Below, one piece after another: positions 1 through 64,000 of a stretch of 64,000 nucleotides of DNA. The stretch is taken from the NCBI GenBank assembly GCA_010093815.1, contig ML996567.1; one strand, 5' to 3'. The translations under genes and the position numbers were made by a program. The stretch is from Pseudovirgaria hyperparasitica. Lineage: Eukaryota. The notes under the pieces are model-generated. The model was not told the DNA's origin. It was given only the letters and a program-made list of their open reading frames with translations, and searched no databases. Positions within the stretch are counted from its first letter, which is position 1; each line of letters starts with the position of its first letter.

Positions 1-2570
1 AGACTTCTATCCTTCTTCTTTATAAAGAGGATTAGAGCTCCGGCTAGAGATATACTAGGCCTAATCTATCCTCGCGTAAGGTTCTTTTCGATATATTCTT
101 AGAGGACCTATAGCTCGGGTTCTAATAGAGGGTAGATGGGTCCGTATAGGGGTTATTAACCATCTTTAAGGTTAATAGTAAGGTTAGTAGGTTGGTATTA
201 AAGTAATTTAGACGAGTTAATCGCTAACGCGATATATTAGTATATTTTATACTAATATAGTAGGTTTTCGTCTACTTTAATACTAAGCTCTCTATTTTAA
301 GTAAGTAAGAGGACGTAGATAGCGGAGATTACCTTTTTATAGTCCTTCTAGAATTATTCATCGTCGACTAGCTATACTAGGTTCTATTATAGTAGGTATA
401 TACGCCAGCCAGCTGTTTTCTAGATAAAGTCTAGTTTCGGGTTATATTTTTCGAGCCACGGTATACTAAGAATTATGTTAAAGGGACTATCTACCACGAT
501 AAAGGTTAAGTAGTAGGGTTTCTACTTCCCCCCGCTGTCCTAGATACCGTATTTAATAGTATAGGTACCCTATAATTTAATAGGACCGTCGATACTATAG
601 AAGGTAGCACCTATTAGTACTTAAATATCGATATTAAGTTCTCGTGCTCGTTAAGTCGATATAACGTTAGTAGCTAAACCGCTATCGAGCATTACGGTCT
701 AATATTATCCATAAGGGACCTCGATAGGCCTAGCCTATAGTTTAATATACTAGTTAGCTAGTTATCCCTCTATTTTAGTTACGTCTATAAGTCGCGAGGG
801 TTCCTTATAGATAGTTAGTTTTTTATATCGTATACCGGGTAGTTAGGCGCGATGTATCCTAGCTACTAGCACTTATAGTATATAACTAACTTAGTATCTA
901 TATTAGTATTCGGTGGTTTCCCTAAGCGGTACTCGGGTACTATATAGCCTATCCTACCATAGGTATAGTAGATAACTTTAGGTCGTTTATACGAGTCGTT
1001 TCTCGCGTCTTAATATATCGACTAGTAGAAAGATCCGCGGTACGGGCCTCGTCTTCTCGAGTTCATAGAGTAGTAGCGCCCACGAGGTATTCCGCGTAAT
1101 CTATTACTAAACCGGTCCTCTTTAGACGATTTTATATTAGATTAGATTAATGGGGATAGTCGTACGCCTATACGATATTAGTTATTTATTATATACTAAT
1201 GTCGTTCTACGAGATTCGCGAGTACCTAAAGGTTAGTAGAGATAGACGTTATAAGGTTAATACGTTCCTTTACGCTCGGGTTAAGGGACCTTTTAAAGTT
1301 ATTATATTATTAAACCATATAATCTTCCTCGGCTTCTCTCTAAAGAGGTCGGAGGTATTTAAGAAGTTATAACGGGGATTATCTCTCTCGCTATTAAGTC
1401 TTAAAGATATGGCTCTAAGCCTATTCACGTCGCTCGGCTCTATTACTAAAGTATTAAAGAAGGAATTCGGTGAACGTGTCCTAGTTATACGTATCCTTAG
1501 GGTATTTAATTTAATATACTATCTAACGTTTAGATAGCGTTAGGTCTAGGTAGTTCTATACGAACCTAATCTTATTACTATCGTTTATAAATAGGTAGAA
1601 GAATCGGCTATACTAGTAAGCCTATTCGTGAAAGCTTCTTCTGGTTTTACCGTCGAAGTAAGGTAGTTTCTTAGGCTAAGGTAACTAGAATAGTAATAGA
1701 CTTAGTTAGACTATTTCGGCTTAAGTTAATCTATATTAGTATAGATTAGTTACTACTAGTACTAAAGCGCGTAGTACGGCTTCGAGTCTAGTAGTTCGTT
1801 CTTACGCTTTATTAAGTTCGTGAAGTTACTACTCGAGCTAAGTCTAATACTACCTCTCCGCGTGTAGCTTAGTATATATATTATCGTGAGGCGTGGTTAA
1901 TATTAGTCGGTTCTAACGAATTAATTCGTTAATATTAATAGGGTCTAGTCTTATAGTAAGGATAGGTCTAGTATAGTATAAACTAGACCGCGATAGAGTA
2001 TAATGGACTCCTTCCTTATTATCTAGATAATCTTCTACGGTTATACGGAATGCCGTACTAGTTATTAGTATAATAGTCTATAGGGTATACTTATCGGTGG
2101 AGGTGGTTATAGAGAGACTATTCTCTTTATTTAGATTTAGAGAGAGTCTCTCGTGTAAGGTAGTGCCACGGGTATTATAGCGCGTAGTAGAAGCTATCTC
2201 TATAAGCTACCGTCGTGCTATATAGAGAGGAATTAAAATATAAAGAGTAAAGACGTAGGATAGTAGTCTAATAGTTCATAGAGAGATATAGGAATGTATT
2301 TATAGAGTAATCTTACTCTTATACGAGGTTAATTCCTAATAAGTAGGAATCGGTTTATACGGTCCACTTATATAGTAACCTCGCTTAACTTAGCTAACTT
2401 AACCTAGCTCTGGCCACTACGTGGCTACATGGATTAGAATAGTCTATATAGATCCGTTATGGTTCCCGTCCTAATAGTTTATTTACTAAGAGACGTATAA
2501 CTTAAGGCCCTATATATATCTATATTAGGCGAATATAGATAGGTTCTAGAGTTAAGTTTAGTCGGCGACA
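1..2570 (-). mobile_element. Ty3/Gypsy LTR retrotransposon E, 5' part (LTR, gag, protease), continues past the left edge; RIP-degenerate
   Basis: Minus strand: two CCHC knuckles (~930-970 and ~840-880, [C]YKC[Q][Q]LG[H]IAPN[C]); slippery AAAAAAC plus stop at ~815-824; protease MLDSG (~678-692); IILSIPWLEKYNP (~440-478). Confidence 0.85.
2239..2570 (-). repeat. Probable 5' LTR of element E
   Basis: Begins TGTCGCCGAC on the minus strand at 2570 and lies upstream of gag. The partner LTR is not in the window, so both boundaries are tentative. Confidence 0.4.
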
Positions 2571-2734
2571 TGAAATCTCTTTAAATCGGCTAGGTTTATA
2601 AGTTAATTATAGTTAGGGACGCGAATTAGGCGGATATACTATATATACCATATCTACTAATATTAAATATTCCTAATATCCATTAATTACTACGCGTTTT
2701 TACCTATTCGGAGAACCTTAATCATTACCTTAAC

Positions 2735-3428
2735 ATGTCTATTCTATCCTTATCTACTACCTCTATTCTATCCTCGTTAATAACCTCCGTTAACGCTATA
2801 GAGTTACTAAATATACTACTAGTAGCGCCTATTACTAGTAATACTCTAAAGATAGTATATGCTTAACGAGATAACTTAGATAATACTATCTTTAACTTTA
2901 AGTCGCCTAAAGACTATAAGATAATTAATTAGACGCGTCTCCGTGGATATCGTATCTCTATTAAGTGTCTCTCGTCTTACGGTAAGCTAAGCTAGCTATA
3001 GCGTTATAGGTATAGGGTTAAGGAGAAGAAAATAGGTCGAATCTTCTAGGTTTACTACTATTATTACGATCTTAAAAAGCTTTATCTTATAGATATATAC
3101 CACGCCACTTAATAGACTTTAGCTACTAGCCGTTATATAGATATTATCCACGGAATTACACGGGACGGAGTAGTCGATAATACTCCTTCTATTCTTTACT
3201 AACTTCTAAATAGGCCTAGTATTAGTTAAAGTACTATAAACACTATTATTAAGCTTATTATATAGATAAGTTCGCGAAGAAAGTACTAAAATAGATTATA
3301 TATAGTAATTACGCGCTAAAGAAGGTAGAGAACCCTTTCTTTATCGAGATACTTTAAGCCACGAATCTATATACGGTAGAATAGCTTATTACTTAAAGTA
3401 TACTACGTCGGGATATTATTAGTATATA
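2735..3428 (+). pseudogene. hAT-family transposase, segment 1 (N-terminus)
   Basis: ATG at 2735, frame reading DYKII[D][W]TRLRGYR. Joins segment 2 across the ATATA target-site duplication (TSD) of element A. Confidence 0.65.
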
Positions 3429-3656
3429 TGTTAGGACTTAGCCTTAGGCATAACCCGATCCATATATACCTTAGCTAACAGGGTTAGAAGGTGGCGGGAA
3501 GGGCGGTAAATAGTTACGTGCTAGATAGATCGGCGTCCCTTTATATATATACTCTCGGATTCCTACTAAAAGGGTTCGGTAGTAATTCGTTCTATAATAG
3601 AATATACCCTATTATTCTATCTAACTATACTACTATCTAATAACCCTATTCTTATA
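3429..3656 (+). repeat. 5' LTR of element A
   Basis: TGTTAGGAC...CTTATA, a direct repeat of 10556-10783. Confidence 0.95.
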
Positions 3657-3689
3657 TTTAAATTACTCCCTATATAGTACTATAGTTAA

Positions 3690-5004
3690 GATAGTCTAAC
3701 TAGAACCGAGAAGGTCGACACGATCTACTATAGGGATAAGTAATACTATATTAAATAATAGGGATCCTCTATAATTAGTATTAATCCTAGCTGTTTCTAA
3801 CTAAGAAGTAGAAATATTAGACTAAATCACGGAGCTTTTAGATAAAGAAATAGTAGATACGCCGAGTAACTTCTAATAATATAAAGCCGGATAATAAGTC
3901 ATGGCGGAGCCACGCGAGATATTATAATAAACCATCGCCGAACTTTAGAAATATATTATAAATTAGACTTAAGAGATTTAAACCCTTAAAGAATAGATAG
4001 AACGCGCGAAACTCCTCGTAAAGAGACGAGAACTTAAGAAGTCTCTTAAAGAACTACGCCGAACGATAGTAGGTAGATGACTCCCTATACTAATTTAGGC
4101 GGAATTAGTTCACCTACCATTAGAGTTACGATAATCTACTATATACCTAGCCGCTTCGTTACCGATTTACCCTACTCTTTCTCTAGGTATACTAAAACCT
4201 AAAGACCTAACTATATTTATAGGGAAGAACTAAAAGGAGTAGAAAGACTAGAAGAGAGACTACGAAAAGTACTTCCTCGATAACCCTCTACTCTTTTCTA
4301 CTAAAGTATAACGTATTTCGTTCGGAGAACGATATCTAGGCTTATAATCCCGCGATTAATAGAATAGATAGAAAGAAGTATAGCTACTATCTACGATAAC
4401 CTAGGAATATTTAGCTATATTTATACTAAATACTCTTGGAACGGATAGAGAACGTAAAAGAAAGGCACTATCTAAGTTAAGAAGCGTGGTATAACGACTA
4501 AACTAGATACCTACTTAACTACTATAATACCTCTAAAACCTATAGAATAATATTCCTATACTATAGAAAAATATTCGTATATTCTAGTTTCGCGAAGTAC
4601 TACTTCTATTAATCCGCGAAAGACTAGAAATAGTATTATTAAGTTTTAACTATCTATACGAATTAGAGAAGAAAGCTAATAAATACTACTATATCCTTAA
4701 GGAACGCGGCTCTCTAGGTAAAACCGACGAACCCTATATAGGTTAGAAATAAGGTCGATCGAATACGTTCGATTAAGAGTAACCTTACTATAATTAGTAC
4801 TAGAAGAGCGTAAATCGGGGTAGAAACGCGTTAAGAGGATACCGAAATAATTAAGGCGGTACTTCTTAACACGGAAAAGGATAAGATATAGGCTTAAATA
4901 TAACGCCTATTATAAAATAGTAGGATTATAGCGCACTTCGTTACTATAAGTATAGAGAAATAGAATATATTTCGCCTAACTATAAGAATCTAAAAAAAGA
5001 ATAG
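3690..5004 (+). pseudogene. gag: gag of element A
   Basis: CCHC knuckle [C]YK[C][G]EI[G][H]ISPN[C] at 4942-4983, followed by an A-run (possible -1 frameshift site) at ~4992-4999. Start is approximate. Confidence 0.75.
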
Positions 5005-8000
5005 GCTAGTACACGAGACCTAACCGCGTCCTTAGCTAAATTATATATACTTAGGAGGAGCCGTAGCGCCTTCCGGCGAGTAAAGACCTAATATTACTAA
5101 AAGTATCGTTACCTATAGTAAATAGTAATAAAACTATATAGGCCCTTATAGATACTAGTATAGAAGATAACTATATTTTATTAATTCTTATAAAGGAGTA
5201 TAGATTATCGTATAATCTTAGTAAAGTTAGCCGAACTATTATAGTTAATAGATATAAAGTTAGAACTTTAGGTAAAGCTATAACGAATTACGAAGTTTAT
5301 AACTTAAAGATAATAAAATAGTAGATATCTAATAAATTTATCATGGCTAATATTAGCTAATAGAATATGATTCTAGGGATACCTTAGCTTAGACGCCTAA
5401 ACCCTATCCTCAATTTTTAGAAAGAGACATTAATGTTCTAATAATACCGTGGTAAATTATACTAGTAAATTATAACTATTAGTAAGGAGGTATAGAACCT
5501 CGCCGTACGGACCCGATTATCGCTAATCTATCTTACGTCCTTATTAATCGTCGATAAAGACGAGGACAATAGTAATAATTAGAGTAAAGACACGCTACCC
5601 GACGTATATTCGTAGTATACGGATATGTTTTCGGTAGGAGATACGTTACTTCTCCCTAATTATAGACCGTATAAGCTAAAGATCGAGCTCGAAGAGGGAG
5701 TAGACGTCCCTTATAGCCTACTTTATCTACTTTTAAGACTAGAACTCGAAGTTCTTTATAAATATATTAAAGAATACCTCGGAAGAGGCTAGATATATCG
5801 TAGTACGTTATTAGCTAGCGTACCTATTCTCTTCGTAAAGAAGAAAGATAGAAGTTTACGTCTATACATTAACTATCGGGTACTAAATATAGTAACTAAG
5901 AAGAATCGTTACCTATTACCGCTAGTTAGTAAATCTTTAGACTAATTAATAAAGGTAAAGTACTTTATAAAGCTAGATTTATAAGATATATATTACTAGC
6001 TTCGAATTCGTCGCGGAGATAAGTAGAAAACCGCATTTCGGACTAGATATAGTTATTTTAAGTATACTATTATACCATTCGGGCTAATAAATACGCTAGG
6101 AGCGTTTTAAGGATATATTAATACTATACTCGTAGGATTACTTAACGTGATTTACGTAGTTTATCTTAATAATATACTAATTTACTCCGATAGTATATAG
6201 AATTATAAAGAATACGTGAAATCGGTGCTAAATCGTCTAAGGTAGTATAAACTCTACGTAAAATTATCTAAATGCGAGTTTTACTAATAAGAAGGTGGGT
6301 TTCTCGGCTTTATTATAATATATAGCGGTCTAAAAATAGAGCTAGAGCGTATAAAGACTATCATAGAATAGCTAGAACCTACTACTATACGTTAAATTAG
6401 AATATTTATAGGTTTCGTAAACTATTATCGTAAATTTATTATAGACTTCTTATAAATTATAGCGCCGCTTAATAAACTTATAGAGAATAGCGGTAAAATC
6501 CCTATAGGTAGGCGAGTATAGCGTAAAGCTAAGTTAGTCGAGATATAGTTAATACCGGAAGCACGAGATGCGTTCCGATCATTAAAGAATTACTTTATAA
6601 CTACGCCGATTCTTAGGTATTTCGATTCTAAGAAGTATATTTAGGTCGAAACTAACGTATTAGAATTCGTAATTACTAGAATCATTAGTTAACCGTATAA
6701 AGATACGAAAGATAAGGTATAATAGCACCTGGTCGCTTTCTTTTTCTATAAAATGGCGGATATAGAGACGCGTTATAATATACACGACTAGGAACTACTT
6801 ATAATCATTAAGAGTTTTAAGTAATAGCGACATTATTTAGAAGGCTCTATATATTAGATTAAATTATTATCGGATCATATAAATCTACGTTACTTTATAT
6901 CGACTAAGGTCCTTAATTACCGATAAGTATATTAGGCTAAGTAGATATTAATATTTAACTTTAAAATCTTATATAAAGCTAGAAGAGAGAATAAAGCTAA
7001 TCCTCTATCGCGGCGTAAAGATTATAAGAAATCGTTATAGAATAACGTAGATAGTTAGTATAAGTTAGACTATACTATACTTTAGATACTATAAGACTAG
7101 TTATCTAATAGAATACTAGAAGCTAGGACACTTTCGGCGATTCTCCGCGGGAATTAGAGCGGGTATTAAGTAATCTAAATAAATGTCTAAGAAACTAAGA
7201 AAACCCTTAAAGACTTAATTAAATCTACCTAGAATTCCGATATATTAGTAAAGAAAGTTATAAGTATAAAAGGAAGCGCTATAGATCCGCCGTAGTTATT
7301 AAGGTAGAAACGATAATCGGACGCGATCTACTTCTAAGGCCGACTCTACGTGCCGGAAGGCGGCTTATAAATTAATATTTTAAGGGAATAGTATGATTAC
7401 GCGTTAGTAGAGTACTTTAGCATTATAAGGACGGTTAATTTAATCCGAAGGACGTACGACTAGCTAGGTCTTTATAAATATATAAAAGACTACGTAAAAA
7501 CGTGTAACATTTACTAGTATACGAAAGTATATAGATACTTACTATATAGTAAATTAAGGCTATTACCTATACTAAAGGAGGCATGGAAGGAATTATTAAT
7601 GGATTTCATTATAGATCTACCCCTAAGTAAGTGTTCTAGGTATATTTATAATAGTTTACTTATAGTTCTAGATAGATTTATAAAGATATTATACTATATC
7701 CCTATAAGGAAGATAATCTAAGTACTAGATCTTATAGATATACTACTCTATAATATAGTTTAGCTCTATAGTATACTAAATAGTATAGTTTCGGATAGAG
7801 GTCCGTAGATAACGTCTAAATTTTAGAAGGATTTCTACTATACGCTAGGAATTAAGCGGAAACTTAGTACTACGTTCTACCTATAAATAGATAGATAGAT
7901 AGAGCGGTAGAATTAGATAGTCGAGGCGTATTTACGCGTATATTATAACTATAAGTAGGATAACTAGGTAAGGTTAGTCTATATCGCGGAATTCGCGTAT

Positions 8001-8760
8001 AATAATAGCTAATATACGTTAATCTACGTAAGTCCGTTTAAAGTAAACTTTAGTTAGAACCATAATATATAGTTCTTAGGAACTTAGTTTAAAGTAGAAC
8101 GACCTAACGTTAAAGTAATAGAAATTACTATAGAACTATTCTAAATATAAAGAAGCGTTATAAAGTTACTATAAAATACTACGGATTATAGTAAATCGCA
8201 CTATAACAAGGGTAGAAAACCCATGAGCTTTAATATTAGGGATAAAGTTTTACTAAATAGTAAGAATATTTATAGTATTAGGCTAAAGAAGAAGCTTAAC
8301 TATATAATAATAGGTCTATATAAGATTACTCGTATAATTAATAACTAGGTATACGAGTTATAACTTCCTCCTATATTAAAGATATATAATATATTCTATA
8401 TTACGCTTCTCGAGCTATTTTATACCTTATCGTTACTAGATTATTCTAAATAGATACTATATAAAGTAGTTACGTAAGAAGGTATAGATATCTATAAAGT
8501 TAAGTAGATACTTAGCTAATAACGCGCTAAAGATAGTACGTAGCTATATAAAATTCGTTAGAAAGGATATAATCCTAATAAAGATACTTAGAAACCTATA
8601 ATAAATATTAGTAAAGTAGCGATATTAGTATATAAGTAGCGATTAGTAAAGGAAGCCGCGGAATCGTAGAGAATTATACTAAAGTATAGTAATTTAACGT
8701 TTTTTAGTATAGTTCGGCGCTAAGGATAGCCGCCTAAAAGGAAGAAGGTAAAAGAGATAT
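5000..8760 (+). pseudogene. pol: pol (protease, RT, RNase H, integrase, chromodomain) of element A
   Basis: ALIDT[G] ~5142; PILFVKKKD ~5823; KTAFRTRY ~6027; VVYL[D][D]IL ~6156; IVSDRGP ~7785; chromodomain YKIR[W]KGYNPN.DT[W].P ~8546-8598. Confidence 0.92.
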
Positions 8761-10555
8761 AGATCTTTAAAATATTCTAAGGAATTAAGGAACTTCCTTA
8801 GAAAGTTTAAACTTAGAACTTTAAAAAATTTAACTAAAAAGGAGACTTAGAAAAATAATTTACTAAGAGAAATAGACATTAAAAATCACTACCAATCGGT
8901 ATAGATCAGTATAGATTACTAAAGAGATTAAAGAAGTTATTATTAAAGAAAGATAAAATTAAGAAAGCTAAAAGAAAATATAAAGATCTATATAGATCTA
9001 TATAAATTCGTACTAATCTATCTAGAAGAAGTAAGATCGCTTTAAAATTAAAACCGAAAACTAAAAACGCTAGATAAAAGAAACATATTAGTACTAATTA
9101 GTATAGATCGAAACCGATTAAGTTAGAGTAGGAGTAGAAGTACTAATTACCGCGATGGTTATATCTAATTCCTTCCGCTAGTTCTTATTTAGCATAGTAT
9201 AGAGCTTTATAATATAAGTCTCTAGCCTTTCGTTCCGACGCTATAAATTCTATATAGCGCGCCTTATAGCTATAAACTCCTCTATAGAAACCTATAGAGC
9301 GGCGGGACCCGGGATAGAGAGAGACGGACCGGCGCGGGCACGCTAAGAATTATATAAATTAGCGAAAAGATCTAACGATCGGTATAGAACCATATACCTT
9401 TAGTATAGAAACTTCTAGATTAGAGCTATCTTCCCTAAATTTACGGCTCTTTAGTACACGTAAGGAGGGAACCTTAGCCTTTTTACTAGAACCTTTTCTA
9501 GGAATTTTAATATCGCTGGTGTATAGAAAGAAGTCCGAAGTAGTAGAGATTTTAGTACTATTATAGAGATTAATATATATTAGTAAGAATCTATAACGAT
9601 TTAAAAAAAACGATATTACCTAGTAATCGCGGTAATAATAGCTATAGTAGATTCCGATAAATCCTTACGGATCTTATTAGAATCGTACTCCTAGGCGTAA
9701 CCCTTACCTTAGATATATAGCTCGTAGAAAGCCTTCTCTAAGGCGTTACGATCGGTAGTACTACGCTTCTTATTAGTAGAGGTTACTAGAGGCCTAGTAG
9801 TAATCTATACCGATATAAGTAAATCTACGTAAAGTTCTTTAAACTTATTTAATTACCTATAAGTAATAACGCTTCTTAGTTATATAAGTGCCGTATATTA
9901 TAGATTTAGTACTACCGTGAGTAATATATAACGGAAAGTAATAACTATAATAATATATAGCTAGATTATTAGAGCCCGGCCTAGGTTAGAGTAGATTAAT
10001 AGCTTTTAATATATCGGTAACGTATACGAGATAGGGATTATTTAAAGGCGCCTATTTCCATACCAATTACTTTAGAGCGTCGAGATTTCAGGAAACCATA
10101 TTACGAATTATTACTATTACTAGCTAAATACGGCACGAAAATTAGTAAATTATGTAAATCGTACTAAATTATAGTAAATCTATATAAATCTATGTCTATA
10201 AGGATCGGGTAATATACCTAATAATCTAAAAAACTCTATAAAGAGTTGGGAAGTTTTTTAAAGAAAGGAATATTTCTAAGAAAAGATTTTAATATAGGTA
10301 GTACCTAGGCTTACCTAATCATATTACGTGATACGCTAGGCCTAATTAGATAATCTTATCTATATAAGAATTTAGAATGGACGAACTCTAGTTTATTAGG
10401 AAAATGCTTATATAAATCTTAGATTGGTAAATATTAGTAAATATCTAAGATAAAGTATAGAGAACGACTAAGGTCTTATAAGACTTAGGATAGGGATATA
10501 GAGATAGATAATAATCTAGATCGCTAAGGGTAGCTTCCTAGAAGGAAGGGATAAT

Positions 10556-10783
10556 TATTAGAACTTAGCCTTAGGTATAACCTAATCCGCACGTACCTTA
10601 GCTAATAGGGTTAGGAGATAGTAGGAAGGGCGGTAAATAGTTACGTGCTAGATAGATCGGCGTCCCTTTATATATATACTCTCGGATTCCTACTAAAAGG
10701 GTTCGGTAGTAATTCGTTCTATAATAGAATACACCCTATTATTCTATCTAACTATACTACTATTCAATAACTCTATTCTTATA
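10556..10783 (+). repeat. 3' LTR of element A
   Basis: Direct repeat of 3429-3656, preceded by the polypurine tract. Confidence 0.95.
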
Positions 10784-11435
10784 ATATACTAGGTAAATAT
10801 TAGTATACTTACTAAGGCTATAGCTAGCGCACTATTAAGGATATATATCTCCTTTAATAGCTAGATAACATGATAGTAGAGATTTACCCTAATAGGGTAT
10901 TATATTTATTTTATAGACGTAGAAGGTAAGACTATTATATCGTGAAGTTTAGCTACTAAGGAATAAGTCTACTAATAAATATTACTACTATAGGCGAATT
11001 CCACGACTTTCTACTTAACCTACTAGAGATAATAGGTACCTATATAGGCTTAAATTACGCTAAACTTACTCTCTCTATACTTAATTAATATAATCTTACG
11101 GTAAAGAATATTAGCTACTTTATACTTAACTCTACTTTAAATAATAATACCGCTATAGAGTATATTTATAAGGAACTCTAGCTAGGAGTTAGCTCCGGAG
11201 ATAATTAGCACCTAAATCTTTATATTCGGTACTTCCACTATATTATTAACCTTATTATAAAGAGTATCCTATTTAGGAAGGATAAGCTCGCTTACAAAGA
11301 TATACTAGATTCTAAAGATAAGGATATATTAATTAAGGAATGGCGTAGATTTAGGCCTCTTAGTATTCTTTTTACTATTATCTAGTATATTAATACTCTA
11401 GAACGCTTACGGCGATTCCACGACATTTAGAGAGA
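10784..11435 (+). pseudogene. hAT-family transposase, segment 2 (catalytic DDE N-part)
   Basis: I[H]ISF[D][G][W] ~10841; YF.L[D]S..NN[D]TA ~11116; IR[C]FH[H]IINL ~11224 (CxxH motif). Confidence 0.85.
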
Positions 11436-11637
11436 TGTAATAGATATAACCAAGGTGTTACTACAATGGTAACCAAGATATATTATGATTTAACTTAGAG
11501 AGAATAGGGATAAGCCGTATAGTTATAGCTTTAAGTATAGTCTTAAGCGAGGTCACGTGATACCCCTATACTAGTCTCTATCCGTCCCGGCTCCGTTATA
11601 TAATACTAGAGATAAGGTAAAGCCGAAGTCTATAATA
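11436..11637 (-). repeat. 3' LTR of element B
   Basis: TGTAATAG...TATAATA, a direct repeat of 19018-19219. Confidence 0.95.
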
Positions 11638-11809
11638 TACCCTTGTTCTCTAGGATCGTCCTAGGGACTAGCTTAGTGTTTTATATAATGATAACCGGCT
11701 CGGTTAGGTCTTGGGTTTACGGTCTTTATATCGTACTATATAATAACCGTAGGGCTATATATTCCTTCTAGCAAGGTAGTAGCTTTTTATAGTAGCGTCC
11801 TAGCGGTCA

Positions 11810-12120
11810 CGTGGCGGTTACGTAGCGGAGGTTAGTTCCTTATATCACGGCGTCGTAGGTTATATAATCGCAAGATAGTAGAATCCTATAGTTGCGTCGT
11901 AGCGGTTATATAGCGGAGGTAGACTCCTCGTATCACGGCGTACCGCGTCGGGTTATATAAAGGTAGGGTAGCCTACGCACGAACCGCGCGTCCTATTTTA
12001 TTATTATCCATTTTAGGACTAGCTACTCTCCGGGCCAGGGGTCATGTAGTAGTAGTAGGGTAGCTTACGCACGACCCGCGTTTATTATTATTATTATCCA
12101 TTTTAGGACCGGCTCTACCC
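11810..12120. repeat. Two pairs of imperfect direct repeats in the 3' non-coding region of B
   Basis: GCGGAGGT...TATCACGGCGT occurs twice (~11824, ~11912). GGGTAGC.TACGCACGA...TTATTATCCATTTTAGGAC occurs twice (~11965, ~12058). Confidence 0.75.
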
Positions 12121-13899
12121 CGGCCTACACGATTTTCCCTAACGCGAGTATATAGGTCCCACGCCTAGCGACTTTCTTCTTCCTTAACTACCCTTACGCC
12201 TACTATCTCGATACCGCATAGTAGCTACTATAATATTAGTAAACTCGCATGCCACCTCGTAGCTTCCACACTATTATTATAAGCGCTCTAGGCCTAAATA
12301 GTCCTATTATAGAAACCGGCGCCGTCTCGGTAGTGGCTATAGGTGCTAGAGGTTAAGACCCTAACGATCGTCGCGCGCCTAGGCGCTAGGAACTAGCTAA
12401 TTATACCGTGAGTAGGTTCTATCCCTACGCCGTTCCTTATACTAACTAGATAGACTATTCCTTCTACCGCACCCTGATAGACTAAGTCTATTCGCCGTAT
12501 AGAGCTATATATTATAGAGGGTAACTCGTTAGAAGATAAGTGTACCGAGTCCGTGTACTTTGTATATCGCATATATATAAAGGCCCTAGAGAAAACTAGG
12601 GTGCTTAGGTATATGCCGTCTCTACGCCGTGGCGGCGCCTACTAATCTTAGAGCGTAGCTATAAGCCTAGCCGCGGTACTAACTATATAAAGTACTATAC
12701 GTCGAAGGGGATCTACTTATAGAATACTAAGGAGCTCGCTATATACCCGGCCTTATATAAGGCGTAGAGTCGTCTTAAAAAGTTTATACACGAGTCGGTT
12801 AATAATAACTTTAGCTATATAACGGATTATAGTAGTCGCGGCCTAGACCTAATAAAGCCTTCGTCCGGTAAGTAGCCGCGTATAAACTCTAAGTTCTACC
12901 GCCTATATAAGGACTATAAGTCTAACTTAGAGATTATCTATATCGCGCGACGTAACGCTAGCATCGTTAGTTAGGCTCCTATAATATCTTATCGTGGCGC
13001 CATAACGTTGTTTAAGCCGCCGTATCGCGGTAGTAGTAACCGTAGCTAGATTAGTAGCGTGATTTACTAGATGAATTAGTACATGTCCTATAACGAGGCC
13101 TAGATGGGTAAGCTACGCACTAGTATCGGCACCTTATAGGTATATAAGCTTTATAAGCCTAAATGCCTATTCTAACGCGTGACGTAGGGTACTATATAGT
13201 AAGTCGCGTCCGGGTTAGCCCGCCTAGCGAAGCCACCATCTCGCCATCTTATTACTTAGGTAGTTATAGAGGATAAGGAGCCCTTATTAGATAGTAGCCG
13301 CTCGCGCCGACCCTAGCCCGTAGACTATAGGGAGTTACCGACTCGGAGCTCTCGCTATCGCCCTATTAGGCCCCCCCGGCTCCCTATCGCCGCCCCTCCT
13401 CGTGAGTCCTCGCCGTCTTATTATTAGCCCTAGACCCCTCCTCGCCACCGTGACCGCTCCTAGTCCTACGAGCGTCGTAGCCGGTCCTCCGCCCGCCGCG
13501 ATCGGTCTCCCCGCCGTTATAACCGGTCGTATAACCATTAGAACCGGTTGTATAACCGTTAGGACCGGTCGTACAACCGTCGCCGTCGCTTAGGTAGCTA
13601 TCGGCACCGTTCCTACGAGGATCGTTAAGCGTCGCGCCGCTATTAGTCGCCGGCCTACCCCCGCTATAACCCTCCCGCGGACGAGTATGACTCGCCCTTA
13701 CCACCCGCCTAGATTAATAGCCGCCGCCGTCGTTAGGAGACAGCCTAGGGGAGGACTAGGTAACTAACCTTATGTTAGGATTTGCGGATAAGGACGGCAC
13801 CGGCCCCGGCGCCGTGTAAACCTAGGGTAGAGCTAGGTAAATAACCTTTTTCATGTCTTAAGGCGGGTGTCGGTTTATTATTAGGTTATACTAGGTACT

Positions 13900-16800
13900 A
13901 GCGTTCGGTGTTTATTTCTTTCTTTCCTAAAATCTCTACTCTTATATTAGATTATCGGGGCCGCCGTAGGCCTATAATAGTAGAGTAATATTACTACTTA
14001 GGGATGTGTTAGAGTCGTAGGCCGTTATATAATCGAGCGTCGCCATATCTAGACTCGAACTAGTCTAGCGCCTTAGTGTCTTCTACGTCCTTAAGTAGGA
14101 CCTATATCGGTTATAACTACCCTTTCTACTTTATAAGCACCTATCACTTATTCCGCCCCCGTGCATTTTTCGTACATAGAATATCCTTAACCTTATACTC
14201 CGCGACGTCCTCGTCTACTTCGTTAAGCTTAAGCGCTAGGCCCGGGCGGGTATTAAGCTACTCTTAGCTAGGTAGGGGGTCCTCTACGGCGCGCTTAATA
14301 AGGCTTATATAGACCGTTTTATAAAGGTCTCCGGGGAGGTCGAGGGTTACTATTAAGGGGGTAGGTTAGGCTATAACCCGGTATTTTACCTATAGCTAGT
14401 TAAGCTTCTAGCTTAGGTGGTTAGTCTTCACGTTCCGGAGGGAGAACTATACTATATTACCGACCTTAAAACGCTCGGCCGGGCGTTATAACCGGTTTAC
14501 CGAGTCTTAGGAGCGCTACTCGGCCTAGATAATAGCCGCTTAAGCTAAGGTAGTGCTATCCTAAAGGTATTTAAGGAAATTCATAGCCCGACCTTTTACC
14601 GAGGTCGTAGAGGCGTTAGAGAGTGGCTACCGTGGTAATAGTTTAACGTAGTATCCGTTTAGGAGTAAGTTTAGCGCTATACTGGTTACTAATAAGGTGC
14701 GGTTATTAAGGGCGAGCTAACATACCGGGAGATATTCCGGCTAGTTAGTTTACTCGAAAGTCACCATAACGCGTAGTATAGCCTGCACCTCCTGGTTCGC
14801 ACGCTTAGTACCGCCGTCTATCTACGGGTAGTAGGCTATAGAGAGGTCCTAGCGTATACCTATTATGGAGTAGAGGGTTATCTAGACCTACCTAAGCTAG
14901 TCCGAGCCCTGGTCTATGATTATCGACTAGGAGAACCCCCGGAAACGCCACCACGTATTATAGAACCGCGTAGCGTAGTCTTCGGCCACTATAGAGGTTA
15001 TCGCCTCTAGCTAAATAAACTTTAAGAGCTAGTCTGTAATAATAAGAAGATATTAGGGCCGGAACGGGTCTAATTAGGGGAGGTTAGTTATAAAATCTAT
15101 AGAAATTTAGGACTAGAACCGGTCTAGCGTTAGAAGAGGCTAGAGGAGGCTAGGGGCCTTACGTCGGTTTACGTGGGCCCTATAGTAGTTATAGTTTCGT
15201 ATGAACTATCGGATATTAGTCTATATCTACTCCTAGTAGTACTCCCGCTAAATAGCTACGTAAGTCTCGTTCTTACTAGGATAGCCCGTAAGGGGGGAGG
15301 TATAGGACTTCTAGATAATAGTCGTGGTAAGGGGTTCCTACTCGGGCACCTAAATGACCCCCCGCTATATTAGTATTCTATATACTAATATAGCGTAGTC
15401 TATAACCTATTTAGTAGTAAGTGCCTCTAGTAGAAAGAGGCGTACCCCGCCTACTACGGCCCTATAGCGGGCCTAGTATACTAGGACTAACCGAATGGCC
15501 TAGTCCTAGAGCTCCTAGAGATAGGGGTCGGTAAAGATGCTTCGTCCCTAGGGGAGATAGGACTCCCTAGAGCGGGTACTTACTAGTACTATTCTAATGG
15601 CCCGTAGGGTCATGAGCCGTCCCCTTAGGAGGGACTTTTTAGATAAGTTCTAGTTATAGCGGCTTAGGGTATCCGGGCGGGCCGCCTAGGATCCCGGCCG
15701 GTATACGAGGTCGTAGTTAAATAGTATAAGCTAGTTGGACTATCGTTACTACCGTAGGATAAGAAGGTAAGACTTAGTAAAGTGCTCGAGGTTTTTATAG
15801 TCCGTATAGACCGTAAAGGGGTAGTAGACGCTTTAGAGCTTAGGTTCCTACGCCTAGAGGCACTAAACTACTATAAGGAGCTCCTTATTATAGATTATAT
15901 AGTTCCGCTAAGCGGCCGTAAGGGCCGCGGAATAGTAGGCTACCGGGTACTAAATACCCCGAACCTTTTAGGATAGGTATCTACCCGCCGCGTGTCCGGA
16001 GTAATCCGCCTCGACTATTATATTATATATCTCGTCCTAGGACTAGAGGATTAGCCCGGTAATAAAAGCGTTCTTTAGTATATTAAACGCGCGGTCCTTA
16101 GCCAGGCCCTAGTAGAAGGCCGTCCCGGCCTTAGTAAGGGCGTAGAGTAGGGCCGCTATAGTAGAGAAGTTAGGGAGGAAGTTACGGTAGAAGTTTACGA
16201 ACCTAAAAAACCGCCGGACACCCTAGACCGTAGTCGGGGGCTTCTAGTCCCGGATAGCGGTAATCTTCTCCGGGTTAGGGCGGATTAACTCCCTAGTAGT
16301 AATAACGTAATCTAGGTACCAGACCTCCTTAGTAGTAAAACGGCATTTAGTAAGGTCGTAGTAAAGGTCCGCCTTTATAAGGAGAGATAGAATAGTTTTT
16401 ACGGCGGCCTAGTGGTCTTCTAACGTACCCGGGGTATATATAAGGACATTATCGAGATACGCTATATAGGTAACCCCGAGGACCCCGCTTAGTACCCCGT
16501 TAATATAGCGCTAGAAGAAGGTAGAGGCGCCGGAGAGACTAAAAGGGAGAACTATCTATTTAAAGAGGCCGAACCGGGTGCGGAAGACCGTCTTATATTC
16601 GTCCCCGGTAGTAACCCGTAGTTTATAAAATGCTACCCGGATGTCTACCTTACTAAACCACGATATATTACTAATGGTGTATAGGGTCTCGCGTATAAGT
16701 AGTAGCGGGTATCGGTCCTATTTAGTAATACTATTAAGGGCCCTATAGTCGATATATAGCCGCTACTTCCCTCCCGGCTTAGGGATAAGGAGTACTAGCG

Positions 16801-17690
16801 CCCCGGCCGCTAAGGAGCTAGCCTATATCTATCCCTTATCTATAAGATCCGTAAGCTAGCGACGGAGCTCCATAAGTTATTCCCGAGACATGGCGTAGAG
16901 CGGTCCCTAGGGGAGGTTTATAGGGGTTCCCACCGGTATAGACTTAATATAGATATAGTAGTTAGTGTTCCCTCTATGGGGAGGTAGCGCTAACGCCTTT
17001 TCCTTATTAAAGAGATTATAGTAGGCGTATAGTATTAACGGGAGCGGGTACCCATCCTCCGTAAGCTCGGTCGCGTTCTAGTCGGGTACCGGAGGTAACT
17101 AGGGGAGCATAAGTTATAGGAGGCGGGTAACGTCGCGGATACTAGTAGCGACTACTCGCCCACGGCGGTAAGCCGTCTCTAGACCCCTAGGAATACGGCC
17201 CTTCTCGGTAAGGACCCGGATACTTATTAGGCGCCTATAGGCATTAATATCCTGGGCTATAAGGCCGTGGGCGCGGTAAAGCGTGATTTCGCCTACGTGT
17301 ATATTAATAACGGCGCCGGCCTAGTAGAGCCACGGGCTCCCGAGGATGAGGTCCCGGTCTAGCCCGGGTACTATATAGGCGGTAAGGTGTTATCGCCACC
17401 CCGCGATATTATACTAGATAGTAACGACTTCCGTAATCTCTGGTCCTAACGCTCCGTTAGCGGCGAGAGCTACTTAATAACGTGGGACCGAGATGCGCGA
17501 CTTAGCTACGTCCGCCGTAAGGGCCGGGCTAACTACCGTGAAACACTCGTACCCTATATCTACTAAGGCGTCTATATACTTCCTATTCTAGAGGAATAGC
17601 GATATAACGGGTAGGGGTCCGTCTATAACCCGAGCGGGCGCGCTATCCTCTAGGTCGGAGCCGTTATCCGGGTCGCCTATAGCTTTATTC
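13900..17690 (-). pseudogene. pol: pol of element B with C-terminal chromodomain
   Basis: ALVD[T]G[C]EC ~17543-17569; KTVFRTRFGLF ~16560-16593; AYLD[D]V ~16446-16463; STAY[H]P[Q][T]DGG ~14810-14842; chromodomain [Q]VL.K[W]KG[W] ~14115-14143. Confidence 0.9.
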
Positions 17691-18940
17691 CTTACCGAAT
17701 ATAGTAATATCCCCTAACCCGGGCTTTAGTAGGGGGCTATACTTCCCCCGCCTTAGAGTCGGAATTAGTATTATTCTAAGCCGGGGCCGTAACCTTAAGC
17801 GCTCGTATATTAATAGCGTTTAGATAGCCCTAGTATTAGTAGCTAGCCTAGCCGCACCGGGTATACACGCCCGCCGTACGGCGCTTCTAGAATAAGTCCT
17901 TTAGGATCCACGAAGGAGTCTCTTTCTTCTTAACCCTATCTCTACCCTTTACTATTAGGGACATGGCTTACTCCTTACTCTTTATCTTAACGGCCTTAAT
18001 AGTAACCACCGACATTGTCGTATCGCCGTCCTTATCCTTACTAGGCCTATTTTAAGGTGCGGCGCTTTACCTAGTGCGGAGCCGGAATAACTCTATATCT
18101 ATACTAATATCCCGAAGGCGGCCTATGGCGGCCTCGTACTAGTCCGGGAGGCCCCGGTTTAGGGCTACTACCCGGGTCTCCTAGTTAAGGCTATTCTAGA
18201 GCCGTATAAGCTTCTAGTTATTAGCCTAGTATATTCCTCTAGCCTCCTAGAGGGCGGTATAGAACCGTACGAAGTACTCTATAAACGGCTTCTTTACCTT
18301 TTACGTAATTATATTTAACCGCTAGAGGGCCCGCTCTTTAGTATGTGTGTCTCCGAACTAGAATTTAAGGTAGTCTAAGAACGCGTGCGGGTTCTAGTCG
18401 CCGTTTAGCCCTCTAGTAGAATATACGGCGCTAACCCCCCTCTATATCTTAGGCGCTAGATTAGCCTAAATAAGGGCTATTTAGTCCCTATAGATACCGA
18501 TAAAGTTAGTGTCCCGGGTAATCTTATACCGTATTATAACGGACTATATATGGAAGAGGGCCTTAGACCCGTTGTACGGGTCGCTAAGGGGGAGAGGCTT
18601 CCTCTTAGGAGCCCGGTCGAGTATAATATACGGCGTAGGAAGTAGTAAGGCGGGAGCGCGTGTAGAAAAGGCTAGTTCGGGCCCGTATAGGCGTTAGGGT
18701 GCTACCGGGGAGGAGTCGGGCTAGGGTAGGGACGAGTCGCTATAAGTTAAGGTGGCGGGAGTATAACTATATAACTTAACCGTAAGGAGGCGGGCGTCGA
18801 TACGTTATAGAGCCGTATAGACGCTATATTTAATGTTAGATATCCGAGACTCGCTTACCGCTTAGGCGGCCGTAATAGACTCGTAGATAGACTATATCTT
18901 ATCCCGAAAGCTAAGGAAGGAGTTAGAGAGTTACCGCATT
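17690..18940 (-). pseudogene. gag: gag of element B
   Basis: CCHC knuckle [C]TRCG[Q]A[G][H]...[C] ~17825-17866; DKDGDTTMS motif ~18011-18037. Ends are approximate. Confidence 0.75.
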
Positions 18941-19017
18941 AGATTAGAGTCTTACGGGTTAAGACTATCTTATGCTATAAGGCCACGTATAGGAAGAGAT
19001 AATTAAAGTTAAATTAA

Positions 19018-19219
19018 TATAATGGATATAACCAAGGTATTACTATAATGGTAACTAAGATATATTATAATTTAACTTAGAGAGAATAGGGATAAGCCGT
19101 ATAGTTATAGCTTTAAGTATAGTCTTAAGCGAGGTCACGTGATACCCCTATACTAGTCTCCATCCGTCCCGGCTCCGTCATGTAATACTAGAGACAAGGT
19201 AAAGCCGAAGTCTATAACA
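19018..19219 (-). repeat. 5' LTR of element B
   Basis: Direct repeat of 11436-11637, ending ...TATAACA. Confidence 0.95.
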
Positions 19220-20480
19220 AGAGATATTAATAATAGTCTTCCTACGCTAGGTACGTCACCCTATAGTATATATTCTATTACTTACCTCTATAGACTCTAA
19301 TTTTAAGCTACTAGATATTATTATATCTATAAAGACATGATAGAATAGCTATATCTCCGCGATTAAGCGAGTAATCGAGCTTAGAGAAGCTCTCTACTAG
19401 TTCTCTTAATACTATATTAACCTAGTTATATAACGTAAGAGAGTAAAAGAGATAGAGATAAAGTATAAGGAAGCTACGCGTATAAAGGTAGCCCGTAAGA
19501 GAAATAGGTATACTTAATTAAGTTACCTACCTAGTAGTTTAAGGAAGCGTTTAAGGCGTACTCTTAAGACTTAGGCTAAGAAAGAGGAGGCGATTAAGTT
19601 AGCTCTACTAATTAAGACTCCTATAAGGAGAGTTAATACTCGAAACTAGGAGCCTCTATTCGTCTAGATTAGTAGCCTTACTAAATATAACTAGGACGTG
19701 ATAGGCTAGTATCTTAAGTTACTACTACTACTCTAAGTTACTACTCGTCGCCTTAAGGGATATAGGTCTAATAGTAAGTTTAGGGCTATCTAGTAAGTTA
19801 TCTCTATTATTACTTACCTTATAGAACATTTTAAGAGACTTAAAATATAGTATATAGTATCTAATTTAGTAAATGAAGATAAGATGACGGCGGAGACACT
19901 TACTAATAGTAACTACATGATTATTACTATTAATAACAGCTGGCTAAAGATAAATAAATACTTTATGGTACTTAACGAGTCTCCCGCGTACTACACTACT
20001 ATAAATCTTTATCTAAACCTTAAGACCTTCTATTAAAGCGCGTAGGACGACTTTAAAGATACTAAGTCTATCTTCTAGTAATATTAGTAGTAGTATAAGA
20101 GATAGTTAGCTGGCGAGGAGCCTATATAGATATTAGCATTATCTATAATACCGCGAGTAGTATATTACGACTCTATTACCACGGATATTAATAGCTTTAT
20201 CTCTTAGTACTCCGAATTACTAGAGAAAGAATAGTATAAGGTTATTAAGGATAAGCTTATCCGCTAGCGACGTGAACCTTCTATTAGCTATAATAGTAAA
20301 TAGGCTAACGCGTTAATTACCTTCTAGATAGCTCGTTAGAATAACTATCCTTAGCTAAGTTAACTAGTAATCGACGTCCTAAGTATCCTAGCCTTAAGTT
20401 ATAAGTATGAACGTGCCTTTAGCGAGACTAGCGATATAATTACTACTCGTCGAGTAAAGCTTTATCCTATAATAGTTCGG
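19220..20480 (+). pseudogene. hAT-family transposase, segment 3 (including C-terminal dimerisation domain), cut by the LTR of element D
   Basis: DVLSI[P]A.S[C].[C]ERAFSET.DIIT.RR.KL at ~20373-20463. Confidence 0.88.
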
Positions 20481-20720
20481 TATAAGGATTATAGACGTAG
20501 AATAGTAGTCTAATAGGTTATAGGAGGATTCGGGAATATATTTAAAAGGGTAGTCTACTCTTCTAACGAGGTTGATTCCTAAAGAGTAGGAATTAAGTAT
20601 ATACGGCCTACTTATATAGTGGTCTCGCTTATTCTAGCTAGCTTACCCTAGGTCCACCTATTACGGACTATACTAGACTATAGTATTCTAGTTAAGTCTA
20701 TTCTAGTGTTAGCCCTAATA
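20481..20720 (-). repeat. Probable 3' LTR of element D
   Basis: Follows the purine tract AAAAAAGAAGAAGAA on the minus strand, starts T[G]TTAGGGC and contains TATATAAG. Its far end coincides with the break in the hAT frame. The partner LTR is outside the window. Confidence 0.65.
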
Positions 20721-21207
20721 ATATTCTTCTTCTTTTTATACTTTGCCCCGAAGTACTTAGCTATATATAAATCCGTAATTCTATAAGCGTTATGTTTATA
20801 CGCGTATCTAATTAAATCTATATAATATTATTGATAGTCTTTATATCGGTAAACTTAAGCTCTAGTTTACTTTTATTTATACACGCGCTTATCCCTTACT
20901 TTATAGCTACTACCTTAGAGATAGCTCCGCGGGTTATATAACTACTATATTAACTAAGCTTATATTTAGTTCTCTTATTCTAAATTTTCTTCTCTAGTAT
21001 ATCTACCTTACTCTTAAGGTAAGTCGTTAATTTATATACTATCTTCTTTAGTTTAGATCCGTTTGGGTCTAGAGTAGTCTATTTTTATTAGAGCTGGTTC
21101 TATATAATCTATTCGCGTTATTACGGTTACTAATTTAGCTTCTTTAATTACCTTTAAGGCTAAACGAGTATTCTACTCTTAGATCTCTAGCTAACGTATA
21201 TATATAG

Positions 21208-21579
21208 TATGGTGAGCCATCGCTACGTGTATCCCTTTTATAAATGGCTGTGTTCCTAGTATAGTAGTCGCGACGAACTCACAAGTATCTCTCCTAGGTA
21301 TTATGAGTTCTCTTTGAACGCACGACTTCTTATTAGTTCTCTTTTACGATAGAACGGGTCTATATAATACTCTTAATTAATTCTTTAATAGCTAAGCCTA
21401 ATAATTAATACCCATAGAGGCCTATAAACGTAAGAAAAGGTTAAATAGTCGAATATTAGTGATGGGGGAAGCGCGCCGAGTAGAATGACCAAGGAAAACG
21501 CCCTCCTTAAATATATAATGAAGCCATATAATCGAGCTAGGGATATATACATATAGGGCTATAGGAGCGGCCTTCTATA
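21208..21579 (-). repeat. 3' LTR of C1
   Basis: Direct repeat of 37578-37949. Confidence 0.95.
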
Positions 21580-21725
21580 TATACCTCCCCGGCCTATAGA
21601 ACTACTACCCTTAGTAGTATAGTAACCGTATAAGAAACCGTATAAAGAACGCCTAAAAGAAAGACCTTAATACGAATAAAATGCGCCCCTAGTAAACCTC
21701 TTAGCGCGGGTAAACCTTAGCCCGG

Positions 21726-21758
21726 ATTATTAGTTAAGGGCAGCCCTTAACTAATAAT
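21726..21758. repeat. 33-bp palindrome ATTATTAGTTAAGGG-CAG-CCCTTAACTAATAAT
   Basis: Perfect 15-bp inverted arms with a 3-bp spacer; recurs throughout the window. Confidence 0.95.
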
Positions 21759-21783
21759 TAGGTAGGTTTTTAGGCGCCTAATC

Positions 21784-24711
21784 TTAGTACTTGAGGTCGC
21801 GAGCCAGCTCCTAAAGAATCGTGTCGCTTATCTTAGAGAGGTTAGATTCCTCCTTATCGGATAGTTTATTAGGCCTCTCCTATCTATAGAAGTTCTCTTT
21901 AACGTTATCTAGGCCCGCGTTAGACTCGAATTTCTTAAAATTAATTAGCTACTTAGTGGCGCGCGCCTCGTTAAATTCCTTCTAGAACGACCTATCCCTA
22001 TAGACTAGCCTTTTCTATCTTACTATTTTCTTAAAGGTCTCCACGAATACCCTCGAGCCCTCCTTAAACTAGGCGTCTACCTTAGCTTTAAGTTATTAAG
22101 GACTTGCGTTAAGCCACGTAGCTACCTCTTCTTTTACCTCCTAGCTATTCTATCTTTTACGGCCGACTAATGCGTTACTAACGGCGTTAAAACTTAGGAG
22201 TTAAACTACGGCTAGGAAGGCAAAAGGAATCGTGCTATATTTATTAGAAAATTCTAATAGAGACGTGGGTCCCGGAGTTAAATTCCTATAAGCTACTATG
22301 AGTTATTCCTATATACCTATTTTAGGTACTTCTATTATTATATAATTAGGGCCAATCGCGATATACCATAGAAGTATTATACGTCTTCCACCCTTTACGG
22401 GACCCTAGGCGCCGTGTATTATTAGTAGGCTAGAGATACGTACTTTAAGGGACTAGTAGGGGACCGGGACGAAGGGACTAAATCGTTTCTTATTATCTGT
22501 ATTATAGATCTTATCGTTAATAGCCGTGATTATACCGTTTCGATTGACCCCCTCGCGGAGCTTAGCCTTCGACTACTATTTATTTAAGAACTTATAGAAG
22601 TGGGGAATAATTATAGTATAGTCGTTACTTCGTTTGTCGTCGAGACTAATACTCCTCTAGATTATATTAAACCCGTGTCTATTACTAGGATCGAGGATTC
22701 GATTAATGGCGTTATCGAGATACTTAAAACCCGTCTTATTACCCCTATCCTAGGACTTCGCATAGTACGGGTACGAGATTAGATAGTAGTTAAGGTCGGG
22801 CCGAAGAGTAATATAGGTAAGCTAGTAAAGTAGGTATTACCTAATAAACTATTAGATATAGGAGTGGTATATAGTTCGTAGCTAGCCGTAGTTTAATTTC
22901 TTGTTAAACATGCGCTAGTAGTACTTATATATATTAAATTCATCCCTCGCGAGTTCTAGAATACTCTTATTAAGTATAGAGGTTATCTTTTTAAGTAGCT
23001 CGAAGAGCCCTTTAATATTAATACTTCCGGTACGTTCTTACTCGTCGAAGAGTTATCTATCTATTCTACCGTCCTCCTTCTAAATTATAAATATAATACT
23101 AGTAAGGATAGTTTTAATATTAATAACTTACTTCGGGGTCTCTAGGGCCTAGTAATAATAGATATCTAATGCCTCTATCGGATAAGGTGGCCGCGCGTAC
23201 TTCGCAAACTAGGTATAGCGGTTCTTATAAACTTTAAGGGCCCCCACGTTATCTCTAAACTTATATACCATTTTAAGTCTCGCTACTAGGTTTAAGTAGG
23301 ACACGCTAACGAGTATATTATTCTTTCTAGCCACGTCTTAGTAATACTTATAGTAGACTTTATACGGAATAGCCATGTTACCTATCTACGCTTTCTAGCG
23401 CACTAGTAGGGCCATTCCCTTAATACTTATGAAATTCTTCTTTAATAATATAGCTGCCTTAAAAGTCTTCGTTACTAAAGACGCGTATTAATACTTCTTA
23501 GACTCGTCCTCTTCCTTAACTAATACTATCGTCTTAGGGTACGAACTAAGAATAACCGGGGATTATCGTGTAGGCGCCCCTAGTAATTACTAAGGGCCGG
23601 TAGATAAGGTATATCCACGAGTAGGTTTTATCGGCGTGGCCGTAACGGGCACTAAAGAGGTTCTTATATAGCCCGGTAAGAGACGTATACTAGTAGTAGT
23701 AGGAGAAGTACTTACTTTAAACGGACGACTAGCTTTAAAGAGACGACGTACTACTAAACTAGAAGGTATACTTCGTGGAGGGGACTTTACTATAGACGTT
23801 ATCTACGCTAGTTTTAGCGATGGTAAGGTCTAAGACGGAGGCGATATACTTATCTCTTTAATTTATAGGTAGTATTTAACGGGCCTATAAACCATTCTAC
23901 TTATCTATAACTATTAACTAGCGGGGATAATAAGTCCCGTCTTATTATAGAACGTTAGTTTATTTTATTAGCTAGGGTAGTTCGAGAGTTACTAGAGAGA
24001 TAGACCGTCCTTATTACTATTACTAGCTAGGGCGGTATTAATATTAGAGCTCTAAAGATATACCTTAATTCCCCTTCCCTTCTATCCCTAGCTAATTCGG
24101 GACTATAGGGATACGTTTAACTAGTTCCTCGCTCTCGCCTATATCCGTATTTATAAGAGCGCTACTAGCTTTTCTATAAAGTTCTATATTTACTAGAGCT
24201 ATCCGAGGGCGGATTAGAGTAACTAGCTATTATTATTAGGGAGGTCTTTTCGCTAGTTTTATAGGATTACATTTTTAGCTTTTAGAATGCGGGAGTTAGT
24301 ATCTCTTTTACGACGAATTATCTCGTGGACTTCTTTCGGAATAGAGGAGTTAATCTTTACCTTACTATACCCTATTACGGCTCCTACTTCCTAGAAGAGG
24401 TTAACTATACTACTTAAGAGCTATTCTACGAGGCTAGTAATATAAAGGAGATTATTAAACATATCTAGAATATAGTCCTATCGCTCTTACGGGTCCTAGA
24501 TAGCGATAATTCAGTTAATAGTAGACTTATTTACTTCCGTAGCTTCTATAGCCTATCTATACGGAGTAGTAGATGGCCTTAATACCACGATAGCTATCGA
24601 TAGCCCTACTTTAGTACTTACGACTCTTAACTAGAACCGCGTCTATCTTATTAGTGCTTAACGATCTTATAACTCTTTACGGGTAGGCGTTTTCTTTTTC
24701 GGTAGGGCTAT
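21784..24711 (-). pseudogene. Extra ORF of C1 (~976 codons): N-terminal helical and Ser/Pro-rich region plus a putative PhyH-like 2OG-Fe(II) dioxygenase domain
   Basis: One frame with no frameshift seen, broken by RIP-type stops. ISYPYYTK...GFK[H]LD (~22714-22778); IIHGA (His codon intact at 22414-22416); RR..L[P]WY. Start and stop are inferred. Confidence 0.75.
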
Positions 24712-24867
24712 TATTATTATCGGTTCTATTAGCGAGTTATATTCTAAGAAGAGATAGTTAAGTAAGGCGGAAGTGGAGGAGGAGGTTTTATTAATTAAGG
24801 AGGTATAGAGAGGTGTAAGAGGGAAGAGTTATATACTATCTTAAGTTCTCTTTTTATGCCTCCTTAA

Positions 24868-25340
24868 ATGCCGGGTATATAGTAATTTTTATAAATGATC
24901 CTTACTAACGGCCGTAGGCCCGTATACGTGTCGAATCTATGAATAAATATATACTAGGTATATAGGAAATCTATAAATGAATGTATCTACCGGGTATATA
25001 GCGGAATCTATAAATGAATAGATACCGGGTATATTCTTATCCTTATAAGACTTCCTATAAGTATCTTTTTCTTCTATACCTCCTCCTTCTTTTCTTCCTT
25101 ATTAGTTTCTAATAGGGCCTATTCTATAGTAACGAAATAGGCCTTCGATAGGTAGGCTTCGATTACACGACCGGCTTTAATATATAGTAGGTGGAATTCG
25201 CGTAAACGCTATTATATCTTCTTTCGAGCATTGCTTACTTTAATAATAAGTTTTATTATTTTATAGTAATAATAGGGTTCATTATCCTCTTTTAATAATG
25301 GAGTTTATCGTCCTTTTTCGATAATAGAGTTCATCGTCAT
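24868..25340. repeat. Tandem repeats in the spacer between pol and the extra ORF of family C
   Basis: About three units of ATCTAT(A/G)AAT(G/A)AAT...ACCGGGTATATAG (24936-25035) and three to four ~25-bp units of ATAAT(A/G)GAGTT(C/T)ATCGTCCT (25240-25340). The same repeats occur in C2 and C3. Confidence 0.8.
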
Positions 25341-28300
25341 AAGACTACTTTTATAAGCATTCCTTCCCTCCTTAAAAAAAACTTCTATCCCCTAGAAGGA
25401 GATATTAATTCTAGGGAAACGTAAATATTCTTCTCTATTAAAGTCTTATAGAGTAGAAATTACTACTTCTACCCGGGTTTATGTAGCGTCATTAAGGTAT
25501 TCCGTAAGTTATTTATAATAGTTTTCCTTATCGCTACTCTTCTTATTTTCCTCGGTAATTCTTCTAATCGGTAGTTATAAGGGCTCGTTATAACTCTCGT
25601 TACTTATATTTCTTATAAAATATTTCTTTAATCTATAGCTAGGAAACGTCCCTCTAAGCATGGCTCTATTAAGCTCCGCGAGCTTATAAGTATAATTAAA
25701 CACGGACTAGATTCTATATGGCCCCCTCTAATACTACCTTAGCTTCCGCCCTATATCCTTCTATTACTACGAGTCGTATAGGAGGATAATTATATTAACT
25801 AGTAATAACTCTTAACGAAGGTAATAGTCGTTATTCTATACCTCTCTCGATTCCTTACGCGTTCGTATCGTGTGGGTATAGGCCTCCTTAAGATTCTCGG
25901 ATCTTCTCTTAAGTTATCTAGCTCGAAGAGTAAGTAAGTCGGACGTTAATTACACCTCGTCCTAAGGGAGTATTCGGAGCGACTCGAATTCGACTTCGAT
26001 AGGCATAATTAGTTTATAGCTAAGCACGAGGTATATAGTACTATACCCTATACTAGTATATATCGTTATTCTATCTATCTAGACGACCGCATGGAGGTAG
26101 CCGGGCTAGTTCTTAAATCCGCTATTAGTTATCTTCGCGAGAGCATTAGCGAGTAGTATAAAACTTCTCTTAATAATCCTATTTACTTAGGGATTATATA
26201 TAGATATAATCTTCTAATAAATTCTATAGAGTCGGAGGAGCTTCTCTATAGTATCTATATTTTCTCTACTACCGTTATAGGTAATTTTAGGAATAATTCT
26301 ATATCTATAGATCACGTTCTTAAAGAGGAACTTTATAACGACTATAGACGTAGCCACTGTATATGCCTCCGCCTTAGTCTATCCGCTTAGCTATTCTTAT
26401 ATAGATACTACTTTACTATACCCTATAGAAGGTAGTAGCGTTATTATATCTAAGTATATTCTTTACTAAAGAATAGGCGTTATAATATAGTAGAGCCCTT
26501 TATTAAGACCTCCGAGGAGTTTACTTCGTCGTTAACATTCGTTATAGATTTTCACGTGCTATCGTATATCTCTATGTATACCTACCTACTAATACTTATC
26601 CTTAATCCTTCTAAGGGTCTCTTCGCTACCTCTATAATCTATCTTATTATAAGTAGTAGTAATTATATACGCCCTAGTATTCGGATCCTTAATTACTCGT
26701 GTATATTAGCGATACCTATCTCCTCTCCGCTAGAGTATTCGGTTATATATAAGGAACTTTAGGTAGTCGGTTATAAAGGCCTTATACACTCGGTCGGTTA
26801 GGTCGGTTAGCCTCTTAAGTATAGTAAGGTATTTCGTAATCCTCTACTATTTATCGCTATATTCATCTATTAAGGGAGACTTAATAGCGGTATAGTCGAG
26901 TATCCCTATTATATAATCTCTCCCGCTAACGGGCTTAATTAATAACGTCTCTAGCACGTCTATATATAGAGCTATATCTATAAACTCGTCTAGGTTAAAG
27001 ATAGAGACGTCTAGTGGTTCTTCTCCTTCGTATATCCGTAAGATACTATCGGTAACTACGTTACGCTTCCTAGGTATGTACCTAACTATAAAGTTCTATA
27101 GCTAAATCCACGCGAGCTACCTAGTAACGAGCGCCCCTAGTAAGTTAGTTATAGTACGGTTAATTTAAGCGACTAGAGTATTCGTGTCTATTTCTATAAT
27201 AAAGTATATACTATAGAGGTATTACCGGAACTTCTATAACGCGTGGAGGAGAGCTTAGTACTCTAGCTTCACGGTGTCGTAGTTTCTCTTAGCTTTTAAC
27301 TATATTCCTCTATTATACCGCGATAGCTAACGTTTACGATTCTTATTCTCCTATATTAACGTAGCTCCCTACCTAATATTACTAGAGTCTACTACTAGAA
27401 TTATATCTCCCGTATCTATTCTATACCGTAATATTATTAGTGCGGGAGTAGTAGTTAGAGCTATCTTTAGCGCGTCTATCGAGGTCTACTCCTTAGCTAT
27501 CTACTACTAGGCCGATTTATTCTTTAATAGTATAAATAGTAGCGATGCGATAATAGTATACCCGGGGATCTATATCCGGAAATATATATAAACGCTAAGG
27601 AAGGCTCGCACATTCGTCGTGTTTTTATAGGGTTTCTAGTCCCTAATAGTAGTAACCTTTTTATTACTCGGTCGCCTCCCTTTAATATCGTAGACGTATT
27701 CTATAACGTTAGCGGCTTTAATATACTACTAAGTCTTCTTACTACTTAGGGCGTATCCGGCGCGCTCTATATCCGCGAGAACCTTATCCACGTTAATTAA
27801 ATGTTCTAGGATATACCTATGAATTCTAGGTAGAGCCTCCTTAGAGTTATATTTCGTCATAGGTCCTTTAATACCTAAGTTATCTAGGAATAGTAGAGCC
27901 CTCTCCGGGATATATTCTTATATAATAGTTAATATAATCCTAACGAACTAAGCTACTAAATTAGTAGCCCCTTAAGGTAATATTATCCTATATAGTAATT
28001 CTAGGGGCGTTATAAACCCTATTAAGTCTTAGTAATACTCTACTAATAGAATCTAATCGTATTCTAAGAAGAAGTTAGTAAATGTTAAGACGGCTATCCC
28101 CGTAAAGTGCTCCGAGAACTCTTTATATAAGGGCGGCGTGGCCGTATCACGAATGGTGACTTGGTTAATTTCTATTACCGAATTAATTAACCTATAATCT
28201 CGTTCCTTATTAGCTTCCTTCTTCTTTTCTATAAGAAAATAGACGTTTTAATAAGGACTACTATAGGGCTTAAGCCTTCTACTATTAAGACGCTCTTTTA

Positions 28301-29024
28301 GGATTATAAGTACCTTTCTATAAAGGGCTCTAGGAATATTAAAGTTCTTAGTCTACTATACCTTGTATTCTACCGTTCGGATCTCCTACGGAGATGCCAC
28401 CTCTTTATTAAATTTACTAAGGTATAAGAATTCCTATACTAGTACTTCCTCACGATATAATAAGATTATATATAGTAACTTAAGTTCTATAGGACGTAGC
28501 TCTATTCTAATCTTTAGCTAACTTATATATAGAGGCGTTAGACGTGTTCCTAGCGGGATAGTTACCCTTTAAGGCTCTATTAGCCTATTAAACGCGTTAA
28601 GGCCTAGGTAAATGGCTAGAAGAAGTACCTACTATGCGATTACTCGTTCACGCTAGTCTAGATACCCTAATAGATTCCTAGGAACCTTTCGGTAGGCTTT
28701 AGAGTTATCCACGGGGTGTACTTTAACTCCCTTCCTTTTATATATAGTAGCTATACTAAATCCCTTTAATACCCCGGATGAATACCGTCTTTAGAGGCTA
28801 GTAGAGCCTACTATAAGCTATTCTATTATTATACCTTATTTATATATAAAGGTAGCGTACCTTACCGCCGTAACTAGGGCGGCTAAGTCATCTTTTCTTA
28901 ATAACTAAGTAATATTTTTAGGCCGGATTTTCTCGGAAAGCAACTCTATATAACTTATTTCTATATCTATATAAAAATATAGCCTATCCCCTTCGTTAGT
29001 AGATTTACTAGACCCTATTTAGTA

Positions 29025-29063
29025 CGGATTATTAGTTAAGGGTAGCCCTTAACTAATAATCCG
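29025..29063. repeat. Shared palindrome inside C1 pol (between protease and RT)
   Basis: CGGATTATTAGTTAAGGG-TAG-CCCTTAACTAATAATCCG, 18-bp arms. Confidence 0.95.
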
Positions 29064-31745
29064 GCTTAACTCCGGCTTCCGGCGATATACTCCGCTATAT
29101 AGTTAGTCTCTAGCTATAGAGTTACCCTTCTTCTCTAAGACTAGAATATACTTATCTAGACTAGTTTTAAAGGTTATACGTTCTTATCTATATACGGAGT
29201 AGACTATTAAGAGTACTTACCTAGAGGCTAACCTCTATACTATAAGTAAGGCCTATCTAGTATATAGCTCCCCTAGGATAAGATTATAATTAAGTTTACT
29301 ATATACGAATATTAAAGTAGCTATAACGATCCGACCTATACGGATAGAGTATTACTATACTATTCCTATAAATAGAGTACTATACTAAGTAGCGCTAACT
29401 AAACTTAAGTTCTTTATATATAGTAGAAGCGAAGATATCGCTAGCCTAAGACGCCTTATAGCATCTAGTCGAATACTATTTACCTATGCGCCACTATTAA
29501 ATAGTACTATACTAGTCGCCCTTTTAGAACTAACTTCTATAGGGTACCTTAGATACTCGGCTACTAGCCTTACTATCCCTTCCTTAAGCTAATTAATATC
29601 TTATTATATAATGGCCGTCCCTATAGTATAGAGGGGTACTAATACATTAAGTTTATTTATCTTAGGAGCCATAGTATAGTTATTTCTTCCTTTCTTCTCG
29701 GCTCTCTCTTCTTAAGCCTCGTGGACCTCTCTAGCTATAAAGTTAGGGGCGCCCTTCTCGAATACCGCATGATATAAGTCGCTATTAAGGCTTAATAGTT
29801 CGCTAATAGTAATGTTTATAGTTATCTCTAGAACGCGTACTAGCCATGCTTTACTAGCTTCTATACTTAGCCGCTATCCTTTGCGTAGATAGTTATTAAG
29901 CTTAACGCCTTAGATATATATCTTTAACTAGGATTTAGGCTATCCCCTTTATCTATCTTATCCTCTAGCGCCGTTAGCTCTTATTTAGACGTTCTCTAGT
30001 CGCTACTCTTCTTACCGTCCTTCTATTCCTTAATAATTCTTATATACTACCCTTCACGCATTCCGCGGAGATAGGCGATCTTTCTTTCCTTAGTATAATT
30101 AGGTATACTCTTCGTAATCCCCCTTCTAGATATTATAAGTATAGCGGGCTCTTCTAGGGCTATCTCCTTATAGATATATCTATTACTAGCTACGTCGAAG
30201 CGTTCGTGGAATTCTATATATCTATCTTTCTTACTCTTAGGCGACGTGACTTCTTCTTCCGAATCGCTATCTACTAAGGCCTAGTAGGGACCCTTTATAG
30301 GTTTTATACTAATACTATATACCGGTACTCTCTATAAAGCGTTAATATTTACTATAGATATAGAAACCTTCACTCCTCCTCTATACTAGCTTAGACCGTT
30401 TTAAACCGTTACTACGTAGTTCTAGATAGCTTATAGAGTAGCTTATAGCCCTACCGAGGAGGGTAGTAATAGGATTTCTTCTCTATTCGCCCCGAAACGC
30501 CCTTAGAATACTTATACCCCGTTAATATTTAGTAATCCGTCTCTAATGTATCCTACTATCTCCGGACATCTATATATTAGGTAATCTCCTCCGTACGTAA
30601 TATATACGATTAGTCTTCGAGGCCTATTCTAGACTATAACGCCTTCTTAGGAGTCTCGGGTAGAGATGTATTCTCTATTCTATATATAATTCTATAGATA
30701 AACTTACGTTAGTTCTATAGACATGCCTTATACTTAGAGATATACTAAAAGATTTAGCCTTCGCGTCTACTAGTTAATAATAGCTAAAAGTAGCTTAGGT
30801 TCGTACTTCTTAAGGGATAGAAATAAGAGATTAGAGGTAAAGTAGGACTTCATCTTAATTAACGTAAGGTCTAGTTTACTAAATCTCTCTACTATCTTAT
30901 TAAACTTATCCGATTCTAGCGCGATATATACTATGACTAGAGAGGGGTAGTTAAATTTATTAGTTCTTCTTTCTTTATATAACTACTCTTCTAAGCCGGT
31001 CTTCTTACTCCCTATCTTTAATTTATAGTATATGGCTATAGCTAGCTCTTATACGGCTAAGTACTTATTAATACGAGCTAGTTCCTTAAGTACTCTAGCC
31101 TTTCGTGATACGAAGCCATAGATAATTACCTAGTTATAACTATGTACTTCTATCGTAAGTTAATATTTCTCTATAGCCCGAGCCTTAAGACTATTAGGCA
31201 GCCCTTCTAGGAAGAGCTCTATTCGTGAATACGAGCTTAGGCTTTCTTTAGCCGTAAGTTTCTCTATAATAATATAATACTAGGAGTAGTATATAGGGAG
31301 AGAGTAGGATGGGTCTACTTTAACCATTTCCACGTATTTTCGGACAAAGTAGATGGTGCCTTCCTTAAGGGTAGAGTTAAATAGAGAGAATTCCTTTAAT
31401 AATTCTTCACGTAGCGTGGCCTACTACTATTTCTAAAACCTACTTATTCCTTTAATAGTAGGACGGAGATAGTCCTCGTAGTATAACGGTAGGGAGGTTA
31501 TCTTCTTATTAGGCGGAACTTTATAGTTTATATATATATCCTCGTACTTCTAAAGAAAGGCTATAATATTTATTCCTTTAAAGCGCTCGGGGGCTAGGGT
31601 AGATAGAGATACTATCCTTCCTTATCGCGTAAATACTACGAAGAAGTTAAGTATCTCTCTACGAGTTACTAGGTCGTTATTTTAAGCTCCTATCGCACTA
31701 TTACTAGTAGTAGGTATACTAGTAGAGACGCTGGGGGTAAGGTTA

Positions 31746-31770
31746 TTAGTTAAGGAATTACCTTAACTAA
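31746..31770. repeat. Degenerate copy of the shared palindrome in C1 gag
   Basis: TTAGTTAAGG-AATTA-CCTTAACTAA; equivalents at ~51292-51316 and ~53120-53144. Confidence 0.8.
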
Positions 31771-32108
31771 AGGCTGGTCTAATACGTCTACCTATAACAC
31801 CTATCATCCCTTCTCTATATTAACTAATCCCTTTATAAGGTAAACTATTACTATCGTCTTTATCGATATAATAATAATAATAATAATATTATATAACTAG
31901 GTAGAGTAGTACTCTACAGGCCTATGCCTTCTCTAGTCTAAGCCACTATATAAGAAGAAACCCTATAGGGAAAAACTTCCTTATGTCTATAACTACATCT
32001 CGTTAAACCTCTATTTCGTCTTAAGTATACAGCTATAGGGTACGCCTATTAGCCTATAGCCTATATTACCGTTATTTTACCCTTAGGTAGCACGTGTAGG
32101 TACGGAGG

Positions 32109-32139
32109 TTATTAGTCAAGGGCTACCCTTAACTAATAA
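32109..32139. repeat. Shared palindrome in the LINE 3' UTR
   Basis: TTATTAGTCAAGGG-CTA-CCCTTAACTAATAA; retains one unmutated CpA. Confidence 0.93.
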
Positions 32140-32219
32140 TCGGGGTTCTCCCGGGGTTCTTCCGGTATATATCGGGTTGCTACTAGCGTATGCCGGGTCT
32201 CTTCCGGTATATATTTCCG

Positions 32220-35200
32220 GGTCTACTAGTACTAGAGGAGTAGTAGATATATAAGCATCCATCGGGAGACGTCCTTAGGGTACTTATTAAGCTATCATAT
32301 AATATCTAAAGTCTTCATAACGTGGATAAGCTATTACCGTTATATATAGAGGTTAGGGTATATAGCTAGATAGTGGCGTATTATACCTCTCCGGCCGTAC
32401 GCCTTATACTATAGAGACACGTCGGGGACGCCTCTCTTATAGAGGTAGTATAGGAGTCCTATGGCGCCCGTTCGGGCTTAGATGAGTATAGATACTTAGG
32501 CTTTCGTTAGCCCTTTATATATCTATTTACTCGGTTCCTTCTATGGCCCTCGAATCTACTCTAGGTACCTATCCTACTAGGAGATCTAGTGGGCACGGAG
32601 TGCCTCTTTCTACTTATCTTAAGTCCACGACTATATGTTTTTTATAAGTTCTTAAAGGCTCTATTAGTCTAGGAGAGCGTCCGGGTTATCTCGGACTTCT
32701 TATACTACTTAGCTAGAGTCGGCTTCTATTAAGCACCTATACCGTATTCGATTCCGGCCTATATATAGGAGTGCGCGGTAATATATGCTAATTCGTGCAC
32801 GTAGCGCGGCGAAAGTGTATTCTACGTTTTCTATGCGTTCCTATACTTATTATTTAGTGAAGTATACTACCCTCTATATCTAGTAGAAGTTATATATGCT
32901 TATAACGTCTGTCTCGCGTCATAGTAGTACCGTGTTAGTAGCTTTATATACGCCTAATATAAGACGGAGTATACGGTTCTATATGGATTCGAGCTTTATT
33001 TACCTAGTCTATATAAGGGCCGTGTACTAGCACTCGTGTCCGTACGTAAAGGCGGGTCGTGCCATAGATATATATAGCTAGCGTGCCTTATCCCGGGCGG
33101 TTCCCCATATAGAGGCTATAATCCGTCGTATGGCGGCTTCTACCCGGAGGGCCCTAGAGACGGCGTATACTACTTATGGTCCCCATTTAAGCTTGCTATC
33201 TAGTATAACTCCGAGCGCGCGCATGCTTTATACTAGTGGTTCGTTAAATGCGTCGATTTAGGGGCGTTATTCGCCTTCTCTAGTTATCTATTTCCCTTAA
33301 CGATTAATAAAGTATATAAGCTGGTATTTCTCCGGGGCGAACTTTGCTCCGTAGTATTTTATCTACTAGAGGCACCTCTCGTGGTCCTATTCTAGTCTTC
33401 TATATGTTTAGTTAGTATTATTATTAATAGCTAGGAGGTATATGTTATCGGCGTATCCGACTACCTCTATATACTTTATTCCTTAAAGAAGGTCTACCGT
33501 AAAGAAGAGGAATAGGATCGGAGAGATGGTGCTCCCTTATGGGATGCCGCATGCCGTCTCTTTATATTCGCTTTAGTATCTAGGGATATATATCTAAGTT
33601 GTTCTTCCTATGAGGAATGACTATATAAAGCGTATAATCTATTCTAGTATTTATCTTATCCGGAGGTTATAAATAAGTCTTATATGGTTTACCTTGTTAA
33701 ACGCTCCGGCTATATCGAGGGAGAGGAGCGATACTACCCGTCCCTACTTCTATGCGGCCTAGACGACTTCGATAATATATTAGATAGCTATTATTAGGGA
33801 GCTACCTACCTTTACCTTCTAGTTCGGAGGGAGGAGATTATATTCCTATGCCGCGGTACTTATCTTCTTCGCTATTATAGCCTCTAGTATCTTACCTAGG
33901 TAGGAGAGAAGGGCGATTAGTCTCTATCCCTTTAGGGAGTTAGGGCTCTTTCCTAGTTTCGGGAGTATAATAGTATAGGCGACTCGGAAGCACTAGGGGT
34001 GGTACCCCTACGTGACGCATGCTTAGAATATACGAGTAATAAGCGGTAGGGTCGCCTTTATAGTTCTTTTTAGGTATCGATTTAGAATTCCATCTAGTCC
34101 GGGTGCTTTATCATTTGGGAGTATCTTAATAATATTAAGTATATCCTCCTCCGTAACTTCTTCGGGGATGTCTACCGTATATAGGTATTCGGCGTCGTGA
34201 ACGTCTAATAGATCTACTAGTTCCGGGAGAGGGAACATGGCCTCCCGTAGGGCCTTAGTTTTCTTAAGGCTCGTGGAGTATATTCTCCCCTAATGTATTA
34301 GGGGAGGCATGAGTGGCGGGGGTGTCGGAGTGTCTACGCCCTTAGCCTATTTCGCCATGCGCTATAGCCCTATTACGTATCGTGTCTATTAACTAGTAAT
34401 TATATACTACTGTTTACGCCTTTCGTTACGGAGGACTTTATCACGTTATTATATCGCTTCCTTCTATTCTTCCTACGACTCGGGTGTTCTCGTACGGTAT
34501 ACGCGTCTATATAGCCTTTGGGCGTCTTATCTACTTTCCCGTACTTAAGGAATCCCCTTTGCTTCCGGGGGCTGGTATATTCGGTATAGTACGTGTTTAT
34601 TTCTCGCATTCTAGTATGTTTATAGGAGTGTCTATACGGCCTGGTCTATGGCTAGGTTATTAGATACATCGACTGTAGAGAGATCTAAGATCGCCGATTC
34701 CAGGTCCTTTAGGTACTTTTCCTAGTCGGTGTCCTTCTATATCTATCGTCCCCATTATTCATTCGGGGTATACACGTTTATTATAGTTTCTATATATTTA
34801 TAGTTAGAATCCGTCTATACCTAGCCTAGGCGGTAGTATTGGATCCGGTGACTAATGTGCTCCGTAGCGAAGGTGAGATTAAGCGTAGACCCGTCTTCGT
34901 CCTATTTATGTTTTTTCTATATAACTTATTCTATAGGTGTGAGTAGGTATAGGAAGTCGTGGTAGCGGGTACGTAGTTCCCTTACTCTAAGTTCTTCCCT
35001 AACCACGGCTAGGCCTCCCTACCATCGGTGGTAGAGGTTAAAGTCTCCTAGGAGGATGTATTACCCTAGTTCCGTAGTACCCTCGAGTATCTCATCTAGT
35101 ATAAGTACACGTTATTAGTTATATATATTATATATATATAGGGGGCCTATATCTGTTTATAGGTGTAGTGTTATCCTAAGGTTATCGCGCTCGGTATACG

Positions 35201-35440
35201 ACTATAATAAGAGTGGTATTAATCTATAAATGTGGAAGAGGACTCGTCTTTCTAGTCCTAGAGGGTATATAGTGTGGTATCCGGGGTATATGGTTGGTTT
35301 GCTCGTCTAGTAGTATTTATAGGGTTCCTAGATGGCGAGTATTATAGCCCCGGTCTCTTCGAGGAGCGTCGCCTAGTTCTCTCTTTTATATTATACGTTT
35401 ACCTATATAATTCGGAGTATATTCTAGTCCCTTATTAGGT
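32220..35440 (-). pseudogene. LINE ORF2: AP-endonuclease, reverse transcriptase, C-terminal CCHC
   Basis: ILAI[Q]EP ~35322-35342; ILLGDFNL[H]HRW ~35022-35057; DKAPGLDGILN (ORF track 34023-34238); GIP[Q]GSTISPILF ~33511-33549; GYAD[D] ~33444-33458; [C]KA[C]...RH.LA.[C]P ~32356-32408. Confidence 0.92.
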
Positions 35441-35499
35441 ACTAGGGAGTATATATACCTATATACTTATTCCTTAGAGGCGCGACTATCCTCGCGCGG

Positions 35500-37000
35500 C
35501 AGCGGCTTTAACTATGTCTTTTAGTCGTCCCATCGTCTTCGGGATAATCTACTATCCCGCCTAACTACCTTCCGGAGGGGAGGTTGGGGGTGTTATAAAG
35601 GAAGGGCCTAAGGTAGGTATTATATTCTATAACTATCTCGCGTCTCTCGCTTTTATCGTACGAATGTATTCTATGACCTATTTACGTTTTATACACGTTA
35701 ACGACCATAACGGGTGTTTCCCGTCGTAGTTTAAACACTATGCTATATCCCTATTTCTTAGCCCTTCTCCTCGCGGTTTATAAGGGCACTTCTAGGTAGC
35801 GTGGTCCCCACGGCACTATCCGTACTTAGTCTTCTATAAGCACCTTTATATAGTGTGTCCATACCCTTAGTAGTTAAAGCACTATATTATTACCCATGCT
35901 CTATCCCATGGCTCGGCCATAAGGAGCTCTCCTTCTACTAGAAATCCCTCCTATATAATACGTTATGCGAGGGCGGGGTCTCGGAGCTCTATAATTATAG
36001 TAGAGTGTTTTTTCGCCGTCGTCTTAATCGCCTATAGGTTCTTCCACCACGCTTTCACGATCTTAATCCCTAGGTATTTTCGCGTGTTAGATTGTTCTAT
36101 ACGCGTAATATCCTCCGCTCCGATAGCCTATCCCCGTACGGGTACTAAGTATACCTATATCGGGTATGTGGCCGCCCTAATAGAGGCGCCTAGAAAGATA
36201 CTACTAATCGCGTTCGGATCGCGCGAGATAGTCTACTACGCGATATTCGTTATTATAGTAAGTACTACTCCTCCTAGCGTGAGTTTGGTAGCGACGACAT
36301 TTAACTATATTCCCTTTTATTTATTAATCTTACTTACTATGTCCTTTGGGGATGCTCGCTAGACCTATGCTAGGGTGTCCTTATCCTAGATTACGACGTA
36401 TATACTATACGCCGCGTCGCTAGTCCGGGGGGCCCGTGGTATAGCTTCCGGTATTACTACTATTTATACCCATGTGCTAGGGCGCTTACCTTAAGTGAGT
36501 TCCTCCTGGATTCTACGTAGGCTAGCCTCTATTTGGTTGAGCCTACCCTCCGGTCCTCCTAGTTATATCTTCTTCTCCTCCTCTATAATTCCCCTTAGGT
36601 TCCGGATAAGGTTCTAGAATATATATAGGAGGGTCTTCTAGCTCTCTCCGGCTTCCTTCTCTACACGTACTACCTAGTAGTCGATGCGATCTAGGAGGGT
36701 TTCCCCTCTCGGGGTCCCCTTTATTCCGCCTATCTATAGCGGCGTGCGCCTTTGGGTGTGTTCTACGTTTTAGATAGGTGTATAGCTACCCTTAGTAATG
36801 TTACTATATAGCCTTTTCTATCGTACCGGTGGGGGTATATCCGGTATATACCGGGGTATGTCGGTGCCTAAGGCCGCTATATTTATTAGTTAAGGGCTGC
36901 CCTTAACTAATAAAAGGGGGTCGGCGTGTCGGCGTTCTAGTAGCGTAGTCCGTGCCTCTATCTCCGTGAGGATTTTAAGAGGGTGTATATATATCTTTGC
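35500..37000 (-). pseudogene. LINE ORF1 (gag-like, zinc knuckles)
   Basis: [Q]CFN[C][Q]GYGH....C followed by [C]G[Q]CRGDH at ~35800-35885. Ends are approximate. Confidence 0.82.
36882..36914. repeat. Shared palindrome in the LINE 5' region
   Basis: TTTATTAGTTAAGGG-CTG-CCCTTAACTAATAAA. Confidence 0.95.
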
Positions 37001-37577
37001 ACGGCGATAACGTCTTGGTTTCGACGCTACACGTACGTGCGTATAGTAGTAGTTGGTATACTCGGTGTGCTCTATTAATTGAGGTATGTATCTCGCTATA
37101 TTACCCCGAATGGACCAAGTTAGCCTCTTAGGGATGTAAAAGAAGTTTTTTCTACTATGTCTTTATCGATATAAGGTTCATAGTATTCTACTTATATTAT
37201 TATCTTCGTATAAGGCGTTTCTAAAGTAGTATACTTATATAGCCGTGTTTATAAATAATAGCTATAGTAGTACTAAATAGATTATATTTATCGTTTTTAA
37301 ACTCTTCTTTACTACTTTATCTAGCCCTATTTTATATTCTATTCCCCTAAGACATTTTCGAGTCGCGCTATCACCCGTATTAGTATACGTATACTTTTTA
37401 CAGCTACTTTTAAGAGGCTAGCCCCTAGCGACTCTAGACTCCCTATTTTCTAGACTCGTAGCTTCGATCTAGTAAGTCTAGACTACCTTATTAGACACGC
37501 TATATACTTCCTCTAAGCTAGTTTCGGAGTCCTAATCTCCCCCTATAAGTTCGTAGTCCGGGTACGACCTCTAAAAT

Positions 37578-37949
37578 TATAGTAAGCTATCGCTACGTGT
37601 GTCCCTTTTATAAATGGCTATGTTTCTAGTATAGTAGTCGCGACGAACTTATAAGTATCTCTTCTAGGTATTATAAGTTCTCTTTAAACGCACGACTTCT
37701 TATTAGTTCTCTTTTATGATAGGACGGGTCTATATAATACTCTTAATTAATTCTTCAATAGCTAAGTCTAATAATTAATACCCATAGAGACCTATAAACG
37801 TAAGAAAAGGTCGAATAGTCGAATATTAGTGATGGGGGAAGCGCGCCGAGTAGAATGACCAAGGAAAACGCCCTCCTTAAATATACAATGAAGCCATGTA
37901 ATCGAGCTAGGGACACATACATGTAGGGCTGTAGGAGCGGCCTTCCACA
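37578..37949 (-). repeat. 5' LTR of C1
   Basis: Ends ...CCTTCCACA on the plus strand, followed by TSD ATAG. Confidence 0.95.
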
Positions 37950-37953
37950 ATAG

Positions 37954-39330
37954 ATATCTAATACTAGTCCTATTTCTAAGCCTATCTCCTTCTCTCGCAA
38001 GACTCGCTCTAAAGGGATTACCTCTACCCCGGCTATACCGGCTAAAAAATCCACTTATTATAGTAGTATAAAGGCGCGCTCTAAGTTAGAGAAGAAGATA
38101 GCTAAGACTACTACTACTATTACTACTAACGTGGCTACTAGTCGCTCTAATCTAGGTAATTCTAGTACTAGTATTACGGAAGAGGTAGCTATAAAGCCTA
38201 CCTACATCTACTCGCGCCGCCTATCTACTCTACCTCCTTTAGAGAATAAAGAAGATCTTATTATAGATAATAATTAAGAGTTTACGCCTTCGCCGCCTCG
38301 CTCTAAACGCCGTTCCTCTTTTCGGTCTAATATAGACTAACTTAGTTACTCTAGGTCCTTTTAGGACCTTAATATTCACTCTAAACCTAGCTCTAGTAAT
38401 AATAAGGCCTAGGTCGCTAAAGATACTAAACGTGGTCGCGGTTTATGCTATAGGAAAACGGCGAACTACGGTTTAATATACTTTAAGTATATTAAGGCTT
38501 ATACTACTGGCTCTAAATATCTCTTCCGCTCTAACTCTAGTATTAGCTACTACTCTACTAACCGCGATAGGCCTATATACCTAATCTTTAAGCTCCCTAC
38601 CCGCTACCGCCACTATACCATCCTTAGTAAAGTTTATCTTTAGATAAGTCTATTAGGCTATTTTAGTCTAGGGTAATCTAAAGTTATCTATACTAATACG
38701 TTTTTAGGTTTCTATTTATATATAAGATATATATAACGATCTTCGCGTCCGTGACTCTTGGTAGTTCTAGTAGTTATCTAGCTTCTATACGTAGAGAGTT
38801 TAGAGAGCGCTATAAGCTCTTTCTAGAGGGTATTAAAGTATAAGTTTAGAAACTATTAATTATTATTAACCTTAGCTTATAATTTTTAGTCGCCGTGAGA
38901 TTTCTAGCGCTTAGGCTACCTATTCTAGAGAGTTAGTTTTAGCTACTAAGGCCGTAGAAGAGATTCGTGCTATTCCTTCCCGCCTACCTTATACTACTAA
39001 TAGGTCTTATAAGAGATCTACTAGTTCTCCTTCTAAGTTACCTTATAAGAGGGTATATATTCTATTCTAGATTATTCTAGACCGTGTTAGCTAACTTTAG
39101 GTCTAGTCGCTCCGCTCTAGCGCTTAGTTATCGTCTTACTAGGCTCTAACTAAGCGCGTAGTTACTCTAGAGAATAAGGTCTCTAACCTCCGTCGCTCTA
39201 TTACTCGGTTAGTTTATTCGCTATACTCTAAGAGTAATAATAAGATAGAGGAGTAGCTCTATGGCTCTATTTACTAGGGTTTCTATATAGTATGTATTAG
39301 CTCTATCTACCTGGTTTCTATCTATTTTAG
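37954..39330 (+). pseudogene. Antisense ORF in the 3' region of element D, Cys-rich, probably spliced
   Basis: Frame reads KARSKLEKKIAK... [C]FK[C]IKA...K[C]... R[C]RH[C]TIL.KV[C]L[Q], then an intron-like [G]TAAGT...CTAAT...TAG at 38644-38707. Confidence 0.5.
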
Positions 39331-39759
39331 TCCTTTTTAGACCGTTTAGATACCTATCTACTAGTTTTCTAGTAATTTAATTCTTAACTTAATAATATTA
39401 TATACGTTCTTATTTATTCTATAACTATTAAATTTTAGGTTCTAATTTTCTTTAAGTTACTTAAGTATAGGTATCGTATATAAATTAGTTTATCTCTCTA
39501 AATTATATTAGAGTATCTAAACTAGTAACCTAGTAGTTATTAGTTCGGGTACTCTAATCTTTTATATTATATATTACGAGTTTAATTCCGTAGTAGAGTA
39601 CCTTTTTAGTTTCTTAGTTCTATATTCTTCTCGTATATAATAGTCTATATTAGTCTATTCTAGACTTCTCTATGTTATTCTATTATAATATATCGCGTCG
39701 CGTGTCTATAACGGTTATTTACGTTTTCTTTGCGTTTAGTAACTATATATTACTTAAAT

Positions 39760-40815
39760 TATAGGGCTACCTTATAGAGTTTTCCTAGTATGCGTTTAGG
39801 ATTCGTAATTCGATACTTCGTTCTCTATAGTATCCTTCTTCTTTTTATAACGGCCCTAATAGTACTAGGTTTACGGTAGTAACGTGTTATCCTATAACCT
39901 CTATTTATATATAGCTATCGCGGTACTTAAGATATATACCGTAGGTTCCTAGATATCCTTATCCTTGGTATAGTTCTTCTAATAGATTTAATACTTTTAG
40001 ATACCGTTCTCGTTAAGCCTATATTTAATAATATAGTCTACTTCGTACACGTCTAGTCTATCTTAGAGTATAATAGAGTATAATTACACGTTCGTATGTT
40101 TATATATATTAGGTCGAAACCTTTTAAGTAATAAGACGTGGAATACGTTATAGACTTTTATATTATTTCCTAGGTCGAGCTCGTAGGCTCTTATACCGAT
40201 ATAACATTTAATTCGGAAGGGACTAGCTATTTTATAATCGAGCTTTTTATTTACTTATAATATTCGTATATTATAGACGTTAAGGAGGACTTCGTCTCTC
40301 TCCTTGTATGCTTAATCTTTAACTAATCTATTATAGTACTTTATATATAACTTATTCGCTTACTAGATTATTACGCGATAGTTACGTACGGTTTTAAAGA
40401 TTTTAATCGCTAGTTCCTACGCGTGGACGTTAACATCTATTATTCGGTTAAACTAGACTATATAAGGTTCGAAACCTATCCTTAGACTACGTTCTAGGTT
40501 CGCCTAGAAGGGCGTAACACCTATTATACTATAACGACTATTATTATACGCGAATTCTACTATACTTAGTAGAGAGGCCTAGTCGTCTTATTTAAAATTA
40601 TAGAATGTATAAAGGTAGGCCTCGAGCGTTTAGTTCTATCGCTCTATCTAACTATCTATTTATAGATAGAATACTATTAATATGTTTCTATTTATACTAG
40701 CCATTTCGTAGAATAACGTCTAGAATTTAGACGTGAATATACTCCCTCGGTCCGTAATGATCCTTTTTAGTATACTATAGACCTTAATAATCTTATTCTA
40801 GAATACTTATGCTAG
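39760..40815 (-). pseudogene. pol: Element D pol: integrase C-terminal part and chromodomain
   Basis: IITDRGSIFTS ~40731-40762; VFHVS ~40132-40147; VYEVDYIIK[H]...I[H][W]KNYTKD.D.[W]EP ~39943-40050. Confidence 0.9.
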
Positions 40816-41142
40816 TGTGGTAAGCCATCGCTACGTGTGTCCCTTTTGTAAATGGCTGTGTTCCTAGTATAGTAGTCGCGACGAACTTACAAGTATCTCT
40901 CCTAGGTATTATAAGTTCTCTTTGAACGCACGATCTTAATTAATTCTTTAATAGCTAAGCCTAATAATCAATATCTATAGAGGCCTATAAACATAAGGAA
41001 AGGTCGAATAGTCGAATATTAGTAATGGGGGAAGCGCGCCGAGTAGAATGACCAAGGAAAACGCCCTCCTTAAGTATATAATAAAGCTATATAATTAAGC
41101 CAGGGACATATACATATAGGGCTATAGGAGTGGCCTTCTATA
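40816..41142 (-). repeat. 3' LTR of C2 (45-bp deletion variant)
   Basis: Direct repeat of 51821-52147. Confidence 0.95.
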
Positions 41143-41288
41143 TATACCTCCCCGGCCTATAGAACTACTACCCTTAGTAGTATAGTAACCGTGTGAGAAA
41201 CCGTGTAAAGAACGCCTAAAAGAAAGACCTTAATATAAATAAAATGCGCCCCTAGTAAACCTCTTAGCGCGGGTAAACCTTAGCCCGG

Positions 41289-41321
41289 ATTATTAGTTAA
41301 GGGCAGCCCTTAACTAATAAT
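41289..41321. repeat. Shared palindrome near the C2 3' LTR
   Basis: Identical to 21726-21758. Confidence 0.95.
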
Positions 41322-41346
41322 TAGGTAGGTTTTTAGGCGCCTAATC

Positions 41347-44274
41347 TTAGTACTTAAGGTCACGAGCCAGCTCCTAAAGAATTATATTACTTATCTTAGA
41401 GAGGTTAGATTCCTCCTCGTCGGATAGTTTATTAGGCCTCTTCTATCTATAGAAGTTCTCTTTAACGTTATCTAGGCCCGTATTAGACTCGAATTTCTTA
41501 AAATTAATTAGCTACTTAGCGGCGTGCGCCTTATTAAATTCCTTCTAGAACGACCTATCCCTATAGACTAGCCTTTCCTACCTTACTATTTTCTTAAAGG
41601 TCTCTATAAATACCCTCGAGCCCTCCTTAAACCAGGCGTCTACCTTAGCTTTAAGTTATTAAGGACTTATATTAAGCCACGTAGCTGCCTCTTCTTTTAT
41701 CTTCTAGCTATTCTATCTTTTACGGCCGACTAATACGTTACTAACGGCGTTAAAACTCGGGAGTTAAACTACGGCTAGGAAGGCAAAAGGAATCGCACTA
41801 TATTTATTAGAAAATCCCGACGGAGACGTAGGTCCCGGAGTTAAATTCCTATAAGCTACTACGAGTTGTTTCTATGTACCTATTTTAGGCACTTCTATTA
41901 CTATATAATTAGGGCTAATCGCGATATACCATGGAAGTATTATACGTCTTCCACCCTTTACGGGACCCTAGGCGCCGTATATTATTAGTAGGCTAGAGAT
42001 GCGTACTTTAAGGGACTAGTAGAGGACTAGGATAAAGGGACTAAATTATTTCTTATCGTCCGTATTATAGATCTTATCATTAATAGCCGTGATTATACCG
42101 TTTCGATTAACCCCCTCGCGGAGCTTAGCCTTCGACTACTATTTATTTAAGAACTTATAGAAGCGGGGAACGATTATAGTATAGTCGTTACTTTATTCGT
42201 CGTCGAGACTAATACTCCTCTAGATTATATTAAACCCGTGTCTATTACTAGGATTAAGGATTCGATTAATAGCGTTATCGAGATACTTAAAACCCGTCTT
42301 ATTACCCCTATTCTAGGACTTCGTATAGTACGGGTATAAGATTAGATAGTAGTTAAGATTAGGCCGAAGAGCGATATAGATAAGCTAGTAAAGTAGGCAT
42401 TACCTAATAAACTATTAGATATAGGAGTGGTATATAGTTCGTAGCTAGCCGTAGTTCGATTTCTTATTAAACATGCGCTAGTAATACTTATATATATTAA
42501 ATTTATCCCTCGCGAGTTCTAGAATACTCTTATTAAGTATAGAGGTCGTCTTTTTAAGTAGCTCGAAGAGCCCTTTAATATTAATACTTCCGGTACATTC
42601 CTACTCGTTAAAGAGTTACCTACCTATCCTACTATCCTCCTTCTAAATCATAAATATAATACTAGTAAGGATGGTTTTAATATTAATAACTTACTTCGGG
42701 GTCTCTAGGGCCTAGTAATAATAGATACCTAATATCTCTATCGGATAAGGTGGCCGCGCGTACTTCGCGAACCAGGTATAGCGGTCCTTATAAACTTTAA
42801 GGGCCCCCACGTTATCTCTAAACTTATATACTATTTTAAGTCTCGCTACTAGGTTTAACTAGGACACGCTAATAAGTATATTATTCTTTCTAGCCACGTC
42901 TTAGTAATGCTTATAGTAGACTTTATATAGAATAGCCATATTACCTATCTACGCTTTCTAGCGTACTAGTAGGGCCATTCCCTTAATGCTCGTGAAATTC
43001 TTCTTTAATAATATAGCTACCTTAAAAGTCTTCGTTACTAAAGGCGCGCATTAATACTTCTTAGGCTCATCCTCTTCCTCAACCGATACTATCATCTTAG
43101 GGTATAAACTAAGAATAACCGGGGATTATCGTGTAGGCGCCCCTAGTAATTACTAAGGGCCGGTAGATAAGGTACGTCTATGAGTGGGTTTTATCGGCAT
43201 AGCCGTAATAGGTACTAAAGAGGTTCTTATATAGCCTAGTAAGAGATATATACTAGTAGTAGTAGGAGGAATACTTACTTTAAACGGATAACTAGCTTTA
43301 AAGAGACGACGTACTACTAAACTAGAAGGCGTACTTTATGGAGGGGACTTCACTACGGGCGTTACCTACGCTAGTTTTAGTAATAGTAAGGTCTAAGGCG
43401 AAGGCAATGCACTTATCTCTTTAATTTATAGGTAGTATTTAACGGGCCTATAAACTATTCTACTTATCCGTGACTATTAACTAGCGGGGATAATAAGTCC
43501 CGTCTTATTATAGAACGTTAGTTTATTTTATCGGCTAGGGTAGTTTAAGAATTACTAGAGAGATAGACCGTCCTTATTACTATCGCTAGCTAGGGTAGTA
43601 TTAATATTAGAGCTCTAAAGATATACCTTAATTCCCCTTCCCTTCTATCCCTAGCCAATTTAGGACTATAGGGATACGTTTAACTAGTTCCTCGCTCTTA
43701 TCTATGTCCGCATTTATAAGAGCGCTACTAGCTTTTCTATAAAGTTCTATATTTACTAGAGCTGTCCGAGGGCGGATTAGACTAACTAGCTATTATTATT
43801 AGAGAGGTCTTTTCGCTAGTTTTATAGGATTATATTTTTAGCTTTTAGAATGCGGGAGTTAGTATCTCTTCTATAACGAATTATCTCATAGACTTCTTTT
43901 AGAATGGAGGAGTTAATCTTTACCTTACTATACCCTATTACAGCTTCTACTTCCTAGAAGAGGTTAACTATACTACTTAAGAGCTATTCTATAAGGCTAG
44001 TAATATAAAGGAGATTATTAAACGTGTCTAGAATATAGTCCTATCGCTCTTACGGGTCCTAGATAGCGATAATTTAGTTAATAGTAGACTTATTTACTTC
44101 CGTAGCTTCTATAGCCTATCTATACGGAGTAGTAGATGGCCTTAATACCACGATAGCTATCGATAGCTCTACTTTAGTACTTACGACTCTTAACTAGAAC
44201 CGCGTCTATCTTATTAGTGCTTAACGATCTTATAACTCTTTACGGGTAGGCGTTTTCTTTTTCGGTAGGGCTAT
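41347..44274 (-). pseudogene. Extra ORF of C2 (putative 2OG-Fe(II) dioxygenase domain protein)
   Basis: Same 2928-bp span as in C1. It retains some unmutated codons, e.g. TSPSGF ~41811-41828 and LPWY ~41926-41937. Confidence 0.75.
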
Positions 44275-47101
44275 TATTATTATCGGTTCTATTAGCGAGT
44301 TATATTCTAAGAAGAGATAGTTAAGTAAGGCGGAAGTGGAGAAGGAGGTTTTATTAATTAAGGAGGTATAGAGAGGTGTAAGAGGGAAGAGTTATATACT
44401 ATCTTAAGTTCTCTTTTTATACCTCCTCAAATGCCGGGTATATAGTAATTTTTATAAATAATCCTTACTAACGGCCGTAGGCCCGTATACGTGTCGAATC
44501 TATGAATAAATATATACTAGGTATATAGGAAATCTATGAATAAATGTATCTACCGGGTATATAGCGGAATCTATAAATGAATAGATACCGGGTATATTCT
44601 TATCCTTATAAGACTTTCTATAAGTATCTTTTTCTCCTATACCTTCTCCTTCTTTTCTTCCTTATTAGTTCCTAATAGGGCCCGTTCTATAGTAACGAAA
44701 TAGGCCTTTAATAGATAGGCTTCGATTACACGACCGGCTTTAATATATAGTAGATAGAATTCGCGTAAACGCCATTATATCTTCTTTCGAGCATTACTTA
44801 CTTTAATAATAAGTTTTATTATTTTATAGTAATAATAGGGTTTATTATCCTCTTTCGATAATAGAGTTTATCGTCCTTTTTCGATAATAGAGTTTATCGT
44901 TATAAGACTACTTTTATAAGTATCCCTTCTCTTCTTAAAAAAAACTTCTATCCTCTAGAAGGAGATATTAATTCTAGGGAAACGCAAATATTCTTCTCTA
45001 TTAAAGTCTTACGGAGTAGGAATTACTACTTCTACCCGGGTTCGTGTAGCGTCGTCGAGGTATTCCGTAAGTTATTTATAATAGTTTTCCTTATCGCTAC
45101 TCTTCTTATTTTCCTTGGTAATTCTTCTAATTAGTAGTTATAAGGGATTATTGTAACTCTCGTTACTTATATTTCTCATAAAATATTTCTTTAACCTATA
45201 GCTAGGAAACGTCCCTCTAAGTATAGCTCTATTAAGCTCTACGAGCTTATAAGTATAATTAAACACGGACTAGATTCTATATAGCCCCCTCTAATACTAC
45301 CTTAGCTTCCGCCCTATATCCTCTATTACTATAAGTTATATAGAAGGATAATTATATTAACTAGTAACGACTCTTAACGAAGGTAATAGTCGTTATTCTA
45401 TGCCTCTCTCGATTCCTTATACGTTCGTGTCGCGTGGGTATAGGCCTCCTTAAGATCCTTAGATCTTCTCTTAAGTTATCTAGCTCGAAGAGCGAGTAAG
45501 TTAGACGTCGATTATATCTCGTCCTAAGGAAGTATTCGGAGCGACTCGAATTCGACTTTAATAGGCATGATTAGTTTATAGCCGAGCACGAGATATACGG
45601 TACTATACCCTATACTAGCACGTGTCGTTATTCTATCTATCTAGACGACCACATGGAGGTGGCTAGGCTAGTTCTTAAATCCGCTATTAGTTATCTTCGC
45701 GAGAGTATTAGCGAGTAGTATAAAACTTCTCTTAATAATCCTATTTACTCGGGGATTATATATAGATATAACCTTCTAATAAATTCTATAGAGTTAGAGG
45801 AGCTCCTCTATAGCACCTATATTTTCTCTACTACTATTATAGGTAATTTTAGGAATAATTCTATATCTATAGATTACGTTCTTAAAGAGGAACTTTATAA
45901 CGACTATAGACGTAGCTACCATATATACCTCCGCCTTAGTCCATCCGCTTAGCTATTCTTATATAGATACTACTTTACTATACCCTATAGAAGGTAGTAG
46001 CGTCGTTACGTCTAAGTATATTCTTTACTAAAGAATAGACGTTATAATGTGGTAGAGCCCTTTATTAAGACCTCCAAGGAGTTTACTTCATCATTAATAT
46101 TTATTATAGGTTTTCACGTGCTATCACACGTCTCTATATATACCTACCTACTAATACTTATCCTTAATCCTTCCGAGGGTCCCTTCGCTACCTCTATAAT
46201 CTATCTTATTATAAGTAGCGGTAATTATACGCGCCCTAGTATTCGGATCCTTAATTACTCGTGTATATTAGCGATACCTATCTCCTCTCCGCTAGAGTAT
46301 TTAGTTACGCACGAGGAACTTTAGATAGTCGGTTATAAAGGCCTTATACGCTCGGTTAGTTAGGTTAGTTAGCCTCTTAAGTATAGTAAGGTACTTTATA
46401 ATCCTCTACTATTTATCGCTATATTTATCTATTAAGGGAGACTTAATAGTAGTATAGTCGAGTATCTCTATTATATAATCTCTCCCGCTAACGGGCTTAA
46501 TTAACGACGTCTCTAGTATATCTATATATAGAGCTATATCTACGAACTCGTCTAGGTTAAAGGTAGAGATATCTAGTGGTTCTTCTCCTTCGTATATCCG
46601 TAAGATACCGTCGGCGATTATATTACGCTTTCTAGGTACGTGTCTAACTATAAAGTTCTATAGCTAAATCTACGTAAGCCACCTAGTAACGAGCGCCCCT
46701 AGTAAGTTAGTTACGGTACGGTTAATTTAAGCGACTAGAGTATTCGTGTCTATTTCTATAATAAAGTATATACTATAGAGGTATTACCGGAACTTCTATA
46801 ACACGTAGAGAAGGGCTCGGTACTCTAGCTTCACGGTATTATAGTTTCTCTTAGCTTTTAACTATATTCCTCTATTATACCGCGATAGCTAATATTTATA
46901 ATTCTCGTTCTTCTATATTAACGTAGCTCCCTACCTAATATTACTAGAGTCTACTACTAGAATTATATCTCCCGTATCTATTCTATACCGTAATATTATT
47001 AGTGCGGGAGTAGTAGTTAGAGCTATCTTTAGCGCGTCTATCGAGGTCTACTCCTTAGCTATCTACTACTAGGCCGATTTATTCTTTAATAGTATAAATA
47101 G

Positions 47102-47156
47102 NNNNNNNNNNNNNNNNNNNNNNNNNNNNNNNNNNNNNNNNNNNNNNNNNNNNNNN
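47102..47156. other. Assembly gap
   Basis: Run of N. Confidence 1.
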
Positions 47157-48569
47157 ATTCGTCGTGTTTTTATAGGGTTTCTAGTCCCTAATAGTAGTAA
47201 CCTTTTTATTACTCGGTCGCCTCCCTTTAATATCGTAGACGTATTCTATAACGTTAGCGGCTTTAATATACTACTAAGTCTTCTTACTACTTAGGGCGTA
47301 TCTAGCGCGCTCTATATCTATAAGAACCTTATCCACGTTAATTAAATATTCTAGAATATACCTACGAATTCTAGGTAGAGCCTCCTTAGAGTTATATTTC
47401 GTTATAGGTCCTTTAATATCTAAGTTATCTAGGAATAGTAGAGCCCTCTCCGGGATGTATTCTTATATAATAGTTAATATAATTCTAACGAACTAAGCTA
47501 CTAAATTAGTGGCCTCTTAAGGTAATATTATCCCACGTAGTAATTCTAGGGGCGTTATAAACCCCGTTAAGTCTCGGTAATACTCTACTAATAGAATCTA
47601 ATTATATTCTAAGAAGAAGTTAGTAAACGTTAAGACGGCTATCCCTATAAAGTACTCCGAGAACTCTTTACACGAGGGCGGTGTGGCCGTATTATAAATA
47701 GTAACTCGGTTGATTTCTATCGCCGAATTAATTAACCTATAATCTCGTTCCTTATTGGCTTCCTTCTTCTTTTCCACGAGAAAATAGGCGTTTTAATAAG
47801 GACTACTATAGGGCTTAAGCCTTCTACTATTAAGACGCTCTTTTAGAATTATAAGTACCTTCCTATAAAGGGCTCTAGAAATATTAAAGTTCTTAGCCTA
47901 CTATACCTTATATTCTACCGTTCGGATCTTCTACGGAGGTGCCACCTCTTTATTAAATTTACTAAGGTATAAGAATTCCTATACTAGTACTTCCTCACGA
48001 TATAATAAGATTATATATAGTAACTTAAGTTCCGTAGAACGTAGCTCTATTCTAATCTTTAGCTAACTTATATATAGAGGCGTTAGACGTGTTCCTAGCG
48101 GGATAGTTACCCTTCGAGACTCTATTAGTCTATTAAACACGTTAAGGCCTAGGTGGACGGCTAGAAGAAGTACCTACCGTGCGATTACTCGTTCACGCTA
48201 GTCTAGATACCCTAATAGATTTCTAGGAACCTTTTAGTGGGCTTCGGAGTCATCTATAGGGTATACTTTAACTCCCTTTCTTTTATATATAGTAGCTATA
48301 CTAAATCCCTTTAATACCCTAGATGAATACCGTCTTTAGAGACCGGTAGAGCCTACTATAAGCCGTTCTATTATTATACCTTATTTATATATAAAGGTAG
48401 CGTACCTTACTACTATAACTAGGGCGGCTAAGTTATCTTTTCTTAATAACTAAGTAATATTTTTAGGCCGGATTTTCTCGGAAAGTAACTCTATATAACT
48501 TATTTCTATATCCGTATAAAAATATAGCCTATCCCCTTTATTAGTAGGTTTACCAGACCCTATTTAGTA

Positions 48570-48608
48570 CGGATTATTAGTTAAGGGTAGCCCTTAACTA
48601 ATAATCCG
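48570..48608. repeat. Shared palindrome inside C2 pol
   Basis: Same sequence as 29025-29063. Confidence 0.95.
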
Positions 48609-51600
48609 GCTTAACTCCGGCTTCCGGCGATATACTCTACTATATAGTTAGTCTCTAGCCACGGAGTTACCCTTCTTCTCTAAGACTAGAATATACTTAT
48701 CTAGACTAGTTTCGAAGGTTATATATTCTTATCTATATATAGAGTAGACTATTAAGAGTACTTATCTAGAGGCTAACCTCTATACCGTAAGTAAGGCCTA
48801 TCTAGTATATAGCTCCCCTAGAATAAGATTATAATTAAGTTTACTATATATAAATATCGAAGTAGCTATAACGATCCGACCTATACGGATAGGGTATTAC
48901 TATACTATTCCTACGAATAGAGTACTATACTAAGTAGTACTAACTAAACTCGAGTTCTTTATATATAGTAGAAGCGAAGATATTACTAGTCTAAGACGCC
49001 TTATAGTATCTAGTCGAATACTATTTACCTATACGCCACTATTAAATAGTACTATACTAGTTACTCTTTTAGGACTAACTTCTATAGGGTACCTTAGATA
49101 CTCGGCCACTAGCCTTACTATCCCTTCCTTAAGCTAATTAATATCTCGTTATATAATAGCCGTCCCTATAGTATAGAGGGGTGCTAATATATTAAGTTTA
49201 TTTATCTTAGGAGCCATAGTATAGTTATTTCTTTCTTTCCTCTCGGCTCTCTCTTCTTAAGCCTTATAGATCTCTCTAGCTATAAAGTCGGGGGCGCCCT
49301 TCTCGAATACCGTATAATATAAGTTACTATTAAGGCTTAATAGTTCGCTAATAGTAATGTCTATAGTTATCCCTAGAACGCGTACTAGCCATACTTCGCT
49401 AGCTTCTATACTTAGCCGCTATCCTTCGCGTAGATAGTTATTAAGCTTAACGCCTTAGATACGTGCCTTTTAACTAGGATTTAGACTATCCCCTTTATCT
49501 ATCTTATCCTCCGGCGCCGTTAGCTCTTATTTAGACGTTCTCTAGTTACTACTCTTCTCGCTATCCTCCTATTCCTTAATAATTCTTATATACTACTCTT
49601 TACGTATTCCGTAGAGACGGGCGATCTTTCTTTCCTTAGTACGATTAGGTATACTCTTTATAATCCCCCTTCTAGATATTATAAGCATAGCGGGCTCTTC
49701 TAGAGCTATCTCCTTATAGATATATCTATTACTAGCTATATCGAAGCGTTTATAGAATTCTATATATCTATCTTTCTTACTCTTGGGCGACGTGACTTCT
49801 TCTTCTAAATTACTATCCGCTAAGACCTAGTAGAGACCCTTTATAGATTTTATACTAATACTATATACTAGCACTCCCTATAAAGCGTTAATATTTACTA
49901 TAGACGTAGAAACCTTCACTCCTTCTCCGTACTAGCTTAGGCCGTTTTAAACCGTTACTACGTAGTTCTAGATAGCTTATAGAGTAGCTTATAGCCCTAC
50001 TAAGGAGGGTAGTAATAGGATTTCTTCTCCGTTCGCCCCGAAACGCCCTTAGAATACTTATACCCCGTTAATATTTAGTAATCCGTCTCTAATGTATTCT
50101 ACTATCTCCGGACATCTATATATTAGGTAATCTCCTCTATATGTAATGTATATAATTAGTCTTCGAGGCCTATTCTAGAATATAATACCTTCTTAGAAGT
50201 CTCGGGTAGAGACGTATTCTCTATTCTATATATAATTCTATAGATAAACTTACGTTAGTTCTATAGACATGCCTCGTACTTAGAGATATACTAAAAGATT
50301 TAGCCTTCGCGCCTACTAGTTAATAATAGCCGAAAGTAGCTTAGGTTCGTACTTCTTAAGGGATAGAAATAAGGGATTAGAGGTAAAGTAGGACTTTATC
50401 TTAATTAACGTGAGGTCTAGTTTACTAAATCTCTCTACTATCTCGTTAAACTTATCCGATTCTAGCGTAATGTGTACTACGACTAGAGAGGGGTAGTTAA
50501 ATTTATTAGTTCTTCTTTCTTTATATAACTACTCTTCTAAGCTAGTCTTCTTACTCCCTATCTTTAATTTATAGTATATAGCTATGGCTAGCTCTTATAC
50601 GGCTAAGTACTTATTAATACGAGCTAGTTCCTTAAGTACTCTAGCCTTTCGTAATACGAAGCCATAGATAATTATCTAGTTATAACTATATACTTCTATC
50701 GTAAGTTAATATTTCTCTATAGCCCGAGCCTTAAGACTATTAGGCAGCCCTTCTAGGAAGAGCTCTATTCGTGAATACGAGCTTAGGCTTTCTTTAGCCG
50801 TAAGTTTCTCTATAATAATATAATACTAGGAGTAGTATATAGGGAGAAAGTAGGATAGGTCTACTTTAACCATTTCCACGTATTTTCAAACAAAGTAGAT
50901 AGTGCCTTCCTTAAGGGTAGAGTTAAATAGAGAGAATTCCTTTAATAATTCTTCACGTAGCGTGGCCTACTACTATTTCTAAAATCTACTTATTCCTTTA
51001 ATAGTAGGACGGAGATAGTCCTCGTAGTATAATAGTAGGGAGGTTATCTTCTTATTAGGCGGAACTTTATAGTTTATATATATATCCTCGTACTTCTAAA
51101 GGAAGGCTATAATATTTATTCCTTTAAAGCGCTCGGGGGCTAGGGTAGGTAGAGATACTATCCTTCCTTATCGCGTAAATGCTACGAAGAAGTTAAGTAT
51201 CTCTCTATAAGTTACTAGGTCGTTATTTTAAGCTCCTATCGCACTATTACTAGTAGTAGATATACTAGTAGAGACGCTAGGGGTAAGGTTATTAGTTAAG
51301 GGATTACCTTAACTAAAGGTTAGCCTAATGCGTCTACCTATAATACCTATTATCCCTTCTCTATGTTAACTAATCCCTTTATAAGGTAAACTATTACTAT
51401 CATCTTTATTAATATAAGGTTCACGGTATCCTACTTATATTATTATCTTCGTATAAGGCGTTCCTAAAGTAGTATACTCGTATAGCCGTATTTATAAATA
51501 ACAGCTATAGTAGTACTAAATAGGTTATATTTATCGTTTTTAAACTCTTCTTTACTACTTTATCTAGCCCTATTTTATATTCTATTCCCCTAAGATATTT

Positions 51601-51820
51601 TCGAGTCGTGCTATTACCCGTATTAGTATGCGCATGCTTTTTACGGCTACTTTTAAGAGGCTAGCCCCTAGCGACTCTAGACTCCCTGTTTTCCGGACTC
51701 ATGGCTTCGATCTAGTAAGTCTAGACTACCTTATTAGGCACGCTATATACTTCCTCTAAGCTAGTTTCGGAGTCCTAATCTCCCTCTATAAGTTCGTAGT
51801 CCGGGTATAACCTCTAAAAT

Positions 51821-52147
51821 TATAGTAAGCTATTACTACGTGTGTCCCTTTTATAAATGGCTATGTTTCTAGTATAGTAGTTACGACGAACTCATAAGTA
51901 TCTCTCCTAGGTATTATGAGTTCTCTTTGAACGCACGATCTTAATTAATTCTTTAATAGCTAAGCCTAATAATCAATATCTATAGAGGCCTATGAACGTA
52001 AGGAAAGGTCGAATAGTCGAATATTAGTAATAGGGGAAGCGCGCCAAGCAGAATGACCAAGGAAAACGCCCTCCTTAAGTATATAATAAAGCCATGTAAT
52101 CGAGCTAGGGACACATACATGTGGGGCTGTAGGAGCGGCCTTCCACA
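51821..52147 (-). repeat. 5' LTR of C2 (45-bp deletion variant)
   Basis: Ends ...TTCCACA, followed by CTAG. Confidence 0.95.
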
Positions 52148-52617
52148 CTAGTTCTTTTAATGTAATCGTCTTCTATATAGGGACGTACCTAGATATCTTT
52201 ATAAGTCTATCCACGATAATAAGAATTAAATTATAACTTATTCTAAGCCTCTCGCTTAGAGGTAAGTTAACTATAAAATCTATAGTAATATCTTCCTATA
52301 TAAAGAGGGGGACTAGTAGAGGCTATAAGTTTCTATATAGCTTATATCTAGGTGCCTTTATTCTTTAATAAATCGGATAAGTAGCTATCTATTCTTTAAC
52401 GTACTTAGGTATATCTTCCTAAAAATAGTACTAATAAATCGAGCTTAGGGTGCGTATATACCCAAAATGTTCTACTAGGTTAGTGTTATAGTATCGGCTA
52501 ACTATAGTAAATCGTACGTTATCTATCGGTATATAGTACTTTCTATTATAGTAGAGTAAGCTATCTATAAAGGTCTACTTATAGTCTACTTCGGTCTATA
52601 ATAACCTATCTTACTAT
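52148..52617 (-). pseudogene. pol: Element D pol: linker and integrase N-terminal zinc finger
   Basis: [G]HFGY.RTL ~52446-52473; DIT[M]DF.V[D]LP ~52260-52292; ILIIVDRL.K ~52198-52227. Confidence 0.88.
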
Positions 52618-52689
52618 TTTAGAGGTCGTACCCGGACTACGAACTTATAGGGGGAGATTAGGACTCCGAAACTAGCTTAGGGGAAGTAT

Positions 52690-55600
52690 ATGGCGTGCCT
52701 AATAAGGTAGTCTAGACTTACTAGATCGAAGCCACGAGTCCGGAAAACAGGGAGTCCGGAGTCGCTAGGGGCTAGCCTCTTAAAAGTAGCCGTAAAAAGC
52801 ATACGCATGCTAACACGGGTAATAGCGCGACTCGAAAATGTCTTAGGGGAATGGGATATAAAATAGGGCCAGATGAAGTAGCAAAGAAGAGTTCAAAAAC
52901 GATAAATATAACCTGTTTAGTACTACTATAGCTGTTATTTATAAACACGGCTACACGAGTACACTACTTTAGGAACGCCTTACACGAAGATAATAATATA
53001 AGTAGGATACCGTGAACCTTATATCGATGAAGACGATAGTAATAGTTCACCTTATAAAGGGATTAATTAACATGGAGAAGGGATAATAGGTGTTATAGGT
53101 AGACGTATTGGGCTAACCTTTAGTTAAGGTAATCCCTTAACTAATAACCTTACCCCTAGCGTCTCCACTAGCACACCTACTACTAGTAATAGTGCGATAG
53201 AAGCTTAAAATAATAACCTAGTAACTCGTAGAGAGATGCTTAACTTCTTTATAGCATTTACGCGATAAGGAAGGATAGTACCTCTATCTACCCTAGCCCC
53301 CGAGCGCTTTAAAGGAATAAACATTACGGCCTTCCTTCGAAAGTACGAGGACATATATATAAACTACGAAGTTCCGCCTAATAAGAAGATAACCTCTCTA
53401 CTATTATACTACGAGGACCATCTCCGTCCTACTATTAAAGGAATAGATAGGTTTTAGAAATAGTAGTAGGCTATACTACGTGAAGAATTATTAAAGGAAT
53501 TCTCTCTATTTGACTCCGCCCTTAAGGAAGGCACTATCTACTTTATCCGAAAATACGTGGAAATGGTTAAAGTAGACCCATCCTACTCTCTCCCTATATA
53601 CTACTCCCGGTATCGTGTTATCACGGAGAAACTTACGGCTAAAGGAAGCCTAAGCTCGTATTCGCGAATAGAGCTCTTCCTAGAAGGGCTGCCTAATAGT
53701 CTTAAGGCTCGGGCTATAGAGAAATGTTAACTTATAATGGAAGCACATAGTTACGACTAGGTAATTATCTATAACTTCGTATTACGAAAGGCTAGAGTAC
53801 TTAAGAAACTAGCTCGTATTAATAAGCACTTAGCCGCATAAGAGCTGGCCATAGCCATGTACTATAAATTAAAGATAGAGAGTAAGAAGACCAGCTTAGA
53901 AGAGTAGTTACATAAAGAAAGAAGAACTAATAAATTTAGCTACCCCTCTCTAGTCGAAGTACACGTCGCGCTAGAATCGGATAAGTTTAACGAGATAGTA
54001 GAGAGATTTAGTAAACTAGACCTTACGTTAATTAAGATAAAGTCCTACTTTATCTCTAATCTCTTATTCTTATCCCTTAAGAAGTATAAACCTAAGCTAC
54101 TTTCGGCCATTATTAACTAGTAGGCGCGAAGGCTAAATCTTTTAATATACCCCTAAGTATAAGACATGCCTATAGAATAAATATAAGTTTATCTATAGAA
54201 TTATATATAGAATAGAGAATACGTCTCTACCCGAGACTCCTAAGAAGGCGTTATAGTCTAGGATAGGCCTCGAAGACCGATTATATATATCACGTATAGA
54301 GGAGATCACCTAATATATAGATGTCCGGAGATAGTAGGATACATTAGAGACGGATTACTAAATATTAATAGGGTGCGAGTATTCTAAGAGCGTTTCGGGG
54401 CGAACGGAGAAGAAATCCTATTACCACCCTCCTCGGTAGAGCTATAAGCTACCCTATAAGCTATCTGGAACTACGTAGTAACGGTTTAAAACGGCCTAAG
54501 CTAGTATGGAGGGGGAGTAAAGGTTTCTACGTCCGTAGTAAACATTAATACTTTATAGAGAGTGCCGGTATATAGTATTAGTATAAAATCTACGAAGGGT
54601 CCCTACCAGGCCTCGGTAGACAGCGATTCGGAAGAAGAAGTCACGTCGCCCGAGAGTAAGAAAGATAGATATATAGAATTCCACGAACGCTTCGACGTAG
54701 CTAGTAATAGATATATCTACGAGGAGATGGCCCTAGAAGAGCCCGCTATACTTATAATATCTAGAAGGGGGATCACGAAGAGTACACCTAATTATACTAA
54801 GGAAAGAAAGATCATCTATCTCCGCGGAATGCGTAAAGGGTAGTATATAAGGATTATTAAGGAATAGGAGGACGGCGAGAAGAGTAGCGACTAGAGAACG
54901 TCTAAATAAGAGCTAACGGCGCCTAAGGATAAGATAGATAAAGGGGATGGCCTAAATCCTAGTTAAAAGGCACGTATCCGAGACGTTAAGCTTAATAACT
55001 ATCTACGCGAGGGATAGCGGCTAAGTATAGAAGCTAGCGAAGTATAGCTGGTACGCGTTCTAGGGATAACTATAAATATTACTATTAGCGAACTATTAAG
55101 CCTTAATAGTAACTTATATCGTGTGGTGTTCGAGAAGGGCGCCCCTAACTTTATAGCTAGAGAGGTCCACGAGGCTTAAGAGGAGAGAGCCGAGAAGAAA
55201 GAAAGAAACGACTATACTATGGCTCCCGAGATAAATAAACTTAATATATTAGTACCCCTCTATGCCACGGGGACGGCTATTATATAATGAGATATTAATT
55301 AGCTTAAGGAAGGGATAGTAAGGCTAGTGGCCGAGTGTCCGAGGTATCCTATGAAAGTTAGTTCTAAAAGGGCGACTAGTATAGTACTATTTAATAGTGG
55401 CGCGTAGGTAAATAGTATTCGACTAGATGCTACGAGGCGTCTCGGGCTAGCGATATCTTTACTTCTACTATATATAAAGAACTCGAGTTTAGTTAGCGCT
55501 ACTTAGTATAGTACTCTATTCGTGGGAATAGTATAGTAATACCCTATCTATATAGGTTAGATCGTTACGGCTACTTCGATATTCGTATATAGCGAACTTA

Positions 55601-58600
55601 ATTATAACCTTATCCTAGGGGAGCCATATACTAGGCAGGCCTTACTTACGGTATAGAGGTTAGCCTCTAGGTAAGTACTCTTAATAGTCTACTCTATATA
55701 TAGATAAGAACGTGTAACCTTTAAAACCAGTCCGGATAAGTATATTCTAGTCTTAGAGAAGGAGGGTAACTCCGTGGCTAGAGACTAACTATATAGCGGA
55801 GTATATCGCTAGAAGCCGGAGTTAAGCCGGATTATTAGTTAAGGGCTACCCTTAACTAATAATCCGTACTAAATAGGGTCCGGTGAACCCACTAACGAAG
55901 GGGATAGGATATATTTTTATACGGATATAGAAATAAGTTATATAGAGTTACTTTCCGAGAAAATCCGGCCTAAAAATATTACTCGGTTATCGAGAAAAGA
56001 TGACTTAGCCGCCCTAGTTACGGCGGTAAGGTACGCTACCTTTATATATAAATAAGACACGATAATAGAACGGCTTATAGCAGGCTCCACCGGCCTCTAA
56101 AGACGGTATTTATCCGGGGTATTAAAGGGATTTAGTATAGCCACCATATATAAAAGAAAGGGAGTTAAAGTACACCCTATAGATGACTCCGAAGCCCACC
56201 GAAAGGTCCCTAGGAATCTATTAGGGTATCTAGACTAGCGTGAACGAGTAATTATATAGTAGGCACTTCTTCCGGCCGTCCACCTAGGCCTTAACGCGTT
56301 TAATAGGCTAATAGAGCCTCGAAGGGTAACTATCCCGCTAGGAATACGTCTAACGCCTCTATATATAAGTTAGCTAAAGATTAGAATAGAGCTACGTCCT
56401 ACGGAACTTAAGTTACTATATATGATCTTATTATATCGCGAGGAAGCACTAGTATGGGAATTCTTATACCTTAGTAAATTTAACGAAGAGGTGGCACCTC
56501 CGTAGGAGATCCGAACGGTAGAATATAAGATATAGTAGGCTAAGAACTTTAATATTCCTAGAGCCCTTTATAGGAAGGTACTTACGATCCTAAAAGAGCG
56601 TCTTAATAGCGGAAGGCTCGAGCCCTATAGTAGTCCTTATTAAAACGCCTATTTTCTCGTAGAAAAGAAGAAGGAAGCTAATAAGGAACGAGATTATAGG
56701 TTAATCAATTCGGCGATAGAAATCAACCGAGTTACCATTCGTAATACGGCCACGCCGCCCTTATATAAAGAATTCTCGGAGTACTTCACGGGGATAGCCG
56801 TCTTAACGTTTACCGACTTCTTCTTAGAATATAATTAGATTCTATTAGTAGAGTATTACCGAGACTTAACGGGGTTTATAACACCCCTAGGATTACTATA
56901 CGGGATAATATTACCTTAAGGGGCCACTAATTTAGTAGCTTAGTTCGTTAGGATTATATTAACTATTATATAAGAACATATCCCGGAGAGGGCTCTACCA
57001 TTCCTAGATAACTTAGGTATTAAAGGACCTACGACGAAATATAACTCTAAGGAGGCCCTATCTAGAATTTATAGGTATATCCTAGAATATTTAATTAACG
57101 TGGATAAGGTTCTTACGGATATAGAGCGCGCCGGATACGCCCTAAGTAGTAAGAAGACTTAGTAGTGTATTAAAGCCGCTAACGTTATAGAATACATCTG
57201 CGGTATTAAAGAGAGGCGACCGAGTAATAAAAAGGTTACTACTATTAGGGACTAGAAACCCTATAAAAACACGACGAATGTACGAGCCTTCCTTAGCGTT
57301 TATATATATTTCCGGATATAGATCCCCGGGTATACTATTATCGCATCGCTACTATTTATACTATTAAAGAATAAATCGGCCTAGTAGTAGATAGCTAAGG
57401 AGTAGACCTCGATGGACGCGCTAAAGATAGCTCTAACTACTACTCCCGCACTAATAACGTTACGGTATAGGATAGGTATAGAAGATATAATTCTAGTAGT
57501 AGACTCTAGTAACGTTAGGTGGGGGGCTACGTTAATGTAGGAGAACGAGGATTATAAATATTAGCTATCGCGGTATGATAGAGGAATATGGTTAAAAGCT
57601 AAGAGAAACTACGACACCGTGAAACTAGAGTACCGAGCCCTCCTCCACGCGTTATAGAAGTTCTAGTAATACCTCTATAGCACGTACTTTATTATAGAAA
57701 TAGACACGAATACTCTAGTCGCTTAAATTAACCGTACTATAACTAACTTACTAGGGGCGCTCGTTACTAGGTGGCTCGCGTGGATTTAGCTATGGAACTT
57801 TATAGTTAGGTACGTACCTAGAAAGCGTAATGTAGTCGCCGACGGTATCTTATAGATGCACGAAGGAGAAGAACCACTAGACGTCCCTACCTTTAACCTA
57901 GACGAGTTCGTGGATATGGCTCTATATATAGACGTGCTAGAGACGTCGTTAATTAAGTCTATTAGCGGGAGAGATTACACGATAGAGATACTTAACTATA
58001 CCGCCATTAAGTCTCCCTTAATAGATAAATATAGTAATAAATAGTAGAGGATTACGAAGTATCTTACTATACTTAAGAGGCTAACCGACCTAACCGACCG
58101 AGCGTATAAGGCCTTTATAACTAACTACCTAAAGTTCCTCGTGTGTAACCGAATACTCTAGCAGAGAGAAGATAGGCATCGCTAATATACACGAGTAATT
58201 AAGGATCCGAATACTAGGGCGCGTATAATTACTACTACTCACGACGAGATAGATTATAGAGGTAGCGAAGGGACCCTTAGAAGGATTAAGAATAAGTATT
58301 GGTAGGTAGGTATACGTAGAGACGTGCGATAGCACGTGAAAACCTATAATAAATATTAATAACGAAGTAAGCTCCTCGGAGGTCTTAATAAAGGGCTCTA
58401 CCACGTTATAACGCCTATTCTTTAGTAAAGAATATACTTAGACGTAACGACACTACCACCTTCTATAGGGTATAGTAAAGTAGTATCTATACGAGAATAG
58501 CTAAGCGGATAGACTAAGGCGGAGGTATATACGGCGGCCACGTCCATAGTTATTATAAAGTTCCTCTTTAAGAACGTAATCTATAGATATGGAATCATTC

Positions 58601-59382
58601 CTAAAATTACCTATAACGGTAGTAGAGAAAATATAGGTACCATAGAGGAGCTCCTCCGACTCTATAGAATTCATTAGAAGGTTATATCTATATATAATCC
58701 CCGAGTAAATAGGATTATTAAGAGAAGTTTTATACTACTCGCTAATACTCTTACGAAGATAACTAATGGCGGATTCAAGAACTAGCCTGACCACCTCCAT
58801 GCGGTCGTCTAGATAGATAGAATAACGACACGTACTAGTATAGGGTATAGTACCGTATACCTCGTGCTCGGCCATAAACCAATCATGCCTATTAAAGTCG
58901 AATTTAAGTCGCTCCGAATGCTCCCTTAGGACGAGGTGCGATTAATGTCTAACTTACTCGCTCTTTAAGCTAGATAACTTAAGAGAAGATCCGAGGATCT
59001 TAAGGAGGCCTATACCTACACGACACGAACGCGTAAGGAATTAAGAGAGACATGGAATAACGACTATTACCTTCGTTAAGAGTCGTTACTAGTCGATATA
59101 ATTATCCTCCTATACGACTCGTAGCGATAGAAGGATATAGGGCGAAAGCTAAGGTAGTATTAGAGGGGGCCATATAGAATCCAGTCCGTGTTTAATTATA
59201 CTTATAAGCTCGCGGAGCTTAATAGAGCCATGCTTAGAGGGACGTTTCCTAGCCATAGGTTAAAGAAATATTTTATAAGAAATGCGAGTAACGAGAGTCA
59301 CGACGAGCCCTCGCGACTACTAATCGGAAGAATTACCGAGGAAAATAAGGAGAGTAGTAATAAGGAAAACTATTATAAATAA
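52690..59382 (+). pseudogene. Single-frame gag-pol of C3
   Basis: ATG 52690, FKGINITAFLRKYED 53308, VLF[D]SGA 55384, FLD[D]LGIKGP 57001 and ORF-track pieces 54562, 57856 and 59188 all share one frame. No chromodomain seen. The true stop may lie slightly further downstream. Confidence 0.88.
55828..55866. repeat. Shared palindrome inside C3 pol
   Basis: Reads in frame as IIS[Q]GLPLT[D]N. Confidence 0.95.
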
Positions 59383-60154
59383 CTCACGGAACACCTCGAC
59401 GACGCCACACGAACCCGGGTGGAAGTGGTAATTCCTACTCCGTAAGGCTTTAATAGAGAGGAATATTTACGTTTCCCTAGAATCGACATCTCCTTCTAGG
59501 GGATAGAAGTTTTTTTAAGGAGGGAAGGGATACTTATAAAAGTAGTCTTATAACGATGAACTCCATTATCGAAAGAGGATAATAAACCCTATCATTACTA
59601 TAAAATAATAAAACCCATTATTAAAGTAAGTAATGCTCGAAAGAAGACATAATGGCGTTTACGCGAAATTCCACCTACCACACATTAAAACCGGTCGTGT
59701 AATCGAAGCCTACCCATCGAAGGTCTATTTCGTTACTATAGAACGGGCCCCGTTAGGAACTAATAAGGAAGAAAAGAAGGAGGAGGTATAAGAGAAAAAG
59801 ATACTTATAGGAAGTCTTATAAGGATAAGAATATACCCAGTATCTATTTATTTATAGATTCCGCCATATACCCGGTAGACACATTCATTTATAGATTTCC
59901 TATATACCTAGTATATATTCATTCATAGATTCGACACGTATACGGGCCTACGGCCGTTAGTAAGGATCATTTATAAAAATTACTATATACCCGGCATTCG
60001 AGGAGGCATAAAAAGAGAACTTAAGATAGTATATAACTCTTCCCTCTTACACCTCTCTATACCTCCTTAATTAATAAAACCTCCTCCTCTACTTCCGCCT
60101 CGCTTAAACTACCTCTCCTTAGAACGTAACTTACCGATAGAACTAATAATAATA

Positions 60155-62427
60155 ATAGCCCTACCGAAGAAGAAAACGCCTACCCGTAAAGAGTTATAAG
60201 ATCGTTAAGCACTAATAAGATAGACACGGTCCTAGTTAAGAGTCGTGAGTGCTAAAGTAGGGCCATTAACGGCTATCGTGGTATTAAGGCCATCTACTAC
60301 TCTATACGGATAGGCTATAGAAGCTACGGAAATAAATAAGTCTACCATTAACTGAATTATCGCTATCCAGGACCCGTAAGAGCGATAGGACTATATTCTA
60401 GACACGTTTAATAATCTCCTTTACATTACTAGCCTTATAGAATAGCTCTTAAGTAGTATAGTTAACCTCTTCTAGGAAGCAGGAGCCGTAATAGGGTATA
60501 GTAAGGCAAAGATTAACTCCTCTATTCCGAAAGAAGTCCACGAGATAATTCGTCGTGGAAGAGATACTAACTCCCGTATCCTAAAAGCTAAAAATGTAAT
60601 CCTATAAAACTAGCGAAAAGACCTCCCTAATAACGACGGCTAGTTACTCTAATCTACCCTCGGATAGCTCTAGTAAACATAGAACTTCATAGAAAAGCTA
60701 GTAGCGCTCTTACGAGTATAAACATGGGTAAGAGTAAGGAACTAGTTAAACGTATCTCTATGGTCCCGAATTGGCCAGGGATAGAAGGAAAGGAGAATTA
60801 AGGCATATCTTTAGAGCTCTAATATTAATACCGCCCTAGCCAGCGATAGTAACGAGAATAGCCTATCTCTCTAGTAACTCTCGAACTACTCTAGCCGATA
60901 AAATAAACTAACGTTCTATAATAAGACGGGACTTATTATCCCCGCTAGTTAATAGTTACGGATAAGTAGAATAGTTCATAGGCCCGTTAAATACTACCTA
61001 TAAATTAAAGAGATAAGTATATTACCTCCACCTTAGACCTTACCGTCGCTAAAACTAGCGTAGGTAACGCCCGTGGTAAAGTCCCCTCCACGAAGCACGC
61101 CTTCTAGTTTAGTAGCACGTCGTCTCTTCGAAGCTAGTTATCCGTTTAAAGTAAGCATTCCTTCTACTACTACTAGTATACGTCCCTTACCGGGCTATGC
61201 GAGAACCTCTTTAGTACCTATTACGGCCACGCTAATAAAACCCACTCGCGGACGTGCCTCATCTACCGGCCCTTAGTAATTACTAGGGGCGCCTATATGA
61301 TAATCCCCGGTTATTCTTAGTTCGTACCCTAAGATGATAGTATCGGTCGAGGAAGAGGACGAGCCTAAGAAGTATTAATACGCGCCTTTAGTAACGAAGA
61401 CTTTTAAGGTAGCTATATTATTAAAGAAGAATTTCACGAGCATTAAGGGAATGGCCCTACTAGTACACTAGAAAGCGTAGATAGGTAATATGGCTATTCC
61501 GTATAAAGTCTACTATAAGCATTACTAAGATATGGCTAGAAAGAATAATATACTCGTTAGCGTGTCCCACTTAAACCTAGTAGCGAGACTTAAAATAGTA
61601 TATAAGTTTAGAGATAACGTGGGGGCCCTTAAAGTTTATAAGGACTACTACACCTAGTTCGCGAAGTACGCGCGGCCACCTTATCCGATAGAGGCATTAG
61701 GTGTCTATTATTACTAGGCCCTAGAGACCCCGAAGCAAGTTATTAATATTAAAACCATCCTTACTAGTATCGCATTTATGATTTAGAAGGAGGACGGTAG
61801 AATAGGTAGGTAACTCTTTGACGAGTAGGAATGTACTAGAAGTATTAATATTAAAGGGCTCTTCGAGCCACTTAAAAAGACGACCTCTATACTTAATAAG
61901 AGTATTCTAGAACTCGCGAGGGATGAATTTAATATATATAAGTACTACTAGCGCATGTTTAATAAGAAATCGAACTACGGCTAGCTACGAACTATATACT
62001 ACTCCTATATCTAATAGTTTATTAGGTAATGCCTACTTTACTAGCTCATCTATATCGCTCTTCGGCCCGATCTTAACTACTATCTAATCTCGTACCCGTA
62101 CTATACGAAGTCCTAGGATAGAGGCGATAAGACGGGTTTTAAGTATCTCGATAACGCCATTAATCGAATCCTCGATCCTAGTAATAGACACGGGTTTAAT
62201 ATAATCTAGGGGAGTATTAGTCTCGACGACAAACGAAGTAACGACTATACTATAATCGTTCCCTACTTCTATAAGTTCTTAAATAAATAGTAGTCGAAGG
62301 CTAAGCTCCGCGAGGGGGTTAATTAAAACGGTATAATTACGGCTATTAACGATAAGATCTATAATACGGACGATAGGAAACGATTTAGTCCCTTCGTCCC
62401 GGTCCCCTACTAGTCCCTTAAAGTACG
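60155..62427 (+). pseudogene. Extra ORF of C3 (putative 2OG-Fe(II) dioxygenase domain protein); 3' part lies in the assembly gap
   Basis: Same frame as ORF-track 61073-61276. DEF[D][M]YK.[H][Q]RMF...G[W]LRT[M]Y[H]S.I[Q][Q]...ALRPD...LISYPYYTK...GFK[H]LD (62135-62152)...I[Q]GSISLDD...[C]TIIVP.F[H]. Confidence 0.75.
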
Positions 62428-63087
62428 NNNNNNNNNNNNNNNNNNNNNNNNNNNNNNNNNNNNNNNNNNNNNNNNNNNNNNNNNNNNNNNNNNNNNNNNN
62501 NNNNNNNNNNNNNNNNNNNNNNNNNNNNNNNNNNNNNNNNNNNNNNNNNNNNNNNNNNNNNNNNNNNNNNNNNNNNNNNNNNNNNNNNNNNNNNNNNNNN
62601 NNNNNNNNNNNNNNNNNNNNNNNNNNNNNNNNNNNNNNNNNNNNNNNNNNNNNNNNNNNNNNNNNNNNNNNNNNNNNNNNNNNNNNNNNNNNNNNNNNNN
62701 NNNNNNNNNNNNNNNNNNNNNNNNNNNNNNNNNNNNNNNNNNNNNNNNNNNNNNNNNNNNNNNNNNNNNNNNNNNNNNNNNNNNNNNNNNNNNNNNNNNN
62801 NNNNNNNNNNNNNNNNNNNNNNNNNNNNNNNNNNNNNNNNNNNNNNNNNNNNNNNNNNNNNNNNNNNNNNNNNNNNNNNNNNNNNNNNNNNNNNNNNNNN
62901 NNNNNNNNNNNNNNNNNNNNNNNNNNNNNNNNNNNNNNNNNNNNNNNNNNNNNNNNNNNNNNNNNNNNNNNNNNNNNNNNNNNNNNNNNNNNNNNNNNNN
63001 NNNNNNNNNNNNNNNNNNNNNNNNNNNNNNNNNNNNNNNNNNNNNNNNNNNNNNNNNNNNNNNNNNNNNNNNNNNNNNNNNNNNNNN
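62428..63087. other. Assembly gap
   Basis: Run of N. Confidence 1.
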
Positions 63088-63235
63088 ATCCGGGCTAAGG
63101 TTTACCCGCGCCGAGAGGTTTACTAGGGGCGCATTTTATTCGTATTAAGGTCTTTCTTTTAGGCGTTCTTTACACGGTTTCTTACACGGTTACTATACTA
63201 CTAAGGGTAGTAGTTCTATGGGCCGGGGAGGTATA

Positions 63236-63607
63236 TATAGAAGGCCGCTCCTATAGCCCCATATGTATGTGTCCCTAGCTCGATTATATAGCTCATTATA
63301 TATTTAAGGAGGGCGTTTTCCTTGGTCATTCTATATGACACGCTTCCCCTATCACTAATATTCGACGATTCGACCTTTCCTTACGTTCATGGGCCTCTAT
63401 AGGTATTAATTATTAGGCTTAGCTATTAATAAATTAATTAAGAGTATTATATAGACCCGTCCTATCATAAAAGAGAACTAATAAGAAGTCGTGCGTTTAA
63501 AGAGAACTTATAATACCTAGGAGAGATACTTGTGAGTTCGTCGCGACTACTATACTAAGGACATAGCCATTTATAAAAAGGGACATACGTAGCGATGGCT
63601 CATCACA
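63236..63607 (+). repeat. 3' LTR of C3
   Basis: Reverse complement of the C1 LTRs, preceded by GGCCGGGGAGGTA and ending CACA. Confidence 0.95.
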
Positions 63608-64000
63608 CTATATTTTATATAACTTTAAAACTATCGGGTCTATCTTTTATAGATCCACGATTAACTAGGCGAGGTCTACTTAATATATACGCTAGGTACC
63701 ATCGCCCTCCCTAATAGCGCCGATAAATGGCTTACTAGGGACTTCGGTACCATGTCTTTAGTTACCGGCTTCGGTCTTATAAATTCGATTACTAGTATTA
63801 GTATTAGTATCTTACTAATCGTTAGATAACTTATTATCTAACCTCGTCCTTAAGAGTTAGGCCTATAGCTACTCTAGGACCCTATAGCTACTATAATTCT
63901 AGGCGCCTTCTTTATAGTTAGGTCTTCTTAATATTCTATTAGCTAGATTTATACTTCTAGGTTAATAGTAGATTATAAAGTAGAAATTTATAAGCTACTT
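63608..64000 (-). pseudogene. pol: Element D pol: RNase H end and linker
   Basis: L.NF[H]F.I[H]Y[Q]P[G], then (with an apparent 1-nt shift) N[P]A[D][G].[S]RRP[D]Y. The reading continues into 52617 across TSD CTAT. Confidence 0.8.

Follow-up and report, generated by a model that had tools for sequence, protein, structure and literature searches.

Two retrotransposons of unrelated classes, a Gypsy element and a LINE, carry the same short palindrome at five independent sites. Our tentative reading is that the palindrome derives from a cut-and-paste DNA transposon, either as a miniature made of nothing but terminal inverted repeats (TIRs) or as an excision remnant. The master copies of both families would have acquired it before they amplified, and their descendants would have inherited it. 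We rate this account a little under even, and all of it is inference: where the palindrome came from (a DNA transposon), how it arose (as miniature or as remnant) and when.

A palindrome far beyond chance

The palindrome is real, and its recurrence in the window (the whole 64,000-nt stretch of DNA that was analysed) is far beyond chance. Its core is 25 bp long, with 11-bp arms around a C(A/T)G centre, and the longer perfect palindromes run to 31-39 nt. A search with the 25-nt pattern TTAGTTAAGGGNNNCCCTTAACTAA, allowing at most three mismatches, gave 10 matches in the window, starting at 21730, 29032, 31746, 32112, 36886, 41293, 48577, 51292, 53120 and 55835; 100 dinucleotide-preserving shuffles gave 0. 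The pattern TTAGTTAAGGG-NNN-CCCTTAACTAA matched at 10/10 of the places named in the original prediction and nowhere in 100 shuffles. All ten were recovered, to within 1-4 nt of where they had been put, and no further place turned up in the window, even in a RIP-tolerant Y/R pattern scan. The centres are, as that prediction had it, CAG, CTG, TAG and CTA, and the sequence does keep GTCAAG in one arm of the LINE copy at 32112 (32109 in the prediction). When perfect palindromes were counted, this family stood clearly apart by its 14-18-nt arms. The window holds 26 palindromes with arms of at least 9 nt, compared with 2-14 in 10 Markov simulations.

Two unrelated hosts

The hosts occupy these positions in the window:

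21202..31871, minus strand: Gypsy copy C1, 3' part (3' LTR to gag)
31872..37152, minus strand: Tad1-like LINE inserted into Gypsy copy C1, with a target duplication of ~21 nt and an (ATT)n tail
37153..37953, minus strand: Gypsy copy C1, 5' part (leader and 5' LTR)
40813..52151, minus strand: Gypsy copy C2, uninterrupted, with TGTGG..CCACA LTRs and a 4-nt target duplication
52616..63613, plus strand: Gypsy copy C3

The first host is a Ty3/Gypsy LTR retrotransposon, with LTRs of ~370 nt that begin and end TGTGG..CCACA, 4-nt duplications and domains in the order PR-RT-RNaseH-IN. Alignment to a Gypsy polyprotein covers its RT, RNase H and integrase, RT_RNaseH is matched in Pfam at E = 7e-10, and the gag-pol frame of C3 is continuous over ~2100 codons when RIP stops are read through. 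The second host is a Tad1-like non-LTR retrotransposon, a clade name taken from the original prediction and from fungal matches rather than from a tree. It has an RVT_1 domain (Pfam, E = 3.5e-19) and a zinc-knuckle ORF1, and homologues of its ORF2 carry PF03372, PF14529 and PF00078. The earlier assertion that two unrelated retrotransposon classes are involved is thus sound: RT_RNaseH sits in a Gypsy-type element, RVT_1 in a LINE whose ORF2 homologues have endonuclease and RT.

Five independent sites, shared by descent among the Gypsy copies

The palindromes themselves, none assigned to a strand, are as follows:

21727..21757: site A in C1, 14-15-nt arms, CAG centre on the plus strand
41290..41320: site A in C2, place and sequence as in C1
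29025..29063: site B in C1, perfect palindrome of 39 nt, 18-nt arms, TAG centre
48570..48608: site B in C2
55828..55866: site B in C3 (the plus-strand copy)
31746..31770: gag-start variant in C1, 10-nt arms, different 5-nt centre
51292..51316: gag-start variant in C2, flanked by the 6-nt direct repeat AGGTTA
53120..53144: gag-start variant in C3, flanked by the 6-nt direct repeat AGGTTA
32109..32139: site D, LINE 3' UTR, one arm keeping GTCAAG
36883..36913: site E, LINE 5' UTR, upstream of the zinc-knuckle ORF1

Because self-alignment resolves the hosts into three copies of one Gypsy element (C1, C2 and C3) and one LINE, the ten matches amount to five independent sites: three in the Gypsy family (3' region, protease-RT linker and gag start) and two in the LINE, one in each UTR. 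The DNA is heavily RIP-mutated throughout. The Gypsy copies differ at 1157 of 9810 aligned columns (12%), 1146 of the 1157 differences being transitions, and despite that divergence the palindromes stand at orthologous places in all scorable copies. They were inherited by descent. A public-run contig from yet another, diverged Gypsy copy (30 differences over 161 nt) reaches 24 nt into site B.

The five sites have sharp borders and identical arms. The 11-nt core arms are perfect at sites A, B and E and carry one RIP-type mismatch at site D; the C(A/T)G centre, counting its RIP derivatives TAG and CTA, is found at all four of these canonical sites, and TA lies on both sides of the 25-nt core at the same four (4/5 independent sites). 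We compared the flanks as 45 pairs, by local RIP-tolerant alignment and by alignment anchored on the palindrome. Among the local alignments the best z was 3.7, with none anchored at the palindrome; among the anchored ones the best p was ~0.007, and homology between flanks was not significant. This upholds the claim that the flanks differ, and the capture of a single larger fragment, which extended flanking homology would have betrayed, finds no support in these 45 pairs. Nor can the palindrome have been 'convergently acquired', if that means independent point evolution, for an identical sequence of 25-31 nt must have been physically copied. All five sites fall within two families (~16.6 kb of unique sequence), with 0 in the other ~24 kb; simple arithmetic on the self-alignment coordinates gives a rough chance of ~0.01 for such a restriction.

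Site A lies ~150 nt inside the 3' LTR, in a 3.7-kb 3' region that has no Pfam match. It is unscorable in C3, where a run of N (62427-63087) begins exactly where the palindrome is expected; the gap was probably caused by a 31-nt palindrome, repeated thousands of times, that breaks short-read contigs.

Site B had been described as within pol and read in frame. The frame reading stands: of the frames around the site, the coding one has the fewest stops in 3/3 Gypsy copies (17-18, compared with 34-47 in the other two), and it reads the palindrome as ..IIS*GLPLTNN.. The placement needs correcting, in that the site is not in a catalytic domain but in the unconserved linker that follows the protease motif and precedes the region of RT similarity; the alignment of the 150 best RT homologues starts ~90 residues downstream. 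Since SQG.PLT is absent from the 276 homologous Gypsy and LINE proteins that we fetched (0/276), site B is not an ancestral coding motif. Only one of the palindrome's three possible registers is stop-free, and the polyprotein uses it. The 25-nt core with a 2-nt TA duplication would make 27 nt, or 9 codons.

The three copies that had been called degenerate and placed in gag are indeed present; they lie upstream of the recognisable gag core and may be in the 5' UTR. This variant keeps 20/20 arm bases, and its centre differs by transversions, which RIP cannot make. One side lacks TA, and a 6-nt direct repeat flanks it instead.

In the LINE, site D is 237 nt from the 3' end of the element and roughly 75 nt past the likely end of ORF2, and site E is 239 nt from the 5' end.

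A derivative of a cut-and-paste transposon?

On the account we tentatively favour, the palindrome would be DNA that was physically inserted rather than evolved in place. Its anatomy would be that of two TIR-transposon tips set head to head, with an 11-nt arm and its inverse on either side of the C(A/T)G centre. Two routes could lead there. A 'TIR-only' miniature may have been moved by a transposase supplied in trans; or a full element may have excised, leaving end-pieces that annealed through their self-complementary GGGC.GCCC tips, with an A.A or T.T mismatch in the middle whose repair would give CAG in some cases and CTG in others. In the master of Gypsy family C this would have happened three times and in the master of the Tad1-like LINE twice, while both masters were still active. 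The one copy clearly inside the polyprotein would have survived because it added whole codons, was read in the one register free of stops and fell in an insertion-tolerant linker. Both families would then have amplified enormously and been RIP-mutated, so that present copies carry their palindromes by descent. A total length of 31-39 nt would mean that the TA and the neighbouring target bases were themselves symmetric and extended the 25-nt core. Complementarity past the shared sequence (18-nt arms at site B, less elsewhere) is compatible with plain insertion only if the target was symmetric. The gag-proximal variant, with the same arms and a different middle, would be expected of alternative junctions or deletion derivatives of one TIR pair, although its 6-nt repeat without TA is at odds with a single mode of insertion.

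At none of the sites did copies with and without the palindrome turn up, and insertion is something we infer rather than observe. The TA flanks are no proof of a target duplication, because TA is itself palindromic and equally expected from an extended palindrome. Half-site scans of the 64-kb window at up to 2 mismatches found only the palindromes and a few weak internal matches, and no parent element with these arms at its ends was found there. We know of no Tc1/mariner cleavage that leaves 11 nt per side. A remnant of this kind would keep 11-14 nt per end, against the 2-4 nt of Tc1/mariner elements given in PMC6943129.

Other readings

Of the alternatives in the original prediction, the cis-element and the tiny mobile unit both still stand, and we tentatively favour the transposon-derived one. 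The cis-element, the main rival, which we judge somewhat unlikely, would be a selected sequence of whatever origin, kept for function. It might act in RNA, as a stable hairpin or as a pairing site between molecules, where any two copies could pair over ~30 nt and so bring about genome dimerisation or 5'-3' cyclisation, or in DNA, as a site of dyad symmetry bound by a dimeric protein, whether of the host or derived from a transposon. The predicted folding speaks for it: strong sense-strand hairpins at all five sites (RNA, -10.6 to -26.4 kcal/mol, z -4.1 to -8.4), with 0/200 shuffles folding as well at each of the 5 sites and predicted DNA folding in agreement. So does placement, with one copy per LINE UTR, 239 and 237 nt from the ends, and Gypsy copies near the 5' and 3' ends plus one internal. 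The gag-proximal copy, with intact arms around an altered centre, looks like a stem whose loop is free to change, and at sites A, B and E the pairing reaches past the shared sequence, to arms of 15, 18 and 15 nt. The motif is confined to by far the two most amplified families, to which 46,935 contig pieces of public run X1 align, and that restriction could equally mean selection for function. Against this, the sense-strand loop is CUG in the Gypsy element and CAG in the LINE, with no common loop sequence, and Rfam 15 covariance models gave 0 matches at gathering thresholds over the whole window and, at E <= 1 over 21500-37960, one match away from the palindromes. Invariance among copies is uninformative, as the motif after RIP probably has almost no RIP-susceptible dinucleotides, and the nearest protein homologues are at most 40% identical and are proteins without DNA. 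We know of no need for dimerisation in LINEs. Function would, moreover, leave the arrival at five unrelated places unexplained, and a copying mechanism would still be needed.

A bolder reading would make the 25-31-nt unit itself a mobile or actively copied element of a fungal nuclear genome, one that inserts in frame into retrotransposon genes and whose copies serve the host RNAs as long-range or intermolecular pairing sites, aiding the amplification of just these two families. We think this unlikely; if true, no smaller mobile unit of a nuclear genome would be known, and eukaryotes would have their own version of the REP elements of bacteria or the GC clusters of mitochondria. Less likely again is short-patch recombination between the elements, by gene conversion or by RT template switching at a hairpin in co-packaged RNAs, with no transposase involved. 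Both hosts do replicate via RNA and reverse transcription, palindromic RNA copies could, from their predicted folding, pair with one another, and a contig joins the LINE 3'-UTR palindrome directly to the 5'-UTR one, skipping 4773 nt (joint 32138 to 36912), as recombination between these two copies would produce. The joint appears in one contig in each of two public runs from the same sample; its shorter side is just 23 nt in contigs built from k-mers, so a 31-nt repeat in the assembly graph may have produced it artificially. Recombination normally carries flanking sequence across, yet none is shared here, and a first copy in a new context is impossible without pre-existing homology. Hardly credible at all is an artefact of assembly or library, for instance a hairpin adaptor or linker that stayed in the assembled sequence. 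The motif does disturb assembly, as the N run in C3 attests, and the public-run contigs (~150-300 nt) break at the palindrome. An artefact would not be expected at orthologous positions in copies 12% different, with RIP-type variants inside the motif (GTCAAG vs GTTAAG; CAG, TAG, CTA) and read in a coding frame; the motif is also in public-run contigs, though these perhaps come from the same sample as the assembly.

Should the transposon-derived reading hold, DNA-transposon debris would have been fixed in frame in retrotransposon proteins and in UTRs and copied thousands of times, marking a now-vanished DNA transposon where RIP erased most other evidence. Should the palindrome be mobile alone, or have a function in RNA pairing, very small nuclear elements would have gained a new kind, and LTR and non-LTR retroelements would have a cis-signal in common.

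Comparison with known systems

The palindrome shares with Tc1/mariner (Stowaway-like) MITEs its perfect terminal inverted repeats, TA on both sides at 4/5 sites, a non-coding nature and a place inside other repeats. It differs in having only 3-5 nt between the repeats within a total of 25-39 nt, in a TA that is indistinguishable from an extension of the palindrome, and in being seen, within the 64-kb window, without a parent element, an empty site or a copy outside the two retroelements. Scans of metagenomes, viruses and prokaryotes for the palindrome returned only unrelated hairpins with TTA or TAA centres. MITEs usually measure tens to hundreds of nt, and a 25-39-nt unit falls below any MITE size known to us, which makes it doubtful that it could move by itself. 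We know of one long staggered cut, the 17-nt cut of the P element, which makes 8-nt duplications; no such duplication was seen at the palindrome sites.

Very short dispersed hairpin palindromes are familiar as bacterial REP elements, Rickettsia palindromic elements and the GC clusters of yeast mitochondria, and they may occupy coding sequences without breaking the frame. Their genomes are bacterial or organellar and the enzymes that mobilise them are different, and we know of no REP- or GC-cluster-like system in a fungal nuclear genome. The resemblance would be one of mode of action, not of membership.

PMC6943129 describes excision footprints of Tc1/mariner elements, which leave 2-4 nt per end. 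In the canonical Sleeping Beauty footprint, TACAGTA or TACTGTA, the terminal bases of both ends lie between TAs, and footprints with altered centres occur (PMC6943129). Like our palindrome, TAC(A/T)GTA is symmetric, bounded by TA and has A or T at its middle, and the altered centres of the non-canonical footprints resemble the gag-proximal copy. We nevertheless rejected such a footprint as the identity of the palindrome, which has 11 nt per side between the C(A/T)G centre and TA, against 2-4 in those footprints.

On the RNA side, PMC5445492 reports a conserved hairpin site in fungal GalEa Copia elements. With the DIS and Ty1 5'-3' pairing it makes a group of self-complementary or hairpin sequences in retroelement RNA that act in reverse transcription or packaging, and in form our palindrome is like them. 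Those signals are family-specific, lie by the PBS or leader and are much shorter, whereas the palindrome is common to an LTR element and a LINE and also sits in the middle of a polyprotein.

A palindrome at five independent sites

The pattern TTAGTTAAGGG-NNN-CCCTTAACTAA, 25 nt long and searched with a tolerance of three mismatches, has ten matches in the window and none in 100 dinucleotide-preserving shuffles, and these matches recover every place at which the original prediction had put a palindrome common to a Gypsy and a LINE retrotransposon. The details were borne out as well. Centres of CAG, CTG, TAG and CTA are all seen among the copies, the copy at 32112 (noted earlier at 32109) retains GTCAAG in one arm, and all three degenerate copies assigned to gag were found, with identical 10-nt arms but a different 5-nt centre. 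When all perfect palindromes were counted, this motif family, with arms of 14-18 nt, stood far beyond background; overall, 26 palindromes in the window have arms of at least 9 nt, against 2-14 in ten Markov simulations. The palindrome is a real feature, beyond chance. RIP-tolerant pattern and half-site scans of the 64 kb yielded no further convincing copies.

Self-alignment placed the matches in one LTR retrotransposon, present in three copies (C1 to C3), and in a Tad1-like LINE nested in the first of them.

21202-31871 and 37153-37953, minus strand: Gypsy copy C1
40813-52151, minus strand: Gypsy copy C2
52616-63613, plus strand: Gypsy copy C3
31872-37152, minus strand: LINE, interrupting C1

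The ten matches thereby reduce to five independent sites.

Site A: Gypsy element, in the 3.7-kb region without a Pfam match, about 150 nt internal to the 3' LTR
Site B: inside the Gypsy polyprotein frame
Variant copy: directly upstream of the recognisable gag core of the Gypsy element
Site D: LINE 3' UTR
Site E: LINE 5' UTR

Within each family the palindromes are inherited by descent; at the five sites they were acquired independently. Site A is unreadable in C3 because a 661-nt run of N (62427-63087) begins exactly where the palindrome is expected to start (..cccggat then N). The matching stretch of C1 is 712 nt, and the run is probably an assembly gap due to the repeated palindrome.

The host elements

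The Gypsy family has LTRs of about 370 nt (TGTGG..CCACA) with 4-nt duplications alongside, a Pfam match to RT_RNaseH and, in C3 with stops read as X, a single uninterrupted gag-pol frame of about 2100 codons. A Gypsy-type polyprotein aligns to it across reverse transcriptase (RT), RNase H and integrase at 23-28% identity. At 11.3 kb the element is unusually long, and about 3.7 kb of it lies between integrase and the 3' LTR (41139-45000 in C2, with counterparts in C1 and C3); scanned in three sense frames, that region gave no Pfam match.

The LINE carries RVT_1 (Pfam) and a zinc knuckle visible in the translation of ORF1; it has an (ATT)n tail, and about 21 nt of its target are duplicated. Its ORF2 homologues, up to 35% identical, have endonuclease and RT domains. 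Its two palindromes are nearly equidistant from the element ends (239 and 237 nt). A CCGG..ATATA motif lies within 100 nt of the palindromes, on the ORF side, at three of three loci (32151-32214, 36830-36854); these include a tandem pair in the 3' UTR, spaced 42 nt, and show length variants in the run contigs.

The entire window is RIP-mutated: the index (CpA+TpG)/(ApC+GpT) was 0.13-0.37 in all eight regions tested, and the three Gypsy copies, compared with one another, vary at 1157 columns, 1146 of them by transitions. From the public sequencing run X1, 46,935 contig pieces were matched to 21600-37500, and a diverged Gypsy contig from a public run extends 24 nt into site B.

What remains of the window (1-21201 and 37954-40812) is likewise RIP-mutated repeat; further Pfam annotation covered two sub-regions of the window. 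Direct repeats at 3431-3656/10558-10783 and 11435-11635/19017-19217 look like the LTR pairs of two more elements. The DNA enclosed by the second pair has a G+C content of 47-49% but a RIP index of 0.20, and 37954-40812 encodes, on its minus strand, an integrase SH3 domain of Tf2 type. Two other elements contain perfect palindromes of their own, at 233-259 and 15363-15395, with arms of 12 and 14 nt, different spacers and a common 11-nt arm, TATATTAGTAT. That arm consists of very common RIP words, which leaves it uncertain whether these two palindromes are related, be it to one another or to the main family; a link to the main family through TATTAGT was rejected, this 7-mer ranking 22nd of 5868 in the window.

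Reading frames

Around site B, each of the three copies shows 17-18 stops in the frame that contains the protease motif and RT, against 34-47 in the other two frames. The palindrome itself has three possible registers, just one of them stop-free, and in the protease-RT frame site B reads ..IIS*GLPLTNN... It lies about 150 codons past the protease motif and about 90 codons ahead of the Gypsy RT similarity, therefore in a linker and in no catalytic domain. The in-frame reading that had been claimed for both gag and pol holds at site B. The gag-proximal copy has the same register, but it may belong to the 5' UTR, since its frame is crowded with stops on the upstream side and a likely start codon is downstream. 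In the locally most open frame, sites A and D take the register ending in two stops, to which we gave no weight. The nearest Gypsy protein homologues are 31-40% identical, in alignments that do not span the linker, and the encoded peptide, SQG.PLT, is absent from all 276 homologous proteins fetched.

Flanks and ends

Extended homology between the flanks would have pointed to capture of one larger fragment. Neither local nor anchored tests gave a significant alignment: RIP-tolerant local alignment of 150-nt flanks reached at most z = 3.7 among 45 pairs, none of them palindrome-anchored, and anchoring the alignment at the edge of the palindrome, over 45 nt, yielded p of about 0.007 for the best of 45 pairs. 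A single capture, which the original prediction had listed as grounds for refuting it, is therefore unsupported. Nor did the outer segments of the LINE (237 and 239 nt) align significantly with each other (z = 2.4 and 0.9). A few bases beside the palindrome, CGGATTA / TAATCCG, are common to several flanks (A-left, B-left, B-right and D-right), and at site B the perfect palindrome extends to 39 nt.

Taken as a unit, the 25-nt core is immediately bordered by TA, left and right, at sites A, B, D and E; TA being self-complementary, such flanks are indistinguishable from a longer palindrome. Counted this way, site B measures 25 + 2 = 27 nt, and a length of nine codons is compatible with its persistence in a functional polyprotein. 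At the gag-proximal variant a 6-nt direct repeat takes the place of these flanks, reading AGGTTA (+ strand) in C2 and C3 (51286-51322 and 53114-53150); in C1 the right-hand repeat is AGGCTG, which suggests its pre-RIP form.

How the palindrome might have spread

For one and the same sequence to stand at five unrelated places, it must have been physically copied. The most economical reading is a putative origin from a DNA transposon, and it is the tip-to-tip form between TA dinucleotides, together with the other junction in the gag-proximal variant, that leads us to it. Two inverted transposon tips would have been joined head to head between TA dinucleotides, leaving an A-or-T centre; this debris or miniature of a candidate cut-and-paste element would have entered the active masters of both the Gypsy and the LINE family, and the masters would then have amplified, palindromes included, before RIP set in. 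Identical arms around another junction, as in the gag-proximal variant, could reflect alternative repair or an independent derivative. We hold this course of events tentatively, at a little short of an even chance. Counted against it is the flank structure of the gag-proximal site, which differs from that of the other four. Half-site scans of the window found no parent element with these arms. The two most successful families contain all five sites, and the remaining 24 kb or so contains none; for this distribution, coordinate arithmetic gives a rough chance of about 0.01. No empty site came to light either: when 21600-37500 was compared with two public runs of one sample, no row omitted the palindromes; the short contigs end there and are uninformative on empty sites.

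The main rival is a selected cis-acting element, which we consider rather unlikely. All five sites are predicted to form strong hairpins, as RNA and as DNA, with none of 200 shuffles as good at each; the copies could pair with one another, and each LINE UTR has one. The loop, however, is not the same in the two families, no Rfam family matches, and function leaves the spread to five places unexplained. Ranked behind it, and improbable, is spread by recombination or template switching, for which the evidence is a palindrome-to-palindrome joint in k-mer contigs: the LINE joint 32138 -> 36912, seen in two runs of the same sample, in a single contig each. It is possibly a short deletion derivative or an artefact of the k-mer graph. 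That the palindromes themselves are an assembly artefact is very unlikely, given their orthologous positions in diverged copies and the RIP variants inside the motif.

Comparison with known elements

Pattern scans matched five metagenome loci, one prokaryote locus and no viral one; with TTA or TAA centres and unrelated, bacterial-looking contexts, these were rejected as relatives. A hammerhead-like reading (a possible pre-RIP CTGATGA) was set aside, having no Rfam support and differing flanks. So were Helitron, piggyBac and PIF/Harbinger end parses: the left-hand TTA and the right-hand TAA stand in inverted, not direct, orientation, TTAA is probably the RIP product of TCAA, and the hairpin is too near the putative 3' end. 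Our literature search found no description of such an element; for the arm sequences, the 20 papers listed of 155 with a match were all on unrelated subjects, mostly studies of humans, animals or plants. PMC5445492 concerns fungal Copia elements, whose conserved hairpin is a different one.

Returning to a DNA-transposon origin, the form of the palindrome matches that of a miniature element consisting of terminal inverted repeats alone. To our knowledge, it is shorter than any MITE; this, and the length kept on each side, count against the reading. The form is equally that of a Tc1/mariner excision footprint, but an enlarged one: the canonical Sleeping Beauty footprint, according to PMC6943129, is TACAGTA or TACTGTA, and unlike the Tc1/mariner leftovers described there, our palindrome keeps 11 nt per side.

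Follow-up and report, generated by a model that had tools for sequence, protein, structure and literature searches.

What is the long third frame between pol and the 3' LTR of a group of retrotransposons in Pseudovirgaria hyperparasitica: a gene of the elements themselves, a captured passenger, or no gene at all? The window analysed here, a stretch of 64,000 nt of contig ML996567.1 (assembly GCA_010093815.1), contains three copies (C1 to C3) of a Ty3/Gypsy LTR retrotransposon, each of approximately 11 kb and inactivated by RIP. A sequence-only reading of this stretch had described the frame, hereafter ORF3, as a cargo gene encoding a PhyH-like 2OG/Fe(II) dioxygenase. The features of the three copies are listed below, pol having been located in each of them by tblastn with the pol of an intact relative from another fungus (L013).

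21202..21581, minus strand: 3' LTR of C1, approximately 375-380 nt
21784..24711, minus strand: ORF3 of C1, 976 codons, 2928 nt, 75 stops; the predicted product comprises, from its N terminus, a helical domain, a linker, the basic CxC...CxxH module and the PhyH-like oxygenase domain
21970..22965, minus strand: predicted oxygenase (double-stranded beta-helix) domain of C1, codons ~583-914
22384-22386, minus strand: Arg codon of C1, AGA
22414-22416, minus strand: distal His codon of C1, CAC, intact
22714-22716, minus strand: Asp codon of C1, GAT
22720-22722, minus strand: first His codon of C1, TAT
25599..28763, minus strand: pol of C1 (RT-RNase H-integrase part), RIP-degraded
37578..37951, minus strand: 5' LTR of C1
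40813..52194, minus strand: whole C2 element, complete, with 3' LTR, ORF3, pol and 5' LTR
~40813-41144, minus strand: 3' LTR of C2
41347..44274, minus strand: ORF3 of C2, 976 codons, 2928 nt, 74 stops
41977-41979, minus strand: distal His codon of C2, TAC
42283-42285, minus strand: first His codon of C2, TAT
45335-48305, minus strand: pol of C2
47102-47156: run of Ns inside C2
51821-52194, minus strand: 5' LTR of C2
52616..63613, plus strand: C3 element, its internal part starting at 52616
56128-59292, plus strand: pol of C3
60155..62427, plus strand: ORF3 of C3, first 757 codons, 55 stops
62144-62146, plus strand: first His codon of C3, TAT
63240-63613, plus strand: 3' LTR of C3

The 976-codon frame was recovered in all three copies, as the sequence-only reading had it, with an identical length in C1 and C2; in C3 it breaks off at 62427 because of a run of Ns (62428-63087) and not because of divergence. 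The alignment of C1, C2 and C3 has no internal indels in this frame, which in C1 is on the minus strand (the plus strand of C1 is unrelated) and stops about 200 nt upstream of the C1 3' LTR, a purine-rich GGGGAGG lying immediately 5' of this LTR. Five LTR copies of approximately 375 nt each can be aligned with one another in the window; no 5' LTR was recognisable for C3 and no primer binding site was identified. A 5.3-kb insertion (31872-37152) separates the 5' LTR of C1 from the remainder of the copy, whose end is at 31871, and positions 37153-37577 are an internal piece of C1. The two LTRs of C2, which enclose ORF3, have a 45-nt deletion in common. Residues 125-1155 of the L013 pol are alignable to C1 and C3 by tblastn, and in C3 the RT_RNaseH (4.9e-11) and, following it, Integrase_H2C2 (2e-5) domains are still detectable.

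The three copies are a RIP-mutated repeat. Transitions vs transversions number 269 vs 13, 222 vs 0 and 230 vs 2 in the three copy pairs (721 vs 15 in sum), TpA/ApT is 1.84-1.90 and (CpA+TpG)/(ApC+GpT) is 0.18-0.27, these values being read against the customary thresholds of such indices. Under such damage, ORF3 might be nothing else than a chance reading of an AT-rich, RIP-mutated spacer, or an unrelated nested insertion, and its stop count is indeed what chance predicts. The frame in the window is not more open than chance: the remaining sense frames of C1 hold 90 and 131 stops and its antisense frames 59, 70 and 119, so that one antisense frame has fewer stops than ORF3 itself, and the first 300 codons of ORF3 are particularly rich in them. 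In a pol control, 63 stops occur over the 1300 codons of the true frame, compared with 65 in one of the antisense frames. Coding status was judged by sequence similarity and not by openness.

By this measure the chance reading is refuted and retains a negligible probability. A profile built from the ORF3 of C1-C3 was run with hmmsearch against 1.84 billion proteins (representatives of clusters at 50% identity), which matched 551 of them at E<=0.001, including 69 at E<=1e-30; the strongest match (E 9.3e-68) pairs query positions 409-910 with residues 384-874 of a 911-aa protein. In a comparison of the window profile with 105 family members, hhalign returned probability 100 and E 2.7e-73 over 776 columns (query columns 63-911), and along its whole length the window frame can be aligned to homologues of some 900 aa that are each one intact ORF, as expected from the earlier proposal of a single gene. 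The arrangement is also repeated in the three copies and in intact relatives. As to the stops, their explicability as C>T or G>A changes, invoked by the sequence-only reading, carries no information as stated, since it is true of every stop codon; the part of the argument that held is positional. Of the C1 stops between codons 409 and 910, 30 occur in aligned columns and 11 in conserved ones (at least 15 of 21 homologues agreeing), and all 11 replace W or Q, which is what RIP predicts.

Pfam detected no family at E<=10 in the three window ORF3 translations (X at stops), a blank that could be taken to favour the chance reading, and a PDB sequence search with the profile of the window copies likewise gave no match at E<=10. 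These blanks say little, since RVT_1 and rve have likewise become undetectable in the window's own RIP-damaged pol. The codon of the first His is TAT and that of the Asp GAT in all three copies, the distal His is CAC in C1, TAC in C2 and within the N run in C3, and the codon of the 2OG-binding Arg is AGA in C1 and C2. ORF3 is dead in all three copies and, in the absence of Pfam or PDB matches and with a Tyr at the first His, functional statements rest on its relatives.

Homologues are mostly proteins of 800-1000 aa from Pezizomycotina and, where named, are called 'hypothetical', the others being unnamed. ORF3 is a member of this large uncharacterised protein family of Pezizomycotina. The iron ligands are nearly invariant among 110 homologues: the first His of HxD is H in 106, the Asp is kept in 109 and the distal His in 107, while 109 have an Arg at the C5-carboxylate-binding position for 2OG, a role assigned by motif position. 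The HxD...H signature with its Arg, as read from the damaged copies, is thus borne out in 106-109 of the 110. Also, the His that had been postulated behind TAT at K-x-L-D is the residue found in the family, rather than Tyr, and C1 is the only copy with a directly intact distal His, both as originally claimed.

Pfam PhyH (PF05721) is the sole oxygenase family matched by the homologues. Matches at E<=0.01 were obtained for 26 of 65 homologues, of which 14 are at or above the curated cut-off of 22 bits, this cut-off being reached by 2 of 17 in a second set; the ORF3 of locus L054, an intact element described below, scores 25.1 bits. None of these 17 + 65 homologues matched DUF1479 at E<=0.01, nor any TET/JBP or AlkB family of Pfam. 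ORF3 therefore appears, as far as sequence similarity goes, to be a divergent PhyH relative at the edge of the Pfam model.

The family shares an architecture consisting, from N to C terminus, of a helical domain, an acidic disordered linker, a basic module and the oxygenase domain. The basic module (residues 353-485 in protein P0201) has a median pI of 9.9 and a median charge of +11.4 (105 sequences), and C361, C363, C407 and H410 of its CxC...CxxH motif are invariant or almost so; it is probably zinc-binding. Structure prediction on intact homologues (pLDDT 91.5 for the C-terminal domain of one, 79.5 for the full length of a Gypsy-borne ORF3) yielded a PhyH-like double-stranded beta-helix for the C-terminal domain, in agreement with the fold first proposed. 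Foldseek gave 75 matches to the C-domain model at E<=0.001, all of those listed being 2OG/Fe(II) oxygenases or DUF1479 proteins. VIA-align placed YbiU (4rgk) closest to the C-domain, with Z 17.1 and an rmsd of 2.9 over 248 residues, followed by GIG2 (6akz, Z 16.6) and, lower, human PHYH (2a1x, Z 10.3); with the full-length model both 4rgk and 6akz reach Z 20.9, all matches to this model lying within residues 487-795. Oxygenases of nucleic acids or chromatin score low (NgTET1 8.3, JMJD3 8.1, NMAD-1 7.3-8.8, AlkB 6.5, ALKBH3 6.7 and FTO 6.7). The nearest folds are small-molecule enzymes or proteins of unknown function, which argues against a macromolecular substrate.

In order to place ORF3 in its genomic context, intact relatives in other fungi were inspected. 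In loci L013, L014, L049 and L054, an intact gag-PR is followed by RT-RH-INT and then by ORF3, all on the same strand; an Asp protease ends ORF1, and ORF2 encodes RVT_1, RT_RNaseH and Integrase_H2C2 (with rve). By this pol order (protease, RT, RNase H, integrase) and the presence of LTRs, the window element and its relatives are Ty3/Gypsy. The location between a Gypsy pol and the 3' LTR, first read from the damaged copies, accordingly recurs with intact genes in other fungi. A palindrome occurs between pol and ORF3. The three ORFs of L013 lie between repeats of 127 nt, 100% identical and 10,365 nt apart, and an LTR pair at 93% is present in L041; a tRNA scan of the spacer between pol and ORF3 of L013 found none. 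Pol lies directly upstream of ORF3 in 31 of the 44 loci scored, each having at least 4 kb of upstream sequence, although 27 of these 31 belong to one element family from related metagenomes, which leaves about five independent lineages. Contigs of 90-95% likeness that continue from pol across ORF3 into the LTR occur in the RNA libraries of three studies, weak evidence in that contaminating DNA may be their source. Neither a start, a splice site nor an expression level of ORF3 could be read from these contigs; joints in them were set aside, having short sides or involving diverged relatives.

In the comparison of L013 with L014, ORF3 has a dN/dS of 0.083, pol one of 0.086 and gag one of 0.197; the low value for ORF3 indicates purifying selection equal to that acting on pol. 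In the pol tree, eleven ORF3-bearing pols and one fragment are set apart with 100% support from five other Gypsy fragments, an outgroup restricted to those that chanced to occur in the loci examined. The sampled ORF3-bearing pols, which are mutually only about 35-41% identical, form one lineage, and for this reason ORF3 looks like an old third gene and not recent cargo. The description as a retrotransposon-borne oxygenase stands, whereas 'cargo' and 'captured metabolic gene' are less apt for a gene shared by a single pol lineage of such divergence.

We consider it likely that ORF3 is an old and integral gene of this Gypsy lineage which encodes an active oxygenase serving the element, and which has been killed by RIP in the window. 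Its expression would proceed from the element's own transcripts, and its product may aid replication or persistence of the element. Repeated capture of a Pezizomycotina cellular gene by Gypsy elements, as a useless passenger, would alternatively account for the solo homologues, that is, the 13 of 44 loci without pol within 6-11 kb upstream, some of them with non-retroelement neighbours conserved within their clade. It would also agree with an AU test that rejected the Gypsy-linked ORF3s as a single clade vs nine pol-less ones (p 0.00047), a result to be read with the facts that the pol-less group was chosen with the tree already known and that long branches are involved. Members of the ORF3 family thus occur outside Gypsy elements as well. 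Yet every sampled ORF3-bearing pol falls in one lineage, the place and orientation of ORF3 are constant (pol, ORF3, 3' LTR) and its constraint matches that of pol within the element family. In addition, several of the 'solo' loci lie among transposons (Helitron, DUF6589 or DDE_3 ORFs), and the pol fragment upstream in L021 is itself a member of the ORF3-bearing lineage. Repeated capture is therefore held to be quite improbable. A purely structural or binding role of ORF3 in the particle, with the fold retained, would find a parallel in the trypanosomal RNA-editing complex RESC, where a protein of PhyH-like fold is among the matches (8fnc chain 14, Z 11.2-15.0); the near-universal retention of the iron triad and the 2OG-binding Arg is unexpected for a pseudo-enzyme and makes this reading very improbable.

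What an active and integral ORF3 would act upon is a more tentative matter. Its favoured target would be a macromolecule engaged via the basic zinc module, either nucleic acid or some protein associated with it, rather than a metabolite, a step that we hold to be less likely than not. A narrower proposal, that ORF3 oxidises methylated DNA, RNA or histone marks and so allows the element to escape methylation, RIP or heterochromatin, has two precedents: an orchid Gypsy element whose AlkB ORF encodes an m6A demethylase (PMC9289625), and fungal DNA transposons that carry TET/JBP genes (PMC12730594). It is also favoured by the strongly basic module with conserved Cys/His that adjoins the catalytic domain, and by selection on ORF3 as strong as that on pol. 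Against it, the closest folds are those of small-molecule enzymes of the DUF1479 and PhyH-like type, TET, AlkB and JmjC enzymes scoring far lower, and the window copies and about 40 copies of one metagenome family are heavily mutated nonetheless, so that any protection from RIP-like mutation by ORF3 failed there. This proposal is considered doubtful. More specific and somewhat less probable still is the version in which the Gypsy lineage encodes its own oxygenase, which the basic zinc module would direct to chromatin or nucleic acid in order to rewrite or remove a silencing mark, with the solo Pezizomycotina homologues as domesticated genes. If true, it would represent a retroelement-encoded counter-defence in fungi acting on methylated DNA, RNA or histone.

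To our knowledge, LTR retrotransposons seldom have extra conserved genes, and those described so far have all pointed to an element-host conflict, as in the case of env. The orchid AlkB RNA demethylase (PMC9289625) is another such gene. ORF3 would add a different 2OG oxygenase, one that a fungal Gypsy lineage stably maintains as its third gene under the same selection as pol, and it ties a family of 551 matches, unnamed or 'hypothetical', to a mobile element. Natural intact genes, such as those of L013 (product of 950 aa), L014 and L049, make its substrate directly testable. No description of an ORF3-bearing Gypsy lineage was encountered in the literature searched, a negative on which the supplementary Figure S1 of PMC3248453 (complex elements, added domains) may have a bearing.

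Among known systems, the Phalaenopsis Ty3/Gypsy elements with an extra ORF for an AlkB-type 2-ODD resemble the present ones in combining a Gypsy lineage with a 2OG/Fe(II) oxygenase, and m6A RNA demethylation has been demonstrated for their product (PMC9289625). They differ in having a plant host and an AlkB enzyme, whereas ORF3 is fungal and PhyH-like/DUF1479-like (AlkB Z 6.5 vs YbiU 17.1). The orchid acquisition is described as recent, while ORF3, a predicted oxygenase, is common to pols only about 35-41% identical. The TET/JBP transposons are likewise fungal mobile elements with a 2OG/Fe(II) oxygenase presumed to benefit them; the carriers are DNA transposons and Helitrons, whereas that of ORF3 is a Gypsy retrotransposon. 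A 2025 survey of fungal transposon-borne TET/JBP reports none on a retrotransposon (PMC12730594). The enzyme family also differs from ORF3 (NgTET1 Z 8.3, no TET match in Pfam).

The top structural matches to the oxygenase domain are the DUF1479 proteins YbiU of Yersinia pestis and GIG2 of Candida albicans, whose Z scores of 17-21 are clearly above the next group at 11-16. Their likeness to ORF3 is structural only (11-12% identity in the structural alignments). Both are cellular proteins of roughly 400-450 aa with a single domain, and neither has a counterpart of the N-terminal domain or of the basic Cys/His module. They suggest no substrate, because their PDB titles say 'putative'; a literature search on DUF1479/GIG2 returned unrelated fish Gig2 genes. 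Members of the PhyH family (human PHYH 2a1x, PHYHD1 3obz, EctD, KanJ, AsqJ and FtmOx1 among others; Z 10-16) share HxD...H...R and the double-stranded beta-helix with ORF3, most homologues of which fall below the PhyH cut-off of Pfam. They are single-domain enzymes of small molecules, whereas ORF3 is a retroelement-borne frame of about 900 aa with additional domains.

The window is AT-rich (GC 0.30-0.49) and built of repeats, including three copies (C1-C3) of a Ty3/Gypsy-type LTR retrotransposon of about 11 kb, each with a third gene, ORF3 (976 codons in C1 and C2), between pol and the 3' LTR. Their positions, and those of other features of the window, are as follows.

Features of the window
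21202-31871, minus strand: C1, main part
31872-37152: insertion of 5.3 kb with higher GC (about 0.42), between the internal part of C1 and its 5' end
37153-37951, minus strand: 5' end of C1, cut off by this insertion from the remainder of the copy
40813-52194, minus strand: C2
47102-47156: N run in C2
52195-52615: interval at which C2 and C3 stand head to head
52616-63613, plus strand: C3
62428-63087: N run in C3, covering the last third of its ORF3
3424-3656 and 10551-10783: direct-repeat pair, 91% identical, 7127 nt apart
11435-11635 and 19017-19217: direct-repeat pair, 95% identical, 7582 nt apart

Five LTR copies of about 375 nt each can be aligned, and both LTRs of C2 have a 45-nt deletion in common, as expected of a single insertion event. 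No 5' LTR of C3 is recognisable in alignment with the other LTR copies; the 420 nt preceding its internal part align with these five only over the last 20 nt or so, and the LTR is missing or replaced. The seeming truncation of ORF3 in C3 is not biological, since the N run hides the remainder. With X read at stops, C3 gives Pfam matches to RT_RNaseH (4.9e-11) followed by Integrase_H2C2 (2e-5), RVT_1 and rve being no longer detected. The two direct-repeat pairs resemble LTRs of two further elements, in which tblastn with ORF3 found no homologue.

The ORF3 frame, as the sequence-only reading had described it, is present in all three copies (minus strand in C1 and C2, plus strand in C3), is 2928 nt long in C1 and C2 and shows no indel among copies. 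It holds 75, 74 and 55 stops in C1, C2 and C3, respectively, and is especially stop-rich in its first 300 codons. A frame on the antisense strand contains fewer (59), and the openness of the ORF3 frame does not by itself show a gene. No ATG is left at its start, where a run of ATA codons could represent a mutated ATG, so that the 5' limit is nominal. The earlier argument that all stops are explicable as C>T or G>A changes is true but uninformative, because any stop codon is one transition away from some sense codon. Differences between pairs of copies are nearly all transitions (269 versus 13 transversions, 222 versus 0 and 230 versus 2), with TpA/ApT of 1.84-1.90 and (CpA+TpG)/(ApC+GpT) of 0.18-0.27, indices for which customary thresholds exist. 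This is the signature of repeat-induced point mutation (RIP), and ORF3 is dead in all three copies.

Evidence that the frame descends from a gene comes from its homologues. A search of 1.84 billion proteins with a profile built from the three translations returned 551 matches at E<=0.001, of which 281 reach E<=1e-10 and 69 reach E<=1e-30. The best match (E 9.3e-68) is a 911-aa protein whose residues 384-874 align to query positions 409-910. When compared, profile against profile, with 105 family members, the query aligned over columns 63-911 (probability 100, E 2.7e-73), indicating that nearly all of the 976 codons are homologous, the stop-rich N-terminal part included. The aligned part of C1 has 30 stops in well-filled columns; at the 11 that show agreement among 15 or more of 21 homologues, the residue is invariably W or Q, which is the expectation under RIP, as it turns CAA/CAG and TGG into stops. 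The first active-site His, which the sequence-only reading had restored from Tyr, is TAT in all three copies, and the distal His is CAC in C1 and TAC in C2, lying within the N run in C3; the codons given in that reading are thus correct. The family reads FRHID where the window has FKYLD, with His in 106 of 110 homologues, so that a genuine Tyr at this position, the main objection foreseen, is not what the family shows.

A scan of metagenome contigs for ORF3 homologues returned 80 loci. Two of these, L013 and L014, have three intact ORFs in succession on one strand: gag with an Asp protease, a pol with RVT_1, RT_RNaseH and Integrase_H2C2, and an ORF3 homologue of 986-988 codons from stop to stop. 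Similarly, L049 has a 2365-aa gag-pol followed by a 1240-aa homologue, and L054 a pol followed by a 1097-aa homologue with a PhyH match of 25.1 bits. In L013, 127-nt repeats (100% identical, 10,365 nt apart) enclose all three ORFs; L041 has an LTR pair at 93%, and the same unit occurs in circularly permuted form in L032 and L073. In 31 of the 44 loci that could be judged (at least 4 kb upstream of the match), the homologue directly follows a Gypsy pol of the same orientation, as it does in three additional loci with short flanks. One family, sampled in related metagenomes, accounts for 27 of the 31, most of these copies being stop-riddled like the window, so that only about five independent lineages are represented: the window, the L013 family, L049 with L054, L073 and L077, L032, and L031, with pols about 35-41% identical. 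Between L013 and L014 (dS 0.33-0.60), ORF3 has a dN/dS of 0.083, pol of 0.086 and gag of 0.197. These data show ORF3 as a third gene that is conserved, keeps its oxygenase active site intact and evolves under purifying selection within LTR-bounded elements; the finding made from the window is real, and its interpretation as a retrotransposon-borne oxygenase is supported in the main points. Among loci L039-L080, mostly on contigs Ga0307507 and Ga0307515, one metagenomic fungus has dozens of L013-type copies, which have 7-20 stops in the oxygenase domain alone. As the related L013 and L014 are intact, this family is alive in one genome and has been destroyed by mutation in another.

Pol is absent upstream in the other 13 judged loci. 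Four belong to the L013 family; the other nine have diverged and stand in different contexts, some next to ORFs of Helitron, DUF6589, DDE_3 or OrsD-helicase type and some with neighbours conserved within their clade. The settings of several solo homologues are rich in transposons, with a Helitron helicase on the other strand (L022, L027), DUF6589 ORFs (L028), OrsD-helicase ORFs (L038, L004) or an rva_4 integrase-core ORF two genes upstream (L011). In L007 (1409-5245) and L015 (3263-7126), the solo homologue is preceded on its own strand by an ORF of about 1280 aa that has no Pfam match; the two ORFs share 24% identity across 445 residues (E 1.2e-20) and may be a second conserved partner.

In the ORF3 tree, Gypsy-linked and pol-less rows are interleaved, the Gypsy-linked ones forming at least four or five clades, and an AU test rejects these as one group (p 0.00047), for a group defined post hoc from the tree already seen and with long branches present. 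The pol tree separates, by a branch with 100% support, the 11 ORF3-bearing rows and the L021 upstream fragment from a small outgroup of five other Gypsy pol fragments that chanced to lie in the same loci. Given this single pol lineage, the data are most simply read as an old ORF3 around which the element was repeatedly lost, or as domestication; repeated capture by Gypsy elements seems much less likely.

Family members are mostly 800-1000 aa, and those named are all from Pezizomycotina (Coccidioides, Rhinocladiella, Sclerotinia borealis, Coleophoma, Venustampulla, Xylona, Penicillium frequentans and many lichen fungi), labelled hypothetical or uncharacterised, a few PhyH (JGI). Pfam PhyH matched 5 of 17 homologues at E<=0.01 (2 at the 22-bit cut-off) and 26 of 65 in a second set (14 at cut-off), and the scans of both sets found no other oxygenase family. 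The active site is conserved (H 106/110, D 109/110, distal H 107/110, R 109/110). For a predicted model of a 380-aa member (pLDDT 91.5), Foldseek gave 75 matches at E<=0.001, all 2OG/Fe(II) oxygenases or DUF1479 proteins among the matches listed. A second, independent all-against-all structural search placed YbiU (4rgk; Z 17.1, rmsd 2.9 over 248 residues) and GIG2 (6akz; Z 16.6) nearest, followed by PhyH-like small-molecule enzymes (Z 10-12.7), human PHYH (Z 10.3), and AlkB and FTO (Z 6.5-6.7). The full-length model of P0201, the Gypsy-borne protein of L013 (pLDDT 79.5), consists of a helical N-domain (5-210), a disordered linker (211-352) and a structured part (353-868) with the oxygenase at about 486-800, and again matches YbiU and GIG2 (Z 20.9 each) ahead of NgTET1 (8.3) and JMJD3 (8.1). 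Upstream of the oxygenase is an invariant CxC...CxxH motif (C361, C363, C407, H410), whose Cys/His are mostly Tyr in the window copies, via transitions. The module holding it is strongly basic family-wide (medians: pI 9.9, charge +11.4), and the linker preceding it is acidic (median charge -16).

We infer that ORF3 encodes an active Fe(II)/2OG oxygenase, which the element itself would produce and profit from. Its basic Cys/His module points to recruitment to nucleic acid or to something bound there. A macromolecular substrate is possible, if rather doubtful, as the nearest folds are small-molecule enzymes or proteins without known function; a counter-silencing role, as raised initially, seems less likely still.

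The elements join known kinds, namely mobile elements carrying 2OG oxygenases and LTR retrotransposons with an extra ORF. The two closest cases are orchid Gypsy elements, reported to have an extra ORF whose AlkB domain removes m6A methylation from RNA in vitro (PMC9289625), and fungal DNA transposons carrying TET/JBP dioxygenases (PMC12730594). Searches of full texts, among them few from subscription journals, turned up no account of fungal LTR retrotransposons with a PhyH-like ORF. The words dioxygenase and oxygenase are absent from the texts of "LTR Retrotransposons in Fungi" (PMC3248453) and of a fungal TE co-option screen (PMC10799480). The one paper on fungi in these searches that names Gypsy, retrotransposon and phytanoyl-CoA dioxygenase together (PMC5987419) uses these terms in unrelated contexts.

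RNA libraries of three studies contain contigs 90-95% alike that span pol, ORF3 and LTR. They are weak evidence of expression, because such libraries may contain DNA and the contigs are without transcript ends.

Examples of RNA-library contigs (data sets X4, X7 and X14) placed on L013
3963-11727: X4, a 7,765-nt piece
7960-11771: X7
8536-11780: X14

Between pol and ORF3, intact relatives have a palindrome (L013 8527-8581, L014 7367-7393, L049 7797-7850) flanked by CCAA(T)...ATTGG, with perfect arms of 13 nt in L013 and L014, and in L049 arms of 23 nt that match at 87%. The RNA-library contigs break or switch partner there, and a 79-nt contig at the palindrome reaches a depth of 674 in X14. The palindrome could serve ORF3 as an internal promoter or a regulatory site, or be no more than an assembly break.
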